From Atribacterota bacterium (GTDB taxonomy: Bacteria; Atribacterota; Phoenicimicrobiia; Phoenicimicrobiales; Phoenicimicrobiaceae), in contig DASRMF010000060.1 of NCBI GenBank assembly GCA_035648055.1, positions 1,195-65,194 of the forward strand: a DNA stretch of 64,000 bases, written 5' to 3'. Positions within the stretch are counted from its first letter, which is position 1; the number at the start of each line of letters is the position of its first letter. Below, one piece after another: positions 1 to 64,000 of this stretch. The position numbers were made by a program, and so were the translations under genes. A model generated the notes under the pieces. The model had not been told where the DNA came from. It worked only from the letters and a program-made list of their open reading frames with translations, and did not search any database.

Positions 1-75
1 AACACATTTATTAATAAGTATTTTTTTTAAAAATCTATAATTTAATTGTGCAGAAATATCATTTTTTCGTAGAAG

Positions 76-157
76 TTCGATTCATCGAATCCACATTGAA
101 AACAGGTCGGATAAATTCGACCCCTACTTCTACGGGCAGACACAAGGTCTGCCCGTA
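76..157. other. Cluster of three GC-rich hairpins: TTCGAT/ATCGAA (76-89), GGTCG..CGACC (105-122), and a perfect 11 bp stem TACGGGCAGAC/GTCTGCCCGTA with loop acaag (131-157). The last is followed on the + strand by a T-rich tract, catcttttaatattt.
   Basis: Inverted repeats read directly from the sequence. The region is GC-rich in an AT-rich genome. It lies 3' of the Memo gene, and the +-strand T-tract suggests a terminator for a convergent gene left of the window. Confidence 0.4.
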
Positions 158-182
158 CATCTTTTAATATTTACGATATATG

Positions 183-1040
183 TTATTTTCTGATGATTAT
201 AGAGGCATAACCAACTACCTGGTCATACATTCCCGTAATATCTCCAGAAGTAGCGTATTTTAGCAGCTCGGCCTTTTTTGCACCTAATTTTTCGCAGATA
301 TTGAGCATTACAGTAATTGGACCAGGACCACACATACTTAAATTTTGTTGATAAATCATATCGTATAGTCTTTTAGGATCAAAATTAAGGATGGCATTTA
401 TTGCCTGTTTATCCATTTTTTTTGCATATTCTTGCGGCTCGTAATGGGTAAAATCTGAGCTAGCAACTATTAAAACGTCTTTATCGGCTACAGAAGAACA
501 AATAGATTGGGCAATTTCGATATCTGTATTGATATCTTGACGAGTCATGCAAATTGGTAAAAATTTAATGTTTTTTCCAAAAATATACTGGATAAAAGGT
601 AATTGGACTTCTATGGAATGCTCAAATTGATGGGATTTTTTATCATTTTTAATTATTTTAGAGTTTCTTAAAATGCTTTCTGCAATATCAGTATCTATTT
701 TCAATTCCCCTAAAGGTGTTTCCCACTTTCCTTCCGCCATAATAGAAATATCTTCACCAAAGCCACGATGATTGGGGCCTAATATAATGATGGTATCGGG
801 CTTACCATCTAAAGCAATTTTGTAAAATCCGTTAGCTGCAACAGGACCTGAATACATATAACCTGCATGTGGGCTAATTAATCCAATAATATTATTTTTT
901 CTTTCGGGGTTTACCAGAGGAATTTCTCCTGGTCCTATTTTATGCAAAAAACAATTCTCAATCTGTCTATTTAAAGATTTTAAATCACCAGCGTAAAAAC
1001 TACCCGCAACGGCGGGTTTTCTTATTTCCAGTTTTTTCAT
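183..1040 (-). CDS. Memo-like protein (MEMO1 family; AmmeMemoRadiSam system protein B family)
   Basis: 285 aa ORF. It has the N-terminal AGSFYAGD motif and Memo-family conservation along its length (HAGYMYSG, His/Asp ligand pattern). A strong GGAGGG RBS precedes the start. Confidence 0.8.
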   Translation of the reverse strand: MKKLEIRKPAVAGSFYAGDLKSLNRQIENCFLHKIGPGEIPLVNPERKNNIIGLISPHAGYMYSGPVAANGFYKIALDGKPDTIIILGPNHRGFGEDISIMAEGKWETPLGELKIDTDIAESILRNSKIIKNDKKSHQFEHSIEVQLPFIQYIFGKNIKFLPICMTRQDINTDIEIAQSICSSVADKDVLIVASSDFTHYEPQEYAKKMDKQAINAILNFDPKRLYDMIYQQNLSMCGPGPITVMLNICEKLGAKKAELLKYATSGDITGMYDQVVGYASIIIRK

Positions 1041-1090
1041 AAGATCCCCTCCCCTATTTCTCTATATAAAGGACTTTTACTATTTAAATA

Positions 1091-2512
1091 TCAGTACCTA
1101 TTTCTTTTGGAATGTCGGCTATCTTTTGTCTTCTTTCTTATTTTCGGTAACAATATTATAAAAAATATTAATATGATTATTAGTAAAAAAGCTATTCTAA
1201 AATAAGTTGAATAAAATAAATATTTAGAATAAGATAAATAATATCTTTTTTTAGCTGAAGGATAATTGGGATTTAAATCCAAGACTTCCTTAAATTTTTT
1301 GGATGCATCTTTAAAGAACAAATTATTTTCATAATCTACGGCTAAATTAAATTGGGAATCAATAATTTTTAATTCTATTTTCTGATCCTCCGGATGGTCT
1401 TTTTGAAGATAGTTATAAGCTTCGATAGCTTCTTCCCATTGTTTATTTTCATAAAAAGCAGTAGCAATTCCTTCACGAGCATTGATATTCTCAGGATCTA
1501 TAGAAATAACCTGTTCGTATTCCAATATTGCTTTCTCCCAATTCTTTTCTTCGCTATATTTATCGCCTAAATTACTGTGAATAACTATTTGGGATACGCA
1601 AAATTTTACAATTCTATTATTTCCAGCATCGGCAACATAAATATAATCCCTATCATCTATAACAATTCCTTCCGGGTAGTTTAAGCTAATTCTATCCGAT
1701 TCATTACCAAATTCTAATTCGAAATTATTATCTTTATCATATTTTACTACTTTTCCGTTTTTGTAATCAGTGATATATATATTATTTTTTGAATCAAGAG
1801 CAATATATCTTGTGCTATTAAACTGACCGAGCTCGCTTCCGCTCCCACCAAATTTTCTTAAAAATATGCCTTCTTTGCTAAATACTTGTACCTGATCATG
1901 GAAAGTGTCGGCAATATACATATTTCCTTCCTCATCAAAAGCAATTCCTCTTGGGTAATAAAATTCACCGTCTCCCATACCTTCTTTTCCAAATTGTTTG
2001 ATATACTCGAAAGTAGGAGAAAATATTTGTATTCTGCTATTTCCTGTATCTACAATATAAATATTATCATCTTTATCTATGGCAATACCTCTTGGATCAG
2101 AAAATTCACCCGGGCCATTACCTTCTTTCCCGGTCATCTGTAAGGATTTACCTTCCGGTGATATTTTATGGATTCTATTGTTAAATTGTTCTACTATGAT
2201 TATATTTCCCTGACTATCCAGAGCCAAGCCTACCGGTCCATCAAGTTTTAACGCATCCTCCCCTTCTCCTTCCGGAATTACCTTTAGCAATCTTCCATCA
2301 GAGTTGAATTTTTGTATACGATCATTTTCCCAATCACTTATATACAAATTATTATCTCTATCTATGGCAATGCCTGCGGGGTAGTTAAATTCACCAGGTC
2401 TGTTACCATATTCACCAAAAGTTAGAATAGTAAGATAATTAGTCTCCGCTATGGCGTTAACAGACAAAAAAGTTAATAGTATTGTTAAAATAAATATAAA
2501 ATATTTTTTCAT
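1091..2512 (-). CDS. Membrane-anchored NHL-repeat (6-bladed beta-propeller) protein with TPR-like region
   Basis: 473 aa. N-terminal signal peptide, six ~40 aa NHL repeats (YPxGIAxD..NxYxxDxxNxRIQxF), a TPR-like helical segment, a C-terminal hydrophobic helix and a basic tail (KIRKKTKDSRHSKRNRY). Only a 50 bp gap separates it from the Memo gene. Confidence 0.7.
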   Translation of the reverse strand: MKKYFIFILTILLTFLSVNAIAETNYLTILTFGEYGNRPGEFNYPAGIAIDRDNNLYISDWENDRIQKFNSDGRLLKVIPEGEGEDALKLDGPVGLALDSQGNIIIVEQFNNRIHKISPEGKSLQMTGKEGNGPGEFSDPRGIAIDKDDNIYIVDTGNSRIQIFSPTFEYIKQFGKEGMGDGEFYYPRGIAFDEEGNMYIADTFHDQVQVFSKEGIFLRKFGGSGSELGQFNSTRYIALDSKNNIYITDYKNGKVVKYDKDNNFELEFGNESDRISLNYPEGIVIDDRDYIYVADAGNNRIVKFCVSQIVIHSNLGDKYSEEKNWEKAILEYEQVISIDPENINAREGIATAFYENKQWEEAIEAYNYLQKDHPEDQKIELKIIDSQFNLAVDYENNLFFKDASKKFKEVLDLNPNYPSAKKRYYLSYSKYLFYSTYFRIAFLLIIILIFFIILLPKIRKKTKDSRHSKRNRY

Positions 2513-2585
2513 AGTAATACCCCTTTATTTTAGGTAGTTTTTAATAACATCAAACCGAATGATAACATATATGTTATAGAAATTA

Positions 2586-3245
2586 TTATTTATTATTGTC
2601 TATCACTGTTAATTCTTTTATTCTCTGACTTATTATGTTTAATGCTTCTTTTTGATATGTTTTATCTTTTATATTATGTTTATCAAAGTACTGAGGAACA
2701 CCGAAGTAAACGGTTATTTTATTTTTAAATAAAATAGGGAATGTTTTTCCGTGAGGATATATTTTATGCGTACCAATAATTCCTACCGGTATGATTGGTA
2801 CGCCCGCCTTCATAGCAATTTTTACTACTCCTAATTTTAATTCTTGTAATTCGCCGTTTAATGAACGTGTCCCTTCGGGGAATATGCCTAACATTCTTCC
2901 CTCTTCCAAGATACTCATAGTTTTTTTAAAAGCAGGCATATCAATTTTTTTTCTGTCTACGGGGAAGGCATTTAGGTTTTTTAAAAAAATACTGCTAAAA
3001 ATATTATTAAAAACTTCTTTTTTAGCTATAAAATTTATCTTTCTTTTGGTCGCTGCGCCTAAAACGACTGGGTCTAAATAACTTACATGGTTCGAAGCAA
3101 TTATCACACCTCCCCTTTCGGGTACATTCTCAGTTCCAATCACTTCCATTCGCCAAAATATTTTTAGTATTAACCAACAAATAGCCTTTACTACATAATA
3201 GAACATATAGTTTATCCTAACTTTTAAATTCGTCGTTTTGGCCAT
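2586..3245 (-). CDS. plsC: 1-acyl-sn-glycerol-3-phosphate acyltransferase
   Basis: 219 aa. Acyltransferase motifs NHVSYLDP and FPEGTRS. Confidence 0.85.
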   Translation of the reverse strand: MAKTTNLKVRINYMFYYVVKAICWLILKIFWRMEVIGTENVPERGGVIIASNHVSYLDPVVLGAATKRKINFIAKKEVFNNIFSSIFLKNLNAFPVDRKKIDMPAFKKTMSILEEGRMLGIFPEGTRSLNGELQELKLGVVKIAMKAGVPIIPVGIIGTHKIYPHGKTFPILFKNKITVYFGVPQYFDKHNIKDKTYQKEALNIISQRIKELTVIDNNK

Positions 3246-3289
3246 TTAACCAGGTAACCAATTAACAAGTTAACTAATTCTCGTAGGAA

Positions 3290-3366
3290 TGGTGTGCCCG
3301 AGAGGACTTGAACCTCCAATCTACGGCTCCGGAGGCCGCCGCTCTATCCAATTGAGCCACGGGCAC
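3290..3366 (-). tRNA. tRNA-Arg (anticodon CCG), CCA encoded
   Basis: Reverse complement gives GTGCCCG..GCGGC-CTCCGGA-GCCGT..GGAGG-TTCAAGT-CCTCT-CGGGCAC-A-CCA. A full cloverleaf can be drawn: 7 bp acceptor stem, anticodon loop CUCCGGA with anticodon CCG, T-loop TTCAAGT, 5 nt variable loop. Confidence 0.85.
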
Positions 3367-3375
3367 ACATATAAT

Positions 3376-4116
3376 CTATCTACCATAGCTTAACCTATCA
3401 GCTAAACTACTGGGTAAGCCGGCATTAATTATTTTACCTTTGGTTAGATGAATCGGGTAGGAAACACGATAAATATTAACAATTCCACATTTCGGGTCAT
3501 AAATACCATAGCTTGCCTTTGGATTACCGTCACGAGGTTGACCAACGCTCCCACAATTAATAATATACCTTTTATTCTTGCTAATTTCAATACATCCACC
3601 ATTGATATAATCTATATAATTTATTTGATTATTATTTTCATCAAGAGAAAAACATCCTGCTAAATGGGAGTGGCCTACAAAACATATTTTAAAATTAAAT
3701 TTACTGAAGATTAAGCTTGCGGTATTTTTATCTAAAATGTATTCTAATATTGGGTCTTGAGGACTGCCATGAACCAAAAAGACTCTATCTTTAAGTTCAA
3801 TCTTTTTGCTCAGGCTTAATAAAAAATTAATGTTCTCATTTTTTAATTGGCGAGAAGTCCATAATATTGCAGCTCTCGCAGCAAAATTAAAATAATTTAT
3901 ATCTACTTTTCCCACAACTGCAAAATCGTGATTTCCGCCAACACATTTACAGTTTAAATCTTTTACCTTTTCAATGCAATAATTGGGATCAGCACCATAA
4001 CCGACAATATCTCCCAAACAAATAAATTCATCAACCCTTTTAATGTTTTTTAAAACACTATTTATTGCTTCAGAATTACTATGAATATCAGAAAGTATTC
4101 CAATCTTCATTATCAT
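3376..4116 (-). CDS. Metallophosphoesterase (calcineurin-like phosphoesterase family)
   Basis: 246 aa. Motifs DIHSN, GDIVGYG, GNHD and GHSH are typical of the MPP superfamily. RBS AAGGA. Confidence 0.8.
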
Positions 4117-4172
4117 CCTTTTAAAATAAATTTATAGATTTATTAGAGCATCTTTTTAATAAAATTATAATG

Positions 4173-4225
4173 ACCCGGGATTGCTTCCCCTGCTTTCGCT
4201 GGGGCAGGCTTGCTTCGCAATGACT
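4173..4225. other. GC-rich structured island (gcttcCCCCtgctttcgctGGGGcaggc hairpin plus flanking ttgcttc repeats) between the ATPase operon terminator and the phosphoesterase gene
   Basis: A local GC spike in a ~30% GC genome. The CCCC/GGGG and GCTT/AGGC stems can be read from the sequence. Confidence 0.35.
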
Positions 4226-4240
4226 AAAAAAATTGATATA

Positions 4241-4280
4241 AATAAAAAAACGGTGTATTTATAATGTACGCCGTTTTTTA
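4241..4280 (-). terminator. Rho-independent terminator of the V-type ATPase operon, bidirectional in form (A-run, hairpin, T-run)
   Basis: 7 bp stem CGGTGTA/TACGCCG with one G-U wobble and a 9 nt loop, sitting immediately after the atpD stop codon. It is flanked by A7 on one side and T6 on the other. Confidence 0.6.
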
Positions 4281-4895
4281 TGCTCTTATAATCTCCTTAA
4301 TTCTCATAATTGCCGAAGTACTTGATCTGGCCATTTCGTCTAATTTCATAGTAATAAATTTTATTGTTTCTTCCAAATCTGGAATTATTACATATTCTAA
4401 TGCATTAACCCTTCGCCTGGTTTTTTCAATCTCATTAGCCAAAAGAGTTATGGATTTGTCTAATTCGGCTACTCTTAACATTAAAGGCAATATTTCATGA
4501 TATTTTTTTAAAGCACTGTCCAACTCGGCAGTGGTATCAACCAGCCCATAAGAATAATATCTTCCCTCACATTTAAGTTTGTATTGGGGAACATTTACAC
4601 TCATTACATTCTTAAAGGAGACTTCCGCTCTACCTTTTGCATTAGTAAGCATTAGGGTTTCCTCTAAAGCCAACTTGCTCATTAAAGAAGAGGTGTTAGA
4701 AAAAATAGCATAACATTTCAGAAGCTTTTCTTCTAATTCCTCCCTGAGCATGTTACTTTCTTTTGCTAAACGAACAAATACTTGAATTAATGCATCTCTC
4801 TTATCTTTTAGTAGTTTATACCCTCTCTTGGCGACAAGAAGTCTCTTTTTTAATCTTATTAACTCCATTCGATTTGGATTAACCTTTAACAGCAT
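4278..4895 (-). CDS. atpD: V-type ATP synthase subunit D
   Basis: 205 aa. N-terminus [19 protein letters not shown]...[14 protein letters not shown] is typical of subunit D. Confidence 0.9.
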
Positions 4896-6291
4896 TGATA
4901 TTTTTATCCTCCGTGGTTATATCCGTTGGTAAATATTTTTCTATAAATTCATCTTTTATTCTTTTTAGTTCTTCTTTCGGAATAATTGTTAATAGTTTCC
5001 ATCCAATAGTTAAACTCTCTTCGATAGTTCTATTTTCATCTTCTCCCTGTTTAACAAATAATTCCTCAAAATTATCCGAAAGTTTAACGTATTTTTTATC
5101 TATCTCTGTCAAGGCAGCATCTCCTAGAATTACTGCTAATTCTTTAGCTTCCTTACCTCTTGCATAGGAAGCAAAAAGTTGATTCATAACATTTGCATGG
5201 TCTTCGCGTGTCTTATTTAACCCAATTCCTTTATCCTTCAAACGGGATAAAGAAGGTAATACGTTAATAGGAGGATAAATCCCTTTATGGTGTAATTCTC
5301 TTGATAAAATAATCTGCCCTTCTGTAATATAACCGGTTAAATCTGGTATGGGATGAGTTTTATCATCTTCAGGCATGGTTAATATCGGTATCATAGTTAT
5401 TGAGCCTTTTTTATCTTTTATTCTTCCAGCTCTCTCGTATAGAGTAGCTAAATCTGTGTATAAATAACCGGGATAACCACGTCTGCCGGGAACTTCTTTT
5501 CGAGCAGCAGAAACTTCTCTTAAAGCTTCACAATAATTAGTCATATCAGTAAGTATTACCAATACATGCATATCTTTTTCAAATGCCAAATACTCTGCGC
5601 AGGTTAGAGCCATTCGAGGAGTTATAATTCTTTCTACTGCCGGATTATTTGCTAAATTAATAAACATAACACTTTTTTCTATCGCTCCGGTTCTTCTGAA
5701 ATCACTTATAAAAAAATTTGCTTCTTCAAAAGTAATTCCCATAGCGGCAAATACAACGGCAAATTTCTCCTCTTTTCCTAATACTTTTGCCTGTCGTGCG
5801 ATTTGGGAAGCAAGTCTTGCATGGGGTAATCCTGAACCGGAAAAGATGGGCAGCTTTTGTCCCCTGACCAAAGTATTTAACACATCAATGGATGAAATAC
5901 CGGTTTGTATAAAATCGTTAGGATAATCTCGAGCATAAGGATTAAGTGGATTTCCATTTATATCTAATTTTTTTTCTGCAATAATTTGAGGACCATCGTC
6001 TATAGGTCTTCCTGAACCATCAAATATTCTTCCCAACACATCCATAGAGAGAGGTAACTCTATTACCTTTCCTAAAAAACGAACCTTAGTATTTGAAATA
6101 TCAATTCCTGTTGTCCCCTCAAATACCTGGACAACTGCCTTGTCTTCAGTTATTTCAAGCACTTGCCCTCTTCTTATTTCTCCGGAAGATAGTTCTATTT
6201 CAACTAATTCCTGATATTTTACATCAATTGTTTTTTCTACTATTATTAAGGGCCCGGCTACTTCTGATAGAGTTAAATATTCTTTAATCAT
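4879..6291 (-). CDS. atpB: V-type ATP synthase subunit B
   Basis: 470 aa, non-catalytic B-subunit homology throughout. Overlaps atpD. Confidence 0.92.
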
Positions 6292-6315
6292 TTTTGCTAT
6301 ATTATCTCCTTCCCT

Positions 6316-8070
6316 TTAATCGGTTGTTGAACTAATTTGGGATACTATTTCTTTTTCAATTTCACCAAATACTTTTAGGTTCTTTTCTTCTATAAGTTTA
6401 GCTCTAATTATTTTTGCTTTGACTGGTAAAGCATATAATTTTTCAATAGTCACACCATTTTTAATTACTTTTTCAGCATTTTCGTGAAACATTAGAATTA
6501 ATCTTAAAATAAGAAATTGCTTTTTTATAGAACTATAGGAATCAGTTATGTCAAAGGCATTTTGAAGCAGGAAATCCTCTCTGATAGATCTTGCTGTTTC
6601 TAATATTAGCTTCTCCTGAGTTGATAAGGCATCAATACCTACCAATCTTACAATCTCCTCTAATTCTGCTTCCTCCTGAAGTAATGCCATGGCTTTATCA
6701 CGGATTTCTATATATTCTTCACCGATCTCTTTTTTGTAATATTCAGACAGCCCTGACAGGTAAAGGGAATAACTGGTTAACCAATCTATTGCGGGAAAAT
6801 GCCTTTTATAAGCTAACTTGTCTTGTAAACTCCAGAAAACTTGAACGGTACGTAAAGTGTTTTGGGTAACCGGTTCGGATAAATCTCCTCCCGGGGGAGA
6901 TACCGCACCGACAATACTTAAGGTTGCTTCTCTATCATCACTACCCAGACATTTTACCCTTCCGGCTCTTTCGTAAAAATTTGCAATTCGGGTACCCAAA
7001 TAAGCAGGAAATCCTTCTTCTCCCGGCATTTCTTCTAACCGTCCTGAGATCTCACGCATTGCTTCTGCCCAACGAGAAGTTGAATCAGCAATAAGCGCAA
7101 CATTATATCCCATATCTCGATAATATTCCGCAATGGTTATACCGGTATATACAGAGGCCTCACGGGCGGCTACCGGCATATTTGAAGTATTGGCAATCAA
7201 AATAGTTCTTTCCATTAATGGTTTTCCGGAATTAGGATCGATTAATTCCGGAAATTCAAGCAAAACATCGGTCATTTCATTACCTCTTTCGCCACATCCG
7301 ATAAAGAGAATAATTTCTGCATCGCACCATTTGGATATCTGATGTTGTACTACGGTCTTTCCACTACCGAAAGGACCCGGTATGCAGGCAGTTCCCCCTT
7401 TAGTTATGGGAAAAAACATATCAATTACCCTTTGTCCGGTAATTAACGGTTCAATAGGAGGCAATTTTTTCTTGTAGGACCTTGATCTCCTTACCGGCCA
7501 TTTTTGCAACATTTTAATCTCGTGAATAGAACCTTCCCGGTCTTCTATTAGAGCAATAGTATCTGTAACCGTAAATTTATCTTTATATATTTCTTTAATT
7601 TCACCTTGAATTCCGTAAGGAACCATAATTTTATGTTTAACAATACTACTTTCCTGGACAGTGCCTATAATATCGCCGGATATTACTTTATCTCCCTTTT
7701 TTAAAATTGGCTCAAAATCCCATTTCTTTTTTCTATCAATAGCATCCGCTTCTGCTCCTCTAGTAATAAATTCTCCGCTGCTTGCTTTTAATACATCCAG
7801 AGGTCTTTGAATACCATCATAAATGGATGAGATAAGACCGGGGCCTAATTCCACGCTTAGTGGCATATCAGTAGAAAAAACAGGTTCTCCGGGGCCAACT
7901 CCTGAAGTTTCCTCGTAAACCTGTATAGTTGCTAAATCTTTATTTAGTTCAATTATTTCACCAATCAACTTGCGATTGCTGACTTTTACTACATCGTACA
8001 TTTTGGCATTTTTTAATCCTTTAGCTACTACTACCGGTCCGGCAACTTTAGTTATTTTCGCTGTTTCCAT
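6316..8070 (-). CDS. atpA: V-type ATP synthase catalytic subunit A
   Basis: 584 aa. Walker A motif GPFGSGKT. Confidence 0.93.
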
Positions 8071-8405
8071 TATTCTACCTCTTTTCTAAATAATATATCT
8101 GTTCCTATAGCTTTTTCAATATTATTTCTTAATATCTTTAATCCCAAATATTTCTTTTCCGATTTACTTGGTATTATGGTTATACTTGTAAAAGATGTTT
8201 TTTGTAATATTTCTATTTCTTCAATTATTTGACAGCCTATTTCTTCGGTTATAAATATCACCGCATATTCTTCTTTTACTAATTTATTTAATATTTCTAA
8301 AGATTCTTCCTTTTTCTTTACGGGAAATATAGAAACACCCAGCAATTTAAAACCTATTATCGTTTCTCTATTTCCCATTAAAGCAATTTTATACATAAGT
8401 ATCAC
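8070..8405 (-). CDS. atpF: V-type ATP synthase subunit F
   Basis: 111 aa. 1 nt overlap with atpA. Matches the F-subunit family. Confidence 0.8.
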   Translation of the reverse strand: MILMYKIALMGNRETIIGFKLLGVSIFPVKKKEESLEILNKLVKEEYAVIFITEEIGCQIIEEIEILQKTSFTSITIIPSKSEKKYLGLKILRNNIEKAIGTDILFRKEVE

Positions 8406-9444
8406 GTACTCTTTCTTTGATTTGATCAGGAGATAATTTATTTAACTTGCCCGATAATATTATTCTAATATTTTTTATGTCGTTCTCTTTGGCGGTAATG
8501 AATCCTACTAACGGTTCAATCCCAAAGGTAACGTATTTTCCTATCTTTGAAAAATTTAGGATAAAATTATCTCTTAATTTTTCCAATTCCATTAAGGAAT
8601 TATTCTTTTGAAAATAATTTATGCCCAGTTCTATTGTATCTTTATAATCGGTATATACAAGTTTTTCACACCAGGAAGATAAAGGAGAATCGTATATTTC
8701 TATTAAGTTTTCCGTTTTAAAATCACCTTCGGGAATTAAGAACTCTTTGGTAAAAGCTTTTTTCTCCCCTCTTATCTTTGCCCTGACGCAATTAATTATA
8801 TTATTAAGATCTATATTTATTTTAATAAATCTTTTTAAAAAAGGTTCTTCTGCTTCAATTATTTCTACTTCTCTAATTTTATTGAATATCATTATGTATC
8901 TTTCTTTATCTAAAACAAAATCTATTATCTCCGGGTCTTTATATTTACTATACTCGGAAAATGTTTTTTTAATTAGAAACTCAAAAGAATCGGGAATATC
9001 TTCATATTTTTCGTCTTTAATCGCTGAATTGAGTTTTTCTACATCTATAGTACTAATTGGTGAAATCAATTCATTAGAAAATTCTTTTTTTAGATATTTC
9101 GATTTTATAAGTACCTTGATATTATGAAAATCATACTTGGAAGCAAAGGTAAAATAAAGAAAATTAAAAGTAGAAACTAAAGAGATGCTTTTTATTATAT
9201 CATAAGTATGTAATAATTCTTGATTTAATGAAATCTCAAAATTTGAAGGATTATTAAGATCAAAAGAATAATCATTTAAATCACTTTCCGTCAATATTTT
9301 TATAGCAGAAGTGATATCACTTGATTTTATTATTCTATCTAATATTTCATTATTTAATAATTCTTTTTCTAATTTCTTTATTCTTCCATTAGCAAAAGCA
9401 TATTCTTCTTGATTATTAGTATCTGCGGTAAAGTGTTTAAACAT
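8389..9444 (-). CDS. atpC: V-type ATP synthase subunit C (d)
   Basis: 351 aa. Position in the operon and subunit C-like sequence. Confidence 0.8.
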   Translation of the reverse strand: MFKHFTADTNNQEEYAFANGRIKKLEKELLNNEILDRIIKSSDITSAIKILTESDLNDYSFDLNNPSNFEISLNQELLHTYDIIKSISLVSTFNFLYFTFASKYDFHNIKVLIKSKYLKKEFSNELISPISTIDVEKLNSAIKDEKYEDIPDSFEFLIKKTFSEYSKYKDPEIIDFVLDKERYIMIFNKIREVEIIEAEEPFLKRFIKINIDLNNIINCVRAKIRGEKKAFTKEFLIPEGDFKTENLIEIYDSPLSSWCEKLVYTDYKDTIELGINYFQKNNSLMELEKLRDNFILNFSKIGKYVTFGIEPLVGFITAKENDIKNIRIILSGKLNKLSPDQIKERVRDTYV

Positions 9445-9497
9445 TAATAACCTTTCCCCATTAAAATCGGATAATAAATATTATTATCGTGAACAGA

Positions 9498-10094
9498 TTA
9501 ATTAAATAATATTTTGCTTACCTGCGTTTCTGATTCTTCTCTAACGTTTTTTAATAGTAATTCCAATGAAACATTTTTTCTTATCGCGCCAGACCCAATA
9601 ATTATTCCACCTTTTATCGTAAGGTAAGAATTAGATAATTTTAATTCACCCTTTTTGCCCTTGGCTTCTACTTCTTTGTTTATATCTTCGATAAAATCTT
9701 TAGATATTCTATTTTTATCTGAAGCCCCAATAAAGATAGTTTCATCGCCTTTTTCAATATTATCTAATATCAATTTTTTTATAAAGTTTTGGTATTCTTT
9801 ATTGCTTAATTTTAAAATGCTTTCCAGGGCATTACCAAAAACATCTTTCATAATTTTTTGCTTTTCTGATAGGATAGTTTTCTTTACTCCTAAATTCGCC
9901 TCAGTTAATATTTTGCTCTTTTTTAAAGAAGCTTCTTGGTTGATCTTGTATAATATGGTCTTTTTTATATTATCTGCTTCTTTTCTACCTTTATTTTTAA
10001 TATTATTTGCGTTATCTTCCGCCTTAGCAATAATTTTATCTGCTTGAATTTTTGCATCAGATATAATTTTTTCGCTTATATCTTTAATAGTCAT
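9498..10094 (-). CDS. atpE: V-type ATP synthase subunit E
   Basis: 198 aa, charged coiled-coil N-terminus. Operon position. Confidence 0.8.
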   Translation of the reverse strand: MTIKDISEKIISDAKIQADKIIAKAEDNANNIKNKGRKEADNIKKTILYKINQEASLKKSKILTEANLGVKKTILSEKQKIMKDVFGNALESILKLSNKEYQNFIKKLILDNIEKGDETIFIGASDKNRISKDFIEDINKEVEAKGKKGELKLSNSYLTIKGGIIIGSGAIRKNVSLELLLKNVREESETQVSKILFN

Positions 10095-10109
10095 ATAATT
10101 GTCGTCCTT

Positions 10110-10595
<486 letters not shown>

Positions 10596-10650
10596 CTATT
10601 TCTAATTAATGATAAAGTTTAACTAATACTCCTAAGTCTTATCTTCCTTA

Positions 10651-10673
10651 CGCGATACGCGATACGCGATACG
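10651..10673. repeat. Tandem heptamer repeat (CGCGATA)x3 inside the element TCTTACGC(GATACGC)nGAATT
   Basis: Read from the sequence. Homologous copies occur at 55668-55688 and 60957-60978, and a decayed copy near 51634-51660. Confidence 0.8.
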
Positions 10674-10685
10674 AATTACTGTTTC

Positions 10686-12680
10686 CTAACTAGTTTGAAC
10701 CTTTATATATTTAGTGATGACCTTAAAAGGTTTAAAGGGAGTTCCTCCACCTTCGTAAAACTTAGTAAAATATTCTACGTACTGTAAACGAGTGGAATGG
10801 ATAAATGCCCCCATGCCATTTATTACCAGATTAAATAGATGCCCTAAAATAAAGACCAAAACCGCTAAGATAATTCCAACAATTGGAATATCCTTAAATA
10901 ACATTACAAAATTATTTACTACCACTGCCAATACTGCAGTTGATAATCCCAAAGCAAATAGTCGCGAATAAGAAAGAATATCACTAAAATAACCTATAAG
11001 GTTATATAAACTTACTACTCCACCAGCAACTTTTAGTATGATGTTTTTATTTGACCTTCCCTGTGTAAGGACTAAAAATAACAATCCCGCCCACATTATA
11101 TATTTCGCCATAATTTTAAATCCTGCCAAAGAACCAATCGTACTTGCTATTACAAATAAAAGTATTCCGGAAATTAACAACAACCATGAGCCCTGGTCCA
11201 TCAATCCTGTTTTAATCTTATTTTCTTTAACGTTTGCAATAAATTTAATAATAAACCCGGCGTAAATTTGGATTACTCCCAAAGATAGAGATATCAATAA
11301 TAGAGGCATGGGATTTTTTATAGGATCGAGTAAGGATATTTTATCAATTAAAAAAGTTTTTATAAATAAAAGATTTTCTGGAAGATAATTAAGTGTATCA
11401 CCCATCCAACTACCCATAAGAGCCCCTATTACAAAAGTGGATATACCCCCTAAGAAAAATAATCCAAAAAATTTCTTTGCCATTCCTTCAAATTTGAATT
11501 TTTTCAAAGCCAGGTAAGACAAAGCAGCAATGATTAGACCATAACCGGCATCAGACAAACACATCCCAAAGAAAATAAAATAAAAGGGAGTAAATAAAGG
11601 AGTGGGGTCAAATTCCGTATATTTGGGGATTCCATACAGTTCGGTTACTGATTCAAAAGGTTCTACAAACTTATTATTTTTTAAAGCTACCGGTATATCA
11701 TCAGTTTCTTTAGGGTCACTAAAGACGATCTCCAATTCTTTAAATTTTTTGTATAATGTATTTTTTAATTTATTTATGTCTTTCTCTAAAATCCATCCCT
11801 CGATAATTATTACTTTTTGAGTCTGTTTGATATATTTTACTATATCTTTTTTGCTTTTTAAGATGGATAGATAATCAAAAGCGGCGTATAACCATAAATT
11901 TTCTCTATTCAGCTTTTTACTTGCATCAAAGATTATTTTTCTTTTTTCTTCAATACTTTTTAATTCTTCGGATATATCGCCTAAGATATCATTTGGAGTT
12001 CCACTGAATTCCAAGGGCGCTTTAAAATAGTCAATACTATATTTACTCAATATTTTTTTAATAGAAGAATGGTATTCAGATATTGAAAGAATTACTACCT
12101 TACTTTGTTTTTTGTCTTCACTAATTTTTTTTACTTCTATTTCTTTGCCTATTTTTTTTATTTCTTCCAGGCAAGAAATAAAATCTTTTGAAGAGAAAGT
12201 TCCGGTAATAGTTCTAGTATTTTTTGTTTCTTCTAAATCTTCTATTTTTACGTCTAATTCTCTCCATTCTTCCAACTGTTCTTGAGTATTTTTCAGAAGA
12301 TTCTCTCTAGTTTTTAGTTTTTTAAGGTCTCCATCTGATTCTACGCACTTTTCATAGATTTTTTTATAGTCATGTTGTAAAAATAAAGAAGACAATTTTT
12401 TATAATCATAAACGTTGTCCAAAGTTGATACAGACTTATCTGATTTTTTGGATTTGCTTTGAAAATTTGACAGGTAATCTACGCAATATTTCACTTCTGC
12501 CAATGCAGAATCGCTTTCGGTAATATTTATTTCGTTAAAGCCTAACAAACTGGATATCTTTAATTTAGATGTAATATCTATTATCTGGATACAGCCTGCT
12601 TTTTGGAGTTCCTCAATAATATTGTCTTTTAACTCAAGATGAGTAAAAATATTTACCTTTTTTACTTTGCAAACAGCCAT
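10686..12680 (-). CDS. atpI: V-type ATP synthase subunit I (a)
   Basis: 664 aa. Soluble N-terminal domain followed by a polytopic C-terminal membrane domain. Confidence 0.88.
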   Translation of the reverse strand: MAVCKVKKVNIFTHLELKDNIIEELQKAGCIQIIDITSKLKISSLLGFNEINITESDSALAEVKYCVDYLSNFQSKSKKSDKSVSTLDNVYDYKKLSSLFLQHDYKKIYEKCVESDGDLKKLKTRENLLKNTQEQLEEWRELDVKIEDLEETKNTRTITGTFSSKDFISCLEEIKKIGKEIEVKKISEDKKQSKVVILSISEYHSSIKKILSKYSIDYFKAPLEFSGTPNDILGDISEELKSIEEKRKIIFDASKKLNRENLWLYAAFDYLSILKSKKDIVKYIKQTQKVIIIEGWILEKDINKLKNTLYKKFKELEIVFSDPKETDDIPVALKNNKFVEPFESVTELYGIPKYTEFDPTPLFTPFYFIFFGMCLSDAGYGLIIAALSYLALKKFKFEGMAKKFFGLFFLGGISTFVIGALMGSWMGDTLNYLPENLLFIKTFLIDKISLLDPIKNPMPLLLISLSLGVIQIYAGFIIKFIANVKENKIKTGLMDQGSWLLLISGILLFVIASTIGSLAGFKIMAKYIMWAGLLFLVLTQGRSNKNIILKVAGGVVSLYNLIGYFSDILSYSRLFALGLSTAVLAVVVNNFVMLFKDIPIVGIILAVLVFILGHLFNLVINGMGAFIHSTRLQYVEYFTKFYEGGGTPFKPFKVITKYIKVQTS

Positions 12681-13006
12681 TATTTTCCTTCCATCACTTT
12701 TTTAATTACTATTTTTGCAGCTTCATCGATATTTTTTAAAGATTTTCTACCTAATTCTTCTTTTTCTCTTTCGCAACTTTTTCTAATATTATCTGCTTCT
12801 ATTCTGGCCGATTCTTCCTCTCTTTCAATTATTACTTTTCCTTCTTTTTTAGTTTCTTCTTTGATTCTTTCTATTAACTTATCTGCTTCTTCGTGAGCAT
12901 CATTAATGATTTTTTCAGCTTTATCATCGGCTTCTTTAATAATTTTATCTGCAGCAGTCTCAGTTTTTTTAACTTCTTCGATGATTTTATTTAACAAATA
13001 ATTCAC
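12680..13006 (-). CDS. atpH: V-type ATP synthase subunit H/G-like peripheral stalk protein
   Basis: 108 aa highly charged coiled coil, first gene of the atpHIKECFABD cluster. 1 nt overlap with atpI. Confidence 0.65.
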   Translation of the reverse strand: MNYLLNKIIEEVKKTETAADKIIKEADDKAEKIINDAHEEADKLIERIKEETKKEGKVIIEREEESARIEADNIRKSCEREKEELGRKSLKNIDEAAKIVIKKVMEGK

Positions 13007-13099
13007 CCCTCAATAAATATAAAATAATTTAAAAAACTTTTATAAAATAACATAGAATAATTTATAAATATGTTGTCCATAAATTTACATATAACAAGG

Positions 13100-13128
13100 A
13101 TTATAACATATCAGATAATTGTTTTCAA
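13100..13128 (-). promoter_or_regulatory. Near-consensus sigma-70 promoter for the V-ATPase operon (-35 TTGAAA, 17 bp spacer, -10 TATAAT)
   Basis: Reverse complement of 13100-13128 is TTGAAAacaattatctgatatgtTATAAT, lying ~95 nt upstream of the atpH start. Confidence 0.5.
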
Positions 13129-13132
13129 TTTT

Positions 13133-14185
13133 TTACTCATTTTTAATTTCTTCTAATAATCTTCTTATTATTATTTTATCACTATCTTTAGCAATTATCT
13201 TACCTTTTTTAAACAGTACTCCCTTTTCTTTATCGAAGGCAACACCTATATCAGCTTCTCTTGCTTCACCCGGTCCATTTACCATACATCCCATAACTGC
13301 AATAGTTAATGATTTATCGATATGACAAATTTGTTTTTCTACTTTTGCTACAATTTTATCTAGATCTACCTTACATCTCCCACAGGTTGGGCAGGAAATT
13401 AGATTTGGACCCTTTTGCCTAAGATGCAAGGCTTTTAATATCTCGTACCCCACTTTTATCTCTTTTACGGGATCTCCGGTCAATGATACTCTAATGGTGT
13501 CACCGATTCCTTGAAATAATAAAGAGCCGATTCCCACAGATGATTTAATAATGCCTGAAAAAGGCGGACCTGCTTCAGTAATCCCCAAATGTAAAGGATA
13601 ATCATATTTTGAGGAAAATAAACTATTCGCTTCTATGGTGTTAATCACATCCGTAGATTTAATGGAGAATTTTACGTTATGATAGTTGACTTCTTCTAAT
13701 ATTTTGATAATATTCTCAGCACTTTCTATTAGAGCTTCAGGAGTTATTTTTTTATATTTTTTCAATATATTTTTATCTAACGAGCCGGAGTTTATACCAA
13801 ACCTAATGGGCAAACTTCTTTCTTTTGCTGATTTTATAATTAGTTTAAGCTTTTCTACATTTTTTATATTTCCAGGATTTATTCTTAGTCCATCTACTCC
13901 AAGCTCAATAGATTTTAAGGCTAATTTATAATCATAGTGAATATCGGCAACCAGGGGTATATTAATTTCTTTTTTTATCAGAGGCAGTGAGTAACATGAT
14001 TCTAAATCCGGAACAGCTACTCTAACAAGTTCACAACCTTCTTTTTCCATTTTTTCTATTTGGGATACTGTATCTGAGATATTTTTCGTGTCAGTATTCG
14101 TCATTGATTGAACTGAGATTTGAGCATTTCCTCCAATCTCCAGGTTACCTATCTTCACGCTTTTAGTTTTTCTTCTTGTATGCAT
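13133..14185 (-). CDS. ispG: 4-hydroxy-3-methylbut-2-en-1-yl diphosphate synthase (flavodoxin)
   Basis: 350 aa with GcpE family conservation, including the C-terminal Cys cluster (CPTCGRC ... GCMVNGPGE). Confidence 0.9.
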   Translation of the reverse strand: MHTRRKTKSVKIGNLEIGGNAQISVQSMTNTDTKNISDTVSQIEKMEKEGCELVRVAVPDLESCYSLPLIKKEINIPLVADIHYDYKLALKSIELGVDGLRINPGNIKNVEKLKLIIKSAKERSLPIRFGINSGSLDKNILKKYKKITPEALIESAENIIKILEEVNYHNVKFSIKSTDVINTIEANSLFSSKYDYPLHLGITEAGPPFSGIIKSSVGIGSLLFQGIGDTIRVSLTGDPVKEIKVGYEILKALHLRQKGPNLISCPTCGRCKVDLDKIVAKVEKQICHIDKSLTIAVMGCMVNGPGEAREADIGVAFDKEKGVLFKKGKIIAKDSDKIIIRRLLEEIKNE

Positions 14186-14206
14186 TGCTTACAATTACCT
14201 TCTTTT

Positions 14207-15256
14207 TCACTTGGCAAACAGCCTTAAAATATCCTTATAAGTGGCAATTACAAAAATAATTATCATAAGAGATATTCCGATTAAATACATAAAGTTTAAT
14301 TTTTTAGCTTCTAAAGGTTTGCCCTTTAATTTTTCAATAATTAAAATTATTATTTGACCGCCATCTAAAATGGGTATAGGAAGAAGATTAAATATTCCTA
14401 TAAATATACTTAAAATTGCGGTAAAATATAGCAAGTTTACGAAACCTAATTTTGCTGCTTCTCCGGTCATTTGTGCTATACCCAAAGGTCCTGCTATTTC
14501 AAGAGGAACTTTTCCAGTAATCATTTCTATTATATTGGTAAATATTAGTTTTATAATATTGCCAGTTGCAATTAAGCCCTTGGAAAATGCTGAAAATATA
14601 TTAATCTTTTCAACATATACTTCAAAGGTAATTCCGATTAGCCTTTTTTTATAATCATCGTCGTATTTCGGAATTACAAAAACATCAATAATTTCCCCTT
14701 CCCTATCCAGGGTTATCTGTAATTCTTCTCCTGAACTTTTATTTATAGTATCTGCAATTTTATTAGGGTCTTCCATATTTATTGAGTTGATTGCGATAAT
14801 CTTATCTCCGGAAAGTATGCCCGCTTGTTCGGCAGGGCCATTTTCATTAACTGTCGATACATAATTGGTAACCACCGGAATCCCATTTACAAAAAATATA
14901 AGACTAAATATAACCACTGCAGTTGCAATATTCATAAAAGGTCCTAAGGCCACTATCAAAGCTCTAATCCCCAATGTTTTCTTGTCAAATCTTTGTTCTT
15001 CGGGTACTTCTTCTTCTGATGTTTCTTTAACATCTTTCTGCCCCATTTCCCCAGCCATTTTTACATAACCACCGAGAGGAATTAAGCAGATTAGGTATTC
15101 TGTTTGGTTTTTTGTAAACCCTAATATTCTTGGCCCGAAACCAAAGGAAAATTTATATACTCTTACTCCGGACGCTTTTGCGGCAATAAAATGACCCAAT
15201 TCATGAAAAAATATTAATATACTAAAAACGAATATAAAGGAAATTATAGTTATCAT
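14207..15256 (-). CDS. rseP: RIP metalloprotease RseP (site-2 protease, M50)
   Basis: 349 aa. HELGH zinc motif, PDZ domain and C-terminal LLPIPILDGG motif. Confidence 0.88.
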   Translation of the reverse strand: MITIISFIFVFSILIFFHELGHFIAAKASGVRVYKFSFGFGPRILGFTKNQTEYLICLIPLGGYVKMAGEMGQKDVKETSEEEVPEEQRFDKKTLGIRALIVALGPFMNIATAVVIFSLIFFVNGIPVVTNYVSTVNENGPAEQAGILSGDKIIAINSINMEDPNKIADTINKSSGEELQITLDREGEIIDVFVIPKYDDDYKKRLIGITFEVYVEKINIFSAFSKGLIATGNIIKLIFTNIIEMITGKVPLEIAGPLGIAQMTGEAAKLGFVNLLYFTAILSIFIGIFNLLPIPILDGGQIIILIIEKLKGKPLEAKKLNFMYLIGISLMIIIFVIATYKDILRLFAK

Positions 15257-15407
15257 TTTTACTCCAAATTAAATTAGTCGTTAACGTATCGTATTGCGTT
15301 AGGAAAATCAGGATTCAGTTATTGTTTATCAGTTTGTTAAGGTTTCTGAATTCTTAATCAAGTAACCAACTAACTAGCTAACTTTTTCTATGATTTAAGA
15401 AATATAT

Positions 15408-15438
15408 CTCATTACTTGTTACTTATTACTTATTACTG
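15408..15438. repeat. Partial copy (right arm, TTACTTATTAC heptamers) of the TAAGTAA/TTACTTA repeat family, overlapping the dxr stop codon
   Basis: ctcattacttgttacttattacttattactg matches the right arms at 32190-32214 and 57770-57810. Confidence 0.6.
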
Positions 15439-16601
15439 GGCTTTATATTTTTACAAAAATTTAAAGCCCTTTCCCTGGCCCAGTAATCAGCATCTAAAAT
15501 ATCGTTAATATTGGGATTATATTTTGCTTTATGTTCTTTCATTGTGTCTTGAATAATTTGAGGAATTGCTAAAAAACCTATTTGATTATTTAAAAAAGTA
15601 TCAACTGCAATTTCGTTTGCGCCATTTAATACTGCTGGCATTGTTCCCCCAATCTCTAATGCCTGGTAAGCAAGTTTAATACAGGGGAATTTATTAAAAT
15701 TGGGTTTCTTAAAAGTTAATTGTCCTATTTTGGTTAATTCTAAGCGTGGAAAGTTATTAATAGTTCTAGTAGGATAAAATAAAGCGTACTGGATGGGAAT
15801 TTTCATATCGTGCTCACCTATTTGAGCTAAAATAGTACCATCTGTAAATTGAACCATTGAATGCACATAACTTTGGGGGTGAATTACTATTTCTATCTTA
15901 TTAGCCGGTATATTAAAAAACCACCTTGCTTCAATTACTTCTAATCCTTTATTCATCAAGGTTGCCGAATCAATGGTAACTTTTTTCCCCATTTTCCAGG
16001 TGGGATGATTCAGCGCGTCCTCCGCTGTTACATTTTTTAGAGCGGCTTCGGTAAAATTATAAAGCGCGCCCCCGGATGCCGTCAGTATAATTTTCTCAAC
16101 ACAATCTTTTTTTTCATTCTTTAGACATTGTAAAATTGCGCTATGTTCACTATCTATTGGTATAATTTTTGCATTTTTAGATATTGCTTCCCTCACTAAT
16201 AATTCGCCACCTACTACCATTGCTTCTTTGCTGGACAAAGCAATTCTTTTCCCTTTTTTTACTGCCTCAAAAGTAGGTATAAGAGATGCTATCCCGGTGA
16301 TAGCAACTACAATAATATCAGCTTCTTCTAATGTTGCTATATTTATTAATCCGTTAGTCCCCCATAATATTTTAATATTATTTTGTTTGTTTAAATTTTT
16401 TTTCAAATTCATGGCAGCTATTTCATTTTTAACTACTGCTATTTTAGGTTTATAAAAACTTATCTGCTCCTTAAGCAATTTTGTATTTTCCCAGCCGCTT
16501 AGACCCACTACTTCAAATTCATTTGAATGTTGTTTTAGAACTTCCAGAGTTTGCTGCCCTACTGAACCCGTTGAACCTAATATTACTATTTTTTTTCTCA
16601 T
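15426..16601 (-). CDS. dxr: 1-deoxy-D-xylulose 5-phosphate reductoisomerase
   Basis: 391 aa. N-terminal NADPH-binding motif ILGSTGSVG. Confidence 0.92.
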   Translation of the reverse strand: MRKKIVILGSTGSVGQQTLEVLKQHSNEFEVVGLSGWENTKLLKEQISFYKPKIAVVKNEIAAMNLKKNLNKQNNIKILWGTNGLINIATLEEADIIVVAITGIASLIPTFEAVKKGKRIALSSKEAMVVGGELLVREAISKNAKIIPIDSEHSAILQCLKNEKKDCVEKIILTASGGALYNFTEAALKNVTAEDALNHPTWKMGKKVTIDSATLMNKGLEVIEARWFFNIPANKIEIVIHPQSYVHSMVQFTDGTILAQIGEHDMKIPIQYALFYPTRTINNFPRLELTKIGQLTFKKPNFNKFPCIKLAYQALEIGGTMPAVLNGANEIAVDTFLNNQIGFLAIPQIIQDTMKEHKAKYNPNINDILDADYWARERALNFCKNIKPSNK

Positions 16602-16628
16602 AATTAAATCCTTTGTTTTTAAAGATAT

Positions 16629-17453
16629 TTATTGGTATAAAGTTAAAAAAACTATATAATAATAGAATACGGGAGCTGTAAATATTAGACTATCAAGACA
16701 GTCTAATATTCCCCCCTGACCAGGGATTAAAGTCCCTGAATCTTTAACTCCCGAACCTCTTTTTAGTACTGATTCAAATAGATCGCCAATTTGTGCTATT
16801 ATTGCTATAATTAAACCGATGGAAATTAATTCATTAAATGTTAAATTTAACCAATTTTTCAAGGCAAATGTAGCAGCAATACTAAATATAATCCCCCCGA
16901 TTGATCCTTCAATAGTCTTTTTGGGACTTATTTTGGGGAATATTTTATTTTTGCCAAAATAAGTACCAATAAGATAAGCTCCGATATCATTGACCCAGGT
17001 AACAATTAACAGGGAAATAAGATAATAATTTCCATTGGGCAGGTCTTTTATTTTTATCACAAAGGAGAACAAATATCCTAAATAAATGCTTCCAAAAATT
17101 GCAATGGATATCTCTGCTAATACCTTGGAAAAATCTTTTCTAAATAATTGTAAAATAAAAGATAGTATAATAAAAAAAGTAATAATTATATTTTCAATAT
17201 AGCAATTCAAGCTATAAACATCATATACTGCTATAAAGATGAAGTATAAAATTAGTATGGTGCCTAATATGTATGATGGTTTATATCCTTGTTTATCAGC
17301 TATACTATATAATTCCCTCAACCCCAACAAAGCTATTATTATAACAACGATAAAAAAAGGAAATCCTTCCCAAAATATTGTTAAAAAAGCTAAAAAAACC
17401 CCTATAATAGTTGTTGTAGTTCTCTTTATAAGATTATTATATTTTTCCTCCAT
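16629..17453 (-). CDS. cdsA: Phosphatidate cytidylyltransferase
   Basis: 274 aa polytopic membrane protein. CTP-transferase signature KRGSGVKDSGTLIPGQGGILDCLDS. Confidence 0.88.
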   Translation of the reverse strand: MEEKYNNLIKRTTTTIIGVFLAFLTIFWEGFPFFIVVIIIALLGLRELYSIADKQGYKPSYILGTILILYFIFIAVYDVYSLNCYIENIIITFFIILSFILQLFRKDFSKVLAEISIAIFGSIYLGYLFSFVIKIKDLPNGNYYLISLLIVTWVNDIGAYLIGTYFGKNKIFPKISPKKTIEGSIGGIIFSIAATFALKNWLNLTFNELISIGLIIAIIAQIGDLFESVLKRGSGVKDSGTLIPGQGGILDCLDSLIFTAPVFYYYIVFLTLYQ

Positions 17454-18189
17454 ATTTTCTCACTCTTTTTTGGAAATTTCTTATTGCTTCTACTAAATTA
17501 TTTTCGTCGAAGTCAGGCCAAAAAACAGGAGTTACCCAAAGTTCCGTGTAAGCAATCTGCCAGAGCATAAAATTACTAATTCTCATTTCGCCCGCTGTTC
17601 TAATTAGTAGATCGGGATCAGGAAGATCGTAGGTATACAAATTATCTCTAATAATATTTTCATTAATTTCTTCAATGCTTAATTTTTTTTTGTCTATTTT
17701 TAGTAATATAGATTTTATTGCATCAACAATTTCAGTTCTTCCACTATAGTTAATAGCAATATTTAAAATAAGTTTATTATTCCTTTTGGTAGATTCATGC
17801 AATTCTTTCATTTTTTCAGTAAGCGAGTTAGGCAGGTTATCTAACCTTCCTATAAAATTTATCTTTATATTGTTTTTAACTAAGTTTGCTTTTTCTCTAC
17901 TCAAAACTCTTTCGAATAATTTTATTAGATAGGTTATTTCGTTCTTCGGACGTTTCCAATTTTCTGTAGAAAACGCAAAAATGGTTAATATAGGAATGTT
18001 AAAATCCAAGCAGTTAGTTATTAGTTTTCTAACTGTTTTTGCCCCTTCTCTATGCCCTGCACTTCGCGGTAATCCCCTTCTCTCTGCCCATCGCCCATTT
18101 CCATCCATTATTATTGCAAGGTGTTGAGGTAATTTATCTTTATCAAATAATTCATTTTTATTAATCTTAATATTTTTAATAATCATCAC
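17437..18189 (-). CDS. uppS: Undecaprenyl diphosphate synthase
   Basis: 250 aa. Motif HLAIIMDGNGRWA. Confidence 0.92.
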   Translation of the reverse strand: MMIIKNIKINKNELFDKDKLPQHLAIIMDGNGRWAERRGLPRSAGHREGAKTVRKLITNCLDFNIPILTIFAFSTENWKRPKNEITYLIKLFERVLSREKANLVKNNIKINFIGRLDNLPNSLTEKMKELHESTKRNNKLILNIAINYSGRTEIVDAIKSILLKIDKKKLSIEEINENIIRDNLYTYDLPDPDLLIRTAGEMRISNFMLWQIAYTELWVTPVFWPDFDENNLVEAIRNFQKRVRKYGGKI

Positions 18190-18271
18190 CTATAAAAAAA
18201 CCCCCTTAAAAATTATATTAATACAAAATAGTTTAATATAGATTAAAATGAGAAGGGGGTTTTATTATTTA

Positions 18272-18442
<171 letters not shown>

Positions 18443-18481
18443 TTATAATCTCCTTCATTTTTATTTATTTTAAAACAATTT

Positions 18482-19039
18482 CTATACTTCCATAATTTCT
18501 TTTTCTTTAAGTTCCAATAACTTATCAATATTTTCTACATACTCATCCGTTAGCTCTTGAATTTTATTTTGATACTTTTTACATTCGTCTTCTGAAGTAT
18601 TACCTTCTTTCTCATCTTTTTTTATTAAATCATTTGTTTCTCTTCTTATGTTTCTTATGCCCACTTTCCCATTTTCGGCTTCTTTCTTTACCAGTTTTAC
18701 CAACTCTTTTCGTCTTTCCTCGTTTAGTGGTGGCACTGTAAGTCGAATAACATTACCGTCGATCGATGGGGCTAATCCTAAATCAGATTTCCATATAGCT
18801 TTTTCAATTTCAGAAATACTATTTTTATCCCAGGGCTGAATAACTATTAAATTCGCTTCTGGAATAGATATATTTGCTATTTGTTTAAGGGGAGTTAATG
18901 TATCGTAATAGGATATTTTTATCCGGTCTACTAAGTTTGAAGAAGCCCTTCCTGTTCTTATGTGAGCAAATTCATCTCTTAACGCTGTAACTGTTTTTTC
19001 CATTTTAACTCTTGTTTCATTTAACAAATCAGGCAGCAT
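18482..19039 (-). CDS. frr: Ribosome recycling factor
   Basis: 185 aa, RRF family. Confidence 0.92.
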   Translation of the reverse strand: MLPDLLNETRVKMEKTVTALRDEFAHIRTGRASSNLVDRIKISYYDTLTPLKQIANISIPEANLIVIQPWDKNSISEIEKAIWKSDLGLAPSIDGNVIRLTVPPLNEERRKELVKLVKKEAENGKVGIRNIRRETNDLIKKDEKEGNTSEDECKKYQNKIQELTDEYVENIDKLLELKEKEIMEV

Positions 19040-19041
19040 AT

Positions 19042-19761
19042 TTATTCTCCCTTCACTATTGTTCCGATTTTTTCACCAAATACAACTCTTCTAATATTTC
19101 CAACTGTATTAAGATTAAAAACGATTACCGGAATATTATTTTCCATGCATAATGAAATAGAGGTTGCGTCCATAACTTTTAAACCTTTATTTAAAAATTC
19201 GAGAAATCCTAAACTGTTAAATTTTACTGCTTTTGAATTTTTAAATGGGTCAGATTCATATATGCCGTCAACTTTTGTAGCTTTAAGAATTGCTTCTGTA
19301 TTTAGCTCTATTGCTCTTAGGGCAGCAGCAGTATCTGTAGTAAAGTAGGGATTCCCTGTTCCAGCCGCTAAAATTACTATTCTGTTTTTTTCTAAATTTC
19401 TAATAGCCTTTCTTCTGATATATGGTTCAGCAATTGCTTTCATCTCAATAGCAGTCTGTACTCTTGTTTCAACATTTAATTTTTCTAAAGAATCTTGAAG
19501 AGCTAAAGCGTTTATTACAGTTGCCAACATGCCCATGTAATCAGCCGAAACCCGATCTATACCTTTTTCGCTTCCCTCTTGACCTCTAAAGATATTACCT
19601 CCTCCAATCACTATCGCTATTTGTACTCCGGTTTCTTTTATCTCGGCAACTTCTTTAGCTATAAAATTAATCTTTTGGGTGTCAATGCCATAACCTTTTT
19701 CTCCACATAACGATTCACCACCAAGTTTTAGGAGAATTCTCTTATATACAGGCTTTTTCAT
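19042..19761 (-). CDS. pyrH: UMP kinase
   Basis: 239 aa with amino-acid kinase fold motifs. Confidence 0.92.
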
Positions 19762-19787
19762 ATTTTTATCCTTCGGTATATTAACTA

Positions 19788-19817
19788 GCGTATAGCGTAC
19801 AGCGTTTAGCGTATAGA
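19788..19817. repeat. Tandem 7/8-mer repeats AGCGTAT-AGCGTAC-AGCGTTT-AGCGTAT (CGATACG family)
   Basis: Read from the sequence between pyrH and tsf. Confidence 0.75.
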
Positions 19818-19832
19818 TTTGGTTAACTAGTT

Positions 19833-20432
19833 TTAGATTTCTTCGCCAAGTTGAAATCTGGCAAATCTTTTAATTACAATATTCTCACCCAATTTAGCAA
19901 TTAGCTCTAATAACAACTGATTAATATTTTTGCTATTGTCCCTAATAAACACTTGTTCCTTTAAACAATTTTCCTTGAAATATTTTTCCAATTTACCTTC
20001 CACAATTTTTTCAATAATCGGGGCGGGTTTTTCCGATTTCTCAACTTGCGCATAAAATATTTCTTTTTCCTTTTCAATTATATCGTTAGCAACATCTTCT
20101 CTGGTAATAAATTTAGGGTTTGAAGCCGCGATTTGCATGGCTAAATCTTTTACAAAACCTTTAAATTCTTCAGTATTAGCTACAAAATCTGTTTCACAAT
20201 TTACTTCGACTAAAACTCCGATTTTGCCATAGAGATGAATGTAAGATCCTACTATTCCGTTTAATGCTTTCCTGTTAAGTTTAGATGAAGCTGTCTCCAT
20301 CCCCTTTTTACGTAAATACTCAATTGCTTTTTTTATGTCTCCATCGGTTGCTTTTAAAGCTTTCTTGCAGTCCATCATTCCGGCACTTGTCTTTGTTCGT
20401 AATTCTTTAACCATCTGGGCACTAATGTTCAT
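19833..20432 (-). CDS. tsf: Elongation factor Ts
   Basis: 199 aa, EF-Ts family. Confidence 0.92.
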
Positions 20433-20471
20433 TCATATCTCCTTGCTTCATTTAAATTGATATTTTGTGTT

Positions 20472-21185
20472 CTAACTAACCATTTTAACTACTTTTTCAA
20501 TAGTTGATTTCTTTCCTTCAATAACTGCATCAGCCATAACTGAAGAAATTAATTTTACTGCTCTTATTGCATCATCATTACCTGGAATTACGTAATCAAT
20601 TTCATCCGGGTTACAATTTGTATCTACAATTGCCACTGTTGGAATAGAAAGTTTAACGGCTTCGGCAACTGCAATTTTTTCTTTTTTAGGATCAACTATA
20701 AATATTGCAGCTGGAAGTTCTTCCATATTTTTAATTCCGGTTAGCACTCTTTCAAGTTTCTTTTTTTCTCTCTTTAAGATTATTACTTCTTTTTTAGGAA
20801 GAACTTCAAACATTTTATTTTCTTCCATTTTTTCTAATTCAAAAAGTCTTTTCACCCTTTTTCTAATAGTACTGAAATTAGTTAATGTTCCGCCCAACCA
20901 TCTATAATTTATATAAAACATACCACATCTCTCGGCCTCATTTTTTATCGATTCTTGGGCTTGCTTTTTAGTTCCTACAAAAAGTACATTACCACCATTA
21001 CTAGATATTTCTCTTACAAAATCATAAGCCACCTGGACTAACTTTACAGTCTGTTGAAGGTCTATAATATATATATTATTTCTATCTGTGAAAATATAAG
21101 ACTTCATTTTGGGGTCCCATCGCCGCATCTGGTGACCGAAATGTACCCCCGCTTCTAGTAATTGTTTCATTGAAATTACACTCAT
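20472..21185 (-). CDS. rpsB: 30S ribosomal protein S2
   Basis: 237 aa, S2 family. Confidence 0.93.
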
Positions 21186-21299
21186 CTATTGTCCTCCATT
21201 TTAAATTTTAATATTTACATTTTTTTATTTTTTCTAATGATTTTAGAATCGTCATAATTCGTTATAACTTATGAATAATAAGTGCATAAAATCAAAAAT

Positions 21300-21328
21300 A
21301 GTATAACACAGTTTTTTTTCTAAATCAA
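21300..21328 (-). promoter_or_regulatory. Candidate rpsB-tsf-pyrH-frr promoter (-35 TTGATT, 17 bp spacer, extended -10 TGTTATACT)
   Basis: Reverse complement is TTGATTtagaaaaaaaactgtgtTATACT, ~110 nt upstream of the rpsB start. Confidence 0.45.
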
Positions 21329-21333
21329 GAATA

Positions 21334-21363
21334 ATAAAAGAAAGTATCGGGTATATGGTATCG
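21334..21363. repeat. Tandem heptamers AGTATCG-GGTATAT-GGTATCG-AGTATCG (CGATACG family)
   Basis: Read from the sequence between hslU and rpsB. Confidence 0.75.
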
Positions 21364-21420
21364 AGTATCGAGTTAAGAAAAAAATGACTAACTTAATCAA
21401 ACAATTGGTGAATCGTTGAA

Positions 21421-22842
21421 TCACAAAATATACCTGCTTAAATCCTCATTTTTGACGATACTTTGTAATTTTTTCTTGACATATTTTTTATCAATAGTAA
21501 ATTGTTTCTTTTTTAAACCAGGAGCGTTAAAAGAAATATCTTCCAATAATTTTTCTAAAACAGTATACAGTCTTCTTGCCCCAATATTTTCTGTCTGTTC
21601 GTTCACCAAAAAAGAAGCTTCAGCAATCTCGTCAATAGCGTCATCTGTAATTTCAATCTTCAAACCTTCGGTAGCAAGTAAAGCTTTGTATTGTTTTATT
21701 AGTGAATTACAGGGTTCAGTTAATATTTTTTTTAAATCTTCTTTATTTAAAATATTTAATTCAACCCTAATAGGGAAACGTCCTTGTAATTCAGGTATTA
21801 AATCAGAAGGCTTTGAAGTGGTAAAAGCACCGGCAGCTATAAATAAAACATGGTCGGTCTTTACTGCTCCATGTTTAGTCATAACTGTTGAACCTTCAAT
21901 AATAGGTAATATATCTCTTTGAACCCCTCCTCTAGATACATCCGGTCCGTATGATTTTTCCTGACCGGCAATTTTATCGATTTCATCGATAAAAACAATC
22001 CCTAAATTTTCCACCCTCTCAATAGCAGCTCTAATTACTTCATCCATATCTATCAACTTTTGAGTTTCAGCATAGAGCAATATTTTACGAGCCTCTGCAA
22101 TGGTAACTTTTTGTTTTTTGCTTTTTTGGGGGAACATTCTGCCCATAATATCTTTAAAATTGATACCCATTCCTTCTATTCCGGCATTAGAAAAAACTTC
22201 AACTGTCGACTTAATATTTTCTTCAACTTCGATTTCAATTAGTCTATTTTCCAACTCACCTTTTTCTAACTTATCTTTAAACTTTTTTCTAGTCCTTTCA
22301 AATCTTTCTTCTCTTTCATCTTTTTTTGTTGAAACATCAAAAGATTCTTTCTTATCTTCTTCTTCAGTTCCAGAATAAGACGAATCATTCAATAAATTTG
22401 TCTTTTGCTCTCTTCTTTTCTTTGATACCGGGAATAAATAATCTATTATTTTTTCATCGACTAACTGTTTTGCTTTATCTTCTATCTTACTGGCCCATTC
22501 TTTACGAACCAGTTGAACACCTACCTCTGTTAGATCTCTAATTATAGAGTCTACATCTCTTCCTACATAACCTACTTCGGTAAATTTTGTTGCTTCAACT
22601 TTTACAAAAGGGGCTTTAACTAATTTTGATAATCTTTTAACAATTTCTGTTTTTCCAACTCCGGTAGGCCCGATCATTATAATATTTTTTGGAGTGACCT
22701 CGTCTATCAATTCCGGGGATAATTTTTGTCTTCTAATTCTATTTCGTAAAGCGATAGCTACTGCTTTTTTGGCATTATCTTGCCCGATTATATATTTATT
22801 AAGTTCAGAAACAATTTGTGAAGGTGTCAGGTCGTTAATCAA
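21421..22842 (-). CDS. hslU: ATP-dependent protease ATPase subunit HslU
   Basis: 473 aa. Walker A motif GPTGVGKT. HslU family. Confidence 0.92.
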
Positions 22843-22861
22843 TTATGGTTCCTCCTTTCTA

Positions 22862-23389
22862 TTATAATTTTTCTACTGATATTTTATCGTTAGTATAGAT
22901 ACAAATTGAAGCAGCAATCTTTAGTGATTCTAAAGCTATTTCGGGAGCAGATAAATTTGAATATTTAACCAAAGCCTTTGCTGCCGCAAATGCATAAGGA
23001 CCACCTGATCCGATAGCCGCGATATTATCATCCGGTTCTATTATATCACCAGTTCCGGAAACTATAAATATATGATCCTTATCCGCAACAATTAATATCG
23101 CTTCTAATTTTCTTAATATTTTATCAGTTCGCCACTCTTTGGCCAAAGAAATAACCGCCTTAGGTAAATTTCCATGAAGTTCTTCTATCTTCTTTTCAAA
23201 TTTTTCAAATAGAGTCATGGCATCTGCAGTTGCTCCGGCAAATCCGGTAAGTACTTTATCATCATAAAGTTTTCGTATTTTTTTAGTATTATTTTTCATA
23301 ATAGTATTTCCCATACTTATCTGGCCGTCACCGGAAATAGCTACTCCGCCTTTATGCTTTATTGCTAAGATTGTAGTTCCTTTAAACAT
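22862..23389 (-). CDS. hslV: ATP-dependent protease subunit HslV
   Basis: 175 aa. N-terminal TTILA (Thr nucleophile). HslV family. Confidence 0.92.
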
Positions 23390-23420
23390 TTTTTATTTCA
23401 TCTCCTTTAAACTTTTAATA

Positions 23421-24329
23421 TTAAGACCTGGGATAAGATTTTTTATAAATTTCCTTTAATCTTTCTTTAGTGATATGAGTGTATATTTGAGTAGTAGATA
23501 AACTCTCATGTCCTAAAAGTTCCTGAACAGAACGTAAATCTGCCCCACCTCCTAAAAGATGTGTAGCAAATGAATGCCTTAAAACGTGTGGACTTATCTT
23601 TTTATTAAAACCAGCTATTTTCATGTATTTAATGATAAGTCTACGTATGCTTCTTGCTGATAGTCTTCCTCCAAAACGATTTAATAATAATGCATTTTGG
23701 TCATTTTTGTCTATAGATATATTTTTTCTAAATATATTTCTAACGGTTAAATATTTTTTTACAGCCTTTATGCTCGGATTTCCCAAAGGGAGAATTCTTT
23801 CCTTTGAACCCTTTCCAAATACTCTCACAGTTTTCTCATACAGGTCTATATCGTGAATACTCAAATTAACCAGTTCTCCAACCCTCATCCCGGTGCCATA
23901 AAGCAATTCAAGGATTGCTTTATCTCTAATTCCTAATATTGTCTGCCCGGGCGGTGTTTCGATAAGTTTGTTAATTTCTTCTAAATATAAAAAAGAAGGT
24001 AACTTCTTGACAATCTTAGGTGTTATTAGATTGATAGTCGGATTAATATCTACCATACCTTCTCTTGAAAGAAATTTAAAGAAAGAACGGATGGTAGATA
24101 TTTTTCTGCAAATACTTCTTACCGAATAATCACACTTCTTTAAATATACAATATATTTTCGCATGATACTATGGTCAATATATTTTATACTATCTCCCTT
24201 TATTATTTTATAATCCTTTAAAAAGTTTAACAATTGTAATAAATCGTTTTTATAGGAAATAATAGTATTATTGGAATAATTTTTTTCATTCCTTAGAAAA
24301 GAAATATACGAATTTATATGTTCCTTCAA
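23421..24329 (-). CDS. xerC: Tyrosine recombinase XerC/CodV
   Basis: 302 aa. C-terminal R..HxxR..Y catalytic motifs (HVLRHSFATHLL ... LGHESLSTTQIYTH). Lies in a Bacillus-like topA-codV-hslVU arrangement. Confidence 0.85.
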   Translation of the reverse strand: MKEHINSYISFLRNEKNYSNNTIISYKNDLLQLLNFLKDYKIIKGDSIKYIDHSIMRKYIVYLKKCDYSVRSICRKISTIRSFFKFLSREGMVDINPTINLITPKIVKKLPSFLYLEEINKLIETPPGQTILGIRDKAILELLYGTGMRVGELVNLSIHDIDLYEKTVRVFGKGSKERILPLGNPSIKAVKKYLTVRNIFRKNISIDKNDQNALLLNRFGGRLSARSIRRLIIKYMKIAGFNKKISPHVLRHSFATHLLGGGADLRSVQELLGHESLSTTQIYTHITKERLKEIYKKSYPRS

Positions 24330-24420
24330 ATTTAAACACTCCTCCTTTTTTTCTTTTTTTGAGGAACAAATTCTCTTTTTCGAAATAAATTACCATTTAA
24401 ATTCCAAGTGCTCTCTTAAA

Positions 24421-26523
24421 TTATGATTTATCCTCTTTTTTAAATTCTTTATAATCACAATCGGAATTACTGCACTTGAAATAAAGTCCGTTTTTCTTAT
24501 TATTACTTATTACTAAAATGGAGTTACATTGTGGGCATCTTTTATTAATCGGCTTATTCCAGGTTACAAAAGTACATTTAGGGTAAAGGCTGCACCCATA
24601 GAACACCCTCCCCTTTTTGGTCTTTTTTCTAATAATCTCACCCGAACAGCCCTCCTCGGGACAGGAGATACCAATTTTATCTAAAAAAGGTTTTGTATTT
24701 TTACATTTTGGGAATCCCGAACAAGCTAAAAATTTACCGAAACGTCCATTTTTTATTAACATTTTACTGCTACATTTATCACATATTTCATCGCTGAATA
24801 TTTTTGGCATTTCAATTTTTTGCGCCTGACTTCCTTTTTCCAAATCCTTGGAAAATGCCTTGTAAAATTTATCTAAGACATTTTCCCACTTTTTTTTATC
24901 AGATTCGACTTCGTCGAGCTGCTTTTCCATTTTTGCAGTAAAGGCAACATTTACAATATCGGAAAAATATTGAACTAAAAAAGAGTTTACCGTAATTCCT
25001 AATTCTGTAGGTCTAAATTTTTTATCAACTTTTTCCACATATGTTCGATATTGCAAGGTGCTTATAGTCGGTACGTATGTACTGGGTCGCCCTATTCCTT
25101 CTTTTTCTAATCTTTTTACCAGGCTGGCTTCTGTGTATCTCGGAGAAGGTTTGGTAAAAGATTGATTTTCCTTAATTTTTAACAACTTAAGCTTATCTTT
25201 TTCTTTAAGATTAGGGATTTTATCTAAATCCTTATTGTTTTGGTCATAGAGAACCATATATCCCTTAAACAGTGTCTTAGAGCCGGAAGTTCTAAAAATA
25301 TACCTTCCTGATTTTATATCTATAGTAATTTTTTCCAGATAAGCAGCTTTCATTCTGCTCGCTACAAATCTTTGCCAGATTAAATTATATAATTTATATT
25401 GGTCATTAGTTAAATATTTTCTAATTGATTCCGGGAGATTAAATACATAGGTAGGCCTGATGGATTCATGAGCATCTTGAATCTTTACATTTTTTATTTT
25501 ATTTTTTCCTATTTTTAAATTTTGAGATAATTCAGCAAAATCTTTACCGTAATGTTCTTCAATATATTTTTTCGCTTCACTCTTTGCTTCGTCTGATACT
25601 CTTACTGAGTCCGTACGCATATAGGTAATTAAACCGATATTTCCTTTATTGCCTAAGGTGATACCCTCGTATAATTGTTGGGCTATGAACATAGTTTTTT
25701 TAATGGGAAAATTTAATTTATTATATGCATCTTGCTGTAAAGTACTGGTAGTAAACGATGGTTGCGGATTTTTCGATTCTTTCTTTTTGTTTATACTTTT
25801 AACATAGATTTCCTGATTTTTTACTTCTTCACAAATTGTTGCGGCTTCTTCTTTAGTATTAATAGTTGCTTTTTTAGAATTTATGGAGAAAAGTTTTGCC
25901 TCAAAAGGTTCTGCCTTTTCATCTTCTATTTTTCTAAACAAAGCATTTATTGTCCAGTATTCTTCTATTTTAAATTTAGTTATTTCTTCTTCTCTTTCGC
26001 ATATTAAGCGTAATGTTACAGATTGCACTCTTCCTGCACTTAGTTTTTTTCCAATCTTTTTCCATAACAATGGACTAATCTTATAACCAACTAATCTATC
26101 TAATAATCTCCTGGCTTTTTGGGAGTTAACCATATTAAGGTTAATCTCCCTTGGATTTTTAATGGACTGAGATACGGCTTTTTCAGTTATTTCATTAAAA
26201 CTAACTCTGCTTTTTGCATCCTTAATATTTAATTTTTGAGCAATATGCCAGGCAATTGCTTCACCTTCTCTATCCGGATCAGTAGCTAAAAATACTTTTT
26301 CTTTACCTTTAATGCTTTCTTGTAATTCTTTCAATGCCTTTCTTTGTTTAGGAATAACCACATATTCCGGCTTAAAGTTATTTTCAATATCTATCCCTAA
26401 TTTTGTTTTAGGCAAATCTATTAAATGACCCTTGCTTGATTTGATGGTATAATCCTTACCCAATATTTTTTTTAATGTTTTTTCTTTGGTTGGTGATTCA
26501 ACTATCACCAGATATTTTGCCAT
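24421..26523 (-). CDS. topA: DNA topoisomerase I
   Basis: 700 aa. Toprim/topo IA core plus C-terminal Cys4 zinc-ribbon repeats. Confidence 0.92.
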   Translation of the reverse strand: MAKYLVIVESPTKEKTLKKILGKDYTIKSSKGHLIDLPKTKLGIDIENNFKPEYVVIPKQRKALKELQESIKGKEKVFLATDPDREGEAIAWHIAQKLNIKDAKSRVSFNEITEKAVSQSIKNPREINLNMVNSQKARRLLDRLVGYKISPLLWKKIGKKLSAGRVQSVTLRLICEREEEITKFKIEEYWTINALFRKIEDEKAEPFEAKLFSINSKKATINTKEEAATICEEVKNQEIYVKSINKKKESKNPQPSFTTSTLQQDAYNKLNFPIKKTMFIAQQLYEGITLGNKGNIGLITYMRTDSVRVSDEAKSEAKKYIEEHYGKDFAELSQNLKIGKNKIKNVKIQDAHESIRPTYVFNLPESIRKYLTNDQYKLYNLIWQRFVASRMKAAYLEKITIDIKSGRYIFRTSGSKTLFKGYMVLYDQNNKDLDKIPNLKEKDKLKLLKIKENQSFTKPSPRYTEASLVKRLEKEGIGRPSTYVPTISTLQYRTYVEKVDKKFRPTELGITVNSFLVQYFSDIVNVAFTAKMEKQLDEVESDKKKWENVLDKFYKAFSKDLEKGSQAQKIEMPKIFSDEICDKCSSKMLIKNGRFGKFLACSGFPKCKNTKPFLDKIGISCPEEGCSGEIIRKKTKKGRVFYGCSLYPKCTFVTWNKPINKRCPQCNSILVISNNKKNGLYFKCSNSDCDYKEFKKEDKS

Positions 26524-26551
26524 TTTTTATTCCTTGTAAACCTTTTTGTTA

Positions 26552-27658
26552 TTATTTTCTTTTCAATCGGTTAAAAATATCTTGCGGCCACGAAGGTAAT
26601 ATTATTGCACCATAAGGGCAATGTTCTTCACAGCAAAAGCAAGAAATGCATTTCTTTCTATCCGCTTCGGGATATTTATCGGATAAATTCATTGCAGAAA
26701 CAGGGCAAACTTCAATACATTTTTTGCATATTTTACATTTATTATGATTTACTATCGGCTTAACTGACGCTAAATTAAATATATGGGGGACCGCTGTTTT
26801 TCTTATTCTTTGTAAAATACCATTATTTGGTGTCTTAAACCCCGGAATTACTTCTAATTCTCCATCAATAATTATGTTGGAGATATCTGTCTCCCCTAAA
26901 TTTCTTTCTTTGGCAACCTGTAATAGCTCAATTGTAGCAGGCTTAAGCCCCATCATGGCAGCCATAACAGAATCAAGAGAAATGCCATCATCGCTGCTTA
27001 ATATTTTATTTATAACTCGTATTTTCCCATTAGTAGGTCCGACACCTTCCATACCGGTTATAGCATCCATGATATTTAAATCAGGAATTCTTATCTGATA
27101 AATATCTACTAAAAGTTCAGCAAATCCTTTAATGGAGCGACCATAGGTATGTAATTTTGCCTTCTTTCCTCCCGGAATAATACCGAACATGTTTTTTATG
27201 GCACCGGTAATAGTAGTTAAACTGTGAGTTTTAAATTTTGGAACATTAATAACATAATCTGCTTCTATAACTATTTTTGAAATAAATAATTCTTCAATAA
27301 ATTTTGACTCTACCTTTACCTCGACTACTTCCCTGGCAATATTTCTGTAGCAGCCGTCAGAAGCATCTAATATTCCGGTAATTTTTGCTATTTTTAAGGG
27401 GTCAAAGTGAATACTCCCGGAATTATCTCCCACTATTATTTCTTTAGATCCACACTTTTTTAATTCCTGCACAATTGCAGATATTACTCTTGGTTCAGTA
27501 GTCACCCCTCTCTCCGGAGGGAATGGTCCTAATAGATTTGGCTTTACTAAGACTTTTTTATCTTTTACTTTATCCCTTACCCCAAATATCTCAAAAACAT
27601 TTTTTATTATTTCGGATATTTCATTATTTTGTGTATCACTGATTATGACTTTGGACAT
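26552..27658 (-). CDS. DUF362 domain protein fused to a 2x[4Fe-4S] ferredoxin domain
   Basis: 368 aa. The C-terminus has CKICKKCIEVCP and CISCFCCEEHCP clusters. The N-terminal ~280 aa matches DUF362. Confidence 0.7.
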   Translation of the reverse strand: MSKVIISDTQNNEISEIIKNVFEIFGVRDKVKDKKVLVKPNLLGPFPPERGVTTEPRVISAIVQELKKCGSKEIIVGDNSGSIHFDPLKIAKITGILDASDGCYRNIAREVVEVKVESKFIEELFISKIVIEADYVINVPKFKTHSLTTITGAIKNMFGIIPGGKKAKLHTYGRSIKGFAELLVDIYQIRIPDLNIMDAITGMEGVGPTNGKIRVINKILSSDDGISLDSVMAAMMGLKPATIELLQVAKERNLGETDISNIIIDGELEVIPGFKTPNNGILQRIRKTAVPHIFNLASVKPIVNHNKCKICKKCIEVCPVSAMNLSDKYPEADRKKCISCFCCEEHCPYGAIILPSWPQDIFNRLKRK

Positions 27659-27668
27659 ATTTTCTCTT

Positions 27669-28280
27669 TCAACTTTGTTTTTTAATTTCGACTTTTTCTC
27701 CGATTTTTCTTTCTTTCTTGGATTTTAATCTTTTAATATTCCCTTTATGTTTAAAAATACCGATAATCAAAATTATCGCACTAAATACAATATACTCATA
27801 AGGCTGCTTAAACAAAATTGTAAAAATTAAAATTGAAATTAGCGCACAAATAGATGATAAGGAGGCATATTTTGAAGTTATTAAAACAACCCCCCAGACC
27901 GTTACTGCTAAAATTGATATCGTTGGATTAAGAGCAAGTACAACTCCAAACGTAGTAGCTATCCCTTTCCCGCCCTTAAAACCGAGAAATAAAGACCAGT
28001 CATGGCCACATATAACTGCTAACCCTGCAATAGCCAATATTAATGAACTATCAATATTAAAATATTTTACTAAATAGATAGATAAAATACCCTTGCCGAC
28101 ATCACCAATTATTACTAAAGAAGCTAACAGAGGCCCCAATGTCCTAAGAACGTTGCTTGCCCCTATATTTCCACTTCCGAATTCTCTTATATCTACTTTC
28201 TTAAATAATTTACCCATAATATAACCAAAAGGTAGGGAACCCAAAAGATAACAGATCGTAATAATTAAAACAATCTTCAT
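27669..28280 (-). CDS. plsY: Glycerol-3-phosphate acyltransferase PlsY
   Basis: 203 aa membrane protein. Conserved LGSLPFGYI and GSGNIGASNVLR motifs. Confidence 0.9.
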   Translation of the reverse strand: MKIVLIITICYLLGSLPFGYIMGKLFKKVDIREFGSGNIGASNVLRTLGPLLASLVIIGDVGKGILSIYLVKYFNIDSSLILAIAGLAVICGHDWSLFLGFKGGKGIATTFGVVLALNPTISILAVTVWGVVLITSKYASLSSICALISILIFTILFKQPYEYIVFSAIILIIGIFKHKGNIKRLKSKKERKIGEKVEIKKQS

Positions 28281-28281
28281 A

Positions 28282-29637
28282 CTATTTCCTTCCTTCCTTT
28301 TTTTTCGCTAAGTTAATGATTACAGGCGAACCTTCAAACCCAAATGTTTCATAAAATTTATTTTCTAAATATCTCTGGTAAGAAGCATACATTAATTTAG
28401 GATTATTTACAAACAATAGAAATTTAGGAGGTCTTATCCCCATTTGAGTAGCATATTTAATTTTTAATGTATTCCCTCTTACATATTTTGGGGTATTTTT
28501 AAAAATAACTTCTTTTATAAAAGCATTCAATGCCGGAGTAGGGATTTTTTTACTATATTGTAAGGAAACTTCTTTAATTTTTGAAATAATTTTATCAATA
28601 TTGTAACCTGTTATAGCAGAAGTCATTATCACTGGAGGGTTTTTCATAAAAGACAATTCATATCTTATCTCATCAATAAACAATTCTTTATCTATATTAT
28701 CTTTAATTAAATCGAATTTATTTAATATTATTATACAGGCTTTTCTTTCATTTTGGATAAAATTTGCCATTTTTTTATCTTGCATACTTACTCCTTGAGT
28801 AGCGTCCAATATCAATAACACTATATCTGAATTATGTACCGCTTCAAAGGTTCTTAACGTACTGTAATATTCAACATCCTCTTTCGGTTTCGCCTTGCCT
28901 CTCAAGCCTGCGGTATCGATAAATATTAACTTTAGTAAATCATGTTTAAAAATTATTTCAATAGCATCTCTGGTGGTGCCTGGTTGTTCGCTGACTATAA
29001 TTCTATCTTCTCCTAAAATACGATTTAACAAACTTGATTTTCCTACATTGGGTTTTCCAATAATTGATATTTTTATAATGTCCTCTTCTTCTTCCGGTTC
29101 TGCTTCTGCTTCTGGAATACAGGATACTATTTTATCTAATAAATCATCAACCTTTAACCCGTGTTCTGCTGAAATAATATAGGGATCTCCGAATCCCAAT
29201 TCGTAAAATTCATATAATTTTAAGTCACTTCCCGTTACATCTCCCTTGTTAGCTACCAGGATACTTGTTTTATTTTTTTCTCTAATTGCTTTAGCCACCT
29301 TAAAATCATCCGGATTTATTCCCTCTTTGATATCGACCAATAATATAATTAAGTCTGCTTCTTCAATAGCCAATTTAGTCTGAAGAGTTATTTTTTTTTG
29401 CATTTCTTCTTTTTTTATAAAATCCACGCCTCCGGTATCTACCAGAATAAATTGCTTTCCTTTCCATTTACATTCTGCATATATCCTATCTCTGGTAATT
29501 CCGGGTTCGTTCTCAACAATAGCGGTTCTTTTTTTAGTGATTCTATTAAATAGGGTCGATTTCCCCACATTTATCCTTCCGACAATAGCAACAACAGGTT
29601 TTCTCAAAATATAACTCCTAACTTTTATAAAATACAA
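28282..29637 (-). CDS. der: GTPase Der (EngA)
   Basis: 451 aa with two tandem GTPase domains (GRINVGKST, GKPNVGKSS) and a KH-like C-terminus. The N-terminus may be ~12 aa shorter than the ORF. Confidence 0.9.
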   Translation of the reverse strand: MYFIKVRSYILRKPVVAIVGRINVGKSTLFNRITKKRTAIVENEPGITRDRIYAECKWKGKQFILVDTGGVDFIKKEEMQKKITLQTKLAIEEADLIILLVDIKEGINPDDFKVAKAIREKNKTSILVANKGDVTGSDLKLYEFYELGFGDPYIISAEHGLKVDDLLDKIVSCIPEAEAEPEEEEDIIKISIIGKPNVGKSSLLNRILGEDRIIVSEQPGTTRDAIEIIFKHDLLKLIFIDTAGLRGKAKPKEDVEYYSTLRTFEAVHNSDIVLLILDATQGVSMQDKKMANFIQNERKACIIILNKFDLIKDNIDKELFIDEIRYELSFMKNPPVIMTSAITGYNIDKIISKIKEVSLQYSKKIPTPALNAFIKEVIFKNTPKYVRGNTLKIKYATQMGIRPPKFLLFVNNPKLMYASYQRYLENKFYETFGFEGSPVIINLAKKKEGRK

Positions 29638-29680
29638 AGTAATAAGTAATGAGCTTAAATTTTCTAAATCGTAAAAGCAG

Positions 29681-30340
29681 TTATTTATTCATAATATTTT
29701 TTATTTTCCTTATGGTCATTTCAGGATTTGCACTTTTAGATATGATTTGACCAGCCACAATTACTTCTGCTCCGGCTTTGATTACCTTAGAAATATTATC
29801 TAAATTTATTCCGCCATCAACTTCTAAACTTATCAATTTTTTTTGATTATCTATTATTTTTCTCGCCCTTCCTATTTTAGTAATCATCTCCGGTATAAAT
29901 TTTTGCCCGCCAAAACCCGGATTAACGGTCATTAATAATAATATATCTATTTTATTAATTAAATATTCAATAACACTTAAAGTTGTTGCCGGGTTTAGAG
30001 CAATGCCGGATTTTACACCAGCATCATTGATAGTTTGGATAAGTTTGTCAAGGTGTTTAGATGTTTCGTAATGTACAACTATAATATCTCCACCCGCATC
30101 AATAAATGATTTAATCTGATTCTCCGGTTTTTCTACCATCAGATGAACTTCCAAAGGAAGAGATGTTATGCTTTTTATTGATTCTACTATCCTGGGGCCA
30201 AAAGAAATATTCGGTACAAAATTTCCATCCATAATGTCTAAGTGAAGTAAGTCTGCCCCTCCGTTTTCTATTTTTTTTAATTCTCTTTCCAAATGGGCAA
30301 AATCTACATCCAAAATTGAGGGAGCTAATTTTATTGTCAT
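29681..30340 (-). CDS. rpe: Ribulose-phosphate 3-epimerase
   Basis: 219 aa, RPE family. Confidence 0.9.
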   Translation of the reverse strand: MTIKLAPSILDVDFAHLERELKKIENGGADLLHLDIMDGNFVPNISFGPRIVESIKSITSLPLEVHLMVEKPENQIKSFIDAGGDIIVVHYETSKHLDKLIQTINDAGVKSGIALNPATTLSVIEYLINKIDILLLMTVNPGFGGQKFIPEMITKIGRARKIIDNQKKLISLEVDGGINLDNISKVIKAGAEVIVAGQIISKSANPEMTIRKIKNIMNK

Positions 30341-30398
30341 AATTACAACACCACCTATTTATATAAATAATTGTACATTCTAAAAACCTTTGTCATCA

Positions 30399-31934
30399 CT
30401 AATACAGCCATAATTTACGATCAAGACTTCTATATTGAATAGCTTCGGATAAATGAGAAATCTCTATCTTCTCAGATAGTTCTAAATCAGCTATGGTTCG
30501 GGCTACTTTTAGTATACGGTCATAAGCACGGGTACTCAAATTTAACTTTTCCATAGCCTTGTAAAGTAAATTTTTAGCATTATCATCGATATTGCAATAT
30601 TTTTTAATCTGTTTTTTGGTCATTTGGGCATTACAAAAAATACCATCTTCATTATATCTTTCCCTTTGTATTTTTCTTGCATCTTCCACTCTTTCTCTTA
30701 TGGTATAAGAGTTTTCCTCAGAATCTTTCTCCATAACTTCTCTACAATTTACCCGAGGGACTTCAATGTGAATGTCAATTCGATCTAAAAATGGTCCCGA
30801 TATCTTTGAACGGTATTTAACGATTTGAGATGAACTACAGGTGCAAACTTTAACCGGATCACCGTAAAAACCGCAAGGACAAGGATTTAGTGACGCTATC
30901 AGCATAAAAGAAGAGGTGTAGCTAACAGAACTTAGAGAACGTGAAATAGTGACTATCCCATCTTCCAGAGGCTGACGTAGAGATGCTAAAGCACTTCGGG
31001 AAAATTCCGGTAATTCGTCTAAAAATAGTACACCATTATGAGCCAGGCTAATTTCTCCCGGTTTGGGCATCCTGCCTCCTCCGATTAATCCAACATTACT
31101 TATTGTATGATGGGGGGACCTAAACGGTCTCTCCGTAACTAAAGGGACATTCGTTGGAAGCAAATTGGCAATACTATATAATTTGGTAATTTCTATAGAT
31201 TCTTCCAGTGTTAAAGAAGGAAGGATGGTTGGAAGTCTACGTGCCAGCATGGTTTTCCCCGAGCCTGGCGGACCAATCATGATAACATTATGGCTTCCAG
31301 CCGCAGCTACTTCTAGGGCCCTTTTGGCATGTTCCTGCCCTTTAACCTCGGCAAAATCTACTTGATTGTTTCTGCTTAGTTTAAAAATTTCCTCTAAATC
31401 TACTGATACCGGTTCAATGGATACTTTTTTATCTAAGAATTCAATTACTTCGTAAAGCGAACTAACAGGAAACACTTTTAATTCTGTAATTATCCCAGCT
31501 TCTTCAGCATTTGCTTTAGGAACAAGTAATTTATTTTTACTAATATTTTTTGCCATCAAAGCAATGGGAAGCATACCATTTACCGGTTTTATGCTTCCAT
31601 CTAAAGATAATTCACCCATAATCAGATATTCATTTAATAAATCCGGCTTAACTTGCTTACTGGCAACCAAAATTGCCAGAGCAATAGATAGGTCAAAAAT
31701 GGGTCCTTCTTTTTTGATATCCGCTGGAGCAAGATTTACCGTAATTCTTTGCATGGGAAATTCGAATTCAGAATTTCTTATGGCAGCCCTAACTCTTTCT
31801 CTGGATTCCTGAACAGCCGTATCGGGCAATCCTACGATATTAAAAGAAGGCAATCCTGGATGAATATCAACTTCTATTTCTACCATAAAAGCTTCTACTC
31901 CGAATATAGCCGCACTATACAATTTGGATAACAA
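30399..31934 (-). CDS. comM: YifB/ComM family Mg-chelatase-like AAA+ ATPase. Start re-assigned to the TTG at 31934, so the track ORF to 32042 over-extends.
   Basis: With the TTG start the N-terminus [24 protein letters not shown] matches YifB. AGGTG RBS lies 6 nt upstream. The extra upstream ORF codons are a translation of the intergenic repeat DNA. Confidence 0.85.
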
Positions 31935-31987
31935 AAAAACACCTACTTTTTTAGAGAATAGTATCGAGTATGGATACAGTAACAAGT

Positions 31988-32017
31988 GATGAGTAATGAG
32001 TGATAAGTAATAAGTTT
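31988..32017. repeat. Purine-rich heptamer array GTGATGA-GTAATGA-GTGATAA-GTAATAA (TAAGTAA family, forward arm)
   Basis: Read from the sequence. Confidence 0.7.
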
Positions 32018-32041
32018 CGTGTTGCAAGTTTTCGCATTTCA

Positions 32042-32120
32042 TTGATAATTAGTTAATTAGTTAGTTGGTTACCTGGTTAATTGGTTATTAAATCAATGCA
32101 TAGGAGTTAACTAACTAATC
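32042..32120. repeat. TTAACYAA-family degenerate tandem repeats (ttagttaattagttagttggttacctggttaattggttatt ... gttaactaactaatc)
   Basis: Read from the sequence. Relatives occur at 3246-3280, 15350-15390, 48875-48925, 50385-50450, 54825-54910, 55755-55805 and 57648-57700. Confidence 0.7.
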
Positions 32121-32136
32121 AAAAAAGGATGTAACG

Positions 32137-32242
32137 TGTGATAAGTAATCTGTAATAGGTGTTTGTTTTTATAATTTCCGAAATTTAAGCTTATCACTTA
32201 TTACTGTATTTTACTATATACTAGATACTAAATACTATATAC
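32137..32242. repeat. Dyad-symmetric intergenic element, copy A
   Basis: Left arm gtgtgataagtaatctgtaatagg, a spacer containing gtttttataat, then right arm cttatcacttattactgtattttac and tail actatatactagatactaaatactatatac. GTGATAAG and CTTATCAC are exact complements. Confidence 0.7.
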
Positions 32243-32615
32243 TTAAGTTACCATCAAGGTAAAAAGCATCCTTAATATGTTTTATTCTTTTTATATCTTT
32301 AAGGTTAGAGATACTGATCAATATTACATCAAAGCAATAATTATTTTTCCAAAGATTGTATTTAGCCAAATAGCATAAAGCATTTTTAATTATTTTTCGT
32401 TGTTTATTATAGTTTATTGCTTCTTCAGGATATCCAAACTTATCAGAACGCCTTGTTTTTACCTCCACAAAGACAATATCACCTTTATATTCACTGATAA
32501 TATCTATTTCTCCTAAGAAAGTATGGAAATTCCTCTCTTTTATCTTGTAACCTTTAGTTTCTAAATATTTACAAGCTAAATCTTCGCCGTATTTTCCTAT
32601 ATTTATATTATCCAT
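32235..32615 (-). CDS. yraN: UPF0102 family endonuclease YraN
   Basis: 126 aa. Conserved GEDLACKYLETKGYKI ... EIDII ... VEVKTR motifs. Confidence 0.85.
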   Translation of the reverse strand: MDNINIGKYGEDLACKYLETKGYKIKERNFHTFLGEIDIISEYKGDIVFVEVKTRRSDKFGYPEEAINYNKQRKIIKNALCYLAKYNLWKNNYCFDVILISISNLKDIKRIKHIKDAFYLDGNLSI

Positions 32616-32663
32616 CTTTAATAATCATCTATTTTCGTATTATTAATAATTTTTTATTTCAAC

Positions 32664-33365
32664 CTAAATAATCACTACTCTTTTAAAAGTTTTTCTATGT
32701 ATCTCTGATGGGCCGTACTTAATTAGTGCCTTAAGATGCTCTTCCGTCCCATAACCTTTGTTTTTTTTGAAAAGGTACTGTGGGTATTTTTGGTCATATT
32801 TAACCATAATATTATCTCTATAGACTTTAGCAATTATAGAGGCTGCGGCAATCGAAATACTTCTATCCTCCCCTTTAATCAACGGTATCTGTAGAATATT
32901 CAGGTTAGGAATTTTAAAGCCATCCACTAATAAATAATCAGGTATTTCTTTTAAATCTAAAATAGCTTTTTTCATTGCCAAAAAAGAAGCTTGGGCGATA
33001 TTTATTCTATCAATGATTTTAGCTTCTACAATACCAATTCCCACATCTTTTGCACCATTTAAGATAGAATAATATAATTCTGTTCTTTTTTTTGAGGTTA
33101 ACTTTTTAGAATCTTTAACATAGGGAATAAACAATCGGCAGGGTAGAATTACTGCGGCGGCCACTACCGGCCCGGACAATGACCCCCTGCCTACCTCATC
33201 TATCCCGGCAACCAAAGAATACCCTTTAATCTTTAATCGATTTTCATAGTTATAGAGATTATAAATTCTTAATCTTTCTTTATATAATTTTTCTATTTTT
33301 CTCTGATAACTACAAATTATTTTTTTCGTTATTTTTACTTTGCTATCTTTTGCCTTGCATACCAT
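32664..33365 (-). CDS. rnhB: Ribonuclease HII
   Basis: 233 aa. Motif GIDEVGRGSLSGPVVAAAV. Confidence 0.9.
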   Translation of the reverse strand: MVCKAKDSKVKITKKIICSYQRKIEKLYKERLRIYNLYNYENRLKIKGYSLVAGIDEVGRGSLSGPVVAAAVILPCRLFIPYVKDSKKLTSKKRTELYYSILNGAKDVGIGIVEAKIIDRINIAQASFLAMKKAILDLKEIPDYLLVDGFKIPNLNILQIPLIKGEDRSISIAAASIIAKVYRDNIMVKYDQKYPQYLFKKNKGYGTEEHLKALIKYGPSEIHRKTFKRVVII

Positions 33366-33369
33366 TTAA

Positions 33370-33723
33370 TTATCTTTTTTCTTTAACTTTGCTTCTCTTC
33401 CCTACCCTGTCTCTCAGATAATATAGTTTTGCTCTTCTCGTTCTTCCTTTTTTTAAAACCACTACTTTTGCAATATTTGGTGAATGTAGCTGAAATATTT
33501 TTTCTACCCCGATACCCTTGGATATTTTTCTTACCATAAATGTTTCCTTGGTTCCACCATGTTTCTTAGCTATAACTATTCCTTTAAAAATCTGTATTCG
33601 CTCTCTGGTACCTTCAATAATTTTTTGATGTACCTCCACTGTATCTCCAGGTACAAATTCGCTATTCTCTTTTTTAGATTGTTCCTCTTCTATTTGTTTA
33701 ATGTAATCTACCATAAAAATCAT
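33370..33723 (-). CDS. rplS: 50S ribosomal protein L19
   Basis: 117 aa, L19 family. Confidence 0.93.
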
Positions 33724-33784
33724 CCTTCCTAATTATTTTTTTTTATTTATAGTGCAGATTATCTGCCTTTTTAATTATTTTACC

Positions 33785-34546
33785 TTAATCTACCTGAAGG
33801 TCTTTTTCTAATTCTTTTACTAGAGCTAACTCTGTTTTAGATAATTTTTTATTTGCAAAAATTTCAGGTCTTCTAATTAAAGTTCTTAATAGAGACTGTT
33901 TTCTTCTCCACTTTTTAATTTCTTTATGATTACCTGAAAGTAATATTTCCGGAACTTTAAAACCTTTAAATTCATCAGGTCTGGTATAGTGAGGGTAATC
34001 AAGATATTCGTTATAAAATGAATCATTTACCATAGATTCTTCTTTTCCTAAAACTCCTGGAATCATTCTCGAAATTGCATCTACTATTAACATTGCCGGT
34101 AATTCTCCTCCGCTAACTACAAAGTTACCGATTGACACTTCTTCTGCATCGAGAAGTCTAGGTATCCGTTCATCTATGCCCTCATATCGACCGCAAATAA
34201 TTAATAATCTATTTTCTTTTGACAAATCTTTAGCCATCCCCTGGTTAAAAATCTTTCCCTGAGCAGAAGTGATTATAATTCTTAAAGGTAATGAAGATTT
34301 GTTTTTTTTTATCACATCTACGGCATCCCAAATTGGCTGGGGCTTTAAAACCATACCTGGCCCTCCGCCATAAGAATAATCGTCTACAGTTTTATGTTTA
34401 TCCAGGGTAAAATCCCTAATGTCAATTAGATTTATTTTTATTAATCCTTTTTCTTGAGCCCTTTTTAATATGCTTTCGGAAAAAGGGCCTTTAAACATAT
34501 CGGGGAAAATATTTAATATATTAATTTCTAAACAATCATTTGTCAT
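33785..34546 (-). CDS. trmD: tRNA (guanine37-N1)-methyltransferase
   Basis: 253 aa, TrmD SPOUT family. Confidence 0.92.
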   Translation of the reverse strand: MTNDCLEINILNIFPDMFKGPFSESILKRAQEKGLIKINLIDIRDFTLDKHKTVDDYSYGGGPGMVLKPQPIWDAVDVIKKNKSSLPLRIIITSAQGKIFNQGMAKDLSKENRLLIICGRYEGIDERIPRLLDAEEVSIGNFVVSGGELPAMLIVDAISRMIPGVLGKEESMVNDSFYNEYLDYPHYTRPDEFKGFKVPEILLSGNHKEIKKWRRKQSLLRTLIRRPEIFANKKLSKTELALVKELEKDLQVD

Positions 34547-35052
34547 ATTAATCCATCTACCATGTTTATGGTAATTCGTTTTTTTTCTAAATCAATGTTT
34601 TTTAGAACATCATGAATAGCCGGGATAAATAATTCCTCTTTATCCTTTCTTTTAACCACATACACATCATTGCTACCTGTGCTTATAACATTTTCAACTT
34701 TTCCCAGAAAAATATCATTCTCGTCATATACTTCAAGACCAATTATCTCAAATATAAAATAAGCATCCTTTGGTAGTTTTACAGCATTTTTTCTTTCAAC
34801 CTCAAGAAAAGACCCAACTATCATCTTGGCTTCTTCAATATTTTTTATATCTTTTAATTTTAAAATAGTCGTATCTTTTTTTATTCTTATTTTCTCTACA
34901 TTTAATATTGTTTGGCTATTTTTATTTCTTAAAAAAACGTTATCTAAATTTTTAAATCTGTCAATTGAATCGGTAAGAGGCAAAACATTAACTTCCCCCT
35001 TGTTGCCCTGGGTAGAAACCACTTTGCCAATCACAATAAAATCATTAGTCAA
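34543..35052 (-). CDS. rimM: Ribosome maturation factor RimM
   Basis: 169 aa. Overlaps trmD by 4 nt. Confidence 0.88.
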   Translation of the reverse strand: MTNDFIVIGKVVSTQGNKGEVNVLPLTDSIDRFKNLDNVFLRNKNSQTILNVEKIRIKKDTTILKLKDIKNIEEAKMIVGSFLEVERKNAVKLPKDAYFIFEIIGLEVYDENDIFLGKVENVISTGSNDVYVVKRKDKEELFIPAIHDVLKNIDLEKKRITINMVDGLI

Positions 35053-35110
35053 TAAAATTTCTCCTTTCGCTTCACTCCTTCATAATGACAATATATACTA
35101 ACGACTAATT

Positions 35111-35341
35111 CTATTCGACGATTTCGATAACTACTCGTTTATCGTCCTTTTGCGCAGCAGCATTCACTATGGTTCTAATTGACTTTATATTTCTGCCTTG
35201 TCTTCCGATCACTTTACCTATATCATCGGAATCAACTTTCACTTCGTATATCGATGATTTTTCACCGACAATCTCATTTATCTCTACTTTATCTGGATTG
35301 TCCACAATTCCTTTTATAATTAATTCAATAAGTTCTTTCAA
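35111..35341 (-). CDS. KH-domain RNA-binding protein (YlqC/UPF0109 family)
   Basis: 76 aa with a GxxG KH motif (VIGRQGRNIKSIR), lying between rpsP and rimM as in Bacillus. Confidence 0.85.
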   Translation of the reverse strand: MKELIELIIKGIVDNPDKVEINEIVGEKSSIYEVKVDSDDIGKVIGRQGRNIKSIRTIVNAAAQKDDKRVVIEIVE

Positions 35342-35359
35342 AATAATCTCCTTGCTGTT

Positions 35360-35626
35360 TTATCTGTTTTTCAATATCCCTTCTTTTTTAAATAGATCTT
35401 TTACTGTTGCTGAAAGTTGAGCACCCTTTCCAATCCATTTTAAACTTGCTTCCTGGTCAATCTTAAAAACATAAGGATCAGAAAGTGGTTGATAATATCC
35501 TAATTGTTCTATAAATTTAGCGTTACAAGCTTTCCTCGAATCGATTACCACTACTTTGTAAAAAGGATTTTTCTTGCCACCTTCTCTTCTAAGTTTAATT
35601 TTTACTGACATTAATTTTGCCTCCAT
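35360..35626 (-). CDS. rpsP: 30S ribosomal protein S16
   Basis: 88 aa, S16 family. Confidence 0.93.
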   Translation of the reverse strand: MEAKLMSVKIKLRREGGKKNPFYKVVVIDSRKACNAKFIEQLGYYQPLSDPYVFKIDQEASLKWIGKGAQLSATVKDLFKKEGILKNR

Positions 35627-35690
35627 TTTGTTATTTACGTTTTTATTTTTCTGTATCTTTTGTGTATCTTCCTATTTTCTTTTGACATTA

Positions 35691-37013
35691 TTAATTAAAA
35701 GAAAATTTCTTTAGCCCTGGTCCCTTTTTAAACATTTCTTTTAACTGATAAAATTGTTTTAACAATCTGTTTATATCTGAAATCTGTGTTCCACTCCCCC
35801 TGGATATTCTTTTCCTTCTGCTTCCGTTAATTATAGAAGGGCTTTCCCTTTCTTCGACAGTCATTGAACTTATAATAGCTTCAATTTTCTTTAGTTCGCC
35901 CTCTCTGTCTCCTAATTTTGTAACATCTATTTTATTTTTTAAATTATTAAATCCTGGAACCATATCCATAATCTGATCTACCGAACCAATATCTTTCATT
36001 TTTTTTAGCTGTAAATAAAAATCATTCAAATCAAAATTATGGTCCTTCATCTTTTTATTTAATTTTTTTAATTCATCTCTATCGTAAGCAGTTTCAACTT
36101 TTTCTATTAGTGTTAAGATGTCACCCATACCCAATATTCGAGAGGCCATTCTTTCCGGATGAAAAGGTTCAAAGTTATCGACCTTTTCGCCTATACCTAT
36201 AAACTTAATAGGTATTCCTAAAACTTTTTTTAAGGATAGGGCCACTCCCCCTCGAGTATCACCATCCAATTTAGTCAGAATAATTCCGTTTACTTTGATT
36301 TTATCACAAAATACTTTAGCTGAATTTACCGCATCCTGTCCGGCCATAGCATCTACTATCAATAATTTTTCCCGAAGAGGGATATTTTCATCAATTTCTT
36401 GCAATTCATTCATTAATTTATCATCTATATGTAATCTTCCGGCAGTATCAATAATTAACACATCGTAATTTTTTTTAGATGAGTAAATTATGGCAGCTTT
36501 AACAATATTTACTGCACTTTCGTTTTTGCCTATGGAAAAAACCGGTAAATCAGATTTTTCACCTAATACCTGTAGTTGTTCGATGGCTGCCGGCCTATAT
36601 ATATCTGTTGCTATCAAAAGCGGCGAATGCCCTTTTTTTCTACAGTATTTAGCTAACTTTACGGCTGTGGTAGTTTTGCCGGTTCCCTGCAATCCCACTA
36701 ACATTATAATAGTGGGGGGAGCGGGACTTATACTAAGGTCATTTTGTTTGGACCCTAATATTAAAGTTATCTCCCCATTTACAATTTTTATAATTTGTTG
36801 AGCAGGTGTTAGACTTTCGGATATCTTTTCCTGCTGCATTTTTTCATGTAAATTATTTATAAATTCCTTTACAACTTTATAATTTACATCTGCTTCTAAA
36901 AGGGCTATACGAATTTCATGAAGACAATCTTTTATATCATTTTCATTTAATTTTCCCTTATTTCTTATCTTTTTAAATATTGTCTGAAATTTATCAGTGA
37001 GGCTGGTAAACAT
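35691..37013 (-). CDS. ffh: Signal recognition particle protein Ffh
   Basis: 440 aa with an NG domain (GLQGTGKTTT) and an M domain. Confidence 0.93.
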   Translation of the reverse strand: MFTSLTDKFQTIFKKIRNKGKLNENDIKDCLHEIRIALLEADVNYKVVKEFINNLHEKMQQEKISESLTPAQQIIKIVNGEITLILGSKQNDLSISPAPPTIIMLVGLQGTGKTTTAVKLAKYCRKKGHSPLLIATDIYRPAAIEQLQVLGEKSDLPVFSIGKNESAVNIVKAAIIYSSKKNYDVLIIDTAGRLHIDDKLMNELQEIDENIPLREKLLIVDAMAGQDAVNSAKVFCDKIKVNGIILTKLDGDTRGGVALSLKKVLGIPIKFIGIGEKVDNFEPFHPERMASRILGMGDILTLIEKVETAYDRDELKKLNKKMKDHNFDLNDFYLQLKKMKDIGSVDQIMDMVPGFNNLKNKIDVTKLGDREGELKKIEAIISSMTVEERESPSIINGSRRKRISRGSGTQISDINRLLKQFYQLKEMFKKGPGLKKFSFN

Positions 37014-37105
37014 AGAAAAAATAACTCCTCTTAGCTTCAGTTCATCTACTAATTTTTAATTCCGCAAAAATACCTTTATAAGTATATAGAAAATTATCTT
37101 TAGTG

Positions 37106-38026
37106 TCAATCAATAAGAGCTTCAACAAATTTATCAGCTTTAAAATCATATAAATTATTTAATTTTTCTCCACAGCTAATTAACTTAACAGGGATATTTA
37201 ACTCTTTTTTTATGGCAATTACTATTCCCCCCTTGGACGTTCCATCCATTTTAGTAAGGGCAATTCCGGTAATTCCCAATAATTTGTTAAAAGATTTTGC
37301 CTGAGCTATTGCGTTTTGTCCCGTCGTAGCATCGATAGTTTGCAATATTTCTAATGAACAATTATTAGCCTCTTTTTGGATTACTCTTTTTATCTTTTCC
37401 AATTCATTCATTAAATTTGTCTTGGTATGAAGCCTTCCGGCAGTATCGATAATAACTATATTCTTTTTCCGGGCTCGAGCTGCACTAATCCCATCATATA
37501 CAACCGAAGCCGGGTCAGCACCCTCTTTAGCATTTATCATCTCTACTCCAGCCTTACCGGCCAGAATCTCAAGCTGCTGTATCGCTGCTGCCCTAAAGGT
37601 ATCGGCAGGAACCATTATTATATCTTTATTTATATTTTTTAAGTGATAAGCAATTTTTCCCGCTACCGAAGTTTTTCCTGAGCCATTTACTCCTACCAGC
37701 ATTATTATATTTAATCTATCTTCATTAATGTTAATATCAGATGCGGTTGAATTTAAAATATCTATCAGGATAGCTTTTAATTTTTCTTTAAAAAATATAA
37801 AGTTATTTTTCTTGTATTCTTTAAAATTAATCTGCTGAAATTCATTTATTATCTCTGCGGTTGCGGAGGTTCCTAAGTCAGATAATATTAATAATTCTTC
37901 TAATTTCTCCAAAAAATCTGATTTATCTTTAGAATTACTAAATAAAAATCCTAATTTATTAGTAAATTCTACCCTCGTTTTATGTAGTCCTTCTTTAAAT
38001 TGGAAAAATATATTTCTTATACTCAT
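37106..38026 (-). CDS. ftsY: SRP receptor FtsY
   Basis: 306 aa with an NG domain (GVNGSGKTS). Confidence 0.92.
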   Translation of the reverse strand: MSIRNIFFQFKEGLHKTRVEFTNKLGFLFSNSKDKSDFLEKLEELLILSDLGTSATAEIINEFQQINFKEYKKNNFIFFKEKLKAILIDILNSTASDININEDRLNIIMLVGVNGSGKTSVAGKIAYHLKNINKDIIMVPADTFRAAAIQQLEILAGKAGVEMINAKEGADPASVVYDGISAARARKKNIVIIDTAGRLHTKTNLMNELEKIKRVIQKEANNCSLEILQTIDATTGQNAIAQAKSFNKLLGITGIALTKMDGTSKGGIVIAIKKELNIPVKLISCGEKLNNLYDFKADKFVEALID

Positions 38027-38047
38027 GGTTTTTTTATCCGCCTTAAC

Positions 38048-41000
38048 TTATTTTTCCAATTTTACCGAAACTATTTTTGAGATACCTGATTCTTCCATGG
38101 TTATGCCATATAATGTGTCTGCTGATTCCATCATTGTTTTTTGATGGGTGATAAGAACCAATTGCGACTGATTTAAATCTTCCCCTTTTAATATATGGGT
38201 AAGTCTTTCAGCGTTTACTTCATCTAAAGAAGTATCTATTTCATCAAAAAAACAAAATGGACTTGGATTTGCTTTCCATAAGGCTAGTAAAAGTGCTATA
38301 GTAGTTAGGGCTTTTTCACCGGAGGATAACAATTCAATATTTTGCGTTTTCTTCCCCGGAGGACGGGCAATTATATCTATTCCAGAGTTTAATATATCTT
38401 TTTCAGATTCAATAACCAATCTTCCTTCCCCGCCAGAAAATATTTTTTTAAATATATCATTAAAGTATGTTTTTACTTGATCAAAGGTTTTTTTAAACCT
38501 TTCTGTGGCAATTTGGTCAATTTCTGAAATCGTTATTTCCAGATATTTTTTTGCCTTGCATATATCTTCATATTTTTCGTATAGAGAATTATAGCGTTGT
38601 AACTGATTGTTATAACTATTTTCGGCCTCAAAGTTTATCTGCCCCATTTTTAGGATATTATCTCTTAAAATATCTATCTCTTGGCAAGCTTCTTTCTGTG
38701 AACCGGAGACATTTTTGTATAATTCTAATTTTTCCAGTGATAAATTATAATTTTTATTAACTTCTTCCTCTACATTAACATATTTTTCCTGATACTGAAC
38801 CTCTAATATTTCTTCTCTATGTTGTTTGTCTTTGATTGATTCATGCGATTTTTGTAGGTTTATCTTATCCCGTTGTAAATTTTTTAACAGGTTAGATTTT
38901 TTTTGCAGAATTTCTTTTATTTCTTCTGCTTTCTTGAAGACGGAAGGATTCTCTTTATCCAGGCTGCTTGTTTGAATTTTATACTCTTTTATCTTTTTTA
39001 ATACATTAGCAAGTTTTTCATTATGTTCTTTTATAGCACTTCTTTTTTTGTCTAAATCTATAAAATGTTCATCCCTGTATTGACAAATATTTTCAGATTT
39101 TTCTTTTATGCTTATAAGTTTTTCATTATTTATTAAAATACTATTTTTCAGGTCATTTATGTCTCTGGAAAGATTGTTTTTACAGTTGTTTCCTCTTGCA
39201 GCAATTTGATTAATGGTATTATTAGAATGACTAATATTTTTACTATATTCAGAAAGCGTGCTGTATTTTTTTTCAAGGAAATGTAATTTCCCCGAAATAT
39301 TTTTTCTCTCCGCCGAAATACTATTTTCTTCAATCAAAAGACCCTTTAAGCTATCTTTTAGCTCACTAATTGAAACTGCTGCCTTGTTCAAATTATTTAT
39401 ACTATCAGTTAGGTTTTTTTTGTTCTCTTGCAATAATCTTCTTGCGTTCTGGTTTTCTTTACATAGTAAATTGTAAATATCGTTATTTTTTTCGATAATA
39501 TTATCATTTTTTTCAATTTTGATTTTTAAAGTTTCTATTTCTTTTTCTAATTTTTCAATCTCTTTTTCTACATAATAAAAACCCGCTTTATAATCATCTG
39601 AGTTTTTTGATTCTGAATAGATATCTACGGACCCGTCTGTATTTATTATCATTCCATCCAGTGAAATAATTTTATATTTGCCCAGATAATTGCTTGAAAT
39701 ATCAAGAGCAGTCTTTATATTTTCAACTATTAATATATTTCCCAACAAAACTTTAAACAAATTACGGTATTTTTGGGAATAGTTTATCAGTTGATGGGCA
39801 AACCCACAAATATTTTTGTTTTTACTTTTAATCTGGTCATCAGGAAGTGTTTTTATGTTTTTTATTAAATCCAGAGGGATTATCTTTAGCTTTTCTAATT
39901 CGTTTTCCGAAAAGGAATTAATTATGTTTAAAGCATACGAAATATCACTCACTACAATTGAGTTAAAACTTTCCCTTAAAGCAATCTTCATAATTTTCTC
40001 GTATTTTGAAGGAATATTATCGATTAGTTTTATGGTTTTTTCACAAAGGTTATCTGGATATTTTTGGCAGTATTCTGAGTAAAAGAGTTCTGTCTTTTGT
40101 CCGTTTTTATTCCCATTATTCTTTATTGATTTCTTTAAAGTATTTTTCCTTTCTTCTTTTAAACTAATTGTATGTCTATCGTTTCCCACTTCTGCCTGTA
40201 ATTTATTTAAGATACCTTCAATCTCTTTTATTTTCTCTTCGCTTGATCTAAGTTGTGCTTCATCTTCATTTTTTCTGTTTTCTCTTACGATTTTTTGATA
40301 ATCACTCTCTTTTGCCACCATATTTTTTAATTGATTTTCAAGTAATATTCTTTTTTTTCTAATTTTTTCTAAATTTATATCGATAATATCCAGGGTAGTA
40401 CTATATCTTATTTTTGATTCCTTTAAAAACAATTCCTTTTCCGAAATTATTTTTAGTACTTCTCTCGAATTGATCTCCATAATATTAAGCGAATCGATAA
40501 ATTTTGAAATATCGTTAATTTTTTTATTTAAACAGATAAGTTTTTTATTATAACTATCTAATTTTTTGTTTATCTCCAGAATATTCAAACTTACTGTTTT
40601 TTTATTTTGTTCACCAATAACTATTTTTTGATTTATACTTTCAGCTTCTTTATTTAAATCAAACAGTCTTTTTTCAATGTCGCCCTTCTTTTGTAACATT
40701 AAATTCAATTCGCTCTGAATTAATTTCTTTCTATTGTCCAGTTCATAATTATCATATTTATATTTTTCTTGTTCCCTATTTAAATTATCTAACTCTACAC
40801 TTAATAAATTAATCGCTGTTTCTTCTTCAATTTTCCGTATAATCTCGTTTTTTTCTTTTTCATATTGTTCTAAATTTCTCTTTATTTTAGATAAATTTGT
40901 TCTGTATAAATTATGCTTTTGGTAGATTAAAAATAACTCTATACTTTTTATTTTTTCCTGGCAAACTTTATAATTTTTTAGATGTCCTGCTTCTTCTTCT

Positions 41001-41626
41001 AAAATTAGTAATTGATTTTTTATTTCAGAAATTATGTTTTCAATTTTATCTAAATTATTATTAGTTTCCTCTATTTTATTTAAAGTTTTTTTCTTTTCAT
41101 ATTTATATTTAGAAATAGAGGCAGCCTCTTCAAATAGATAACGTCGTTCAGACGGCTTTGCACTTAAAATAAGATCAACTTCTCCCTGAGCAACGATGGA
41201 ATAAGTATTTTTACTCAAACCTGTATTCATAAATAGTTCTTGAATATCTTTCAATCTGCAAGAGATTCCATTGATGAAATTTTCGGTCTCTCCGGAACGA
41301 TAAATCCTTCTTTTTATATTTACTTCTTCCCAATCTACCGGGAGAATCTTCTCAGAATTATTGATAGTCAACGAAACTTCCGCTATATTTAAAGGTCTTG
41401 CTTTGTGATTCCCTGAAAAAATAATATCTGTTAGCTGTTTTCCCCGCAATGACCTGATATTCTGTTCACCCAATACCCATCTGACCGCGTCGATAATATT
41501 GCTTTTACCGCAGCCGTTTGGACCGACTATTGCGGTAACGCCAGAATTGAACGATAGTTTTATTTTTTTTCCAAATGATTTGAATCCATAAATTTCAAGT
41601 TCTTTTAAAAACACTTTTTGCCTCAT
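38048..41626 (-). CDS. smc: Chromosome segregation protein SMC
   Basis: 1192 aa. N-terminal Walker A (GPNGCGKSN), long coiled coils, a hinge, and a C-terminal signature motif (LSGGEKALTTIALLLA) plus Walker B. Confidence 0.93.
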   Translation of the reverse strand: MRQKVFLKELEIYGFKSFGKKIKLSFNSGVTAIVGPNGCGKSNIIDAVRWVLGEQNIRSLRGKQLTDIIFSGNHKARPLNIAEVSLTINNSEKILPVDWEEVNIKRRIYRSGETENFINGISCRLKDIQELFMNTGLSKNTYSIVAQGEVDLILSAKPSERRYLFEEAASISKYKYEKKKTLNKIEETNNNLDKIENIISEIKNQLLILEEEAGHLKNYKVCQEKIKSIELFLIYQKHNLYRTNLSKIKRNLEQYEKEKNEIIRKIEEETAINLLSVELDNLNREQEKYKYDNYELDNRKKLIQSELNLMLQKKGDIEKRLFDLNKEAESINQKIVIGEQNKKTVSLNILEINKKLDSYNKKLICLNKKINDISKFIDSLNIMEINSREVLKIISEKELFLKESKIRYSTTLDIIDINLEKIRKKRILLENQLKNMVAKESDYQKIVRENRKNEDEAQLRSSEEKIKEIEGILNKLQAEVGNDRHTISLKEERKNTLKKSIKNNGNKNGQKTELFYSEYCQKYPDNLCEKTIKLIDNIPSKYEKIMKIALRESFNSIVVSDISYALNIINSFSENELEKLKIIPLDLIKNIKTLPDDQIKSKNKNICGFAHQLINYSQKYRNLFKVLLGNILIVENIKTALDISSNYLGKYKIISLDGMIINTDGSVDIYSESKNSDDYKAGFYYVEKEIEKLEKEIETLKIKIEKNDNIIEKNNDIYNLLCKENQNARRLLQENKKNLTDSINNLNKAAVSISELKDSLKGLLIEENSISAERKNISGKLHFLEKKYSTLSEYSKNISHSNNTINQIAARGNNCKNNLSRDINDLKNSILINNEKLISIKEKSENICQYRDEHFIDLDKKRSAIKEHNEKLANVLKKIKEYKIQTSSLDKENPSVFKKAEEIKEILQKKSNLLKNLQRDKINLQKSHESIKDKQHREEILEVQYQEKYVNVEEEVNKNYNLSLEKLELYKNVSGSQKEACQEIDILRDNILKMGQINFEAENSYNNQLQRYNSLYEKYEDICKAKKYLEITISEIDQIATERFKKTFDQVKTYFNDIFKKIFSGGEGRLVIESEKDILNSGIDIIARPPGKKTQNIELLSSGEKALTTIALLLALWKANPSPFCFFDEIDTSLDEVNAERLTHILKGEDLNQSQLVLITHQKTMMESADTLYGITMEESGISKIVSVKLEK

Positions 41627-42312
41627 TTTATTACTTCTAACTTTTTTAAAGCATCCTGCGCGGCTTCCTGCTCTGCTTCTTTTTTATTCTCACCAGTTCC
41701 GGTTCCATAGGCAACTTTCTTTAGTCTTACCTCAATAGAAAATGTCTTTTTATGATCCGGACCTTTTTCTGTAATTAAACAATATTCAGGTAAACATTTC
41801 ATCTTTTTTTGAGATATTTCCTGTAATAAAGTTTTATAATCTTCCCCATGCTTACCTTTTATAATTAGTTCTGTTTCCTTTTCTATAAATAATGAGATAA
41901 TTTTTTTAGCTTTTTGCAGACCGCTATCTAAATATATTGCTCCTAATAGAGCCTCGAAACTATCTGCAAGAATAGATAATTTTTTTCTCCCTCCGGTTGA
42001 TTCTTCCCCTTTCCCCAAGGTAATGTACTTTCCTAAAGAAAAGTTATTAGCCCATTTAGCCAAAATATCCTTACTAACTATAACAGATTTAATTTTTGTA
42101 AGCTTACCTTCTGAAAAAGAAGGTAATTTGCGGTAAAGATATTCAGTAACAGCTAAGTCTAAAACAGAATCACCTAAAAATTCTAATCTTTGATTATTGG
42201 TTTTCTTGTCTTTAAAATTTTTTTTTTGGAAAGAAGGATGGGTTAAAGCTTCTTTGAGAAGAATTCTATTTTTAAATTTATAATCTAATTTTTTCTCTAA
42301 ATTATTTGTCAT
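41623..42312 (-). CDS. rnc: Ribonuclease III
   Basis: 229 aa. RNase III signature ERLEFLGDS and a dsRBD. Confidence 0.92.
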   Translation of the reverse strand: MTNNLEKKLDYKFKNRILLKEALTHPSFQKKNFKDKKTNNQRLEFLGDSVLDLAVTEYLYRKLPSFSEGKLTKIKSVIVSKDILAKWANNFSLGKYITLGKGEESTGGRKKLSILADSFEALLGAIYLDSGLQKAKKIISLFIEKETELIIKGKHGEDYKTLLQEISQKKMKCLPEYCLITEKGPDHKKTFSIEVRLKKVAYGTGTGENKKEAEQEAAQDALKKLEVIK

Positions 42313-43546
42313 TATATTTTCCTAAAACAATTACTCCATTATGCCCCCCAAAGCCAAATGAATTGGAAATAGCGTAATTAACTATCTTCTTTTCACTTTC
42401 ATTTGGTACATAATCTAAGTCACACTCCGGATCCGGAGAGTTATAATTAATAGTGGGAGGTATAATATTATTTTTGATAGTAAGGGCAGTGGCAATAGCC
42501 TCTATTCCTCCGCTTGCCCCCAACAGATGACCGGTCATGGATTTATTAGAACTTATCTTTAAATCATAAGCATGTCTACCAAACACCTTTTTTATGGCTA
42601 AGGTTTCTAATTTATCATTTAAAGAGGTAGAAGTCCCATGAGCATTAATGTAATCAATTTGTGAAGGTTCGATTTTTGCATCTTTTAAGGCAATTTCTAT
42701 CGCCTTGGCAGCCGCTTCTCCTTCAGGTGCGGGAGCAGTAATATGGTAGGCATCAGCAGTCATGCCAAAACCGAATATTTCAGCATATATATTAGCATTT
42801 CTTTCTTTTGCGTGTTGTAAAGTTTCTAATACTAAAATTCCTGCGCCTTCACCCATAATAAAACCGTCCCTCTCTCTATCAAAAGGTTTGGAAGCTTTTT
42901 TGGGATAGTCATTTTGAGTAGATAAGGCTCTCATTTTGCAAAATCCAGCTAAAGCCATAGGGCTAATTGCAGCTTCTGTACCTCCACTAATAATTATTTG
43001 GGCATCTCCATGTTGTAAAAGCTTGAAAGCCATTCCAAGAGCATGAGTAGATGATGCGCAAGCAGTAGTAATAACCCCATTGGGTCCTTTGGCACCGATT
43101 TTTATAGCTATTTCACCTGCGGATATATTGGAAATCATCATAGGTATAAAAAATGGACTTACTCTTCCCGGCCCTTTTTCCAATAATATTTTATGTTGTT
43201 TTTCAAATGTTCCTATACCGCCTATACCTGAACCAATTATAACTCCCGTTGAATAAGAATCCTTTTCAGTAATCTTCAATTTAGAATCCTCAAGTGCCAA
43301 CATAGCCGCAACAATTGAAAATTGTGTGCTTTTATCCATTCTGTTTGCTTCTTTGATAGATATGTAATTTGTATAATCAAAATCTTTTACTTCTGCTGCT
43401 ATTTTAGTAGGATATTTTTCGGTATCGAAATAACTTATTCTATCGATACCACATTTTCCCTGAATTAAGGATTGCCAAAAATTATTTTTTCCAATTCCTA
43501 CGGGAGAAACCGGACCTAAACCGGTGATTACTACTCTATTTTTCAT
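42302..43546 (-). CDS. fabF: 3-oxoacyl-ACP synthase II. Start re-assigned to the ATG at 43546, so the track ORF to 43600 begins at a TTG inside a hairpin.
   Basis: The N-terminus MKNRVVITGLGPVSPVG is the canonical FabF start. GAAGGTG RBS lies upstream. The Cys-His-His active-site context is present. Confidence 0.9.
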   Translation of the reverse strand: MKNRVVITGLGPVSPVGIGKNNFWQSLIQGKCGIDRISYFDTEKYPTKIAAEVKDFDYTNYISIKEANRMDKSTQFSIVAAMLALEDSKLKITEKDSYSTGVIIGSGIGGIGTFEKQHKILLEKGPGRVSPFFIPMMISNISAGEIAIKIGAKGPNGVITTACASSTHALGMAFKLLQHGDAQIIISGGTEAAISPMALAGFCKMRALSTQNDYPKKASKPFDRERDGFIMGEGAGILVLETLQHAKERNANIYAEIFGFGMTADAYHITAPAPEGEAAAKAIEIALKDAKIEPSQIDYINAHGTSTSLNDKLETLAIKKVFGRHAYDLKISSNKSMTGHLLGASGGIEAIATALTIKNNIIPPTINYNSPDPECDLDYVPNESEKKIVNYAISNSFGFGGHNGVIVLGKYNDK

Positions 43547-43595
43547 TATTTTACCCAACACCTTCACTAAAAAATTACTATTCTTAAACTTACAT

Positions 43596-43635
43596 TTCAA
43601 TTAAGGGTCGGATAACTCTCCGACCCTTAATTGAA
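43596..43635 (-). other. Perfect 17 bp stem / 6 nt loop hairpin (TTCAATTAAGGGTCGGA taactc TCCGACCCTTAATTGAA) between acpP and fabF
   Basis: The two arms are exact reverse complements. The hairpin is not followed directly by a U-tract, so it is a candidate RNA processing or stability element, or a partial terminator, rather than a canonical terminator. Confidence 0.6.
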
Positions 43636-43729
43636 TAGACATTAATTTTAATTTCTTAACATTATTCTTAATACATATCTTTTAAAAAATAAATATAAAA
43701 TACTTATGCCTAATTTTATATTTATATTC

Positions 43730-43954
43730 TTATTTGCTTAAGTATTTAACCGCATCTCCGATAGTTTTCATCTTTTCAGCATCTTCATCCGGAATTTCTA
43801 TATCAAATTCTTCCTCGAAAGCCATTATCAGTTCAACTATATCTAAAGAATCAGCACCCAGATCATCAATAAAAGAAGAATTTTCCGTAATTTTACTTTC
43901 ATCAACTCCTAATTGATCTACGATTATCTTTTTTATTCTGTCCATTGACTCCAT
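43730..43954 (-). CDS. acpP: Acyl carrier protein
   Basis: 74 aa. The phosphopantetheine attachment motif LGADSLD is present. Confidence 0.95.
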
Positions 43955-43973
43955 TCTATACTTTCACCTCCTT

Positions 43974-44720
43974 TCACATTACCATGCCGCCATCGACATT
44001 TATAACTTGTCCTGTAATATAATTTGCTGCATCAGAAACTAAAAAATACACCACTTTAGCGATATCTTCCACAGTACCCAATCTTTTCAAAGGGATTTGC
44101 TGTTGCAGATCTTTTCTAACTTTTTCCGGTAATTTTTTAGTCATATCTGTTTCTATAAATCCGGGCGCAATAGCATTTACATTTATATTTCTCAAAGCAA
44201 GTTCTTTTGCCATTGATTTAGTTAATCCTATTATCCCTGCTTTTGATGCGGCATAATTAACCTGACCGATATTTCCCACTAATCCGATAACTGAGGATAT
44301 ATTTACAATTTTATCATTGCTCTTTTGCCTCATCATATATTTTGCCACAGATTTGGAACAATTGAAAGTACCTTTTAGATTTATTTTTATCACTGCATCC
44401 CAATCTTCTTCTTTCATCCTGATTAAAAGAGCATCGCGGGTTATTCCAGCGTTATTTATCAATATATCTATTTTCCCAAATTTATTTATAACCTCTTTCA
44501 CCATTCTATCAACTTCATCAAATACGGTTATATCAGCTTTTATCCCAATTGCCATATTACCACTTTTTTTGATTTCTTCCAAAGTTTTATCAATCTCACT
44601 TTTTGGTGAAATATCGTTAACAACTATATTTGCTCCATGGTGTGCTAATTCCAGGGCAATAGCCCTACCTATTCCCCGGGCAGACCCGGTAATTAAAGCA
44701 ACCTTTCCAGATAGTCCCAT
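43974..44720 (-). CDS. fabG: 3-oxoacyl-ACP reductase FabG. Start re-assigned to the ATG at 44720.
   Basis: MGLSGKVALITGSARGIGRAIA gives the canonical SDR N-terminus. GGGGGAGGT RBS lies upstream. This removes the 26 bp overlap with fabD. Confidence 0.9.
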   Translation of the reverse strand: MGLSGKVALITGSARGIGRAIALELAHHGANIVVNDISPKSEIDKTLEEIKKSGNMAIGIKADITVFDEVDRMVKEVINKFGKIDILINNAGITRDALLIRMKEEDWDAVIKINLKGTFNCSKSVAKYMMRQKSNDKIVNISSVIGLVGNIGQVNYAASKAGIIGLTKSMAKELALRNINVNAIAPGFIETDMTKKLPEKVRKDLQQQIPLKRLGTVEDIAKVVYFLVSDAANYITGQVINVDGGMVM

Positions 44721-44721
44721 T

Positions 44722-45672
44722 TTATAAGACCTCCCCCATTTTTTCAATTACATATTGAAGAGAATTCGAATCAAATACATTAAAGACTTCAGACTCGGGA
44801 GTAATTTGCTTAATTAATCCTTTCAACACTTTCCCGGGGCCTACCTCTATAAAACAATTAATGCCTTCGGAACTCACTTTTTTTATGGAATCAACCCACT
44901 TTACAGGTTGAGTCATTTGTTCAATTAGAGCTGACCTAACCCCTTCTTTATTTTTAATATAATCAGCAGTAACATTGCAACTTACAGGTATTTTAGGATT
45001 ATCTATTTTTACTTTTTCTAAATATCTTGCTAAATTCTCTTTGGCCGTTTCCATAAATGATGAGTGAAAAGGAGCACTTACCTTTAAAGGTATTACCAGC
45101 CTTGCTCCTTTCTCTTTGGCCATTACAGATAATCTTTCCAATGCTTTAATTTCACCGGAAACTACAATTTGCGTTGGAGAATTATGATTAGCAATTTCTA
45201 CTATCCCAATATCCTTAATTTTTTCACACATTTCACTTATCTCATCTTTTTCTAAGCCGATAATTGCTAACATTGAACCAGTTCCTGCCGGAGTTGAATT
45301 TTGCATGTATTCTCCCCTTTTCCTCACTAACTTCACTGCATCTTCAAACTTAATAGCAGAACTAGCTACCAGTGCTGAATATTCTCCCAAGCTATGTCCG
45401 GCAACTATAGAGGGTTCAATTTTATTTTTTCTTAACAATTTACACAAAATTGTACTGACAGTTAAAATTGCCGGTTGAGCATTAACCGTATTTTTTAATT
45501 CTTCTTCCGGACCTTCGAAACAGATTTTGCCAATATCTACTCTTTCTTCTTTTAGAGCTTCATTCGCCCTATTAATTAAATTTTTCGCTTCCGGATAATT
45601 TTCTATTAGATCTTTTCCCATTCCTACTTTTTGAGAGCCCTGACCGGGGAAAACAAAGGCTATTTTGTTCAT
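44722..45672 (-). CDS. fabD: Malonyl CoA-ACP transacylase
   Basis: 316 aa. Active-site GHSLGE motif. Confidence 0.92.
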   Translation of the reverse strand: MNKIAFVFPGQGSQKVGMGKDLIENYPEAKNLINRANEALKEERVDIGKICFEGPEEELKNTVNAQPAILTVSTILCKLLRKNKIEPSIVAGHSLGEYSALVASSAIKFEDAVKLVRKRGEYMQNSTPAGTGSMLAIIGLEKDEISEMCEKIKDIGIVEIANHNSPTQIVVSGEIKALERLSVMAKEKGARLVIPLKVSAPFHSSFMETAKENLARYLEKVKIDNPKIPVSCNVTADYIKNKEGVRSALIEQMTQPVKWVDSIKKVSSEGINCFIEVGPGKVLKGLIKQITPESEVFNVFDSNSLQYVIEKMGEVL

Positions 45673-45713
45673 TGTCTATTTTGTAACTCCTTTTCTATTA
45701 TATATTATCGAAA

Positions 45714-46706
45714 TTATTTGCGCCATTTTAAAATAATGGATCCGCTAGTTAGACCGGCACCAAATGCGGTCAGTACTACAATATCACCATTTTTAATCTT
45801 ACCTTCTTTTGCTACTTCATCAAGAGCAATCATGACAGAAGCAGCTGAAGTATTTCCATATTTATTTAAATTTACAAAAACTTTATCCTTTTCTATTTTT
45901 AAAACTCTGGTTAGTGCGGAAATAATTCGGATATTAGCTTGATGCGGAATAAAACAATCTACATCTTCTACCGAAAGATTACATTTATCCAAAGTTTCTA
46001 CAGTAGTTCTTTTCATGTGTTTAACCGCAAGCTTAAATACTTCATTTCCTTTCATCTTAACATAATGCATTTTCTTTTCTACAGTTTCATGAGAAGCAGG
46101 GTTCCTGGAAAGACCGGCGGGTAACATAATCAAATCATCATTTGACCCGTCTCCTTTTAAACAACCGGAAAGGATTCCTTCCTCCTGGTTTGCTTTTAAA
46201 ACAGCTGCCCCTGCTCCGTCACCAAAAAGAATACAAGTATTTCTATCAGTCCAGTCAACAAGTTTTGAGAGAGTTTCTGCTCCAATTATTAAGGCATTAT
46301 CATAAAAACCGGTAGCAATATATTGCCAGGCAGTAACCAAGGCATAAACCGAACCGGTGCATCCTGCTTGCAGGTCAAAGGTTGCGGCATTTACAGCTTT
46401 AATATTTTTTTGAACCAGGCAAGCGGTGGCCGGGAAAGCCATATCCGGAGAATTGGTAGCAACAATTATTAAATCAATCTCCTCGGGTTTAATATTTGCA
46501 TCTTTTATGGCTTTTAAAGCTGCCTTTGAAGCTACATCTGAAGTAGCTTCATTGTCTTCAGCTATATGGCGTTCAGCGATGCCGGTTCTGGTGATAATCC
46601 ATTCGTGATTTGTATCAACCATTTTTTCCAAATCTTCATTGGTCAGAATTTTTGTGGGAACATAAGAACCCGTTCCAATTATTTTAACATTTTGCATATT
46701 TTTCAT
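45714..46706 (-). CDS. fabH: 3-oxoacyl-ACP synthase III
   Basis: 330 aa, FabH family (active-site Cys in the AGCTGSVYAL context). Confidence 0.92.
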   Translation of the reverse strand: MKNMQNVKIIGTGSYVPTKILTNEDLEKMVDTNHEWIITRTGIAERHIAEDNEATSDVASKAALKAIKDANIKPEEIDLIIVATNSPDMAFPATACLVQKNIKAVNAATFDLQAGCTGSVYALVTAWQYIATGFYDNALIIGAETLSKLVDWTDRNTCILFGDGAGAAVLKANQEEGILSGCLKGDGSNDDLIMLPAGLSRNPASHETVEKKMHYVKMKGNEVFKLAVKHMKRTTVETLDKCNLSVEDVDCFIPHQANIRIISALTRVLKIEKDKVFVNLNKYGNTSAASVMIALDEVAKEGKIKNGDIVVLTAFGAGLTSGSIILKWRK

Positions 46707-46750
46707 TAATTAATATCTTTCCCTTCTTCTTATTGAATTATTTTATTTAT

Positions 46751-47728
46751 TTATATCTCTTTAAAGTGTTCAACTATGTTAGCATCTATAAATTTGCCGG
46801 TATTGAGTATGGCATTTTTAAAAGTTTTTGCTTTTGACCGTCCATGACAAATAAAGCATAATCCGTTTACACCTAACAGAGGAGATCCGCCGTGTTCAGT
46901 ATAATCGGTCATTTTTACCAAATTCATAAATTTTTCCTTTATTTTATCCATTTCTTGATTTTGTGGAAGTTGGCTGATGACCATTTTGTTAATCTCGGTT
47001 AAAAGCATCTTGGCTAACCCTTCTGAAGATTTTAACAATATGTTGCCGGTAAATCCATCACATACTACTACATCCACCTTCCCCTTAAAAATATCTTTAC
47101 CTTCAATATTTCCTACAAAATTAATATTGGCATTTTCTAATTTTTTATAAGCATTTTGAGCGAATTTATTTCCTTTATTTTCTTCTTCACCAATATTTAA
47201 CAACCCTATCTTTGGATTATCTATTCCTAAAATATATTTAGCGTATTTACTTCCTATAAGGGCAAACTGAGGTAGATGTTCCGGCTTGCAATCAACATTG
47301 GCACCCACATCTAATACCAATACTTTCCCTTTTGCTGAGGGCAAAATGGCACCAATGGTTGGACGGTGTATTTTAGGAATACACCCTAACTCCAATAATG
47401 CCGCAGCCATAACCGCCCCACTATTTCCGGCAGAAATAAAAGCATCAGCTTGATTGTTTTTGATTAATTTTGTGCCTACTACTATGGAAGAATCCCTTTT
47501 GTTCCGTATGGCATCTAAAGGAAATTCACCTGTTTCAATATATTCTTTACAATTTATAATCGATAATTTATCTTTATTATATTTATATTTTACTAACTCT
47601 TCTTTAACTTTCTCTATATCACCTAATAAAATAATCTCTAAGTCTCTTTCTTCTAAGGCCAAAACTGCACCTTTCACAACTTCTTCAGGGGCGTAATCCC
47701 CTCCCATGGCGTCAAGAGCTATTTTCAT
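46751..47728 (-). CDS. plsX: Phosphate acyltransferase PlsX
   Basis: 325 aa. Motif IALDAMGGD. Confidence 0.92.
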   Translation of the reverse strand: MKIALDAMGGDYAPEEVVKGAVLALEERDLEIILLGDIEKVKEELVKYKYNKDKLSIINCKEYIETGEFPLDAIRNKRDSSIVVGTKLIKNNQADAFISAGNSGAVMAAALLELGCIPKIHRPTIGAILPSAKGKVLVLDVGANVDCKPEHLPQFALIGSKYAKYILGIDNPKIGLLNIGEEENKGNKFAQNAYKKLENANINFVGNIEGKDIFKGKVDVVVCDGFTGNILLKSSEGLAKMLLTEINKMVISQLPQNQEMDKIKEKFMNLVKMTDYTEHGGSPLLGVNGLCFICHGRSKAKTFKNAILNTGKFIDANIVEHFKEI

Positions 47729-48316
47729 TTAGTTTTTCTCCTTTTTTAGGTTATCATCAACGGTAAAAATTACTAATTTTCCCGTAAATACTTCTTTTTG
47801 GTCAGCCTTTACGTGAACTGATACTAAATATTTATTACCTTTGTTACGAGCAATTCTTGCTTTGGCTACCAAAGTCTGCCCGGCATATACAGGTTTTTTA
47901 TAGCTTAAACGAGCAACCCCGGTTAAAGCTACTTCTGCATCAATGATGGAAATTGCCAATGAATCAGCTAAAGAAAATATATAATGACTTCTAACTATCC
48001 CAGTTCTGTTAAAAGCCATATCTTTTGTAGTTTTTAGGATGGCAATGGCATTCTTACCCAACTCAAAATCTACTAATTCGCCAACTATCTCTTCTTTACT
48101 CAGAGATTTTACCTTATCACTTGAGGAAGTATTTTTGGCAACTTGCACTATTCGTTTTCTCATTTCAGGAATACCCATTTCTAGTCTATCTAATCGAATA
48201 GTTTGCACACTAAAGTTAAATAATTCAGCAAGTTTTTTATCAGACAAAAATGGGTCATTCGAAATATGTTCTTTTATTCCTCTTTGCCTTTCCAATTTAC
48301 TTAAATTTTGAATCAT
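47729..48316 (-). CDS. fapR: Fatty acid/phospholipid synthesis transcriptional repressor FapR
   Basis: 195 aa with an N-terminal DeoR-type HTH (LSDKKLAELFNFSVQTIRLD) and a C-terminal hotdog (thioesterase-like) domain, positioned directly upstream of plsX as in Bacillus. Confidence 0.8.
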   Translation of the reverse strand: MIQNLSKLERQRGIKEHISNDPFLSDKKLAELFNFSVQTIRLDRLEMGIPEMRKRIVQVAKNTSSSDKVKSLSKEEIVGELVDFELGKNAIAILKTTKDMAFNRTGIVRSHYIFSLADSLAISIIDAEVALTGVARLSYKKPVYAGQTLVAKARIARNKGNKYLVSVHVKADQKEVFTGKLVIFTVDDNLKKEKN

Positions 48317-48358
48317 TTTATCAGCCGCCTATTTTATTTTCATTAATAGCACCTATTA

Positions 48359-48372
48359 TTAGTAACTACTAA
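48359..48372. promoter_or_regulatory. Candidate FapR operator, palindrome TTAGTA-AC-TACTAA, just downstream of the fapR promoter -10
   Basis: The half-sites TTAGTA/TACTAA are identical to the B. subtilis FapR box (TTAGTAccagaTACTAA) but with a 2 bp centre. The site lies at about +2 to +15 relative to the predicted TSS. Confidence 0.45.
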
Positions 48373-48380
48373 TTGTAAGT

Positions 48381-48409
48381 ATTATATATTAGTCGTATCT
48401 AAAAATCAA
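48381..48409 (-). promoter_or_regulatory. Consensus-like sigma-70 promoter of the fapR-plsX-fab operon (-35 TTGATT, 17 bp, -10 TATAAT)
   Basis: Reverse complement is TTGATTtttagatacgactaataTATAAT. Confidence 0.5.
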
Positions 48410-48546
48410 GCATTTTTGTAAAGTATCGAGTAAAATTATAGCGTGGAGCGCATAGTTAGGAAAAAAGAAAGAAGACAGAAAAAGTAATATTGGTCTTTTT
48501 GTCTAACTACTCTATTAAAGTTTACAATAAATTTATATTATGGAAA

Positions 48547-48586
48547 TAAAAAAAGTGCCACAATCTAATAAATTAACTGTGACACT
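48547..48586 (-). terminator. Intrinsic terminator downstream of rpmF
   Basis: On the minus strand, hairpin AGTGTCACAG..loop..ATTGTGGCACT (8 bp stem with one mismatch) is followed by U8. Confidence 0.45.
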
Positions 48587-48628
48587 TTCTCATATCTAAT
48601 AATTCTAATAATAATGATATTTTATAAT

Positions 48629-48826
48629 TTATTTCTTTTTATCTTTTTTCTCAGAAGTTGGAATAATTTCTTTTCCATTATAATAACCGCATTCAAGACA
48701 TGCCCTGTGAGGTAATTTCATCTCATGGCATCTCGGGCATTCCTCTAAGTTTACTTCTTTCAAATTCCAGTGTGTGCGTCTCTTGTCTCTTCTGGATTTT
48801 GATGTTTTTCTTTTGGGCATCGGCAT
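48629..48826 (-). CDS. rpmF: 50S ribosomal protein L32 (zinc-ribbon type)
   Basis: 65 aa. CPRC ... CLEC zinc motif. L32 family. Confidence 0.9.
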   Translation of the reverse strand: MPMPKRKTSKSRRDKRRTHWNLKEVNLEECPRCHEMKLPHRACLECGYYNGKEIIPTSEKKDKKK

Positions 48827-48978
48827 AGCGTATACCTCCTTTTGTCATAATATAGTTTAATTGTATATCTCTGTTCGTTAAATAGTTAATTGGTTAACCA
48901 ACTAACAGGCTAACTATCTTGATAACTTTAAAAGTATATAATTTCTTATTGAAAAAAGCAAATTATTTTTTAATTTTT

Positions 48979-50328
48979 CTAATTGTTTCTATTAGCCTTT
49001 ATTTTAGATAAGTCGGGCTTTTCTTTGCATTCTTTTTCAAAGGCCTTCTTTCTCATTAAATTCTTGTAATCTTTATCTTGAAAAGTATATTTAAAGTTAG
49101 TATGAATATCATAAGTACCTTCCAGTAAGGCTACTACATCTTCCACAAAGACCAATTCTTCATCGGTGGGGATAATAAATATCCTTACCGGGGAATCATC
49201 GGCAGAGATATCCAGTTCAGCATTCCTGGTTCGGGCTAATCTGTTCTTTTCGGGATCGTATTTGATTCCCAGGATATCCAGTCCTTCTAATATCTTACCA
49301 CGAATAATAGGACTCATCTCCCCTACTCCGGCGGTAAAGACCAGAGCATCTACTCTTCCTAAGGCGGCGGTATAGGCACCAATATATTTTTTCAACCGGT
49401 AGGCCTCCATCTCCAGGGCTAATTGGGCTCTTTTGTCTCCATTGGAGGCGGCTTTAATTACATCTCTTCTATCTACATACTTACCGGTTATACCCAATAT
49501 TCCACTTTTTTTGTTTAGGATGGCATCCATCTCTTGGGGGGAATAACCTTCTTTTTGCATGACGTAGAAGTCCAGAGCAGCATCATGATCTCCGGCTCTG
49601 GTCCCCATAATGGCTCCTTCTAAGGGAGTAAATCCCATACTGGTATCATAAGACAGACCATCTTTTACTGCATTCACACTTACTCCATTTCCGATATGGC
49701 AGCTTATTAGATTGCATTTGAAGGGGTCTTTATTCAGGAGAACCGCTGCCCTTTTGGCTACATATAGTAATGAGGTGCCGTGAAAACCGTATCTTCTTAT
49801 CCCGTATTTTTCATACCACTGGTAGGGCACAGCATAATTATAGATATAGTCAGGCATAGTCTGATGCCAGGCAGTATCCATAATGGCCATATGGGGAATA
49901 TCAGGTAATAGTTCCATGGCTGCTTCGATACCCATAATATTAGGGGGATTATGTAATGGAGCGAGACCGGCAAGTTCTTTAAAGGTTTTTCGGACCTCCT
50001 GGTTGATGATTACCGATTTGGAAAATTTTTCACCACCATGGACTACCCTATGGCCGATAGCGGCAATATCGGATAAATCCTTTATGGCACCATATTCCGG
50101 ATGAATAAGGCTATCTATGATTAATTTTACAGCTTCTTTATGGGTAGGACAATCATGCTCTATGGTAACTTTTTCTTTATGATTGACCTCATGAACGCAG
50201 AAAGAATTTTCTATGGTGACTCGCTCTACTATACCTTTGGCAATTATTTCCTGGTTTTTCCAATTATAAAGTTCATATTTTACCGAGGAACTGCCGCAGT
50301 TGAAAGATAATATGATCATAGTTTTCAC
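48979..50328 (-). CDS. ackA: Acetate kinase (with ~50 aa C-terminal extension)
   Basis: 449 aa. N-terminal NCGSSSVKYELY motif and acetokinase family conservation. AGGTGA RBS. Confidence 0.88.
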   Translation of the reverse strand: MKTMIILSFNCGSSSVKYELYNWKNQEIIAKGIVERVTIENSFCVHEVNHKEKVTIEHDCPTHKEAVKLIIDSLIHPEYGAIKDLSDIAAIGHRVVHGGEKFSKSVIINQEVRKTFKELAGLAPLHNPPNIMGIEAAMELLPDIPHMAIMDTAWHQTMPDYIYNYAVPYQWYEKYGIRRYGFHGTSLLYVAKRAAVLLNKDPFKCNLISCHIGNGVSVNAVKDGLSYDTSMGFTPLEGAIMGTRAGDHDAALDFYVMQKEGYSPQEMDAILNKKSGILGITGKYVDRRDVIKAASNGDKRAQLALEMEAYRLKKYIGAYTAALGRVDALVFTAGVGEMSPIIRGKILEGLDILGIKYDPEKNRLARTRNAELDISADDSPVRIFIIPTDEELVFVEDVVALLEGTYDIHTNFKYTFQDKDYKNLMRKKAFEKECKEKPDLSKIKANRNN

Positions 50329-50396
50329 CTTTCTAATTTTCTTCTTTTTACTATAAACTTGCTAACTTATTTACTTATTTTTATTGTAATAATTGG

Positions 50397-50442
50397 CCGA
50401 TTGACCAATAAACCAATTCTCCGATTGACCAATTTGCCAATT
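50397..50442. repeat. 22 bp tandem direct repeat CCGATTGACCAATwwrCCAATT x2, upstream of ackA and downstream of pta
   Basis: 50397-50418 and 50421-50442 are near-identical. A related CCAATTCTCC(A/G)ATT unit occurs at 57650-57690. Confidence 0.75.
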
Positions 50443-50571
50443 AAATTAGTAGACAGCGTAATTCGTATCTCGTTAAGAATTATTTAGTCGGTAAGTGTTA
50501 TAATTTTTTCTGGCTTCTGATTTCAATCTTTTTGCTCGATACGCTAAACGCTATCCGCTAATTTTATATAT

Positions 50572-51573
50572 TTATACTTCTCCTGCTTGTAAGACGGTAA
50601 TAGCTACCACATTAACTATATCTTCAGCACTACAACCTCGAGAAAGGTCATTAACCGGCTTTCTCATCCCCTGAGAGATGGGACCTATAGCCTCAGCTTT
50701 AGCTAATCTTTCTATTAATTTATAAGCAATGTTTCCAGAATTTAAATCGGGGAATACCAGGACATTAGCTTTTCCGGCTATTTTACTGTTTGGAGCTTTT
50801 CGTTCTCCGATTGAGGGAATTAATGCGGCATCAGCCTGAAGTTCTCCATCAATAAGTAACTCCGGTTTCTTTTCTTTGGCAATTTTAGTAGCCTCGATTA
50901 CTTTTTCCACTAAAGGATGTTTGGCACTCCCCTTGCTGGAAAAAGATAACATTGCCACTCTTGGTTCAAAGCCAACCAGCGCTTTTCCGGTTGCCGCGCT
51001 GGCGATGGCAACATCTGCAAGCTGTTCGGCATTGGGTTCCGGATTTAAAGCACAGTCAGCAAAAACCATAACTCCGTTTTCTCCATAAGGACAATCTGGT
51101 ACCACCATAACGAAAGAACTGGAAACAATATTTATACCGGGAGCTGTTTTTATAGTCTGTAAAGCTGGTCTAAAAACGTCTCCTGTGGCATTAACAGAAC
51201 CGGCAACCAAACCATCTGCATCATCATGATAGACCATTAATGCACCAAAATAAAGAGGATTTTCCAATAGTTGATAAGCTTCGTCTGAGCTCATTCCTTT
51301 ATTTTTACGAAGTTGATAATAAGATTCTGCATATTCTTTCAGTTTTTTAGAATCCTTGGGGTTTATTATTTCTATTTCTTCTGGTAATTCTACCCCCAAT
51401 TCCCGGGCTTTAGATTTAATATTTTCTTCTCTCCCTAAAAGTATTAAACTGGCAATACCTTCATTGATAATAGTTTCTGCCGCTTTAATCATTCGCGGCT
51501 CTTCTCCTTCCGGAAGCACAATGATTTTAGGATTTTTTTTGGCTTTTTCTCGAATAAGTTGTGAAAGTTTCAT
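50572..51573 (-). CDS. pta: Phosphate acetyltransferase
   Basis: 333 aa, collinear with B. subtilis Pta (…GLVSGA..T..T.RPALQ.IKT…SRGCSAED…). Confidence 0.88.
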   Translation of the reverse strand: MKLSQLIREKAKKNPKIIVLPEGEEPRMIKAAETIINEGIASLILLGREENIKSKARELGVELPEEIEIINPKDSKKLKEYAESYYQLRKNKGMSSDEAYQLLENPLYFGALMVYHDDADGLVAGSVNATGDVFRPALQTIKTAPGINIVSSSFVMVVPDCPYGENGVMVFADCALNPEPNAEQLADVAIASAATGKALVGFEPRVAMLSFSSKGSAKHPLVEKVIEATKIAKEKKPELLIDGELQADAALIPSIGERKAPNSKIAGKANVLVFPDLNSGNIAYKLIERLAKAEAIGPISQGMRKPVNDLSRGCSAEDIVNVVAITVLQAGEV

Positions 51574-51751
51574 TTATCTTCTCCTTCTAATAAATATTTA
51601 TTCTAACTTCTTTCCCTTGACATCTTTCTTTTTTTTCTTACGCAATACACAATATTTCTTATATTCTGATTTCTGATTTCTATTTTCATCACTCAATACG
51701 ATATAAGCAATACTATATACGAAAATGTTACTATCAATTTTATTGCAAATT

Positions 51752-51760
51752 TTGTATAAT
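51752..51760 (+). promoter_or_regulatory. Extended -10 promoter element TTGTATAAT upstream of tmcAL
   Basis: TGnTATAAT motif 36 nt upstream of the ATG. Confidence 0.35.
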
Positions 51761-51795
51761 TATAACATAAAATATTTTTTAAATCGAGAAATCTT

Positions 51796-53118
51796 ATGAA
51801 AATATTAGGAATAATTACTGAATATAATCCTTTTCACAATGGCCATCTTTACCATCTTTTTAAAGCAAAAGAAATAACCGGGGCAGATTATGTAGTGGCA
51901 GTCATGAGCGGAAACTTTTTGCAGAGAGGAGAACCGGCAATTATAAATAAATGGGCCCGAACAAAGATGGCACTAAATGCCGGTGTTGATCTGATAATTG
52001 AGCTGCCTTTTGTTTTTTCTACTCAGGATGCAAACGGCTTTGCCTTTGGAGCAGTCAAATTACTTGATTCGCTTCAGATTATAGATTATCTATGTTTTGG
52101 CTGTGAAACTGATAATCTTGATACCCTTTACTCTGTAAGCAATTTTTTGCATATTGAACCACAGAAATATAAAGAACTGATAGTACATAATAGTAAAAAC
52201 GGATACGAATTTCCAAGGGCAAGGGCTCAGGCCTTATGTGAGTATCATAGGATATTCGGAATAGAAGGTTTAGAAAAAATATCACCTTTAGAGCTAAGTA
52301 CATTACTAAAACACCCCAATAATATTTTAGCTTTAGAATATATAAAACATCTAATAAATTTAAAGAGCAAAATCAAACCTATAGCCATAAAAAGAATAGG
52401 AGCAGGTTATCATCAAAAGAATATTAAAGGTAAAATTTCCAGTGCCACCTCTATTAGAAATGAAATACTAAATAGCTTGGGCTCCCCTAAAACCGACCTT
52501 TTTATACTAAATGATAAAATAAAATCAACCATTCCTCAATCAGAATTTCCTATATTAGAGAAAGAATTAAGAGAAGGTAGAGGCCCTATCACCTTCGATT
52601 CTTTCCGGCAATATATTCTTGCTACCCTGAGAAAGATGCCATTGGAAGACATTTCTCATATTCAGGGAGTAACCGAGGGATTGGAAAATCGAATAAAGAA
52701 AGCATCTTTAAAATCCTGCACCGTTGAGCAATTAATTAATTCAATTAAAACCAGGAGATACACCCGTACTAAAATTCAACGCATAATCCTACACCTTATG
52801 ATGAACCTCTCTAAAAAAGATGTAAAAATATTTAATAGATGCGGACCTTTATATGCAAGGGTTTTGGGATTCTCCAGGAAAGGGAAAACTCTATTAAGAA
52901 CCATTAAAAAAATTTCTTCTACACCATTAATCAGTAAATTATCAAATTATTTAAGGCAAACAATCTCTGAGGAAAATAACAATGTTCGAAATAGATTAAT
53001 TAAGATGCTCGAACATGACATTCTTGCTACTGATATATATGTTCTTGCTAATGAAAAAGCAGAAGATAGGGTGGCTAGACTTGATTTTACCCACAAAATA
53101 GTAATAAAAAAAGACTAG
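51796..53118 (+). CDS. tmcAL: tRNA(Met) cytidine acetate ligase TmcAL (YlbM/DUF795 family)
   Basis: 440 aa. The N-terminus EYNPFHNGHLYH ... VAVMSGNFLQRGEPAIINKWARTKMAL is close to B. subtilis YlbM. It is one of only two +-strand genes in the window. Confidence 0.85.
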   Translation: MKILGIITEYNPFHNGHLYHLFKAKEITGADYVVAVMSGNFLQRGEPAIINKWARTKMALNAGVDLIIELPFVFSTQDANGFAFGAVKLLDSLQIIDYLCFGCETDNLDTLYSVSNFLHIEPQKYKELIVHNSKNGYEFPRARAQALCEYHRIFGIEGLEKISPLELSTLLKHPNNILALEYIKHLINLKSKIKPIAIKRIGAGYHQKNIKGKISSATSIRNEILNSLGSPKTDLFILNDKIKSTIPQSEFPILEKELREGRGPITFDSFRQYILATLRKMPLEDISHIQGVTEGLENRIKKASLKSCTVEQLINSIKTRRYTRTKIQRIILHLMMNLSKKDVKIFNRCGPLYARVLGFSRKGKTLLRTIKKISSTPLISKLSNYLRQTISEENNNVRNRLIKMLEHDILATDIYVLANEKAEDRVARLDFTHKIVIKKD

Positions 53119-53152
53119 ATTATTTCTTATCATTCATAATAATTTTTCACCT

Positions 53153-54145
53153 TTATAATTTTATTAATTTCATTATTGCATCATCAAAATCATCAACCGG
53201 AATGATTCTAATACCATGACTGAATTTAAGAGCTTCTGGATAATTTTTTTGAGGGACTAAAAATACATCAGCTTTATGTTTTTTTGCAGATATTATTTTT
53301 TGTTTAATTCCATCTACTTCGGTTATTCTCCCATCCATACTTAAATTACCGGTTCCGGCAACCAACAAGCTACTGCTTAGATCATTTTCGGTTAATTGAT
53401 TCAATATTTCTAAGGCAATCATCAAACCAGCAGAAGGCCCTTTTATTTTTTCTAAATTTATTTCTATTTCTAAAGGGAACCTGCATTGAAGATCTTTAGT
53501 ATCAGCATAGACACCTATCCCTATTCCTCCTGTTTCATCTTCAGCGCTAGGAAGTTCAATAAGAGAAATTGATGATGAATAAGTACTGTTATCTCTTAAA
53601 AAAGTAATTCTAACTATTTGGCTTGAATTATAACTTCTAATAATTTCTGAAAATTCTTCCAGAGTATAAACCGGTTGCTCGTCAATTTTTGTAATCACGT
53701 CACCCGATAATAATTTATTTTTTGCCGAACTGTTATCCAATATTCCGTTAATCAATATTCCTCTTCCAGATATTTCCGGAGTATACCCTGCTTTCCTTAA
53801 AGCTACAACTTTAGAATTCATCTGGCTTTCCTGCATTAATTTTTCCATTATATTAGTATGATCTTTTTTAGCTATATTCAATAATGTTTCATCATCTCTA
53901 TTTTTTAAATCGATATTAGGATCAAAAAAACCATAAAGATATAATAACAAATTTGCTTTTATTATGGCAGTTGAAGTGAGCAGAAATTGGCCTTTAGCGT
54001 CTTTTTCGCCATTTTCTACCGTAATTTTTTCACTAAGATTGATGGCCTGCCCGGGGATTACCAGGTAATAGGGGGTCGGGATTAGACTAAGTAAAATTAG
54101 AAATGTGATGATAATAATTATAAAATATCTTTTGAAATAGTACAT
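53153..54145 (-). CDS. YlbL-like membrane-anchored PDZ + Lon-C (S16) protease
   Basis: 330 aa. N-terminal TM helix, PDZ domain, and a Lon proteolytic domain with the GPSAG serine motif. Confidence 0.8.
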   Translation of the reverse strand: MYYFKRYFIIIIITFLILLSLIPTPYYLVIPGQAINLSEKITVENGEKDAKGQFLLTSTAIIKANLLLYLYGFFDPNIDLKNRDDETLLNIAKKDHTNIMEKLMQESQMNSKVVALRKAGYTPEISGRGILINGILDNSSAKNKLLSGDVITKIDEQPVYTLEEFSEIIRSYNSSQIVRITFLRDNSTYSSSISLIELPSAEDETGGIGIGVYADTKDLQCRFPLEIEINLEKIKGPSAGLMIALEILNQLTENDLSSSLLVAGTGNLSMDGRITEVDGIKQKIISAKKHKADVFLVPQKNYPEALKFSHGIRIIPVDDFDDAIMKLIKL

Positions 54146-54227
54146 TGTTTCTCTTTATTCTAAAGGTAGATTTTTACTCCGATTTAATAATAAATATTTT
54201 CTATAAAAAAACGATGGAATTGATTTG

Positions 54228-54716
54228 TTAAGCTTTTTTATTAATAAATAATGTATTTAATTTTTTCTCTACAATTTTCGGGACCAACTGGGATATGTTG
54301 CCATTTAAACTTGCTATTTCTTTAACTATACTGGAATTTAAGTAGGAATACCTGGAACAAGTAACCATAAAAATTGTTTCAATTTCCGGAGCAAGTCTTT
54401 TATTCATTAAAGCCAATTGGGATTCATGTTCAAAATCAGAGATAGCTCTCATCCCCCTGATTATAATGTTTGCTTTATTTTTTCTCACAAAATCAGTTAA
54501 CAAACCGGAAAATGACAGTACTTCAACATTTTCCAAATTCTTGGTGACCTCTTTTATCATATCTGTTCTTTCTTGGGCTGAAAACAAAGTTGATTTTTTA
54601 GAATCGACTGCTACTGCTACTATTAATTTATCAATAATTTTTGTGGTTCTTTCAATAATGTTTAGATGGCCATTAGTAACAGGATCAAAACTACCTGGAT
54701 AAACAGCTATTTTCAT
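54228..54716 (-). CDS. coaD: Phosphopantetheine adenylyltransferase
   Basis: 162 aa. Motif YPGSFDPVTNGHL. Confidence 0.93.
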   Translation of the reverse strand: MKIAVYPGSFDPVTNGHLNIIERTTKIIDKLIVAVAVDSKKSTLFSAQERTDMIKEVTKNLENVEVLSFSGLLTDFVRKNKANIIIRGMRAISDFEHESQLALMNKRLAPEIETIFMVTCSRYSYLNSSIVKEIASLNGNISQLVPKIVEKKLNTLFINKKA

Positions 54717-54905
54717 TTTTCCCTCCTTAAAATACAGACAGTATCGAGTATCGCGTGAAGAAAATTAGATTTCAAATTGCTAAACGTTTTATCATATGCA
54801 CCCCTAATTTTCTCTCACTTCCAATTTCTTAGCCAGTTAACTAACCAATTTATTAATTGTATACGCTCTACGCTAATTCTCCTAACCATTTAACTAGTTA
54901 ACTAA

Positions 54906-55463
54906 TTAAATATTAACATATTCATAAAAAGATAGAAAGCACTCTCCGTATCTTCTTTGATTATTTAACCTCAAATTAGCTAATTTTTCCATAATTTTTT
55001 CCTTTTTGTAATGTTGAGCAATCACCAAACCATTGTGCCTCAATATAGGGAATTTTGATATCTCTAATAGAGATATGTTTACCAGTCCTTTGTCGTAAGG
55101 AGGGTCAAGAAAGATAAAATCCAATAAATAATTTTTTTTAGCTAATAGTTTTAAACCGGACAAAAAATCTATCTTGTAAATTATAGCATTTTGGCTATTT
55201 TCTGTTTTTTCTAAATTATCTTTTATAATTTTTATGCATTTTTGTTCTTTTTCAATAAAGATTGCTTTTTTTGCTCCCCTGCTTAAGGCTTCGATTCCTA
55301 CTGCACCGGTGCCTGCAAATAGATCTAAAAAACAGGTTTCATTGACAGATGTTCCTAAAATATCAAATAAAGCTTCCCTCACCTTTTCAGAAGTAGGACG
55401 AACAGATAAATCCTTAGGCGATTTTAATATATTACCCTTATTTTTTCCAGCAACAATTCTCAT
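54906..55463 (-). CDS. rsmD: 16S rRNA (guanine966-N2)-methyltransferase RsmD
   Basis: 185 aa with a DPPY motif and SAM-binding LDLFAGTGAVGIEALSRGA. Confidence 0.88.
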   Translation of the reverse strand: MRIVAGKNKGNILKSPKDLSVRPTSEKVREALFDILGTSVNETCFLDLFAGTGAVGIEALSRGAKKAIFIEKEQKCIKIIKDNLEKTENSQNAIIYKIDFLSGLKLLAKKNYLLDFIFLDPPYDKGLVNISLLEISKFPILRHNGLVIAQHYKKEKIMEKLANLRLNNQRRYGECFLSFYEYVNI

Positions 55464-55478
55464 AATTTCACCTCAACT

Positions 55479-55501
55479 CGTATTGCGTATCGAGTATCGT
55501 G
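55479..55501. repeat. Heptamer repeats CGTATTG-CGTATCG-AGTATCG (CGATACG family, reverse orientation)
   Basis: Read from the sequence. Confidence 0.75.
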
Positions 55502-55536
55502 TAGTAGTTATTCAATTACCCTGTCAGCAAGTCAAA

Positions 55537-55582
55537 TTAGTTTTTAGTTACTGGTTTTTAGTTTTTAGTTGTTAGTTTTAGA
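55537..55582. repeat. Degenerate tandem repeats of GTTTTTAGTT / TTTTTAG (about 5 units)
   Basis: ttagtttttagttactggtttttagtttttagttgttagttttag. Confidence 0.75.
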
Positions 55583-55667
55583 TAAAGAAATCAATTTACG
55601 ATTTTCGGTTTTCTTAACCAACTATCCAACTATACATGCTATCTGCTATTTTTCTTAATGCAATGCT

Positions 55668-55688
55668 CGATACGCGATACGCGATACG
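55668..55688. repeat. (CGATACG)x3 tandem heptamer repeat, homologous to 10651-10673
   Basis: cgatacgcgatacgcgatacg followed by aaatt. Confidence 0.8.
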
Positions 55689-55730
55689 AAATTGGCTTCT
55701 GAATTCTGACTGCTGGCTCCCTTATTCTTT

Positions 55731-55760
55731 CTTCTTCTTCTTCTTCTTCTTCTTCTTCTT
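55731..55760. repeat. Perfect (CTT)10 trinucleotide microsatellite (~13 units including the imperfect 5' flank)
   Basis: cttcttcttcttcttcttcttcttcttctt is a homopyrimidine/homopurine tract, ~145 bp upstream of rpmB. Confidence 0.9.
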
Positions 55761-55902
55761 TCCTTAACTAATTAACCGGGTAACCAAATAACCAGCTAAC
55801 CAAATGTCGTGAATTTTAAATAATTACTTGCCAAGACTTCATATAATATGATAAAATAGCTACTGTTAAATATTTTTTATAACTAACAGGAGGAAATATA
55901 AA

Positions 55903-56091
55903 ATGGCAAAATGTGATATTTGCGGTAAAGGTCCGCAATTTGGCAATAAAATAAGCCACTCTCATAGAGTTACTAAAAGAATGTGGCATCCCAATCTTCA
56001 AAAAATAAAAGTTAATATTGATTCTACCGTAAAAAGAATTAATGTCTGCGCTAAATGCTTAAAGGCCGGCAAAGTAAAGAAAAGTGCTTAA
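55903..56091 (+). CDS. rpmB: 50S ribosomal protein L28
   Basis: 62 aa, [33 protein letters not shown]. Strong AGGAGG RBS. Confidence 0.92.
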
Positions 56092-56930
56092 CCATACCAT
56101 TCTTTAAGTTTATCAATAATTTCATTAGTTATCCAATCAGGAGTAGAGGCACCACTGGTAATTCCAACTTTATCTTTAGGATGAAACCATTTATATTTTA
56201 GTTGGTTTTTAGTTTCTATATGATAGGTCTTTACTCCCTGATTCTTACTTATTTCTGCTAATCGGGTTGTATTCGCGCTTTCCTTTCCTCCGATCACCAA
56301 CATCACATCTACTTCACTCGCTAACTCAAGTACGCTTTTTTGTCTTTCTGTTGTAGATTTACATATTGTATTAAATATTCTTAATTCCTCAGCTCTGTTT
56401 AACAAAGAAGATGCCAATTTATAAAAATCATAAACATTTTTGGTGGTTTGAGATATAAAACCAATTTTTTTCTTTGTAGTTATTCTCTCTACCTCGTGAA
56501 TTGAATTTACCACTAAAGCATTATTTTGAATCGTATCCAATAAACCTATTACTTCCGGATGTTTTTTATCCCCATAAATAACTATAAAATAATCCTTTTT
56601 GTATAAACGGTTTACTATCTTTTGGGCTTTTCTAACATATGGACAGGTAGTATCAACTACAGATAATTTTTTTTGGTAGGCCTTTTTAAGGATTGTGGGA
56701 GAAATACCGTGCGCCCTAGTTATAATCGTGCTTTCTTTCAGAACTTCATCTAAATTATTTGCTATCTTTACTCCCTTTTTTGTAAAATATTCTATAACCT
56801 GGGGATTGTTTATTATTGATCCCAGCATATAAAGATTATCTTTTCTTTCTTTTAAGGCATTTTTTGCTAAGTTTACAGATTTTTTAACTCCGAAACAAAA
56901 CCCCATTTTTTTAGATAATATTATTTTCAA
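56088..56930 (-). CDS. ispH: 4-hydroxy-3-methylbut-2-enyl diphosphate reductase
   Basis: 280 aa. The N-terminal GFCFGV motif and LytB family conservation. Confidence 0.9.
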
Positions 56931-57636
56931 TTTGTTTTTCCTCTGTCTTTTTTTTGCTTTTTATTATCTTTAAAATCTCATCTTTAACTTCCTCAATGCT
57001 TTTTTCTGTAGAATCTATAAGAATAGCATCTTTTGCCCTAATCAAAGGAGCATATTTTCTCTTGCTGTCGATTTTATCTCTCTGTACTATCTGTTTCTTA
57101 ACTTCTTCATAATCCAAATTATAACCTTTATCTATAAGTTCTTTATATCTCCTCTTAATTCTTTCCTCCTCAGAAGCAGTAAAATATAATTTTAAATCTG
57201 CTTTTGGTAAAATTACCGAACCTATATCTCTACCTTCCATTACAATATTCCCTTTTTTGGCTAATTTTCTCTGTAAATGAATTAACTGTTTTCTTATTTT
57301 GGGTAGTCTAGCTATTTGAGAAACATTTCGATCAATTTTTGGATCGCGTATTTTTTCAGTTACATCTTCTTCGTCAACAAAGATATGGTAATAATCTTTC
57401 AAACTATTAGTATTTGTTTTTTTGATAGTTATGCAGGTGTTTGAAACTATATCGGAAATCATATTTTCATCGTTTATGTCAATATTATTTTTTAAAACTT
57501 TCCAGGTTATCGCCCGGTAAATTGCTCCTGTATCAATATATGTATGGCCCAATTCACGAGCAATTAATTTACCCATAGTACTCTTACCTACGGCAGCCGG
57601 TCCATCTATTGCGATTATTAAACCATTTTTTTTCAT
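56911..57636 (-). CDS. cmk: Cytidylate kinase. Start re-assigned to the ATG at 57636.
   Basis: MKKNGLIIAIDGPAAVGKSTMGK gives a P-loop at the N-terminus as in Cmk. GGAGAA RBS lies upstream. The 40 aa ORF-track extension is a translation of intergenic repeat DNA. Confidence 0.85.
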   Translation of the reverse strand: MKKNGLIIAIDGPAAVGKSTMGKLIARELGHTYIDTGAIYRAITWKVLKNNIDINDENMISDIVSNTCITIKKTNTNSLKDYYHIFVDEEDVTEKIRDPKIDRNVSQIARLPKIRKQLIHLQRKLAKKGNIVMEGRDIGSVILPKADLKLYFTASEEERIKRRYKELIDKGYNLDYEEVKKQIVQRDKIDSKRKYAPLIRAKDAILIDSTEKSIEEVKDEILKIIKSKKKTEEKQIENNII

Positions 57637-57700
57637 AAATTTATCAATTCTCCAATTAACTAATGAACCAATTCTCCAATTTACCGATTGACTAACAATG

Positions 57701-57826
57701 GATGTAATGTGTAATATGTGATAAGTAACATGTAATAAGTAACCGTTTTTACACATTCATAAATATAATCTTATTACTCATTACACATTACTTATTACTG
57801 TATTTTATACTCGATACTGTATACTG
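57701..57826. repeat. Dyad-symmetric intergenic element, copy B, homologous to 32137-32242
   Basis: Left arm gtaatgtgtaatatgtgataagtaacatgtaataagtaac, a spacer containing gtttttacacattcataaatataat, right arm cttattactcattacacattacttattactgtattttatac, and tail tcgatactgtatactg. The 12 bp match gtaatgtgtaat/attacacattac and the 11 bp match gtaataagtaa/ttacttattac are exact complements. Confidence 0.75.
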
Positions 57827-58552
57827 CTAAACAATTTTCTTCAGACTTTTAATTTCTTCTTTATTTAAATACCTATACTCTCCCGGTTTCACGTCCTTTA
57901 AGGAAATAGGACCTGTCTGAATTCTTCTCAGTTTTAAGACAAAATGTCCAATGAATTCAGCCATTTTTCTAATCTGTCTTTTCTTTCCTTCTTTTATTTT
58001 TATTTTTAATATGGCATTTCCGTTAATAGTGTTTAACAAGTAAATACTGCAGGGAGACAACTTATAATTGTTTTTTAAAGTTACTCCTTTTGATAAAAAT
58101 TTTAATTTTTCAGAGGAAGGGATCCCTTTTAATTTAACAATGTAAACTTTTTCTACTTCTTTTGATGGATGAGTTAAGGCGTAGGTCAACTCACCGTCAT
58201 TAGTAAAGATTAATAATCCTTCAGAATCATAATCTAATCGACCAACCGGATGCACTCTTTCTTTTACGTCTTTCAGTAAATCCATCACTGTCTTTCTGCC
58301 AAAAGGGTCAGATAAAGAAGTCAAATAACCTTTAGGCTTATTTAGCAATATATAACTATAATGCTTATCCTCTTTATATTTTACTAATTTATCATCAACT
58401 TTAATAATATCTTTTTGAGGATCAACCTTAGTTCCCAACTCAGTAACGACAAAGTTATTTACCTCAACTCGACCCTGAAGGATAAGTTCTTCACATTTTC
58501 TCCGGGAAGCAATCCCTGCTCCCGCCAAATATTTTTGTAATCTTTCAATCAT
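57827..58552 (-). CDS. rluB: Pseudouridine synthase (RluB/RsuA family)
   Basis: 241 aa. N-terminal S4 domain (LQKYLAGAGIASRRKCEELI) followed by a RsuA-type catalytic domain. Confidence 0.88.
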   Translation of the reverse strand: MIERLQKYLAGAGIASRRKCEELILQGRVEVNNFVVTELGTKVDPQKDIIKVDDKLVKYKEDKHYSYILLNKPKGYLTSLSDPFGRKTVMDLLKDVKERVHPVGRLDYDSEGLLIFTNDGELTYALTHPSKEVEKVYIVKLKGIPSSEKLKFLSKGVTLKNNYKLSPCSIYLLNTINGNAILKIKIKEGKKRQIRKMAEFIGHFVLKLRRIQTGPISLKDVKPGEYRYLNKEEIKSLKKIV

Positions 58553-58553
58553 G

Positions 58554-59036
58554 TTATTTAATCCCTATTTCGCTTAATTTAGGAAGATCATTAATTTTTT
58601 TTAAGCCAAAATGTATTAAAAAAAAGTCCGTAACTTTGTAAAGTAAAGGATTTCCAAGTGCTTTCTTTCTCCCGCTAATTTTTACAAATTTGTGCTTTAG
58701 TAAATTAAATAAAACCCCTGTGCAACTTACTCCCCTTATCTTTTCAATTTCTAAACGTGTTACCGGTTGATTGTAGGCAATAATAGCCAGAGTTTCAAGG
58801 GCTGCTTTAGAAATTTGATGCTTTCTTTTATTTTCTAAGATTTTTTTTACCCAGACAGAGTACTGTGGCTTGGTTCCCAGTTTATACCCACCGGCAATTT
58901 CATATATTTTAAATGGCCTACCATCATCGTTATATTTTGAGATTAATTCATTAATAATCGGTCTACTTCTTTTTTTCTCAAGATCGGTAATCTCTTTTAT
59001 CTTGTCAAGGGTTAATGGATTATTATATACCAGCAA
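58554..59036 (-). CDS. scpB: Segregation and condensation protein B
   Basis: 160 aa, ScpB winged-helix family. Confidence 0.85.
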   Translation of the reverse strand: MLVYNNPLTLDKIKEITDLEKKRSRPIINELISKYNDDGRPFKIYEIAGGYKLGTKPQYSVWVKKILENKRKHQISKAALETLAIIAYNQPVTRLEIEKIRGVSCTGVLFNLLKHKFVKISGRKKALGNPLLYKVTDFFLIHFGLKKINDLPKLSEIGIK

Positions 59037-59047
59037 TAAGCATTCTA

Positions 59048-59842
59048 TTATATTGCTCCATTTTGAATTGTTTCTTGATTTTTCTTTAACTTTAAAGCAT
59101 CTCCTTTCAAATTGAACATTATCCTATCAAAGTTTTTCTTCTGATAACATCTTATCTTTTTTAAATATATAAGTTCTAATAAAGAAAGAAAAATAACAAT
59201 AATTTCTAACTTACTCTGAGCCCTTTCCATGAAATAATCGAAAGATAATCCTTCTTTACTGCCCTTCAACAGATTAATTATTTCTTTCATCTTGGAAGCG
59301 GTAGTAAAAATCCTTTTTTTAAAGGGTATAAAATCTTCTTTCTTTGTATTCTGTAATACTTTATCCAAAGAAGTTAAAAGATCTGCTAAATCAACTTTCT
59401 GAATTTCTACACCATCTTCTTTATCATTGTTTTCTATCGCCGGAAAATAGATATTATTTTGGGTCCCTTCCCTTTCCTTTAAATATTTGACCACTTTTTG
59501 AAATTTATCATATTCCTGAAGATATGCCTCTTTTTCTTTTGAAATCATAAAATCATTATATTCATCATCTTCCTCTTCATTGGTTTTAACTTCCAGTTTA
59601 GGAAGAAGATTTTCTGATTTTATTTTTAATATTAGCGCTATTTCAGCAATGGTTTTACCGGTAATGCTCAGATCAATAGTACTCTTGTTTTGAATAACAT
59701 ATTTTAAATATTGATCTATTATTTCAGTAACAGGTACCTCTTCAATATCTATGATGTCTTCTTTTATATTTCTCAATAATTCGTCTACAGAACTATCTAA
59801 ATCATTAATATTTATCTTAAAGCCAACATCCTTATTATTCAT
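59048..59842 (-). CDS. scpA: Segregation and condensation protein A (kleisin)
   Basis: 264 aa, ScpA family, adjacent to scpB. Confidence 0.85.
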   Translation of the reverse strand: MNNKDVGFKININDLDSSVDELLRNIKEDIIDIEEVPVTEIIDQYLKYVIQNKSTIDLSITGKTIAEIALILKIKSENLLPKLEVKTNEEEDDEYNDFMISKEKEAYLQEYDKFQKVVKYLKEREGTQNNIYFPAIENNDKEDGVEIQKVDLADLLTSLDKVLQNTKKEDFIPFKKRIFTTASKMKEIINLLKGSKEGLSFDYFMERAQSKLEIIVIFLSLLELIYLKKIRCYQKKNFDRIMFNLKGDALKLKKNQETIQNGAI

Positions 59843-60821
59843 AATACAAATTCATAGCTCTTTTTGCTTCATCGAGAGTCTGTTTAGCTGTTTGCCTTGC
59901 CTTTTTACTCCCTTCGATTACAATTTCTCTAATTATTTTTGGATTTTTTTCATAATATCTTCTTTTTTCCCTAAAACCCTCAAACTTGTTTACTAAGGTC
60001 TGTGCCAACTTCTCTTTACATTCTACGCATCCCAATTTTCCTGATTTACACCCGGCAGATATTTCGTCAGTTTTTTGCGGATTAAACATCTCCTGATAAG
60101 TAAACACAATACAAATATCCGGATGTCCCGGATCATTCAACCTTATTTTTTGGGTGTCAGTTATCATTGTTTTCACTTTTGCTTTAATTTTTTCCGGAGA
60201 ATCGGATATGGAAATAGTATTTCCTAAGCTTTTACTCATTCTTTTTCCGTCAGTTCCCGGCACACGTGGAATCTTGGTCAATTTTACCTGGGGTAAAGGA
60301 AAAATATTCTTATAAAGATTGTTAAATCTCCGGGCTATTTCCCTAGCTAATTCTATGTGGTGTACCTGATCTTCTCCCACTGGTACCGCATTCGCTTTGT
60401 AGATCAATATATCTGTAGCCATTAGAACCGGGTATCCCAAAAGACCATAACTAATATTGTCTTTCAATCCTAAATCTCGTACCTGTTCCTTTAATACCGG
60501 ATTTCTTTCTAACCAGGGCAAGGGAGTAATCATGGAAAAAAGTAGGTGTAATTCTGCATGTTCCGGGACATAAGATTGTATCAATACAGTGCTTCTTTCG
60601 GGGTCAATACCTGCGCTAAACCAATCTATAAGCATTTCCTTAGTATTTTTATTTAAATCTTCAGTTTTATCATAACCAGTAGTTAGAGCGTGTAAATCTA
60701 CTACTCCAAAAAAACACTTATATTCTTCCTGAAGTTTTACCCAATTTTCTAAGGCACCTAAGTAATTTCCCAAGTGTAATTTGCCGGTAGGCCGCATTCC
60801 GCTGAAAATTATTTCTGCCAT
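59835..60821 (-). CDS. trpS: Tryptophan--tRNA ligase
   Basis: 328 aa. Class I motifs HLGNYLGA (HIGH) and KMSKS. Confidence 0.93.
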   Translation of the reverse strand: MAEIIFSGMRPTGKLHLGNYLGALENWVKLQEEYKCFFGVVDLHALTTGYDKTEDLNKNTKEMLIDWFSAGIDPERSTVLIQSYVPEHAELHLLFSMITPLPWLERNPVLKEQVRDLGLKDNISYGLLGYPVLMATDILIYKANAVPVGEDQVHHIELAREIARRFNNLYKNIFPLPQVKLTKIPRVPGTDGKRMSKSLGNTISISDSPEKIKAKVKTMITDTQKIRLNDPGHPDICIVFTYQEMFNPQKTDEISAGCKSGKLGCVECKEKLAQTLVNKFEGFREKRRYYEKNPKIIREIVIEGSKKARQTAKQTLDEAKRAMNLYYE

Positions 60822-60913
60822 TTAAAGTACTCCTCTCTTGTTTTTATTATTGAAAATAGTAAAAACCCATGATAAAAAACTCAAAACTTTTTTTGTCTTC
60901 TAGCTCCTGTGGG

Positions 60914-60927
60914 CACGATGCATCGTG
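60914..60927. promoter_or_regulatory. Perfect 14 bp palindrome CACGATGCATCGTG between the M50 protease gene and trpS
   Basis: Read from the sequence, in a GC-rich local context. Possible protein-binding site or hairpin. Confidence 0.3.
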
Positions 60928-60956
60928 TTCCTACTTTTTAATCCTAATTTTCTTCA

Positions 60957-60978
60957 CGCAATACGCAATACGCGATAC
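60957..60978. repeat. (CGCAATA)x2-CGCGATA heptamer array, copy of the TCTT(C)ACGC(GATACGC)n element
   Basis: tcttcacgcaatacgcaatacgcgatactaatt is homologous to 10640-10676. Confidence 0.8.
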
Positions 60979-60983
60979 TAATT

Positions 60984-61631
60984 TTAAACTAAAAAACGAA
61001 ATAGAAAAAATACAATAGGAAATAATACTTTTCCAATTATACCACTGAATACCAAAATTAATAAGAAAATTGGTCCATAACGTTCTAACTTTGCAAATTT
61101 ATAGGCCTGAGGATAGGGCAAAAGGCCTAGCAGTATCTTAAACCCATCTAAAGGTGGAACGGGAATTAAATTAAATATAGCCAGTGCTATATTTATTATT
61201 ACGCCTGTCTGTAGAAATATTAGCCATCCTTTTAGCACCGTTATCGATAGATTAAAAAAAGAGCTGCTTTGTGCCATGGTAATTTTCCCGACAAGAGAAT
61301 AACTTAACCTTAATACAAGGGCAAATATTACTGCAATTACTACATTGGCAATAGGCCCAGCCAATGAAACATATATCATATCTCTTTTAGGATGCTTCAA
61401 TCTGTTAAAGTTTACCGGGACCGGTTTTGCCCACCCAAATCTAAATAAAAGCAGCATCAAAGTCCCTATAGGGTCAAGATGAGCCAAAGGATTCAAGGTA
61501 AGCCTTCCCGCTTCTGCTGCCGTTGGATCACCCAATTTATAAGCCATCCTACCATGCCAGTACTCATGAAAAGTAATAGCAATCAAAACAGCCGGTATGC
61601 TCCAGACGATTTCAAATATATTGTCCAACAT
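60984..61631 (-). CDS. Site-2 protease family zinc metalloprotease (peptidase M50B)
   Basis: 215 aa membrane protein with a HEYWH zinc motif. Confidence 0.8.
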   Translation of the reverse strand: MLDNIFEIVWSIPAVLIAITFHEYWHGRMAYKLGDPTAAEAGRLTLNPLAHLDPIGTLMLLLFRFGWAKPVPVNFNRLKHPKRDMIYVSLAGPIANVVIAVIFALVLRLSYSLVGKITMAQSSSFFNLSITVLKGWLIFLQTGVIINIALAIFNLIPVPPLDGFKILLGLLPYPQAYKFAKLERYGPIFLLILVFSGIIGKVLFPIVFFLFRFLV

Positions 61632-61635
61632 CTTT

Positions 61636-64000
61636 CTATTTCTTATTCCTTTCCTTTATAATGTTTTTTACAAATCTAATTTCATCTTTTTTGTTTTTTG
61701 CCTCTCCATCCAACTGAGCACAAAATAATTTATCTAAAATCTGTGAATAGATCGGACCAGGCTTAATCTGTAGTTCTTTTAGTTCTTTTCCTGAAATATA
61801 TAAACTTTCTTTTTTATATTTTAATAAATAATTAACTATCCTTTCTTTTGCAATATCATTATAGCTTTCCATCATAGCTAAAAATAATGCTTCATTAGAC
61901 AAACCTTTTAATTTTACATAGATATTGCTTGGTGATATTTCATCTTTTTGAGATAGAAATTTTATAATTTGGTCTAAATTCAAATAAACATAGTTTATAT
62001 TGTCTAAATATTTTTGCTTAAATATTATTCTCTTGAAAATTTTCTGAACTTGATTATTTTCTATATTTTTGACCAGGGAACAAAAATATATCATCCATAG
62101 TTGTATTTTCTCATCAGGCATATTACATTTCCAAAATCTATAATTATCTTTTACCTTATTTAATCTTTTAACCATTTCTTCATTTAACTCAACTTCCGGA
62201 AGAATATACTCCAATGCTCCTAATTTTTCCATTCTTTTTAAAGATTTTAATGGATTTTCTTCTTTTAATATCAGAATCAATTCTTCAGTAATTCTTTTTT
62301 TTCTTAATCTGGAGAGTAATTTATCATTAATGGCTTTTTTCAGGAAATCTTCTGTTGTTCTTTCCATTTTAAAATTATATCTCTGTTCAAATCTTATTGC
62401 TCGTATAATTCGCGCCGGGTCTTCAACAAAACTCAAATTATATAAAACTCTTATTATACCTTTACGTAAATCTTTCTGCCCACCAAAAAAGTCGATTAAT
62501 TTTCCAAAATATTTTTCATTTAACTGGATAGCCATGGCATTTATAGTAAAATCTCTTCTATATAAATCTTTTTTAATTGAACTTAGCTCAACCTTAGGAA
62601 AGGCCGCGGGATATTCATAAAATTCTCGTCGGGCAGTTGCTACATCTATCTTAAAACCATCTGTTAAAATTACTATTGCGGTTCCAAATTTTTCGTAGCT
62701 TCTAACTCTTCCTCCCAATTCTTTGCCTAACTCTCGGGCAAATTTTATTCCTTCTCCTTCAACCACAATGTCAAGATCATAATTCTTAATCTCTAAAAAG
62801 AGGTCTCTTACAAATCCACCTACCATAAAAACTGGAAAATTTAATCTATCACCTATCTCCCCAATTTTACTCAGGACATTTTTAACTCTTTTAGGAAATA
62901 TTTTTTCTATTAATTCTATCTGTCTCTTCCTCTCCATCTTCCTGTTGGTCTCAACATAAGTCGAAAATGATCTTTTAGGAATGTGACCTTCTCCATACAA
63001 ATTTCTTATTAAATCTGTTCTGGTAATAATTCCTACCAACTTATCTTCTTGGTTAACAACTACTATTCTTCCGATATCGTGATCGATCATTAATTCTTGA
63101 ATTTCAGTTAAAGGGGTATTCAATTTTACTTTAACTACCTGATCGGACATATATTTACTTACCAGCTCTTTTCCAAATCCATGCTGTTTGGCCCTATTTA
63201 CTTCCTGCATTGTTATAATGCCCTTTAATTCCCCCTCCTCTACTACCGGAATCCCGTTATGCCCGTATCTTAATAATATTTTTTTTGTCTCTTCAATAGA
63301 AGTTGAAGTATCAACGGTCTTAACCGGTGAAGACAGAATATCTTTCGCTACACTTCCCAGTTTTACTTTTCTTTCTAAGATTCTGATAAGTTTTTTCTCT
63401 AATTCATCAAGGGATAAATCTTTTACTACTGCCGAAGCTGCCTGAAAGTGACCTCCCCCTCCTAACTGTTTTAGAATTTCATCAACGTCAACAGAGTTTG
63501 TTCTACTTCTTCCAACTACATATATTCGATCTGCCATCCTTACTATAGTAAAAAAAACATCACTATTTTCTATTTCTATTAACTTATGAGTGAGAAGAGC
63601 CAGGCCTTCTGTGTAATTTTTTACTTCTGCTTTAGCCATATTAATGCGTACACCCTTGCAAAAGATTTCTTTAGCAGAAAGCAGTAATTTATTTAATAAT
63701 TTTTTTTGAGTTATACTTAGGCCAATATTTATAAAATTTGCTACAACTTTTAATTTTATTCCTTTACCAAACAAATAAGAAATGCTATTTATATCATCAA
63801 TTGTAGTAGTCGAAAAAGTAAGAGATCCGGTATCTTCGTAAATCCCCAGGGCAAACAGGGTTGCCTCTATAGGGCTAATTTCTAAATTCATTTTCCTTAT
63901 TTTTTTCAATATTATGGTAGTCGTTGCCCCTACCTCTTCTATTGCATTAATAGTCCCTTTAATATCATCCTCAGTGGAGGGGTGGTGATCGTAGATATGA
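61636..64000 (-). CDS. DHH/DHHA1 phosphoesterase - tandem CBS - poly(A) polymerase/tRNA nucleotidyltransferase head domain fusion protein (5' end beyond the window)
   Basis: The reading frame continues upstream of the track start at 63909 (a TTG) through a DHH motif (…HHPSTEDDIKGT…) to the window edge. CBS pairs and a PolyA_pol/CCA-type domain (GGFVRDLFL ... DLD) follow downstream. Confidence 0.8.
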   Translation of the reverse strand, partial: HIYDHHPSTEDDIKGTINAIEEVGATTTIILKKIRKMNLEISPIEATLFALGIYEDTGSLTFSTTTIDDINSISYLFGKGIKLKVVANFINIGLSITQKKLLNKLLLSAKEIFCKGVRINMAKAEVKNYTEGLALLTHKLIEIENSDVFFTIVRMADRIYVVGRSRTNSVDVDEILKQLGGGGHFQAASAVVKDLSLDELEKKLIRILERKVKLGSVAKDILSSPVKTVDTSTSIEETKKILLRYGHNGIPVVEEGELKGIITMQEVNRAKQHGFGKELVSKYMSDQVVKVKLNTPLTEIQELMIDHDIGRIVVVNQEDKLVGIITRTDLIRNLYGEGHIPKRSFSTYVETNRKMERKRQIELIEKIFPKRVKNVLSKIGEIGDRLNFPVFMVGGFVRDLFLEIKNYDLDIVVEGEGIKFARELGKELGGRVRSYEKFGTAIVILTDGFKIDVATARREFYEYPAAFPKVELSSIKKDLYRRDFTINAMAIQLNEKYFGKLIDFFGGQKDLRKGIIRVLYNLSFVEDPARIIRAIRFEQRYNFKMERTTEDFLKKAINDKLLSRLRKKRITEELILILKEENPLKSLKRMEKLGALEYILPEVELNEEMVKRLNKVKDNYRFWKCNMPDEKIQLWMIYFCSLVKNIENNQVQKIFKRIIFKQKYLDNINYVYLNLDQIIKFLSQKDEISPSNIYVKLKGLSNEALFLAMMESYNDIAKERIVNYLLKYKKESLYISGKELKELQIKPGPIYSQILDKLFCAQLDGEAKNKKDEIRFVKNIIKERNKK

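Follow-up and report, generated by a model that had tools for sequence, protein, structure and literature searches.

Short tandem arrays in the intergenic spacers of JS1 Atribacterota as modules of a probable dispersed repeat system

We describe arrays of 7-8 bp repeats in the intergenic spacers of an uncultured subsurface bacterium. The reading we favour on balance is that they belong to a modular system of dispersed, non-coding repeats specific to JS1 (Phoenicimicrobiia) Atribacterota; we suggest the name intergenic mosaic elements for them. The repeats are real and lie far above the level of chance, identical degenerate strings and composites recur at non-orthologous spacers of different genomes, and array-bearing spacers are hypervariable while array-free ones are stable. 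The system is confined to loci of JS1 Atribacterota, and 1.27 Mb of DNA from other bacteria is essentially free of it. The window is the whole 64,000-nt stretch of DNA that was analysed.

Results

Arrays were defined as degenerate period-7 runs of at least three units with at least 78% lag match. They cover 10.5% of the 4,608 intergenic and 0.30% of the 59,315 coding bases, spacers being about 35-fold denser in arrays than coding sequence; the coverage of period-8 arrays is 2.6% and 0.02%, respectively, and self-identity at lag 7 is 0.375 in intergenic and 0.283 in coding sequence. Paired cores follow the same pattern, with 14 CGTAT, 7 GGTTA and 6 AATYGG pairs in 4.7 kb of spacers compared with 3, 2 and 0 in 59 kb of coding sequence, and some of the seemingly coding arrays fall in N-terminal ORF extensions without counterpart in homologues (57640-57756 and 31930-32042). 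The spacers contain 16 period-7 arrays, where 300 dinucleotide-preserving shuffles yielded a mean of 0.77 and a maximum of 4, and 3 period-8 arrays as opposed to 0.15, with no excess over the same shuffles at periods 6 and 9. Every repeat site listed in a preliminary description of this DNA is present to within a few bases, including the array inside the ATPase operon (Table 1). Its assertion that nearly every intergenic region is built from such repeats was too broad, as an array is present in 12 of the 24 spacers that are 60 nt or longer, and arrays make up 791 of 4,422 spacer bases (18%).

The modules form a lineage-specific kit of about ten types. Most are short tandem arrays of 3-6 units, in which each unit of 7 or 8 bp combines a conserved core of about 5 nt with 2-3 free positions. 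Lag mismatches within units are uneven, 65% of them falling in two phases versus 53% under the null (permutation maximum 342/614 in 1,000 permutations). The three families recognised previously understate this diversity: the window holds at least eight unit families (CGTATNN, AGCGTNN, NNGTAAT, CAGAANN, AAAACNN, NNGGTTAN, AATYGGNN and AACNGGNN), together with the non-periodic linker modules CACTAACGACTAATTT and GTGAAGAAAA and a hairpin element of about 110 nt. The genome is AT-rich (32% GC), and the window also contains perfect (CGATACG)3 runs and one (GAA)10 run, as detected by TRF.

Table 1. Repeat features of the window, with their genomic context and copies in other spacers
Coordinates	Strand	Feature	Context and support	Other copies and relatives
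3247..3279	-	GGTTA-family octamer array AATTAGTT AACTTGTT AATTGGTT ACCTGGTT	Flanked by tRNA-Arg(ccg) and acyltransferase gene; TRF period 8/16	91% to window 32047-32080 and L021, L002, L012 spacers
10644..10680	-	(CGTATCG) x3-4 heptamer array, terminal CGTAAGGAAG	V-ATPase operon, between subunit I and subunit K genes (Pfam V_ATPase_I, ATP-synt_C); TRF 100% matches	Orthologous atpI-atpK spacers 94-430 nt, with other modules
15262..15300	-	Antisense CGATACG-type units, then linker module E2 (AACGACTAATTT)	Immediately 5' of rseP Shine-Dalgarno sequence	
15355..15384	-	GGTTA-type octamer array, then AAG and purine-rich stretch		
15404..15440	-	(AAGTAAT)n heptamer array	Encodes final codons of dxr (S-N-K) and double stop	Array-supplied dxr end alike in L051, L055, L056; absent from compact relatives
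19783..19817	-	Module E1, CTATACG CTAAACG CTGTACG CTATACG CTAG (ACGCT heptamers)	tsf-pyrH spacer	90-97% to copies in L003, L014, L021, L015, L010, L012
21349..21381	-	TTTTCTTAAC(TCGATAC)n array	Upstream of conserved rpsB promoter	Promoter TTGATT-17-TATACT kept in L055, L057, L059, L060, arrays upstream of it
31950..32017	-	(TTACTNA)n heptamer array and CGATAC units	Within called N-terminus of ComM/Mg-chelatase-like ORF (Pfam domains begin at residue 55-56); probably 5' of the gene's true start	
32040..32090	+	GGTTA octamer array	Antisense to genes; TRF	89-97% in L021, L011, L012, L006 spacers
32108..32246	-	Hairpin element copy 2: (TAGTATN)n, ATACAGTAATAAGTGATAAG, loop, complementary (ATTACNN)n arm	nhmmer and alignment	
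48874..48912	.	Back-to-back octamer arrays, palindrome centre GGTTAACC		
50355..50450	-	(AATTGGNN)n octamer array and (AAATAAGT)-type array	Acetate kinase leader	Non-orthologous sites in L008, L009, L013, L002, L011
50533..50562	-	(TAGCGNN)n heptamer array	Directly past pta stop codon	
51634..51689	-	(CAGAAAT)n heptamers and decayed GTATTGCGTAAGAAAA module	pta leader; TRF	L004 orthologue 89%
54736..54768	-	Module E3 antisense, TTTTCTTCAC(GCGATAC)n	Just 5' of coaD Shine-Dalgarno sequence	92-96% in L020, L003, L007, L008, L004, L013
54862..54905	-	GGTTA-type octamers, then TTAGCGTAGAGCGTATAC	Immediately past rsmD stop codon	
55477..55805	-	Composite mosaic, in - strand order: GGTTA octamers 55805-55764, (GAA)10 55760-55729, (CAGAAGC)n 55720-55695, (CGTATCG)3 55694-55660, octamers 55638-55613, (AAAACNN)n 55615-55536, antisense (CGATACN)n 55505-55477	rpmB promoter to rsmD start; TRF	
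57645..57692	-	(AATYGGNN) x6 octamer array	Ends at cmk Shine-Dalgarno sequence; cmk homology begins near ORF residue 39; TRF	
57692..57829	-	Hairpin element copy 1: (CAGTATN)n, ATAAAATACAG, (AAGTAAT)n arm, loop, (ATTACNN)n arm	Predicted RNA fold -33.5 kcal/mol, z = -3.76; nhmmer	
60951..60983	-	(GTATYGC)3-GTGAAGAAAA module	trpS leader, beginning right after stop codon of M50-like gene; TRF	

The modules occupy the interval from a stop codon to the next promoter or Shine-Dalgarno sequence, and their linear order and polarity are fixed. Sense copies outnumber antisense copies for E2 (46:8), the GGTTA octamer module (20:3), the AATTGG octamer module (15:3) and the hairpin element (12:2; nhmmer detects 10 copies across the window and the JS1 loci, all of them sense), and both orientations are common for CGTAT and AGCGT. 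Relative to E2, ACGCT arrays lie only upstream (15 of 46 versus 0) and AATYGG arrays only downstream (12 versus 0). The end of E2 precedes the next start codon by a median of 18 nt, sense CGTAT arrays begin a median of 3 nt past stop codons, and a purine run follows GGTTA arrays in 19 of 35 instances and precedes them in 1 of 35. Module orientation flips according to position in the spacer, with sense preceding antisense in all six spacers that contain both. The two halves of a spacer are not reverse complements of each other, modules being flipped singly with their linear order kept, and arms taken from one spacer are no more mutually complementary than arms taken from different genomes. The sense and antisense copies of one module are often found toward opposite spacer ends, and L008 carries a 45-nt inverted repeat; in the region, 388 of 408 genes are co-oriented.

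Strings of up to 137 nt are common to non-orthologous spacers, and the arrays are therefore not independent slippage products. The rsmD leader (window 55545-55680) is 90.5% identical to the trpS leader of L011 over 137 nt, hairpin copy 1 has an 88% match of 111 nt in the L007 rsmD leader, and window 19783-19816 matches the non-orthologous L007 5644-5677 at 100% over 34 nt. Turnover at orthologous loci is rapid: among relatives with 85-96% identical flanking proteins, array-bearing spacers range from 8 to 715 nt with 15-61% identical positions, whereas array-free spacers are constant in length to a few nt and retain 63-97% identical positions. Lengths span 44-715 nt for the trpS leader, 8-249 nt for dxr-rseP and 28-296 nt for tsf-pyrH, in MAG assemblies that may collapse or break at repeats (L008 has an N run inside one). 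Copy number varies as well, the orthologous heptamer array of the trpS leader having 1-4 units in nine relatives and a (GAA) run being expanded from 3 to 10 copies, both of which are compatible with slippage; the direct repeat CTAATTCG borders an indel between L004 and L005. The replication slippage put forward in the preliminary description is thus in keeping with unit number, but slippage alone is insufficient, because identical degenerate strings and 111-137 nt composites occur at non-orthologous loci and module order and polarity are fixed.

To judge from IspH (83-88%) and Dxr (up to 96%) identity to JS1 MAGs and contigs, with synteny kept, the window is a metagenome contig from a JS1 member of the Atribacterota closely related to Ca. 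Sediminicultor (genus placement after PMC11227167). The suggestion that the repeats are lineage-specific was borne out. Gene calls at the loci are crude and ORF-based. Period-7 arrays per 10 kb number 0 to 15.6 in the window and IspH-based Atribacterota loci (3.75 in the window alone) and 0 to 4 in IspH outgroups, and in the Dxr-based set JS1-like loci carry 4.28 period-7 and 1.14 period-8 arrays per 10 kb compared with 0.51 and 0.12 in others. Low-GC outgroups contain 0.74 period-7 and 0 period-8 arrays per 10 kb, and triple-core motifs number 0 in 1,265 kb of outgroups. Nine module consensus sequences have 5-54 matches in 433 kb of JS1 DNA versus 0-1 in outgroups. Counts throughout include orthologous copies and are hence not independent. 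The modules occur throughout related JS1 genomes, having been recovered from over 30 assemblies that are independent and stem from different studies, and core motifs are still found in relatives at only about 61% IspH identity.

Discussion

In a modular dispersed repeat system, modules would be copied from one spacer into another, most plausibly through recombination or template switching where cores are repeated and junctions share short homologies, or alternatively by some enzyme, and slipped-strand mispairing would lengthen and shorten the arrays. The analysis found neither a mobilising enzyme nor clean insertion boundaries, nor terminal inverted repeats accompanied by target-site duplications. 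Many copies are probably co-transcribed, given their position within operons or after conserved promoters, as gauged from promoter-like sequences that relatives share; the window itself has not kept the putative rsmD -10 box. The modules are unlikely to be gene-specific regulators at any one locus, because what a spacer contains is replaced from one close relative to the next. The conservation of cores and the strict polarity may reflect copying that depends on orientation, or else selection, whether exerted by a trans-acting factor or acting on RNA. Counting against this reading, the cores are kept down to about 61% IspH identity despite fast local turnover, for which a conserved trans-acting factor is the easier explanation and which suggests function over pure selfish or neutral dynamics; nor would simple recombination or slippage lead one to expect the position-dependent orientation flip.

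Function could also come first, with dispersal and turnover secondary: the periodic cores (CGTAT, AGCGT, GGTTA, AATYGG, CAGAA) would be iterated sites for putative JS1-specific oligomeric nucleic-acid-binding proteins acting on DNA, as IHF or gyrase do at BIMEs, or on co-transcribed RNA (stability, translation or coupling). Binding platforms would fit the conserved core and free positions of every unit, core families unchanged down to about 61% IspH identity, the strict polarity and placement of modules with respect to stop and start codons and the consistent precedence of sense over antisense, and they have precedents in the proteins that bind BIMEs (PMC2817692) and in the role in transcript stability or coupling proposed for cyanobacterial STRR repeats (PMC2670836). 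We still hold this account to be rather unlikely. Content is replaced wholesale at each locus between relatives with 95% identical flanking proteins, and some relatives lack the spacer (8-14 nt at dxr-rseP), so that no locus requires a particular module; moreover, half of the longer spacers have no arrays, the common occurrence of CGTAT and AGCGT in both orientations is incompatible with a sequence-specific RNA binder, and no candidate protein was identified.

Less probable again are MITE- or REPIN-like miniature elements, non-autonomous and mobilised via single-stranded DNA by a RAYT, an IS200/IS605-type HUH enzyme or another transposase. They would explain replication-linked polarity where nearly all genes are co-oriented, near-identical copies at non-orthologous sites and the opposed sense and antisense copies, including the L008 inverted repeat, and true REP-like GTAGGGG hairpins share the spacers, in some cases paired as inverted doublets with a spacing of about 71 nt. 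However, the window contains no transposase gene, consistent target-site duplication was not seen, HUH enzymes recognise subterminal hairpins whereas the arrays are direct tandem repeats, and neither the singly flipped modules nor the ordinary complementarity of spacer arms suits such elements. It is very improbable that the arrays are contingency loci, simple-sequence repeats whose copy number switches expression of neighbouring genes in the manner of the 7-bp repeats upstream of the Haemophilus influenzae hmw genes, even though orthologous arrays differ in unit number, perfect (CGATACG)3 and (GAA)10 runs exist, and 7-bp intergenic repeats are known to drive phase variation (PMC8262952): short, degenerate arrays imply low slippage rates, the neighbours are housekeeping genes or operons (V-ATPase, dxr-rseP, tsf-pyrH, trpS), and promoter spacers hold only a minority of the arrays, with none in the conserved promoters of rpsB and rpmB. 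Short AT-rich words do recur by chance in an AT-rich genome, and consensus promoter scans are near background, but compositional bias, chance or assembly artefact is effectively refuted by the coding contrast, the shuffles, the low-GC outgroups, the triple-core motifs and the sharing of modules among independent assemblies.

The repeats matched nothing in Rfam, and no description was found in the literature on Atribacterota repeats. The preliminary description had likewise matched them to no described class, but it overlooked the closest one, the cyanobacterial STRR 7-bp repeats, which they resemble in their heptamer units. Its comparison with REP/BIME repeats is apt in one respect, the likeness to BIME/NIME elements in the build of a dispersed intergenic mosaic; the arrays are not REPs, which are GTAG-headed palindromes and not direct tandem repeats. 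The true REP-like GTAGGGG hairpins are a separate class co-resident in the same spacers, and the repeat system itself is best read as a new dispersed mosaic class.

Enrichment of periodic arrays in intergenic spacers

Degenerate tandem arrays of 7- and 8-bp units, represented by CGTATCG, AGCGTAT, TTGGTTAN and AATTGGNN, are concentrated in the spacers of the window. The share of bases lying in period-7 arrays is 10.5% for spacers and 0.30% for coding DNA, a difference of about 35-fold, and for period-8 arrays it is 2.6% and 0.02%; self-identity at lag 7 peaks at 0.375 in spacers, compared with 0.283 in coding DNA, and the array scan of the window gave no comparable spacer/coding contrast for periods 5, 6 and 9-11. 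In 300 dinucleotide-preserving shuffles of the spacers, 0.77 period-7 arrays (maximum 4) were obtained, against 16 observed, and period-8 arrays numbered 0.15 in such shuffles, against three observed. The density of paired core motifs in spacers likewise exceeds that in coding sequence, by a factor of 10 to more than 50.

The preliminary description of this DNA listed repeat sites that are all present, and it named equal k-mer frequencies in coding sequence, or similar tandem structure in shuffled controls, as signs of mere compositional bias. Both checks were run and gave the contrasts reported here, which, together with the near-absence of the arrays from outgroups, leave a reading as composition or artefact virtually untenable. 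Its claim that nearly every spacer is built of three such families was too broad in the first respect and too narrow in the second: only 12 of the 24 spacers of at least 60 nt hold an array, arrays make up 18% of spacer bases, and at least eight unit families occur together with non-periodic modules. The positions of the features discussed are compiled in the table.

Features of the window and their positions
Feature	Position	Description	Relatives (homologous loci)
E1: CTATACG CTAAACG CTGTACG CTATACG CTAG	19783-19817 (-)	tsf-pyrH spacer	
Hairpin element, copy 1	57692-57829 (-)		
Hairpin element, copy 2	32108-32246 (-)		
Palindrome AAATTTC-N-GAAATT	32166-32190, 57750-57775	conserved, in apical loop of hairpin element; alignment columns 72-100	
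Dxr C-terminus supplied by array	15426-15440	…P-S-N-K-stop-stop	
rpmB/rsmD divergent promoters	55815-55899	-35 boxes overlap at TTGCCAAG	conserved
pta/HIGH-nucleotidyltransferase divergent promoter region	51728-51795	overlapping TATAAT/ATTATA boxes	
rpsB leader	21186-21330	~130 nt, downstream of promoter, without arrays	kept in L055, L057, L059, L060
rsmD leader microsatellite	55729-55760	perfect (TTC/GAA)10.7	3-4 GAA units in L004, L005, L010, L012
cmk ORF, over-extended N-terminus	57640-57756	281 aa; homology from ~residue 39	
ComM/Mg-chelatase-like ORF, over-extended N-terminus	31930-32042	547 aa; domains from ~residue 55	
REP-like elements	40-165, 4165-4225, 60905-60935	both orientations	also L002, L003, L006, L007, L010, L012, L020, L021
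757-aa protein	61636-63909	DHHA1, two CBS, poly(A) polymerase/CCA-adding head and RNA-binding domains	

Unit structure and dispersal of modules

Mismatches between adjacent units fall in two unit phases in 65% of cases, against 53% expected, a value reached in none of 1,000 permutations. This concentration indicates units made of a conserved core of about 5 nt and two or three free positions, an assignment that is partly circular for the core positions themselves. How units vary along an array is conserved from copy to copy: the string of the ACGCT-heptamer module E1 has counterparts of 90-100% identity in other genomes, where they occupy rsmD, trpS, cmk, atpK and rseP spacers. Longer stretches are shared as well: positions 55545-55680 of the window, in the rsmD leader, match the trpS leader of L011 (one of the loci gathered from other genomes and contigs through IspH or Dxr homology) at 90.5% identity over 137 nt, and the first copy of the ~110-nt hairpin element, a module present twice in the window, matches the rsmD leaders of L007 and L006 at 88% over 111 nt.

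The hairpin element folds with a z-score of -3.76, and compensatory change was seen in none of 12 pairs across 10 copies. The palindrome in its apical loop may be akin to AT-rich operator sites, for example the CodY box. A large structured leader RNA was rejected as an explanation of the spacers, since those of JS1 show less structure than spacers of low-GC outgroups (mean z of -1.2 versus -2.4). Against Rfam covariance models, tRNA was the sole match at the gathering threshold in the whole window, and the 48000-61200 region had no match at E ≤ 1.

Order and polarity of modules

Read on the transcribed strand, the modules keep a linear order. Its first part runs from (NNGGTTAN)n-AAG through a purine-rich (GAAG)n or (CAGAAGC)n stretch to (CGTATNN)n, followed either by GTGAAGAAAA or by ATAAAATACAG with a hairpin of (AAGTAAT)n plus the complementary array. 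Close to the following gene, TTTTCTTCAC(GCGATAC)n precedes (NNACGCT)n-TAG, the linker module E2 (TTTTATTCACTAACGACTAATTT), (AATYGGNN)n and the Shine-Dalgarno sequence. Of 46 E2 copies, 15 have an ACGCT array upstream and none has one downstream, whereas AATYGG arrays are found downstream of E2 in 12 cases and upstream in none. The median distance from the end of E2 to the next start codon is 18 nt. A purine run follows the GGTTA array in 19 of 35 instances and precedes it in one.

Several modules are strongly polar with respect to genes, with sense-to-antisense ratios of 46:8 for E2, 20:3 for the GGTTA octamer, 15:3 for the AATTGG octamer and 12:2 for the hairpin element (10 of 10 sense by nhmmer); ACGCT is unbiased (20:15) and GTATCGCGTGAAGAAAA shows a reverse bias (7:16). 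Counts of this kind include copies in orthologous spacers, which are not independent. Orientation also depends on position in the spacer. Among (CGTATNN)n arrays, sense copies begin at a median of 3 nt past the upstream stop codon, whereas antisense copies lie at relative spacer position 0.64 (p = 5e-7), and in all six orthologous spacer groups that hold both orientations every sense copy is upstream of every antisense copy. AGCGT arrays flip likewise (0.12 sense, 0.75 antisense) and AATYGG octamers in the opposite manner (0.88 sense, 0.05 antisense). Because the linear module order is kept throughout, the two halves of a spacer are not reverse complements of each other, and selected pairing of stop-proximal with start-proximal arms was discarded, arms of the same spacer scoring no better than arms taken across genomes. 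The strictness of this order, together with a polarity that varies with position, points either to a novel way of copying or to a novel binding factor. Among the genes called in the compared loci (ORF-based calls), 388 of 408 are co-oriented, so that the transcription polarity of the modules is inseparable from replication polarity; none of the 20 genes on the other strand has arrays in its leader. In the window itself the GC content is 32%, the GC skew is monotonic, and the minus strand carries nearly all genes.

Placement relative to genes and promoters

The genes that flank arrays are housekeeping genes, comprising those for V-ATPase I and K, dxr, rseP, tsf, pyrH, rpsB, pta, ackA, rsmD, coaD, cmk, ispH and trpS. 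Modules had been reported inside the ATPase operon, and at atpI-atpK, as at dxr-rseP and tsf-pyrH, arrays indeed occupy the gap between stop codon and Shine-Dalgarno sequence within the operon. In the window and in three relatives (L051, L055 and L056) the last codons and stop of dxr are supplied by an (AAGTAAT)n array, whereas in compact relatives Dxr ends in …N-K-K-stop and the junction to rseP measures 8-23 nt, a difference indicating that repeat insertion remodelled the 3' end of the coding sequence.

As judged from consensus matches and conservation, the two putative divergent promoter regions are arranged back-to-back and are 85-100% conserved across relatives. The rsmD mosaic lies wholly downstream of a putative -10 box, conserved in relatives but not in the window itself, and would therefore fall within a leader of 60 to about 600 nt; the pta leader is arranged in the same way. 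At rpsB, arrays follow the upstream stop codon and precede a conserved promoter (TTGATT-17-TATACT); the leader, which had no Rfam match, may be a candidate S2 autoregulatory leader. By their placement relative to promoters, stops and Shine-Dalgarno sequences, modules thus take up any spacer DNA that is free, and we infer that many must be co-transcribed. The arrays were also considered as promoters themselves; a consensus scan returned 74 sites against 57 ± 7 expected, near background and uninformative at 32% GC. Two ORFs, cmk and the ComM/Mg-chelatase-like gene, extend at their N-termini into arrays, and gene callers are likely to mis-annotate start codons in this lineage. Separately, the domain combination of the 757-aa protein is an unusual fusion for a tRNA nucleotidyltransferase.

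Turnover between relatives

Orthologous array-bearing spacers vary widely in length (trpS, 44-715 nt; atpI-atpK, 94-430 nt; dxr-rseP, 8-249 nt; tsf-pyrH, 28-296 nt) in comparisons based on MAG assemblies that may be wrong at repeats; L008 (3487-4201), for instance, carries an N run, a scaffold gap, inside duplicated repeat modules of the trpS leader. Module content differs per lineage, and the last 20-40 nt before the start codon are conserved. For L051, with flanking proteins 92-96% identical to those of the window, 58-61% of positions agree in array-bearing spacers, as opposed to 67-97% in array-free spacers, whose lengths differ by no more than 3 nt; the contrast recurs with L055 and L057.

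The variable heptamer copy number earlier attributed to slippage is borne out at the stop-proximal array of the trpS leader, where orthologs hold 1-4 units. Slippage alone does not explain the larger composites, which, judging from their sequence matches, appear to move as blocks. Relatives with three or four GAA units at the place of the rsmD microsatellite indicate a recent slippage expansion from 3 to 10 units in the lineage of the window. The 8-bp direct repeat CTAATTCG flanks an indel that distinguishes L004 from L005, a configuration that also fits a deletion, and L002 and L003 differ by a cassette-like replacement whose flanks are conserved.

Host and distribution across lineages

The window makes up nearly all of ENA metagenome contig ERZ27294402 k141_267242. 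Its IspH is 83-88% identical to that of Atribacterota MAGs, among them Ca. Sediminicultor, a member of the family Phoenicimicrobiaceae in the class Phoenicimicrobiia (JS1) (PMC11227167). About 20 kb of synteny is kept across 20 Atribacterota loci, and further JS1-like metagenome contigs were found through Dxr at 69-96% identity. Period-7 arrays occur at 3.75 per 10 kb in the window, at 0-15.6 across the window and the IspH-based Atribacterota loci and at 0-4 in IspH outgroups. In the Dxr-based set, JS1-like loci carry 4.28 period-7 and 1.14 period-8 arrays per 10 kb, against 0.51 and 0.12 in the others, and low-GC outgroups carry 0.74 and 0.

Triple-core motifs are frequent in close relatives, less dense at 61-67% IspH identity, and absent from L019, from loci at 69-74% Dxr identity, some of which have other unit families, and from 1,265 kb of outgroup DNA; lineages like L059 and L061 also count as array-poor. 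For each of nine module consensus sequences, 433 kb of JS1 DNA yielded 5-54 matches and the outgroups 0-1, E2 reaching about one copy per 8 kb of the former. E1 had no exact match in IMG/VR to suggest a phage link, and 12 matches there to a 16-mer of E2 were set aside as chance, their contexts being unrelated and array-free. Intergenic repeats of Atribacterota had no description in the searchable literature.

Origin of the mosaics

We lean, by a modest degree, towards a lineage-specific system of dispersed mosaic repeats with internally periodic modules, which would be copied from spacer to spacer and resized by slippage. Recombination or template switching at repeated cores would be the most economical means of copying, and the copy-number changes support resizing. 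As their content at a given locus is not maintained, the arrays do not act as gene-specific regulators. The main competing explanation, that a JS1-specific factor binds the conserved cores as iterated sites, is possible though distinctly less probable: it would account for the persistence of core families over deep divergence, for strict polarity and for fixed distances to stop and start codons, and it sits poorly with the dispensability of any given copy. A bolder proposal, in our view quite unlikely, is that gene boundaries are marked by JS1-specific nucleic-acid-binding machinery for which the arrays serve as polar recognition sites. One orientation would stand just past stop codons and the reverse one ahead of start codons, and a 5-nt core with two or three free positions could form a repeat code for an oligomeric protein; if so, the system could organise transcription units or messenger handling. 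The one well-studied isolate of the phylum reportedly has a membrane-bounded nucleoid.

Mobilization by a transposase, in the manner of MITEs or REPINs, is unlikely and has no direct support. MITEs would show terminal inverted repeats flanked by target-site duplications. Inverted copies of the same module do lie toward opposite ends of some spacers (L008, L051), although arms are not spacer-specific; array-bearing spacers showed no consistent target-site duplication, and the scanned window proteins included no transposase-like gene. REP-like hairpins with GTAGGGG and a 6-8 bp stem do share spacers with the arrays as a separate class (e.g. GTAGGGGCACGATGAATCGTGCCC, GTAGGGGTCGGATTTATCCGACCC), several forming REPIN-like inverted doublets about 71 nt apart, and their presence suggests that JS1 genomes may encode RAYT. 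Phase variation is highly improbable. Heptanucleotide SSRs such as those of Haemophilus influenzae hmw promoters are 7-bp intergenic repeats whose copy number shifts by slippage (PMC8262952). Phase-variable SSRs are long perfect tracts at few contingency genes, in promoters or ORFs of surface, restriction-modification or virulence genes, whereas JS1 arrays have 3-6 degenerate units genome-wide, adjoin housekeeping genes and leave conserved promoters array-free.

JS1 Atribacterota, which reportedly rank with the most abundant bacteria in subseafloor sediments rich in methane, are essentially uncultured, and the mosaic repeat system that we favour is a dense, clade-specific and rapidly reshuffled component of their spacers. 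Its repeats break contigs or confuse short-read assembly, which affects the assembly and binning of JS1 MAGs, and hypervariable spacers beside conserved genes provide markers for strain typing and microevolution in very slow-growing populations.

Comparison with known repeat classes

The closest class is the cyanobacterial STRR by unit structure and BIME, NIME and BOX-type mosaics by architecture. REPs are imperfect palindromes of 20-40 nt headed by GTAG or GTGG, and BIMEs, known from enterobacteria and pseudomonads, bind IHF, gyrase and Pol I (PMC2817692). An earlier assignment of the arrays to the REP/BIME type holds for their organization as high-copy extragenic mosaics of several short motifs, abundant, dispersed and often within transcription units, but not for their units, which are direct 7-8 bp tandem repeats without self-complementarity or a GTAG head. 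In BIMEs, regularly spaced REPs alternate in orientation with defined linker motifs between them, whereas JS1 spacers hold different tandem-array modules in a fixed order. REPs are tied to RAYT transposases.

The neisserial NIME (dRS3/RS) are intergenic mosaics of repeat cassettes between short conserved junction repeats that act as plasticity sites and may promote recombination, and mycobacterial MIRUs are intergenic tandem repeats of variable copy number (review PMC3184786). The JS1 mosaics share intergenic location, junction repeats and genome plasticity with NIME, which lack 7-8 bp periodicity and have RS units of 70-200 bp as cassettes. These RS units are flanked by 20-bp inverted repeats. 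MIRUs are placed within operons, all facing one way with respect to transcription, and overlap flanking stop and start codons, and the (AAGTAAT)n array similarly overlaps the dxr stop. MIRU units measure 40-100 bp, occupy ~40-50 loci per genome and can encode small peptides, whereas JS1 units, at 7-8 bp, are not multiples of three and JS1 modules are far more numerous.

STRR are 7-bp tandem repeats in intergenic or intercistronic DNA (e.g. hupS-hupL) of filamentous cyanobacteria, whose arrays can pair into hairpins; their function is unknown, with transcript stability or translational coupling proposed (PMC2670836). Both systems consist of tandem 7-bp units in several families per genome, all intergenic, to which JS1 adds 8-bp families, and both have arrays able to form hairpins by pairing. 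The JS1 host belongs to an unrelated phylum, and unit sequences appear to differ from those of STRR, reportedly CCCCAGT, TTGGTCA and CAACAGT; JS1 arrays are also shorter, built of core and free positions, and set in fixed order with non-periodic linkers, their orientation depending on spacer position. The JS1 system thus provides a second, independent case beside STRR of 7-bp periodic arrays colonising intercistronic DNA, and the long-open role of STRR-like repeats is now approachable by comparison between the two.

Follow-up and report, generated by a model that had tools for sequence, protein, structure and literature searches.

A dispersed non-coding repeat with heptamer-array arms in the intergenic regions of Atribacterota

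Short repeats dispersed between bacterial genes come in several kinds. The BOX elements of Streptococcus pneumoniae are modular (boxA-boxB(n)-boxC), with modules of 45-60 nt, an internal tandem module that varies in number and the potential to form hairpins, and are located in intergenic regions. The bacterial MITEs Correia/NEMIS and RUP measure ~100-150 nt, end in inverted repeats, are dispersed between genes and are polymorphic for insertion. In cyanobacteria, the STRR are short tandem heptanucleotide arrays dispersed in intergenic regions. Dispersed elements made of heptanucleotide repeats have also been described in Geobacter metallireducens, where they are GC-rich and occur inside genes as well (PMC2700814). 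The REP sequences are imperfect palindromes of 20-40 bp with a GTAG or CGTC tetranucleotide at one end (PMC3733652), and REPINs are abundant extragenic inverted doublets with a spacer that form a hairpin (PMC3116915). The Atribacterota are a phylum of bacteria from subsurface sediments; in the searchable papers on their genomes, we came across no intergenic repeats, and two comparative papers on JS1 genomes do not mention them. The element family analyzed here is previously undescribed and is related in kind to the known dispersed repeats.

The window, that is, the whole 64-kb stretch of Atribacterota DNA that was analyzed, carries nearly all of its genes on the minus strand, and for this reason we read the elements on that strand, in the sense of the genes. 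The RluB protein encoded in the window shares 92% identity with its counterpart in Atribacteria bacterium SCGC AAA255-G05 and 80-91% with those in many Atribacterota metagenome-assembled genomes; on the strength of these identities, the host is assigned to a JS1-type lineage of Atribacterota. Two spacers of the window, those between rluB and cmk and between yraN and comM, each contain a copy of a single element (Table 1). A sequence-only reading had pointed to two homologous, dyad-symmetric stretches at these places, and the homology is borne out: positions 32130-32204 and 57710-57784 are 76% identical across 75 nt, reciprocal nhmmer searches between the 32.1-kb and 57.7-kb stretches yield E-values of 7e-4 and 1.6e-4 with 296 kb searched, and a family HMM built from 20 copies recovers both with far lower E-values. 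The names given in that reading to the flanking genes agree with Pfam, and the exact complements that it quoted (GTGATAAG/CTTATCAC and GTAATGTGTAAT/ATTACACATTAC) are found in the sequence. What it called the right arm is the conserved 5' arm once the element is read in gene sense. Its two "lone arms" do belong to the family but neither is lone: that at dxr is an arm with a core, and the other is the arm of a second composite. The reading did not include the partial antisense copy in the rpe-der spacer and missed the wider system of 7- and 8-mer arrays to which the elements belong.

Table 1. Copies of the element, their parts and the adjoining arrays in the window.
Feature	Position	Strand	Remarks
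Full dyad copy, rluB-cmk spacer	57690-57806	-	HMM positions 1-117, E 8.6e-28
Junction AAAATACAG of this copy	57798-57806	-	
5' arm, 4 GTAAnnn heptamers	57770-57797	-	
Core, loop subfamily ATTATATTTATGAATGTGTAAAAACGG	57745-57769	-	
3' arm, ~6 nnnTTAC heptamers, then ATTGTTAGTC	57700-57744	-	
GTAT-type heptamer array (AGTATAC AGTATCG AGTAT)	57807-57826	-	Adjoins the rluB stop codon (57827-57829)
Octamer array AATTGGnn/AATCGGnn, 7 units	57640-57699	-	Runs into the ribosome-binding site and start of cmk (ATG at 57636); TRF 57652-57689, period 8
Dyad copy, yraN-comM spacer	32120-32212	-	HMM positions 2-114, E 1.5e-13 (match 32120-32211)
Junction of this copy	32204-32212	-	
Shortened 5' arm, 2 heptamers	32190-32203	-	14-nt (2-heptamer) gap in alignment A2
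Canonical core	32160-32189	-	Palindrome AATTTCCGAAATT on the plus strand, 32173-32185
3' arm, then TTTTTTG	32127-32159	-	
AGTATnT heptamer array	32212-32243	-	TRF period 7, 4.6 copies; overlaps the last codons and stop codon (32235-32237) of yraN
Second composite, opposite orientation, same yraN-comM spacer	31960-32090	+	TRF, nhmmer, fold
GTAT array and ATACAG of the second composite	31960-31979	+	
GTAAnnn/GTGAnnn array of the second composite (the former "lone left arm")	31980-32014	+	nhmmer 31974-32008, E 2.3e-4
GTTnCnn module of the second composite	32015-32043	+	
Octamer array of the second composite	32046-32090	+	
Short octamer-type array (GATTAGTTAGTTAAC) after the dyad	32106-32120	-	Pairs with part of 32046-32090
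Truncated copy at dxr: 5' arm and core-like spacer, then directly an octamer-type array, no 3' arm	15362-15440	-	nhmmer, HMM positions 5-82, E 1.4e-6; 5' arm of 4 heptamers, 15411-15437 (also TRF); the first heptamer of the arm supplies, with CAGTAA, the dxr stop codon (15426-15428); dxr by Pfam DXP reductoisomerase
Partial copy antisense to genes, rpe-der spacer: AAAATACAAAG, 2 heptamers, core	29629-29680	+	Ends at the stop codon of rpe; complementarity to 32164-32212 of 78% in a 49-nt alignment; E 1.5e-4 by nhmmer (29637-29689, +)

The unit is ~105-120 nt long and has a fixed order of parts. In gene sense, it opens with AAAATACAG, which is followed by a 5' arm of 2-5 heptamers of the form GTAAnnn or GTGAnnn, an AT-rich core of ~28 nt (consensus GATTAAATTTCWGAAATTATAAAAACAGG), a 3' arm of 3-6 inverted heptamers (nnnTTAC or nnnTCAC), ACATCC, and an array of octamers. 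After the stop codon of rluB or yraN, the full spacer begins with a short GTAT-type heptamer array that leads through the junction (T)AAAATACAG into the 5' arm; at the other side, the inverted nnnTTAC array is followed by ACATCMCTTGYTGGTTAG and the terminal octamer array, of the TTAGTTAA or the AATTGGnn type, which extends to the ribosome-binding site of the next gene. The ends of the element are inverted repeats, the 5' end CAGTAAYAAGTAAT resembling the reverse complement of the 3' end (GATGTAATGTGTAAT). Alignment A2, which comprises 48 copies, shows conservation of 90% or more in most columns of the junction, 5' arm and core and greater variability in the 3' arm; its gaps span 7 or 14 nt, multiples of 7. 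On the 5' side, the boundary is sharp, with a jump in information content at TAAAATACAG; toward the 3' side, the content falls off gradually along the octamer array. The sequences that flank the copies are themselves conserved (5' TAAAATA and 3' CACTTGYTGG), and the two do not form a direct repeat; around the aligned copies, with their diffuse 3' boundary, no target-site duplication is visible.

At many loci, the 5' arm continues not into the core but into other modules, for example, a GTTnCAA heptamer array followed by a GC-rich hairpin, so that this arm is common to several composite subfamilies. The core of the 57.7-kb copy (ATTATATTTATGAAT...) is unusual and recurs on other contigs, in nrdR-nrdD, hrcA and dnaK-dnaJ spacers. 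This loop subfamily (w57) travels with a particular, co-varying type of downstream array, which means that the copied unit comprises arm, core, arm and array together.

The claim that both window copies could fold into a long imperfect hairpin holds for one of them. The 57.7-kb copy, of which the near-identical strain L087 has a near-identical orthologue, is predicted to form an RNA hairpin with a minimum free energy (MFE) of -29.7 to -31.9 kcal/mol (z -3.1 to -3.5), whereas the 32.1-kb copy taken alone folds weakly (z -0.4 to -1.4), its dyad being weak because two heptamers of the left arm were lost. The second composite in the same spacer is inverted next to this dyad and pairs with it, so that a single nested hairpin would span the spacer; the 301-nt yraN-comM spacer (31945-32245) folds with an MFE of -56 kcal/mol.

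Membership in the family extends far beyond the window. With a single sequence as the query, nhmmer detected full copies in 8 of 21 Atribacterota loci gathered through RluB, and a 20-nt pattern from the 5' end of the element occurs at no fewer than 120 metagenome loci. The 20-copy HMM produced 122 nhmmer matches in 1.08 Mb of related DNA, of which 60 were full-length and 53 were unique full copies. Counting the copies and defining their ends had been proposed as a check on the idea of a dispersed element; the number of copies upholds it, and the ends comprise a sharp 5' and a diffuse 3' boundary. In an unbiased sample consisting of 232.5 kb of GTDB Atribacterota loci gathered via RluB and the 64-kb window, there are 6-8 full copies in the former and 2 in the latter, or ~1 per 30 kb. 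The family HMM gave no matches at E<=10 in 405 kb of syntenic loci from Clostridia and other bacteria. The six matches on viral contigs are chance matches inside coding sequence and no element is present there, which, for these contigs, speaks against phage-borne spread. Not one of the 53 full copies is located inside an open reading frame (ORF). Between co-directional genes, 16 copies are in sense and 19 in antisense orientation; all 8 copies in the first 21 loci are co-directional with rluB, but the larger sample dispels this apparent bias.

Comparison of orthologous spacers points to turnover. A dyad is present between rluB and cmk in the window, in L087 and in the distant relative L018, whereas the same spacer in 15 closer relatives lacks it and holds other modules instead or, in L009, consists of 68 nt only. 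In L018, in which RluB is 71% identical, the dyad is of a different core subtype and occupies a different place in the spacer. In the yraN-comM spacer, the close relatives L065 and L154 carry a GTAT-GTAA-GTTnCnn-octamer composite in sense orientation, and the window has this composite inverted beside the dyad. In general, copies reside at non-orthologous sites and their presence or absence differs between close relatives. Within a contig, copies resemble each other no more than they do copies in different genomes (L084, L014), and thus give no sign of a recent burst.

Despite this mobility of position, the sequence is well conserved. Across species and loci, the 5' arm and core of the copies share 83% identity on average, and the L018 copy is 92% identical to the family consensus, although the fourfold-degenerate sites of rluB, compared with those of the window, are 58-75% identical in relatives with 81-88% RluB identity and only 39-47% identical in L018 and L016 (39% in L018). 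Measured against these silent sites, decay of old copies in place cannot account for the conservation. Either turnover from a constrained family sequence keeps the copies young, or purifying selection acts on every one of them; given that positional conservation is absent, turnover is favored. The same sites bear on another account of the family, under which the copies are neutral, low-complexity, AT-rich products of slippage that merely resemble each other. The GC content of the genome is 32% and the arms are tandem repeats that evolve by slippage, as this account has it; nevertheless, conservation of the 28-nt core, which is not repetitive, and of the junctions extends across species in which fourfold-degenerate sites are saturated, the HMM E-values reach 1e-28 with no matches in the control loci, and the window contains 19 period-7 arrays compared with a mean of 4.2 (maximum 8) in block shuffles. 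We consider a chance origin extremely improbable.

The sequence-only reading had also offered a family of small structured RNAs, which in its explicit form would make each copy an independent gene with a promoter of its own and a structured regulatory RNA as its product. A conserved 5' boundary that is sharp and adjoins a TATAAA-like box (GTATAAAATACAG), the conserved "loop" sequence and the independence of orientation are compatible with such genes, but the copies lack the constraints expected of an RNA. RNAalifold finds no consensus pairs in the 48 aligned copies, and near-identical copies of 117 nt adopt MFE folds in differing registers. In two registers offset by 14 nt, 82% and 93% of the cells pair, against 19-54% when slid by 1-3 columns; covariation, which had been named as a check, does not rise above that of shuffled alignments, the scores being reached by 370 of 500 and 137 of 500 shuffles. 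When duplex energies are calculated without regard to register, the arms of a copy pair with each other no better than with foreign arms (-18.2 vs -18.6 kcal/mol, p 0.86), that is, there is no arm-to-arm co-evolution. Searched against Rfam 15, the window yields only tRNA-Arg at gathering scores, and the two spacers have no match even at E<=1. Promoter-like matches in the spacers are not above those in shuffles, and TATAAA/TATAAT boxes conserved in the core stand, on inspection, without a -35 partner at 16-18 nt, which also disposes of the element as a promoter cassette. An intrinsic terminator has a GC-rich stem, a 3-8-nt loop and a U-tract; the stem of the element is AU-rich, its loop is ~28 nt long and its tail is CTTGYTGG, and with no terminator-like site in either spacer a terminator cassette is rejected, too. 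Furthermore, many copies are incomplete or run from the 5' arm into other modules. We reject the small-RNA reading, which we regard as very improbable, because of the absence of consensus pairs, the heterogeneity of registers, the pair counts, the arm co-evolution test and the Rfam result.

A capacity for pairing is nevertheless real, and it raises the alternative that the arrays are punctuation selected by the host, kept in either orientation for their action in cis as reported for REP/BIME. On the mRNA, they would protect 3' ends, invite RNase III-type processing or dampen read-through on polycistronic transcripts; on the DNA, they would be binding sites for gyrase or nucleoid proteins. Among the 48 copies, the median fold z is -2.5 in sense and -2.3 in antisense orientation, the pairs in the two registers noted above stand out against slid ones, and the whole rluB-cmk and yraN-comM spacers fold far better than shuffles (z -3.1 and -5.05, respectively). 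The sense MFE is the more stable one in 22 of the 48 copies, so that the strands do not differ; this disfavors a strand-specific RNA hairpin that uses G-U pairs, and the neutrality of orientation suits a symmetric hairpin. Copies are found within conserved operon junctions, the conservation exceeds that of neutral sites, and the GTAT arrays are positionally kept after the rluB stop codon. Against host punctuation, close relatives lack the dyad at the same operon junctions; about half of the copies, that at 32120-32212 among them, fold no better than z -2, and some have no fold; compensatory changes and co-evolution between arms are not seen; conservation is stronger in the loop than in the 3' arm, the opposite of what a hairpin alone predicts; and the terminator signature was not found. 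We judge this alternative rather unlikely as the whole explanation. A host role as hairpin punctuation of mRNA or DNA is, however, compatible with the dispersed-repeat reading and not exclusive of it, and would fit the whole-spacer folds.

The dyad element is one module in a pervasive mosaic of tandem 7-mer and 8-mer arrays in the intergenic regions of this lineage. In the 1.08 Mb of related DNA, the commonest period found by TRF is 7 (699 arrays), followed by 8 (260 arrays); 86% of the period-7/8 arrays lie outside ORFs although ORFs make up 85% of the DNA, an enrichment of ~35-fold. In the window, 24 of the 30 period-7/8 arrays are located within the non-coding 8.5%. Per 100 kb, there are 56.8 period-7 arrays in Atribacterota loci compared with 7.4 in comparably AT-rich Clostridia loci, and the arrays are densest in the clade in which RluB identity is 80% or more. 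The main units that recur across species are AGCGTAT, AAGTAAT, ATCTCGT, AGTATCG and AATTGGTT, each equally frequent in both orientations. Spacers with two facing arrays of one type show them almost always in the order forward, then reverse (15:1, 8:2 and 9:1 for the three array types), a fixed polarity that is expected of defined elements with fixed ends. The number of units is variable: in front of cmk, the octamer array counts 7 units in the window but 15 in L087. The GTAT-type array after the rluB stop codon is shared by at least 10 Atribacterota relatives and keeps its orthologous position in relatives whose RluB is 73-92% identical, a hint that some modules, at least, are under selection.

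These regularities could also be taken to mean that the heptamer and octamer arrays and the core, with its palindrome AATTTCnGAAATT, are putative sites for a lineage-specific DNA- or RNA-binding protein and that the intergenic regions are "written" in a vocabulary which this protein reads. We know of no candidate for such a protein. In line with protein recognition, what is conserved is sequence rather than structure, with columns of the 5' arm and core that are >=90% invariant; the higher conservation of the core and the 5' arm than of the 3' arm could equally reflect a protein-binding site selected by the host. The fixed polarity of inverted pairs, the recurrence of a small unit vocabulary across species and the excess of period-7 arrays over AT-rich Clostridia loci point the same way. 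On the other side, the palindrome is not enriched elsewhere between genes in the window, where the single exact match is the element itself and all five matches with one mismatch are inside predicted genes; the changes in its half-sites across alignment A2 are asymmetric; unit number varies freely; and presence is dispensable at a given locus. Protein recognition thus appears decidedly unlikely, and the lack of enrichment in other spacers of the window likewise speaks against the palindrome as a general, CodY-box-like operator. Two further known site types do not fit on inspection: the heptamers do not conform to the GTTRRRY/RYYYAAC of integron attC sites, and the flanking genes are housekeeping genes; nor does TTATCACAT match the DnaA box TTATNCACA. 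A bolder version, which we consider unlikely, is that the dyad is one "word" of a lineage-wide intergenic grammar that is read by a dedicated nucleic-acid-binding or processing system and is not merely selfish DNA. Most of the longer JS1 spacers may be built from a few tandem 7- and 8-mer arrays that conserved junctions join into ordered, nested inverted pairs, and the reader may be, for instance, a protein that binds periodic arrays or a dsRNA-processing route that punctuates long co-directional operons.

Set beside the described systems, the element is close in organization to the REPIN/REP-BIME repeats of Proteobacteria (PMC3116915, PMC2817692, PMC3733652). The two share an extragenic, high-copy inverted doublet with a spacer that can form a hairpin of ~100 nt in single-stranded DNA or mRNA, occurrence in either orientation, mosaics with other conserved motifs, and the absence of coding capacity and of a transposase of their own. 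As in REPINs, the inverted doublet with its hairpin spacer is extragenic and abundant in the Atribacterota, at the frequencies given above. The arms, in contrast, are degenerate tandem arrays of heptamers rather than GC-rich palindromes of 20-40 bp, the element is AT-rich and belongs to another phylum, and its most conserved parts are the spacer and the 5' arm. The REP signature is absent: neither GTAG nor CGTC occurs at the ends of the consensus, and the arms are AT-rich heptamer arrays of 14-42 nt that are not self-palindromic. Likewise, a mosaic of alternating, ordered modules exists as in BIMEs but its units are not REPs, which makes this an analogy and not membership.

The resemblance to the other systems is also partial. 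With BOX, the element shares modularity, intergenic dispersal, a variable number of tandem modules and hairpin potential; it differs in its modules of 7-8 nt, unrelated sequences, many module types and nested pairs of inverted arrays. With Correia/NEMIS and RUP, it shares size, inverted-repeat ends, intergenic dispersal and polymorphic presence between relatives, and, as in MITEs generally, terminal inverted repeats bound a small, non-coding, multicopy unit that resides at non-orthologous sites; the differences are ends that are internally repetitive, a diffuse 3' boundary and no visible target-site duplication. No cognate insertion sequence is known. The tandem heptamer arrays in intergenic regions, with several unit families, are of the STRR type and, as in both STRR and the Geobacter elements, comprise 4-6 units, with several unit families per genome, some of them palindromic; the taxa and the unit sequences differ, and in the Atribacterota the arrays are joined by conserved junctions into ordered composites.

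Taken together, these observations lead us to favor, as the probable explanation, a lineage-specific, non-coding dispersed repeat of JS1-type Atribacterota, similar to REPINs, BIMEs and MITEs, that turns over among spacers. The earlier notion of a dispersed MITE/REP-like element is right in kind, given the many intergenic copies at non-orthologous sites, their presence/absence and the inverted-repeat arms, and goes too far if it implies membership in the REP or a classical MITE family. Because the searches turned up neither a transposase nor a RAYT and the flanks show no target duplication, we assign the element to neither the REPs nor the MITEs. In the 1.08 Mb of partial genomes, we detected neither a transposase or RAYT nor an autonomous partner with the same ends, and phmmer with an approximate IS200 TnpA query retrieved nothing among the 1,847 ORFs, a weak test given this query and the partial genomes. 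A composite transposon is also not indicated: the DNA between paired copies in L101 and L078 consists of gltX, an rlmN-like gene and other housekeeping genes.

The element colonizes intergenic DNA only, in either orientation; as species diverge, copies come and go, are cut short or are inverted, and the arms lengthen and shorten by slippage in steps of 7 nt. Under the dispersed-repeat explanation, the family sequence would be preserved by continual renewal from, or correction against, a constrained family sequence, rather than by a local job for each copy. Spread may be effected by a trans-acting enzyme or by recombination and gene conversion between the tandem arrays on either side of each copy; the latter route is plausible because of the cassette-like replacement between conserved arrays and the inversion of the composite. 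A transcript or single DNA strand that crosses the element could form a long, imperfect AU-rich hairpin in several registers, and this hairpin may incidentally affect the processing or stability of the mRNA, an effect that would be dispensable at any single locus.

Bacteria of the JS1 group of Atribacterota are among the most abundant in the deep subseafloor. Their non-coding DNA has not been described before, and the repeat system presented here explains both the fragmented assemblies and the long operon spacers of these genomes. Array copy number differs between near-identical strains, such that the arrays could serve as strain-level markers, and the arrays would be substrates for recombination that inverts or swaps spacer cassettes. 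An enzyme or a selective force would be needed to hold the 28-nt core and the heptamer arm at ~83-90% identity between species with saturated silent sites. With this family, the REPIN/BIME concept reaches a distant phylum and takes in another design of the arms.

Tandem arrays with units of seven or eight nucleotides, as called by TRF, are concentrated between genes: the non-coding 8.5% of the window holds 24 of its 30 period-7/8 arrays, and 19 period-7 arrays were observed in the window compared with 4.2 in shuffles. The spacer heptamers are of the types GTATCGC, AGCGTAT and CGATACT, and the octamers of the types TTGGTTAA and AATTGGnn. The majority of the spacers longer than ~80 nt in the window contain such arrays (see the table).

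In the rpmB-rsmD spacer, a GTATCGC array pairs with an inverted copy ~165 nt away to form a long-range stem that encloses other arrays. Across all loci, inverted pairs of the three array types have the forward array before the reverse one rather than the opposite order in ratios of 15:1, 8:2 and 9:1. The predicted genes show extreme co-orientation, with 63 of the 65 on a single strand (window 1-64000), and therefore gene-relative and replication-relative orientation are inseparable on this contig.

Small GC-rich hairpins, exemplified by GGCACGATGCATCGTGCC, GGGTCGGATAAATCCGACCC, GGACAGGCGTCTCGCCTGTCC and GGGGCGTATTGCATACGCCC, recur in Atribacterota spacers, often immediately following heptamer arrays, and may represent a separate REP-like family. 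An inverted repeat that follows a small 4Fe-4S ferredoxin-like ORF (~18270-18440) resembles a terminator, although its loop is unusually large for one.

Repeat-associated features in the window and in other Atribacterota loci
Feature	Window positions	Other loci	Remarks
Array-bearing intergenic regions	3242-3279, 10649-10673, 19786-19816, 21343-21373, 48880-48920, 50391-50560, 54740-54922, 55470-55810, 60956-60978		
GTATCGC array and inverted partner	55473-55497, 55660-55685		rpmB-rsmD spacer
(TTC)10.7/(GAA)n run	55729-55760		Perfect; rpmB-rsmD spacer, flanked by two arrays
Small GC-rich hairpins	60921-60941, 43600-43630, 4195-4235	Many relatives, e.g. L061, L073, L143, L152	
Inverted repeat AAAACCCCCTT...AAGGGGGTTTTTTT	18192-18268		Loop ~50 nt
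Array-derived gene ends	32235-32243 (yraN), 15426-15431 (dxr)	L075, L129, L144, L147, L149	
5'-UTR module with TAACGACTAATTT	15262-15290, 57637-57665	L006, L009, L014, L015, L022	Upstream of cmk in relatives
Octamer array upstream of cmk	57640-57699	L087:1053-1170	

The arrays also extend into the ends of genes, and in several genes the initial unit of an array provides the final codons and the stop codon; GTAATAA and TTAGTTAG arrays contain stop codons in all three frames. Upstream of cmk, the octamer array consists of 7 units in the window versus 15 in a near-identical strain (L087), so that this 5'-UTR varies in the manner of a VNTR. Unrelated genes obtain their ribosome-binding site from a module that recurs in 5'-UTRs, (CAC)TAACGACTAATTT(AATT)GGRG...ATG, and thus translation signals, too, are supplied by the repeat system.
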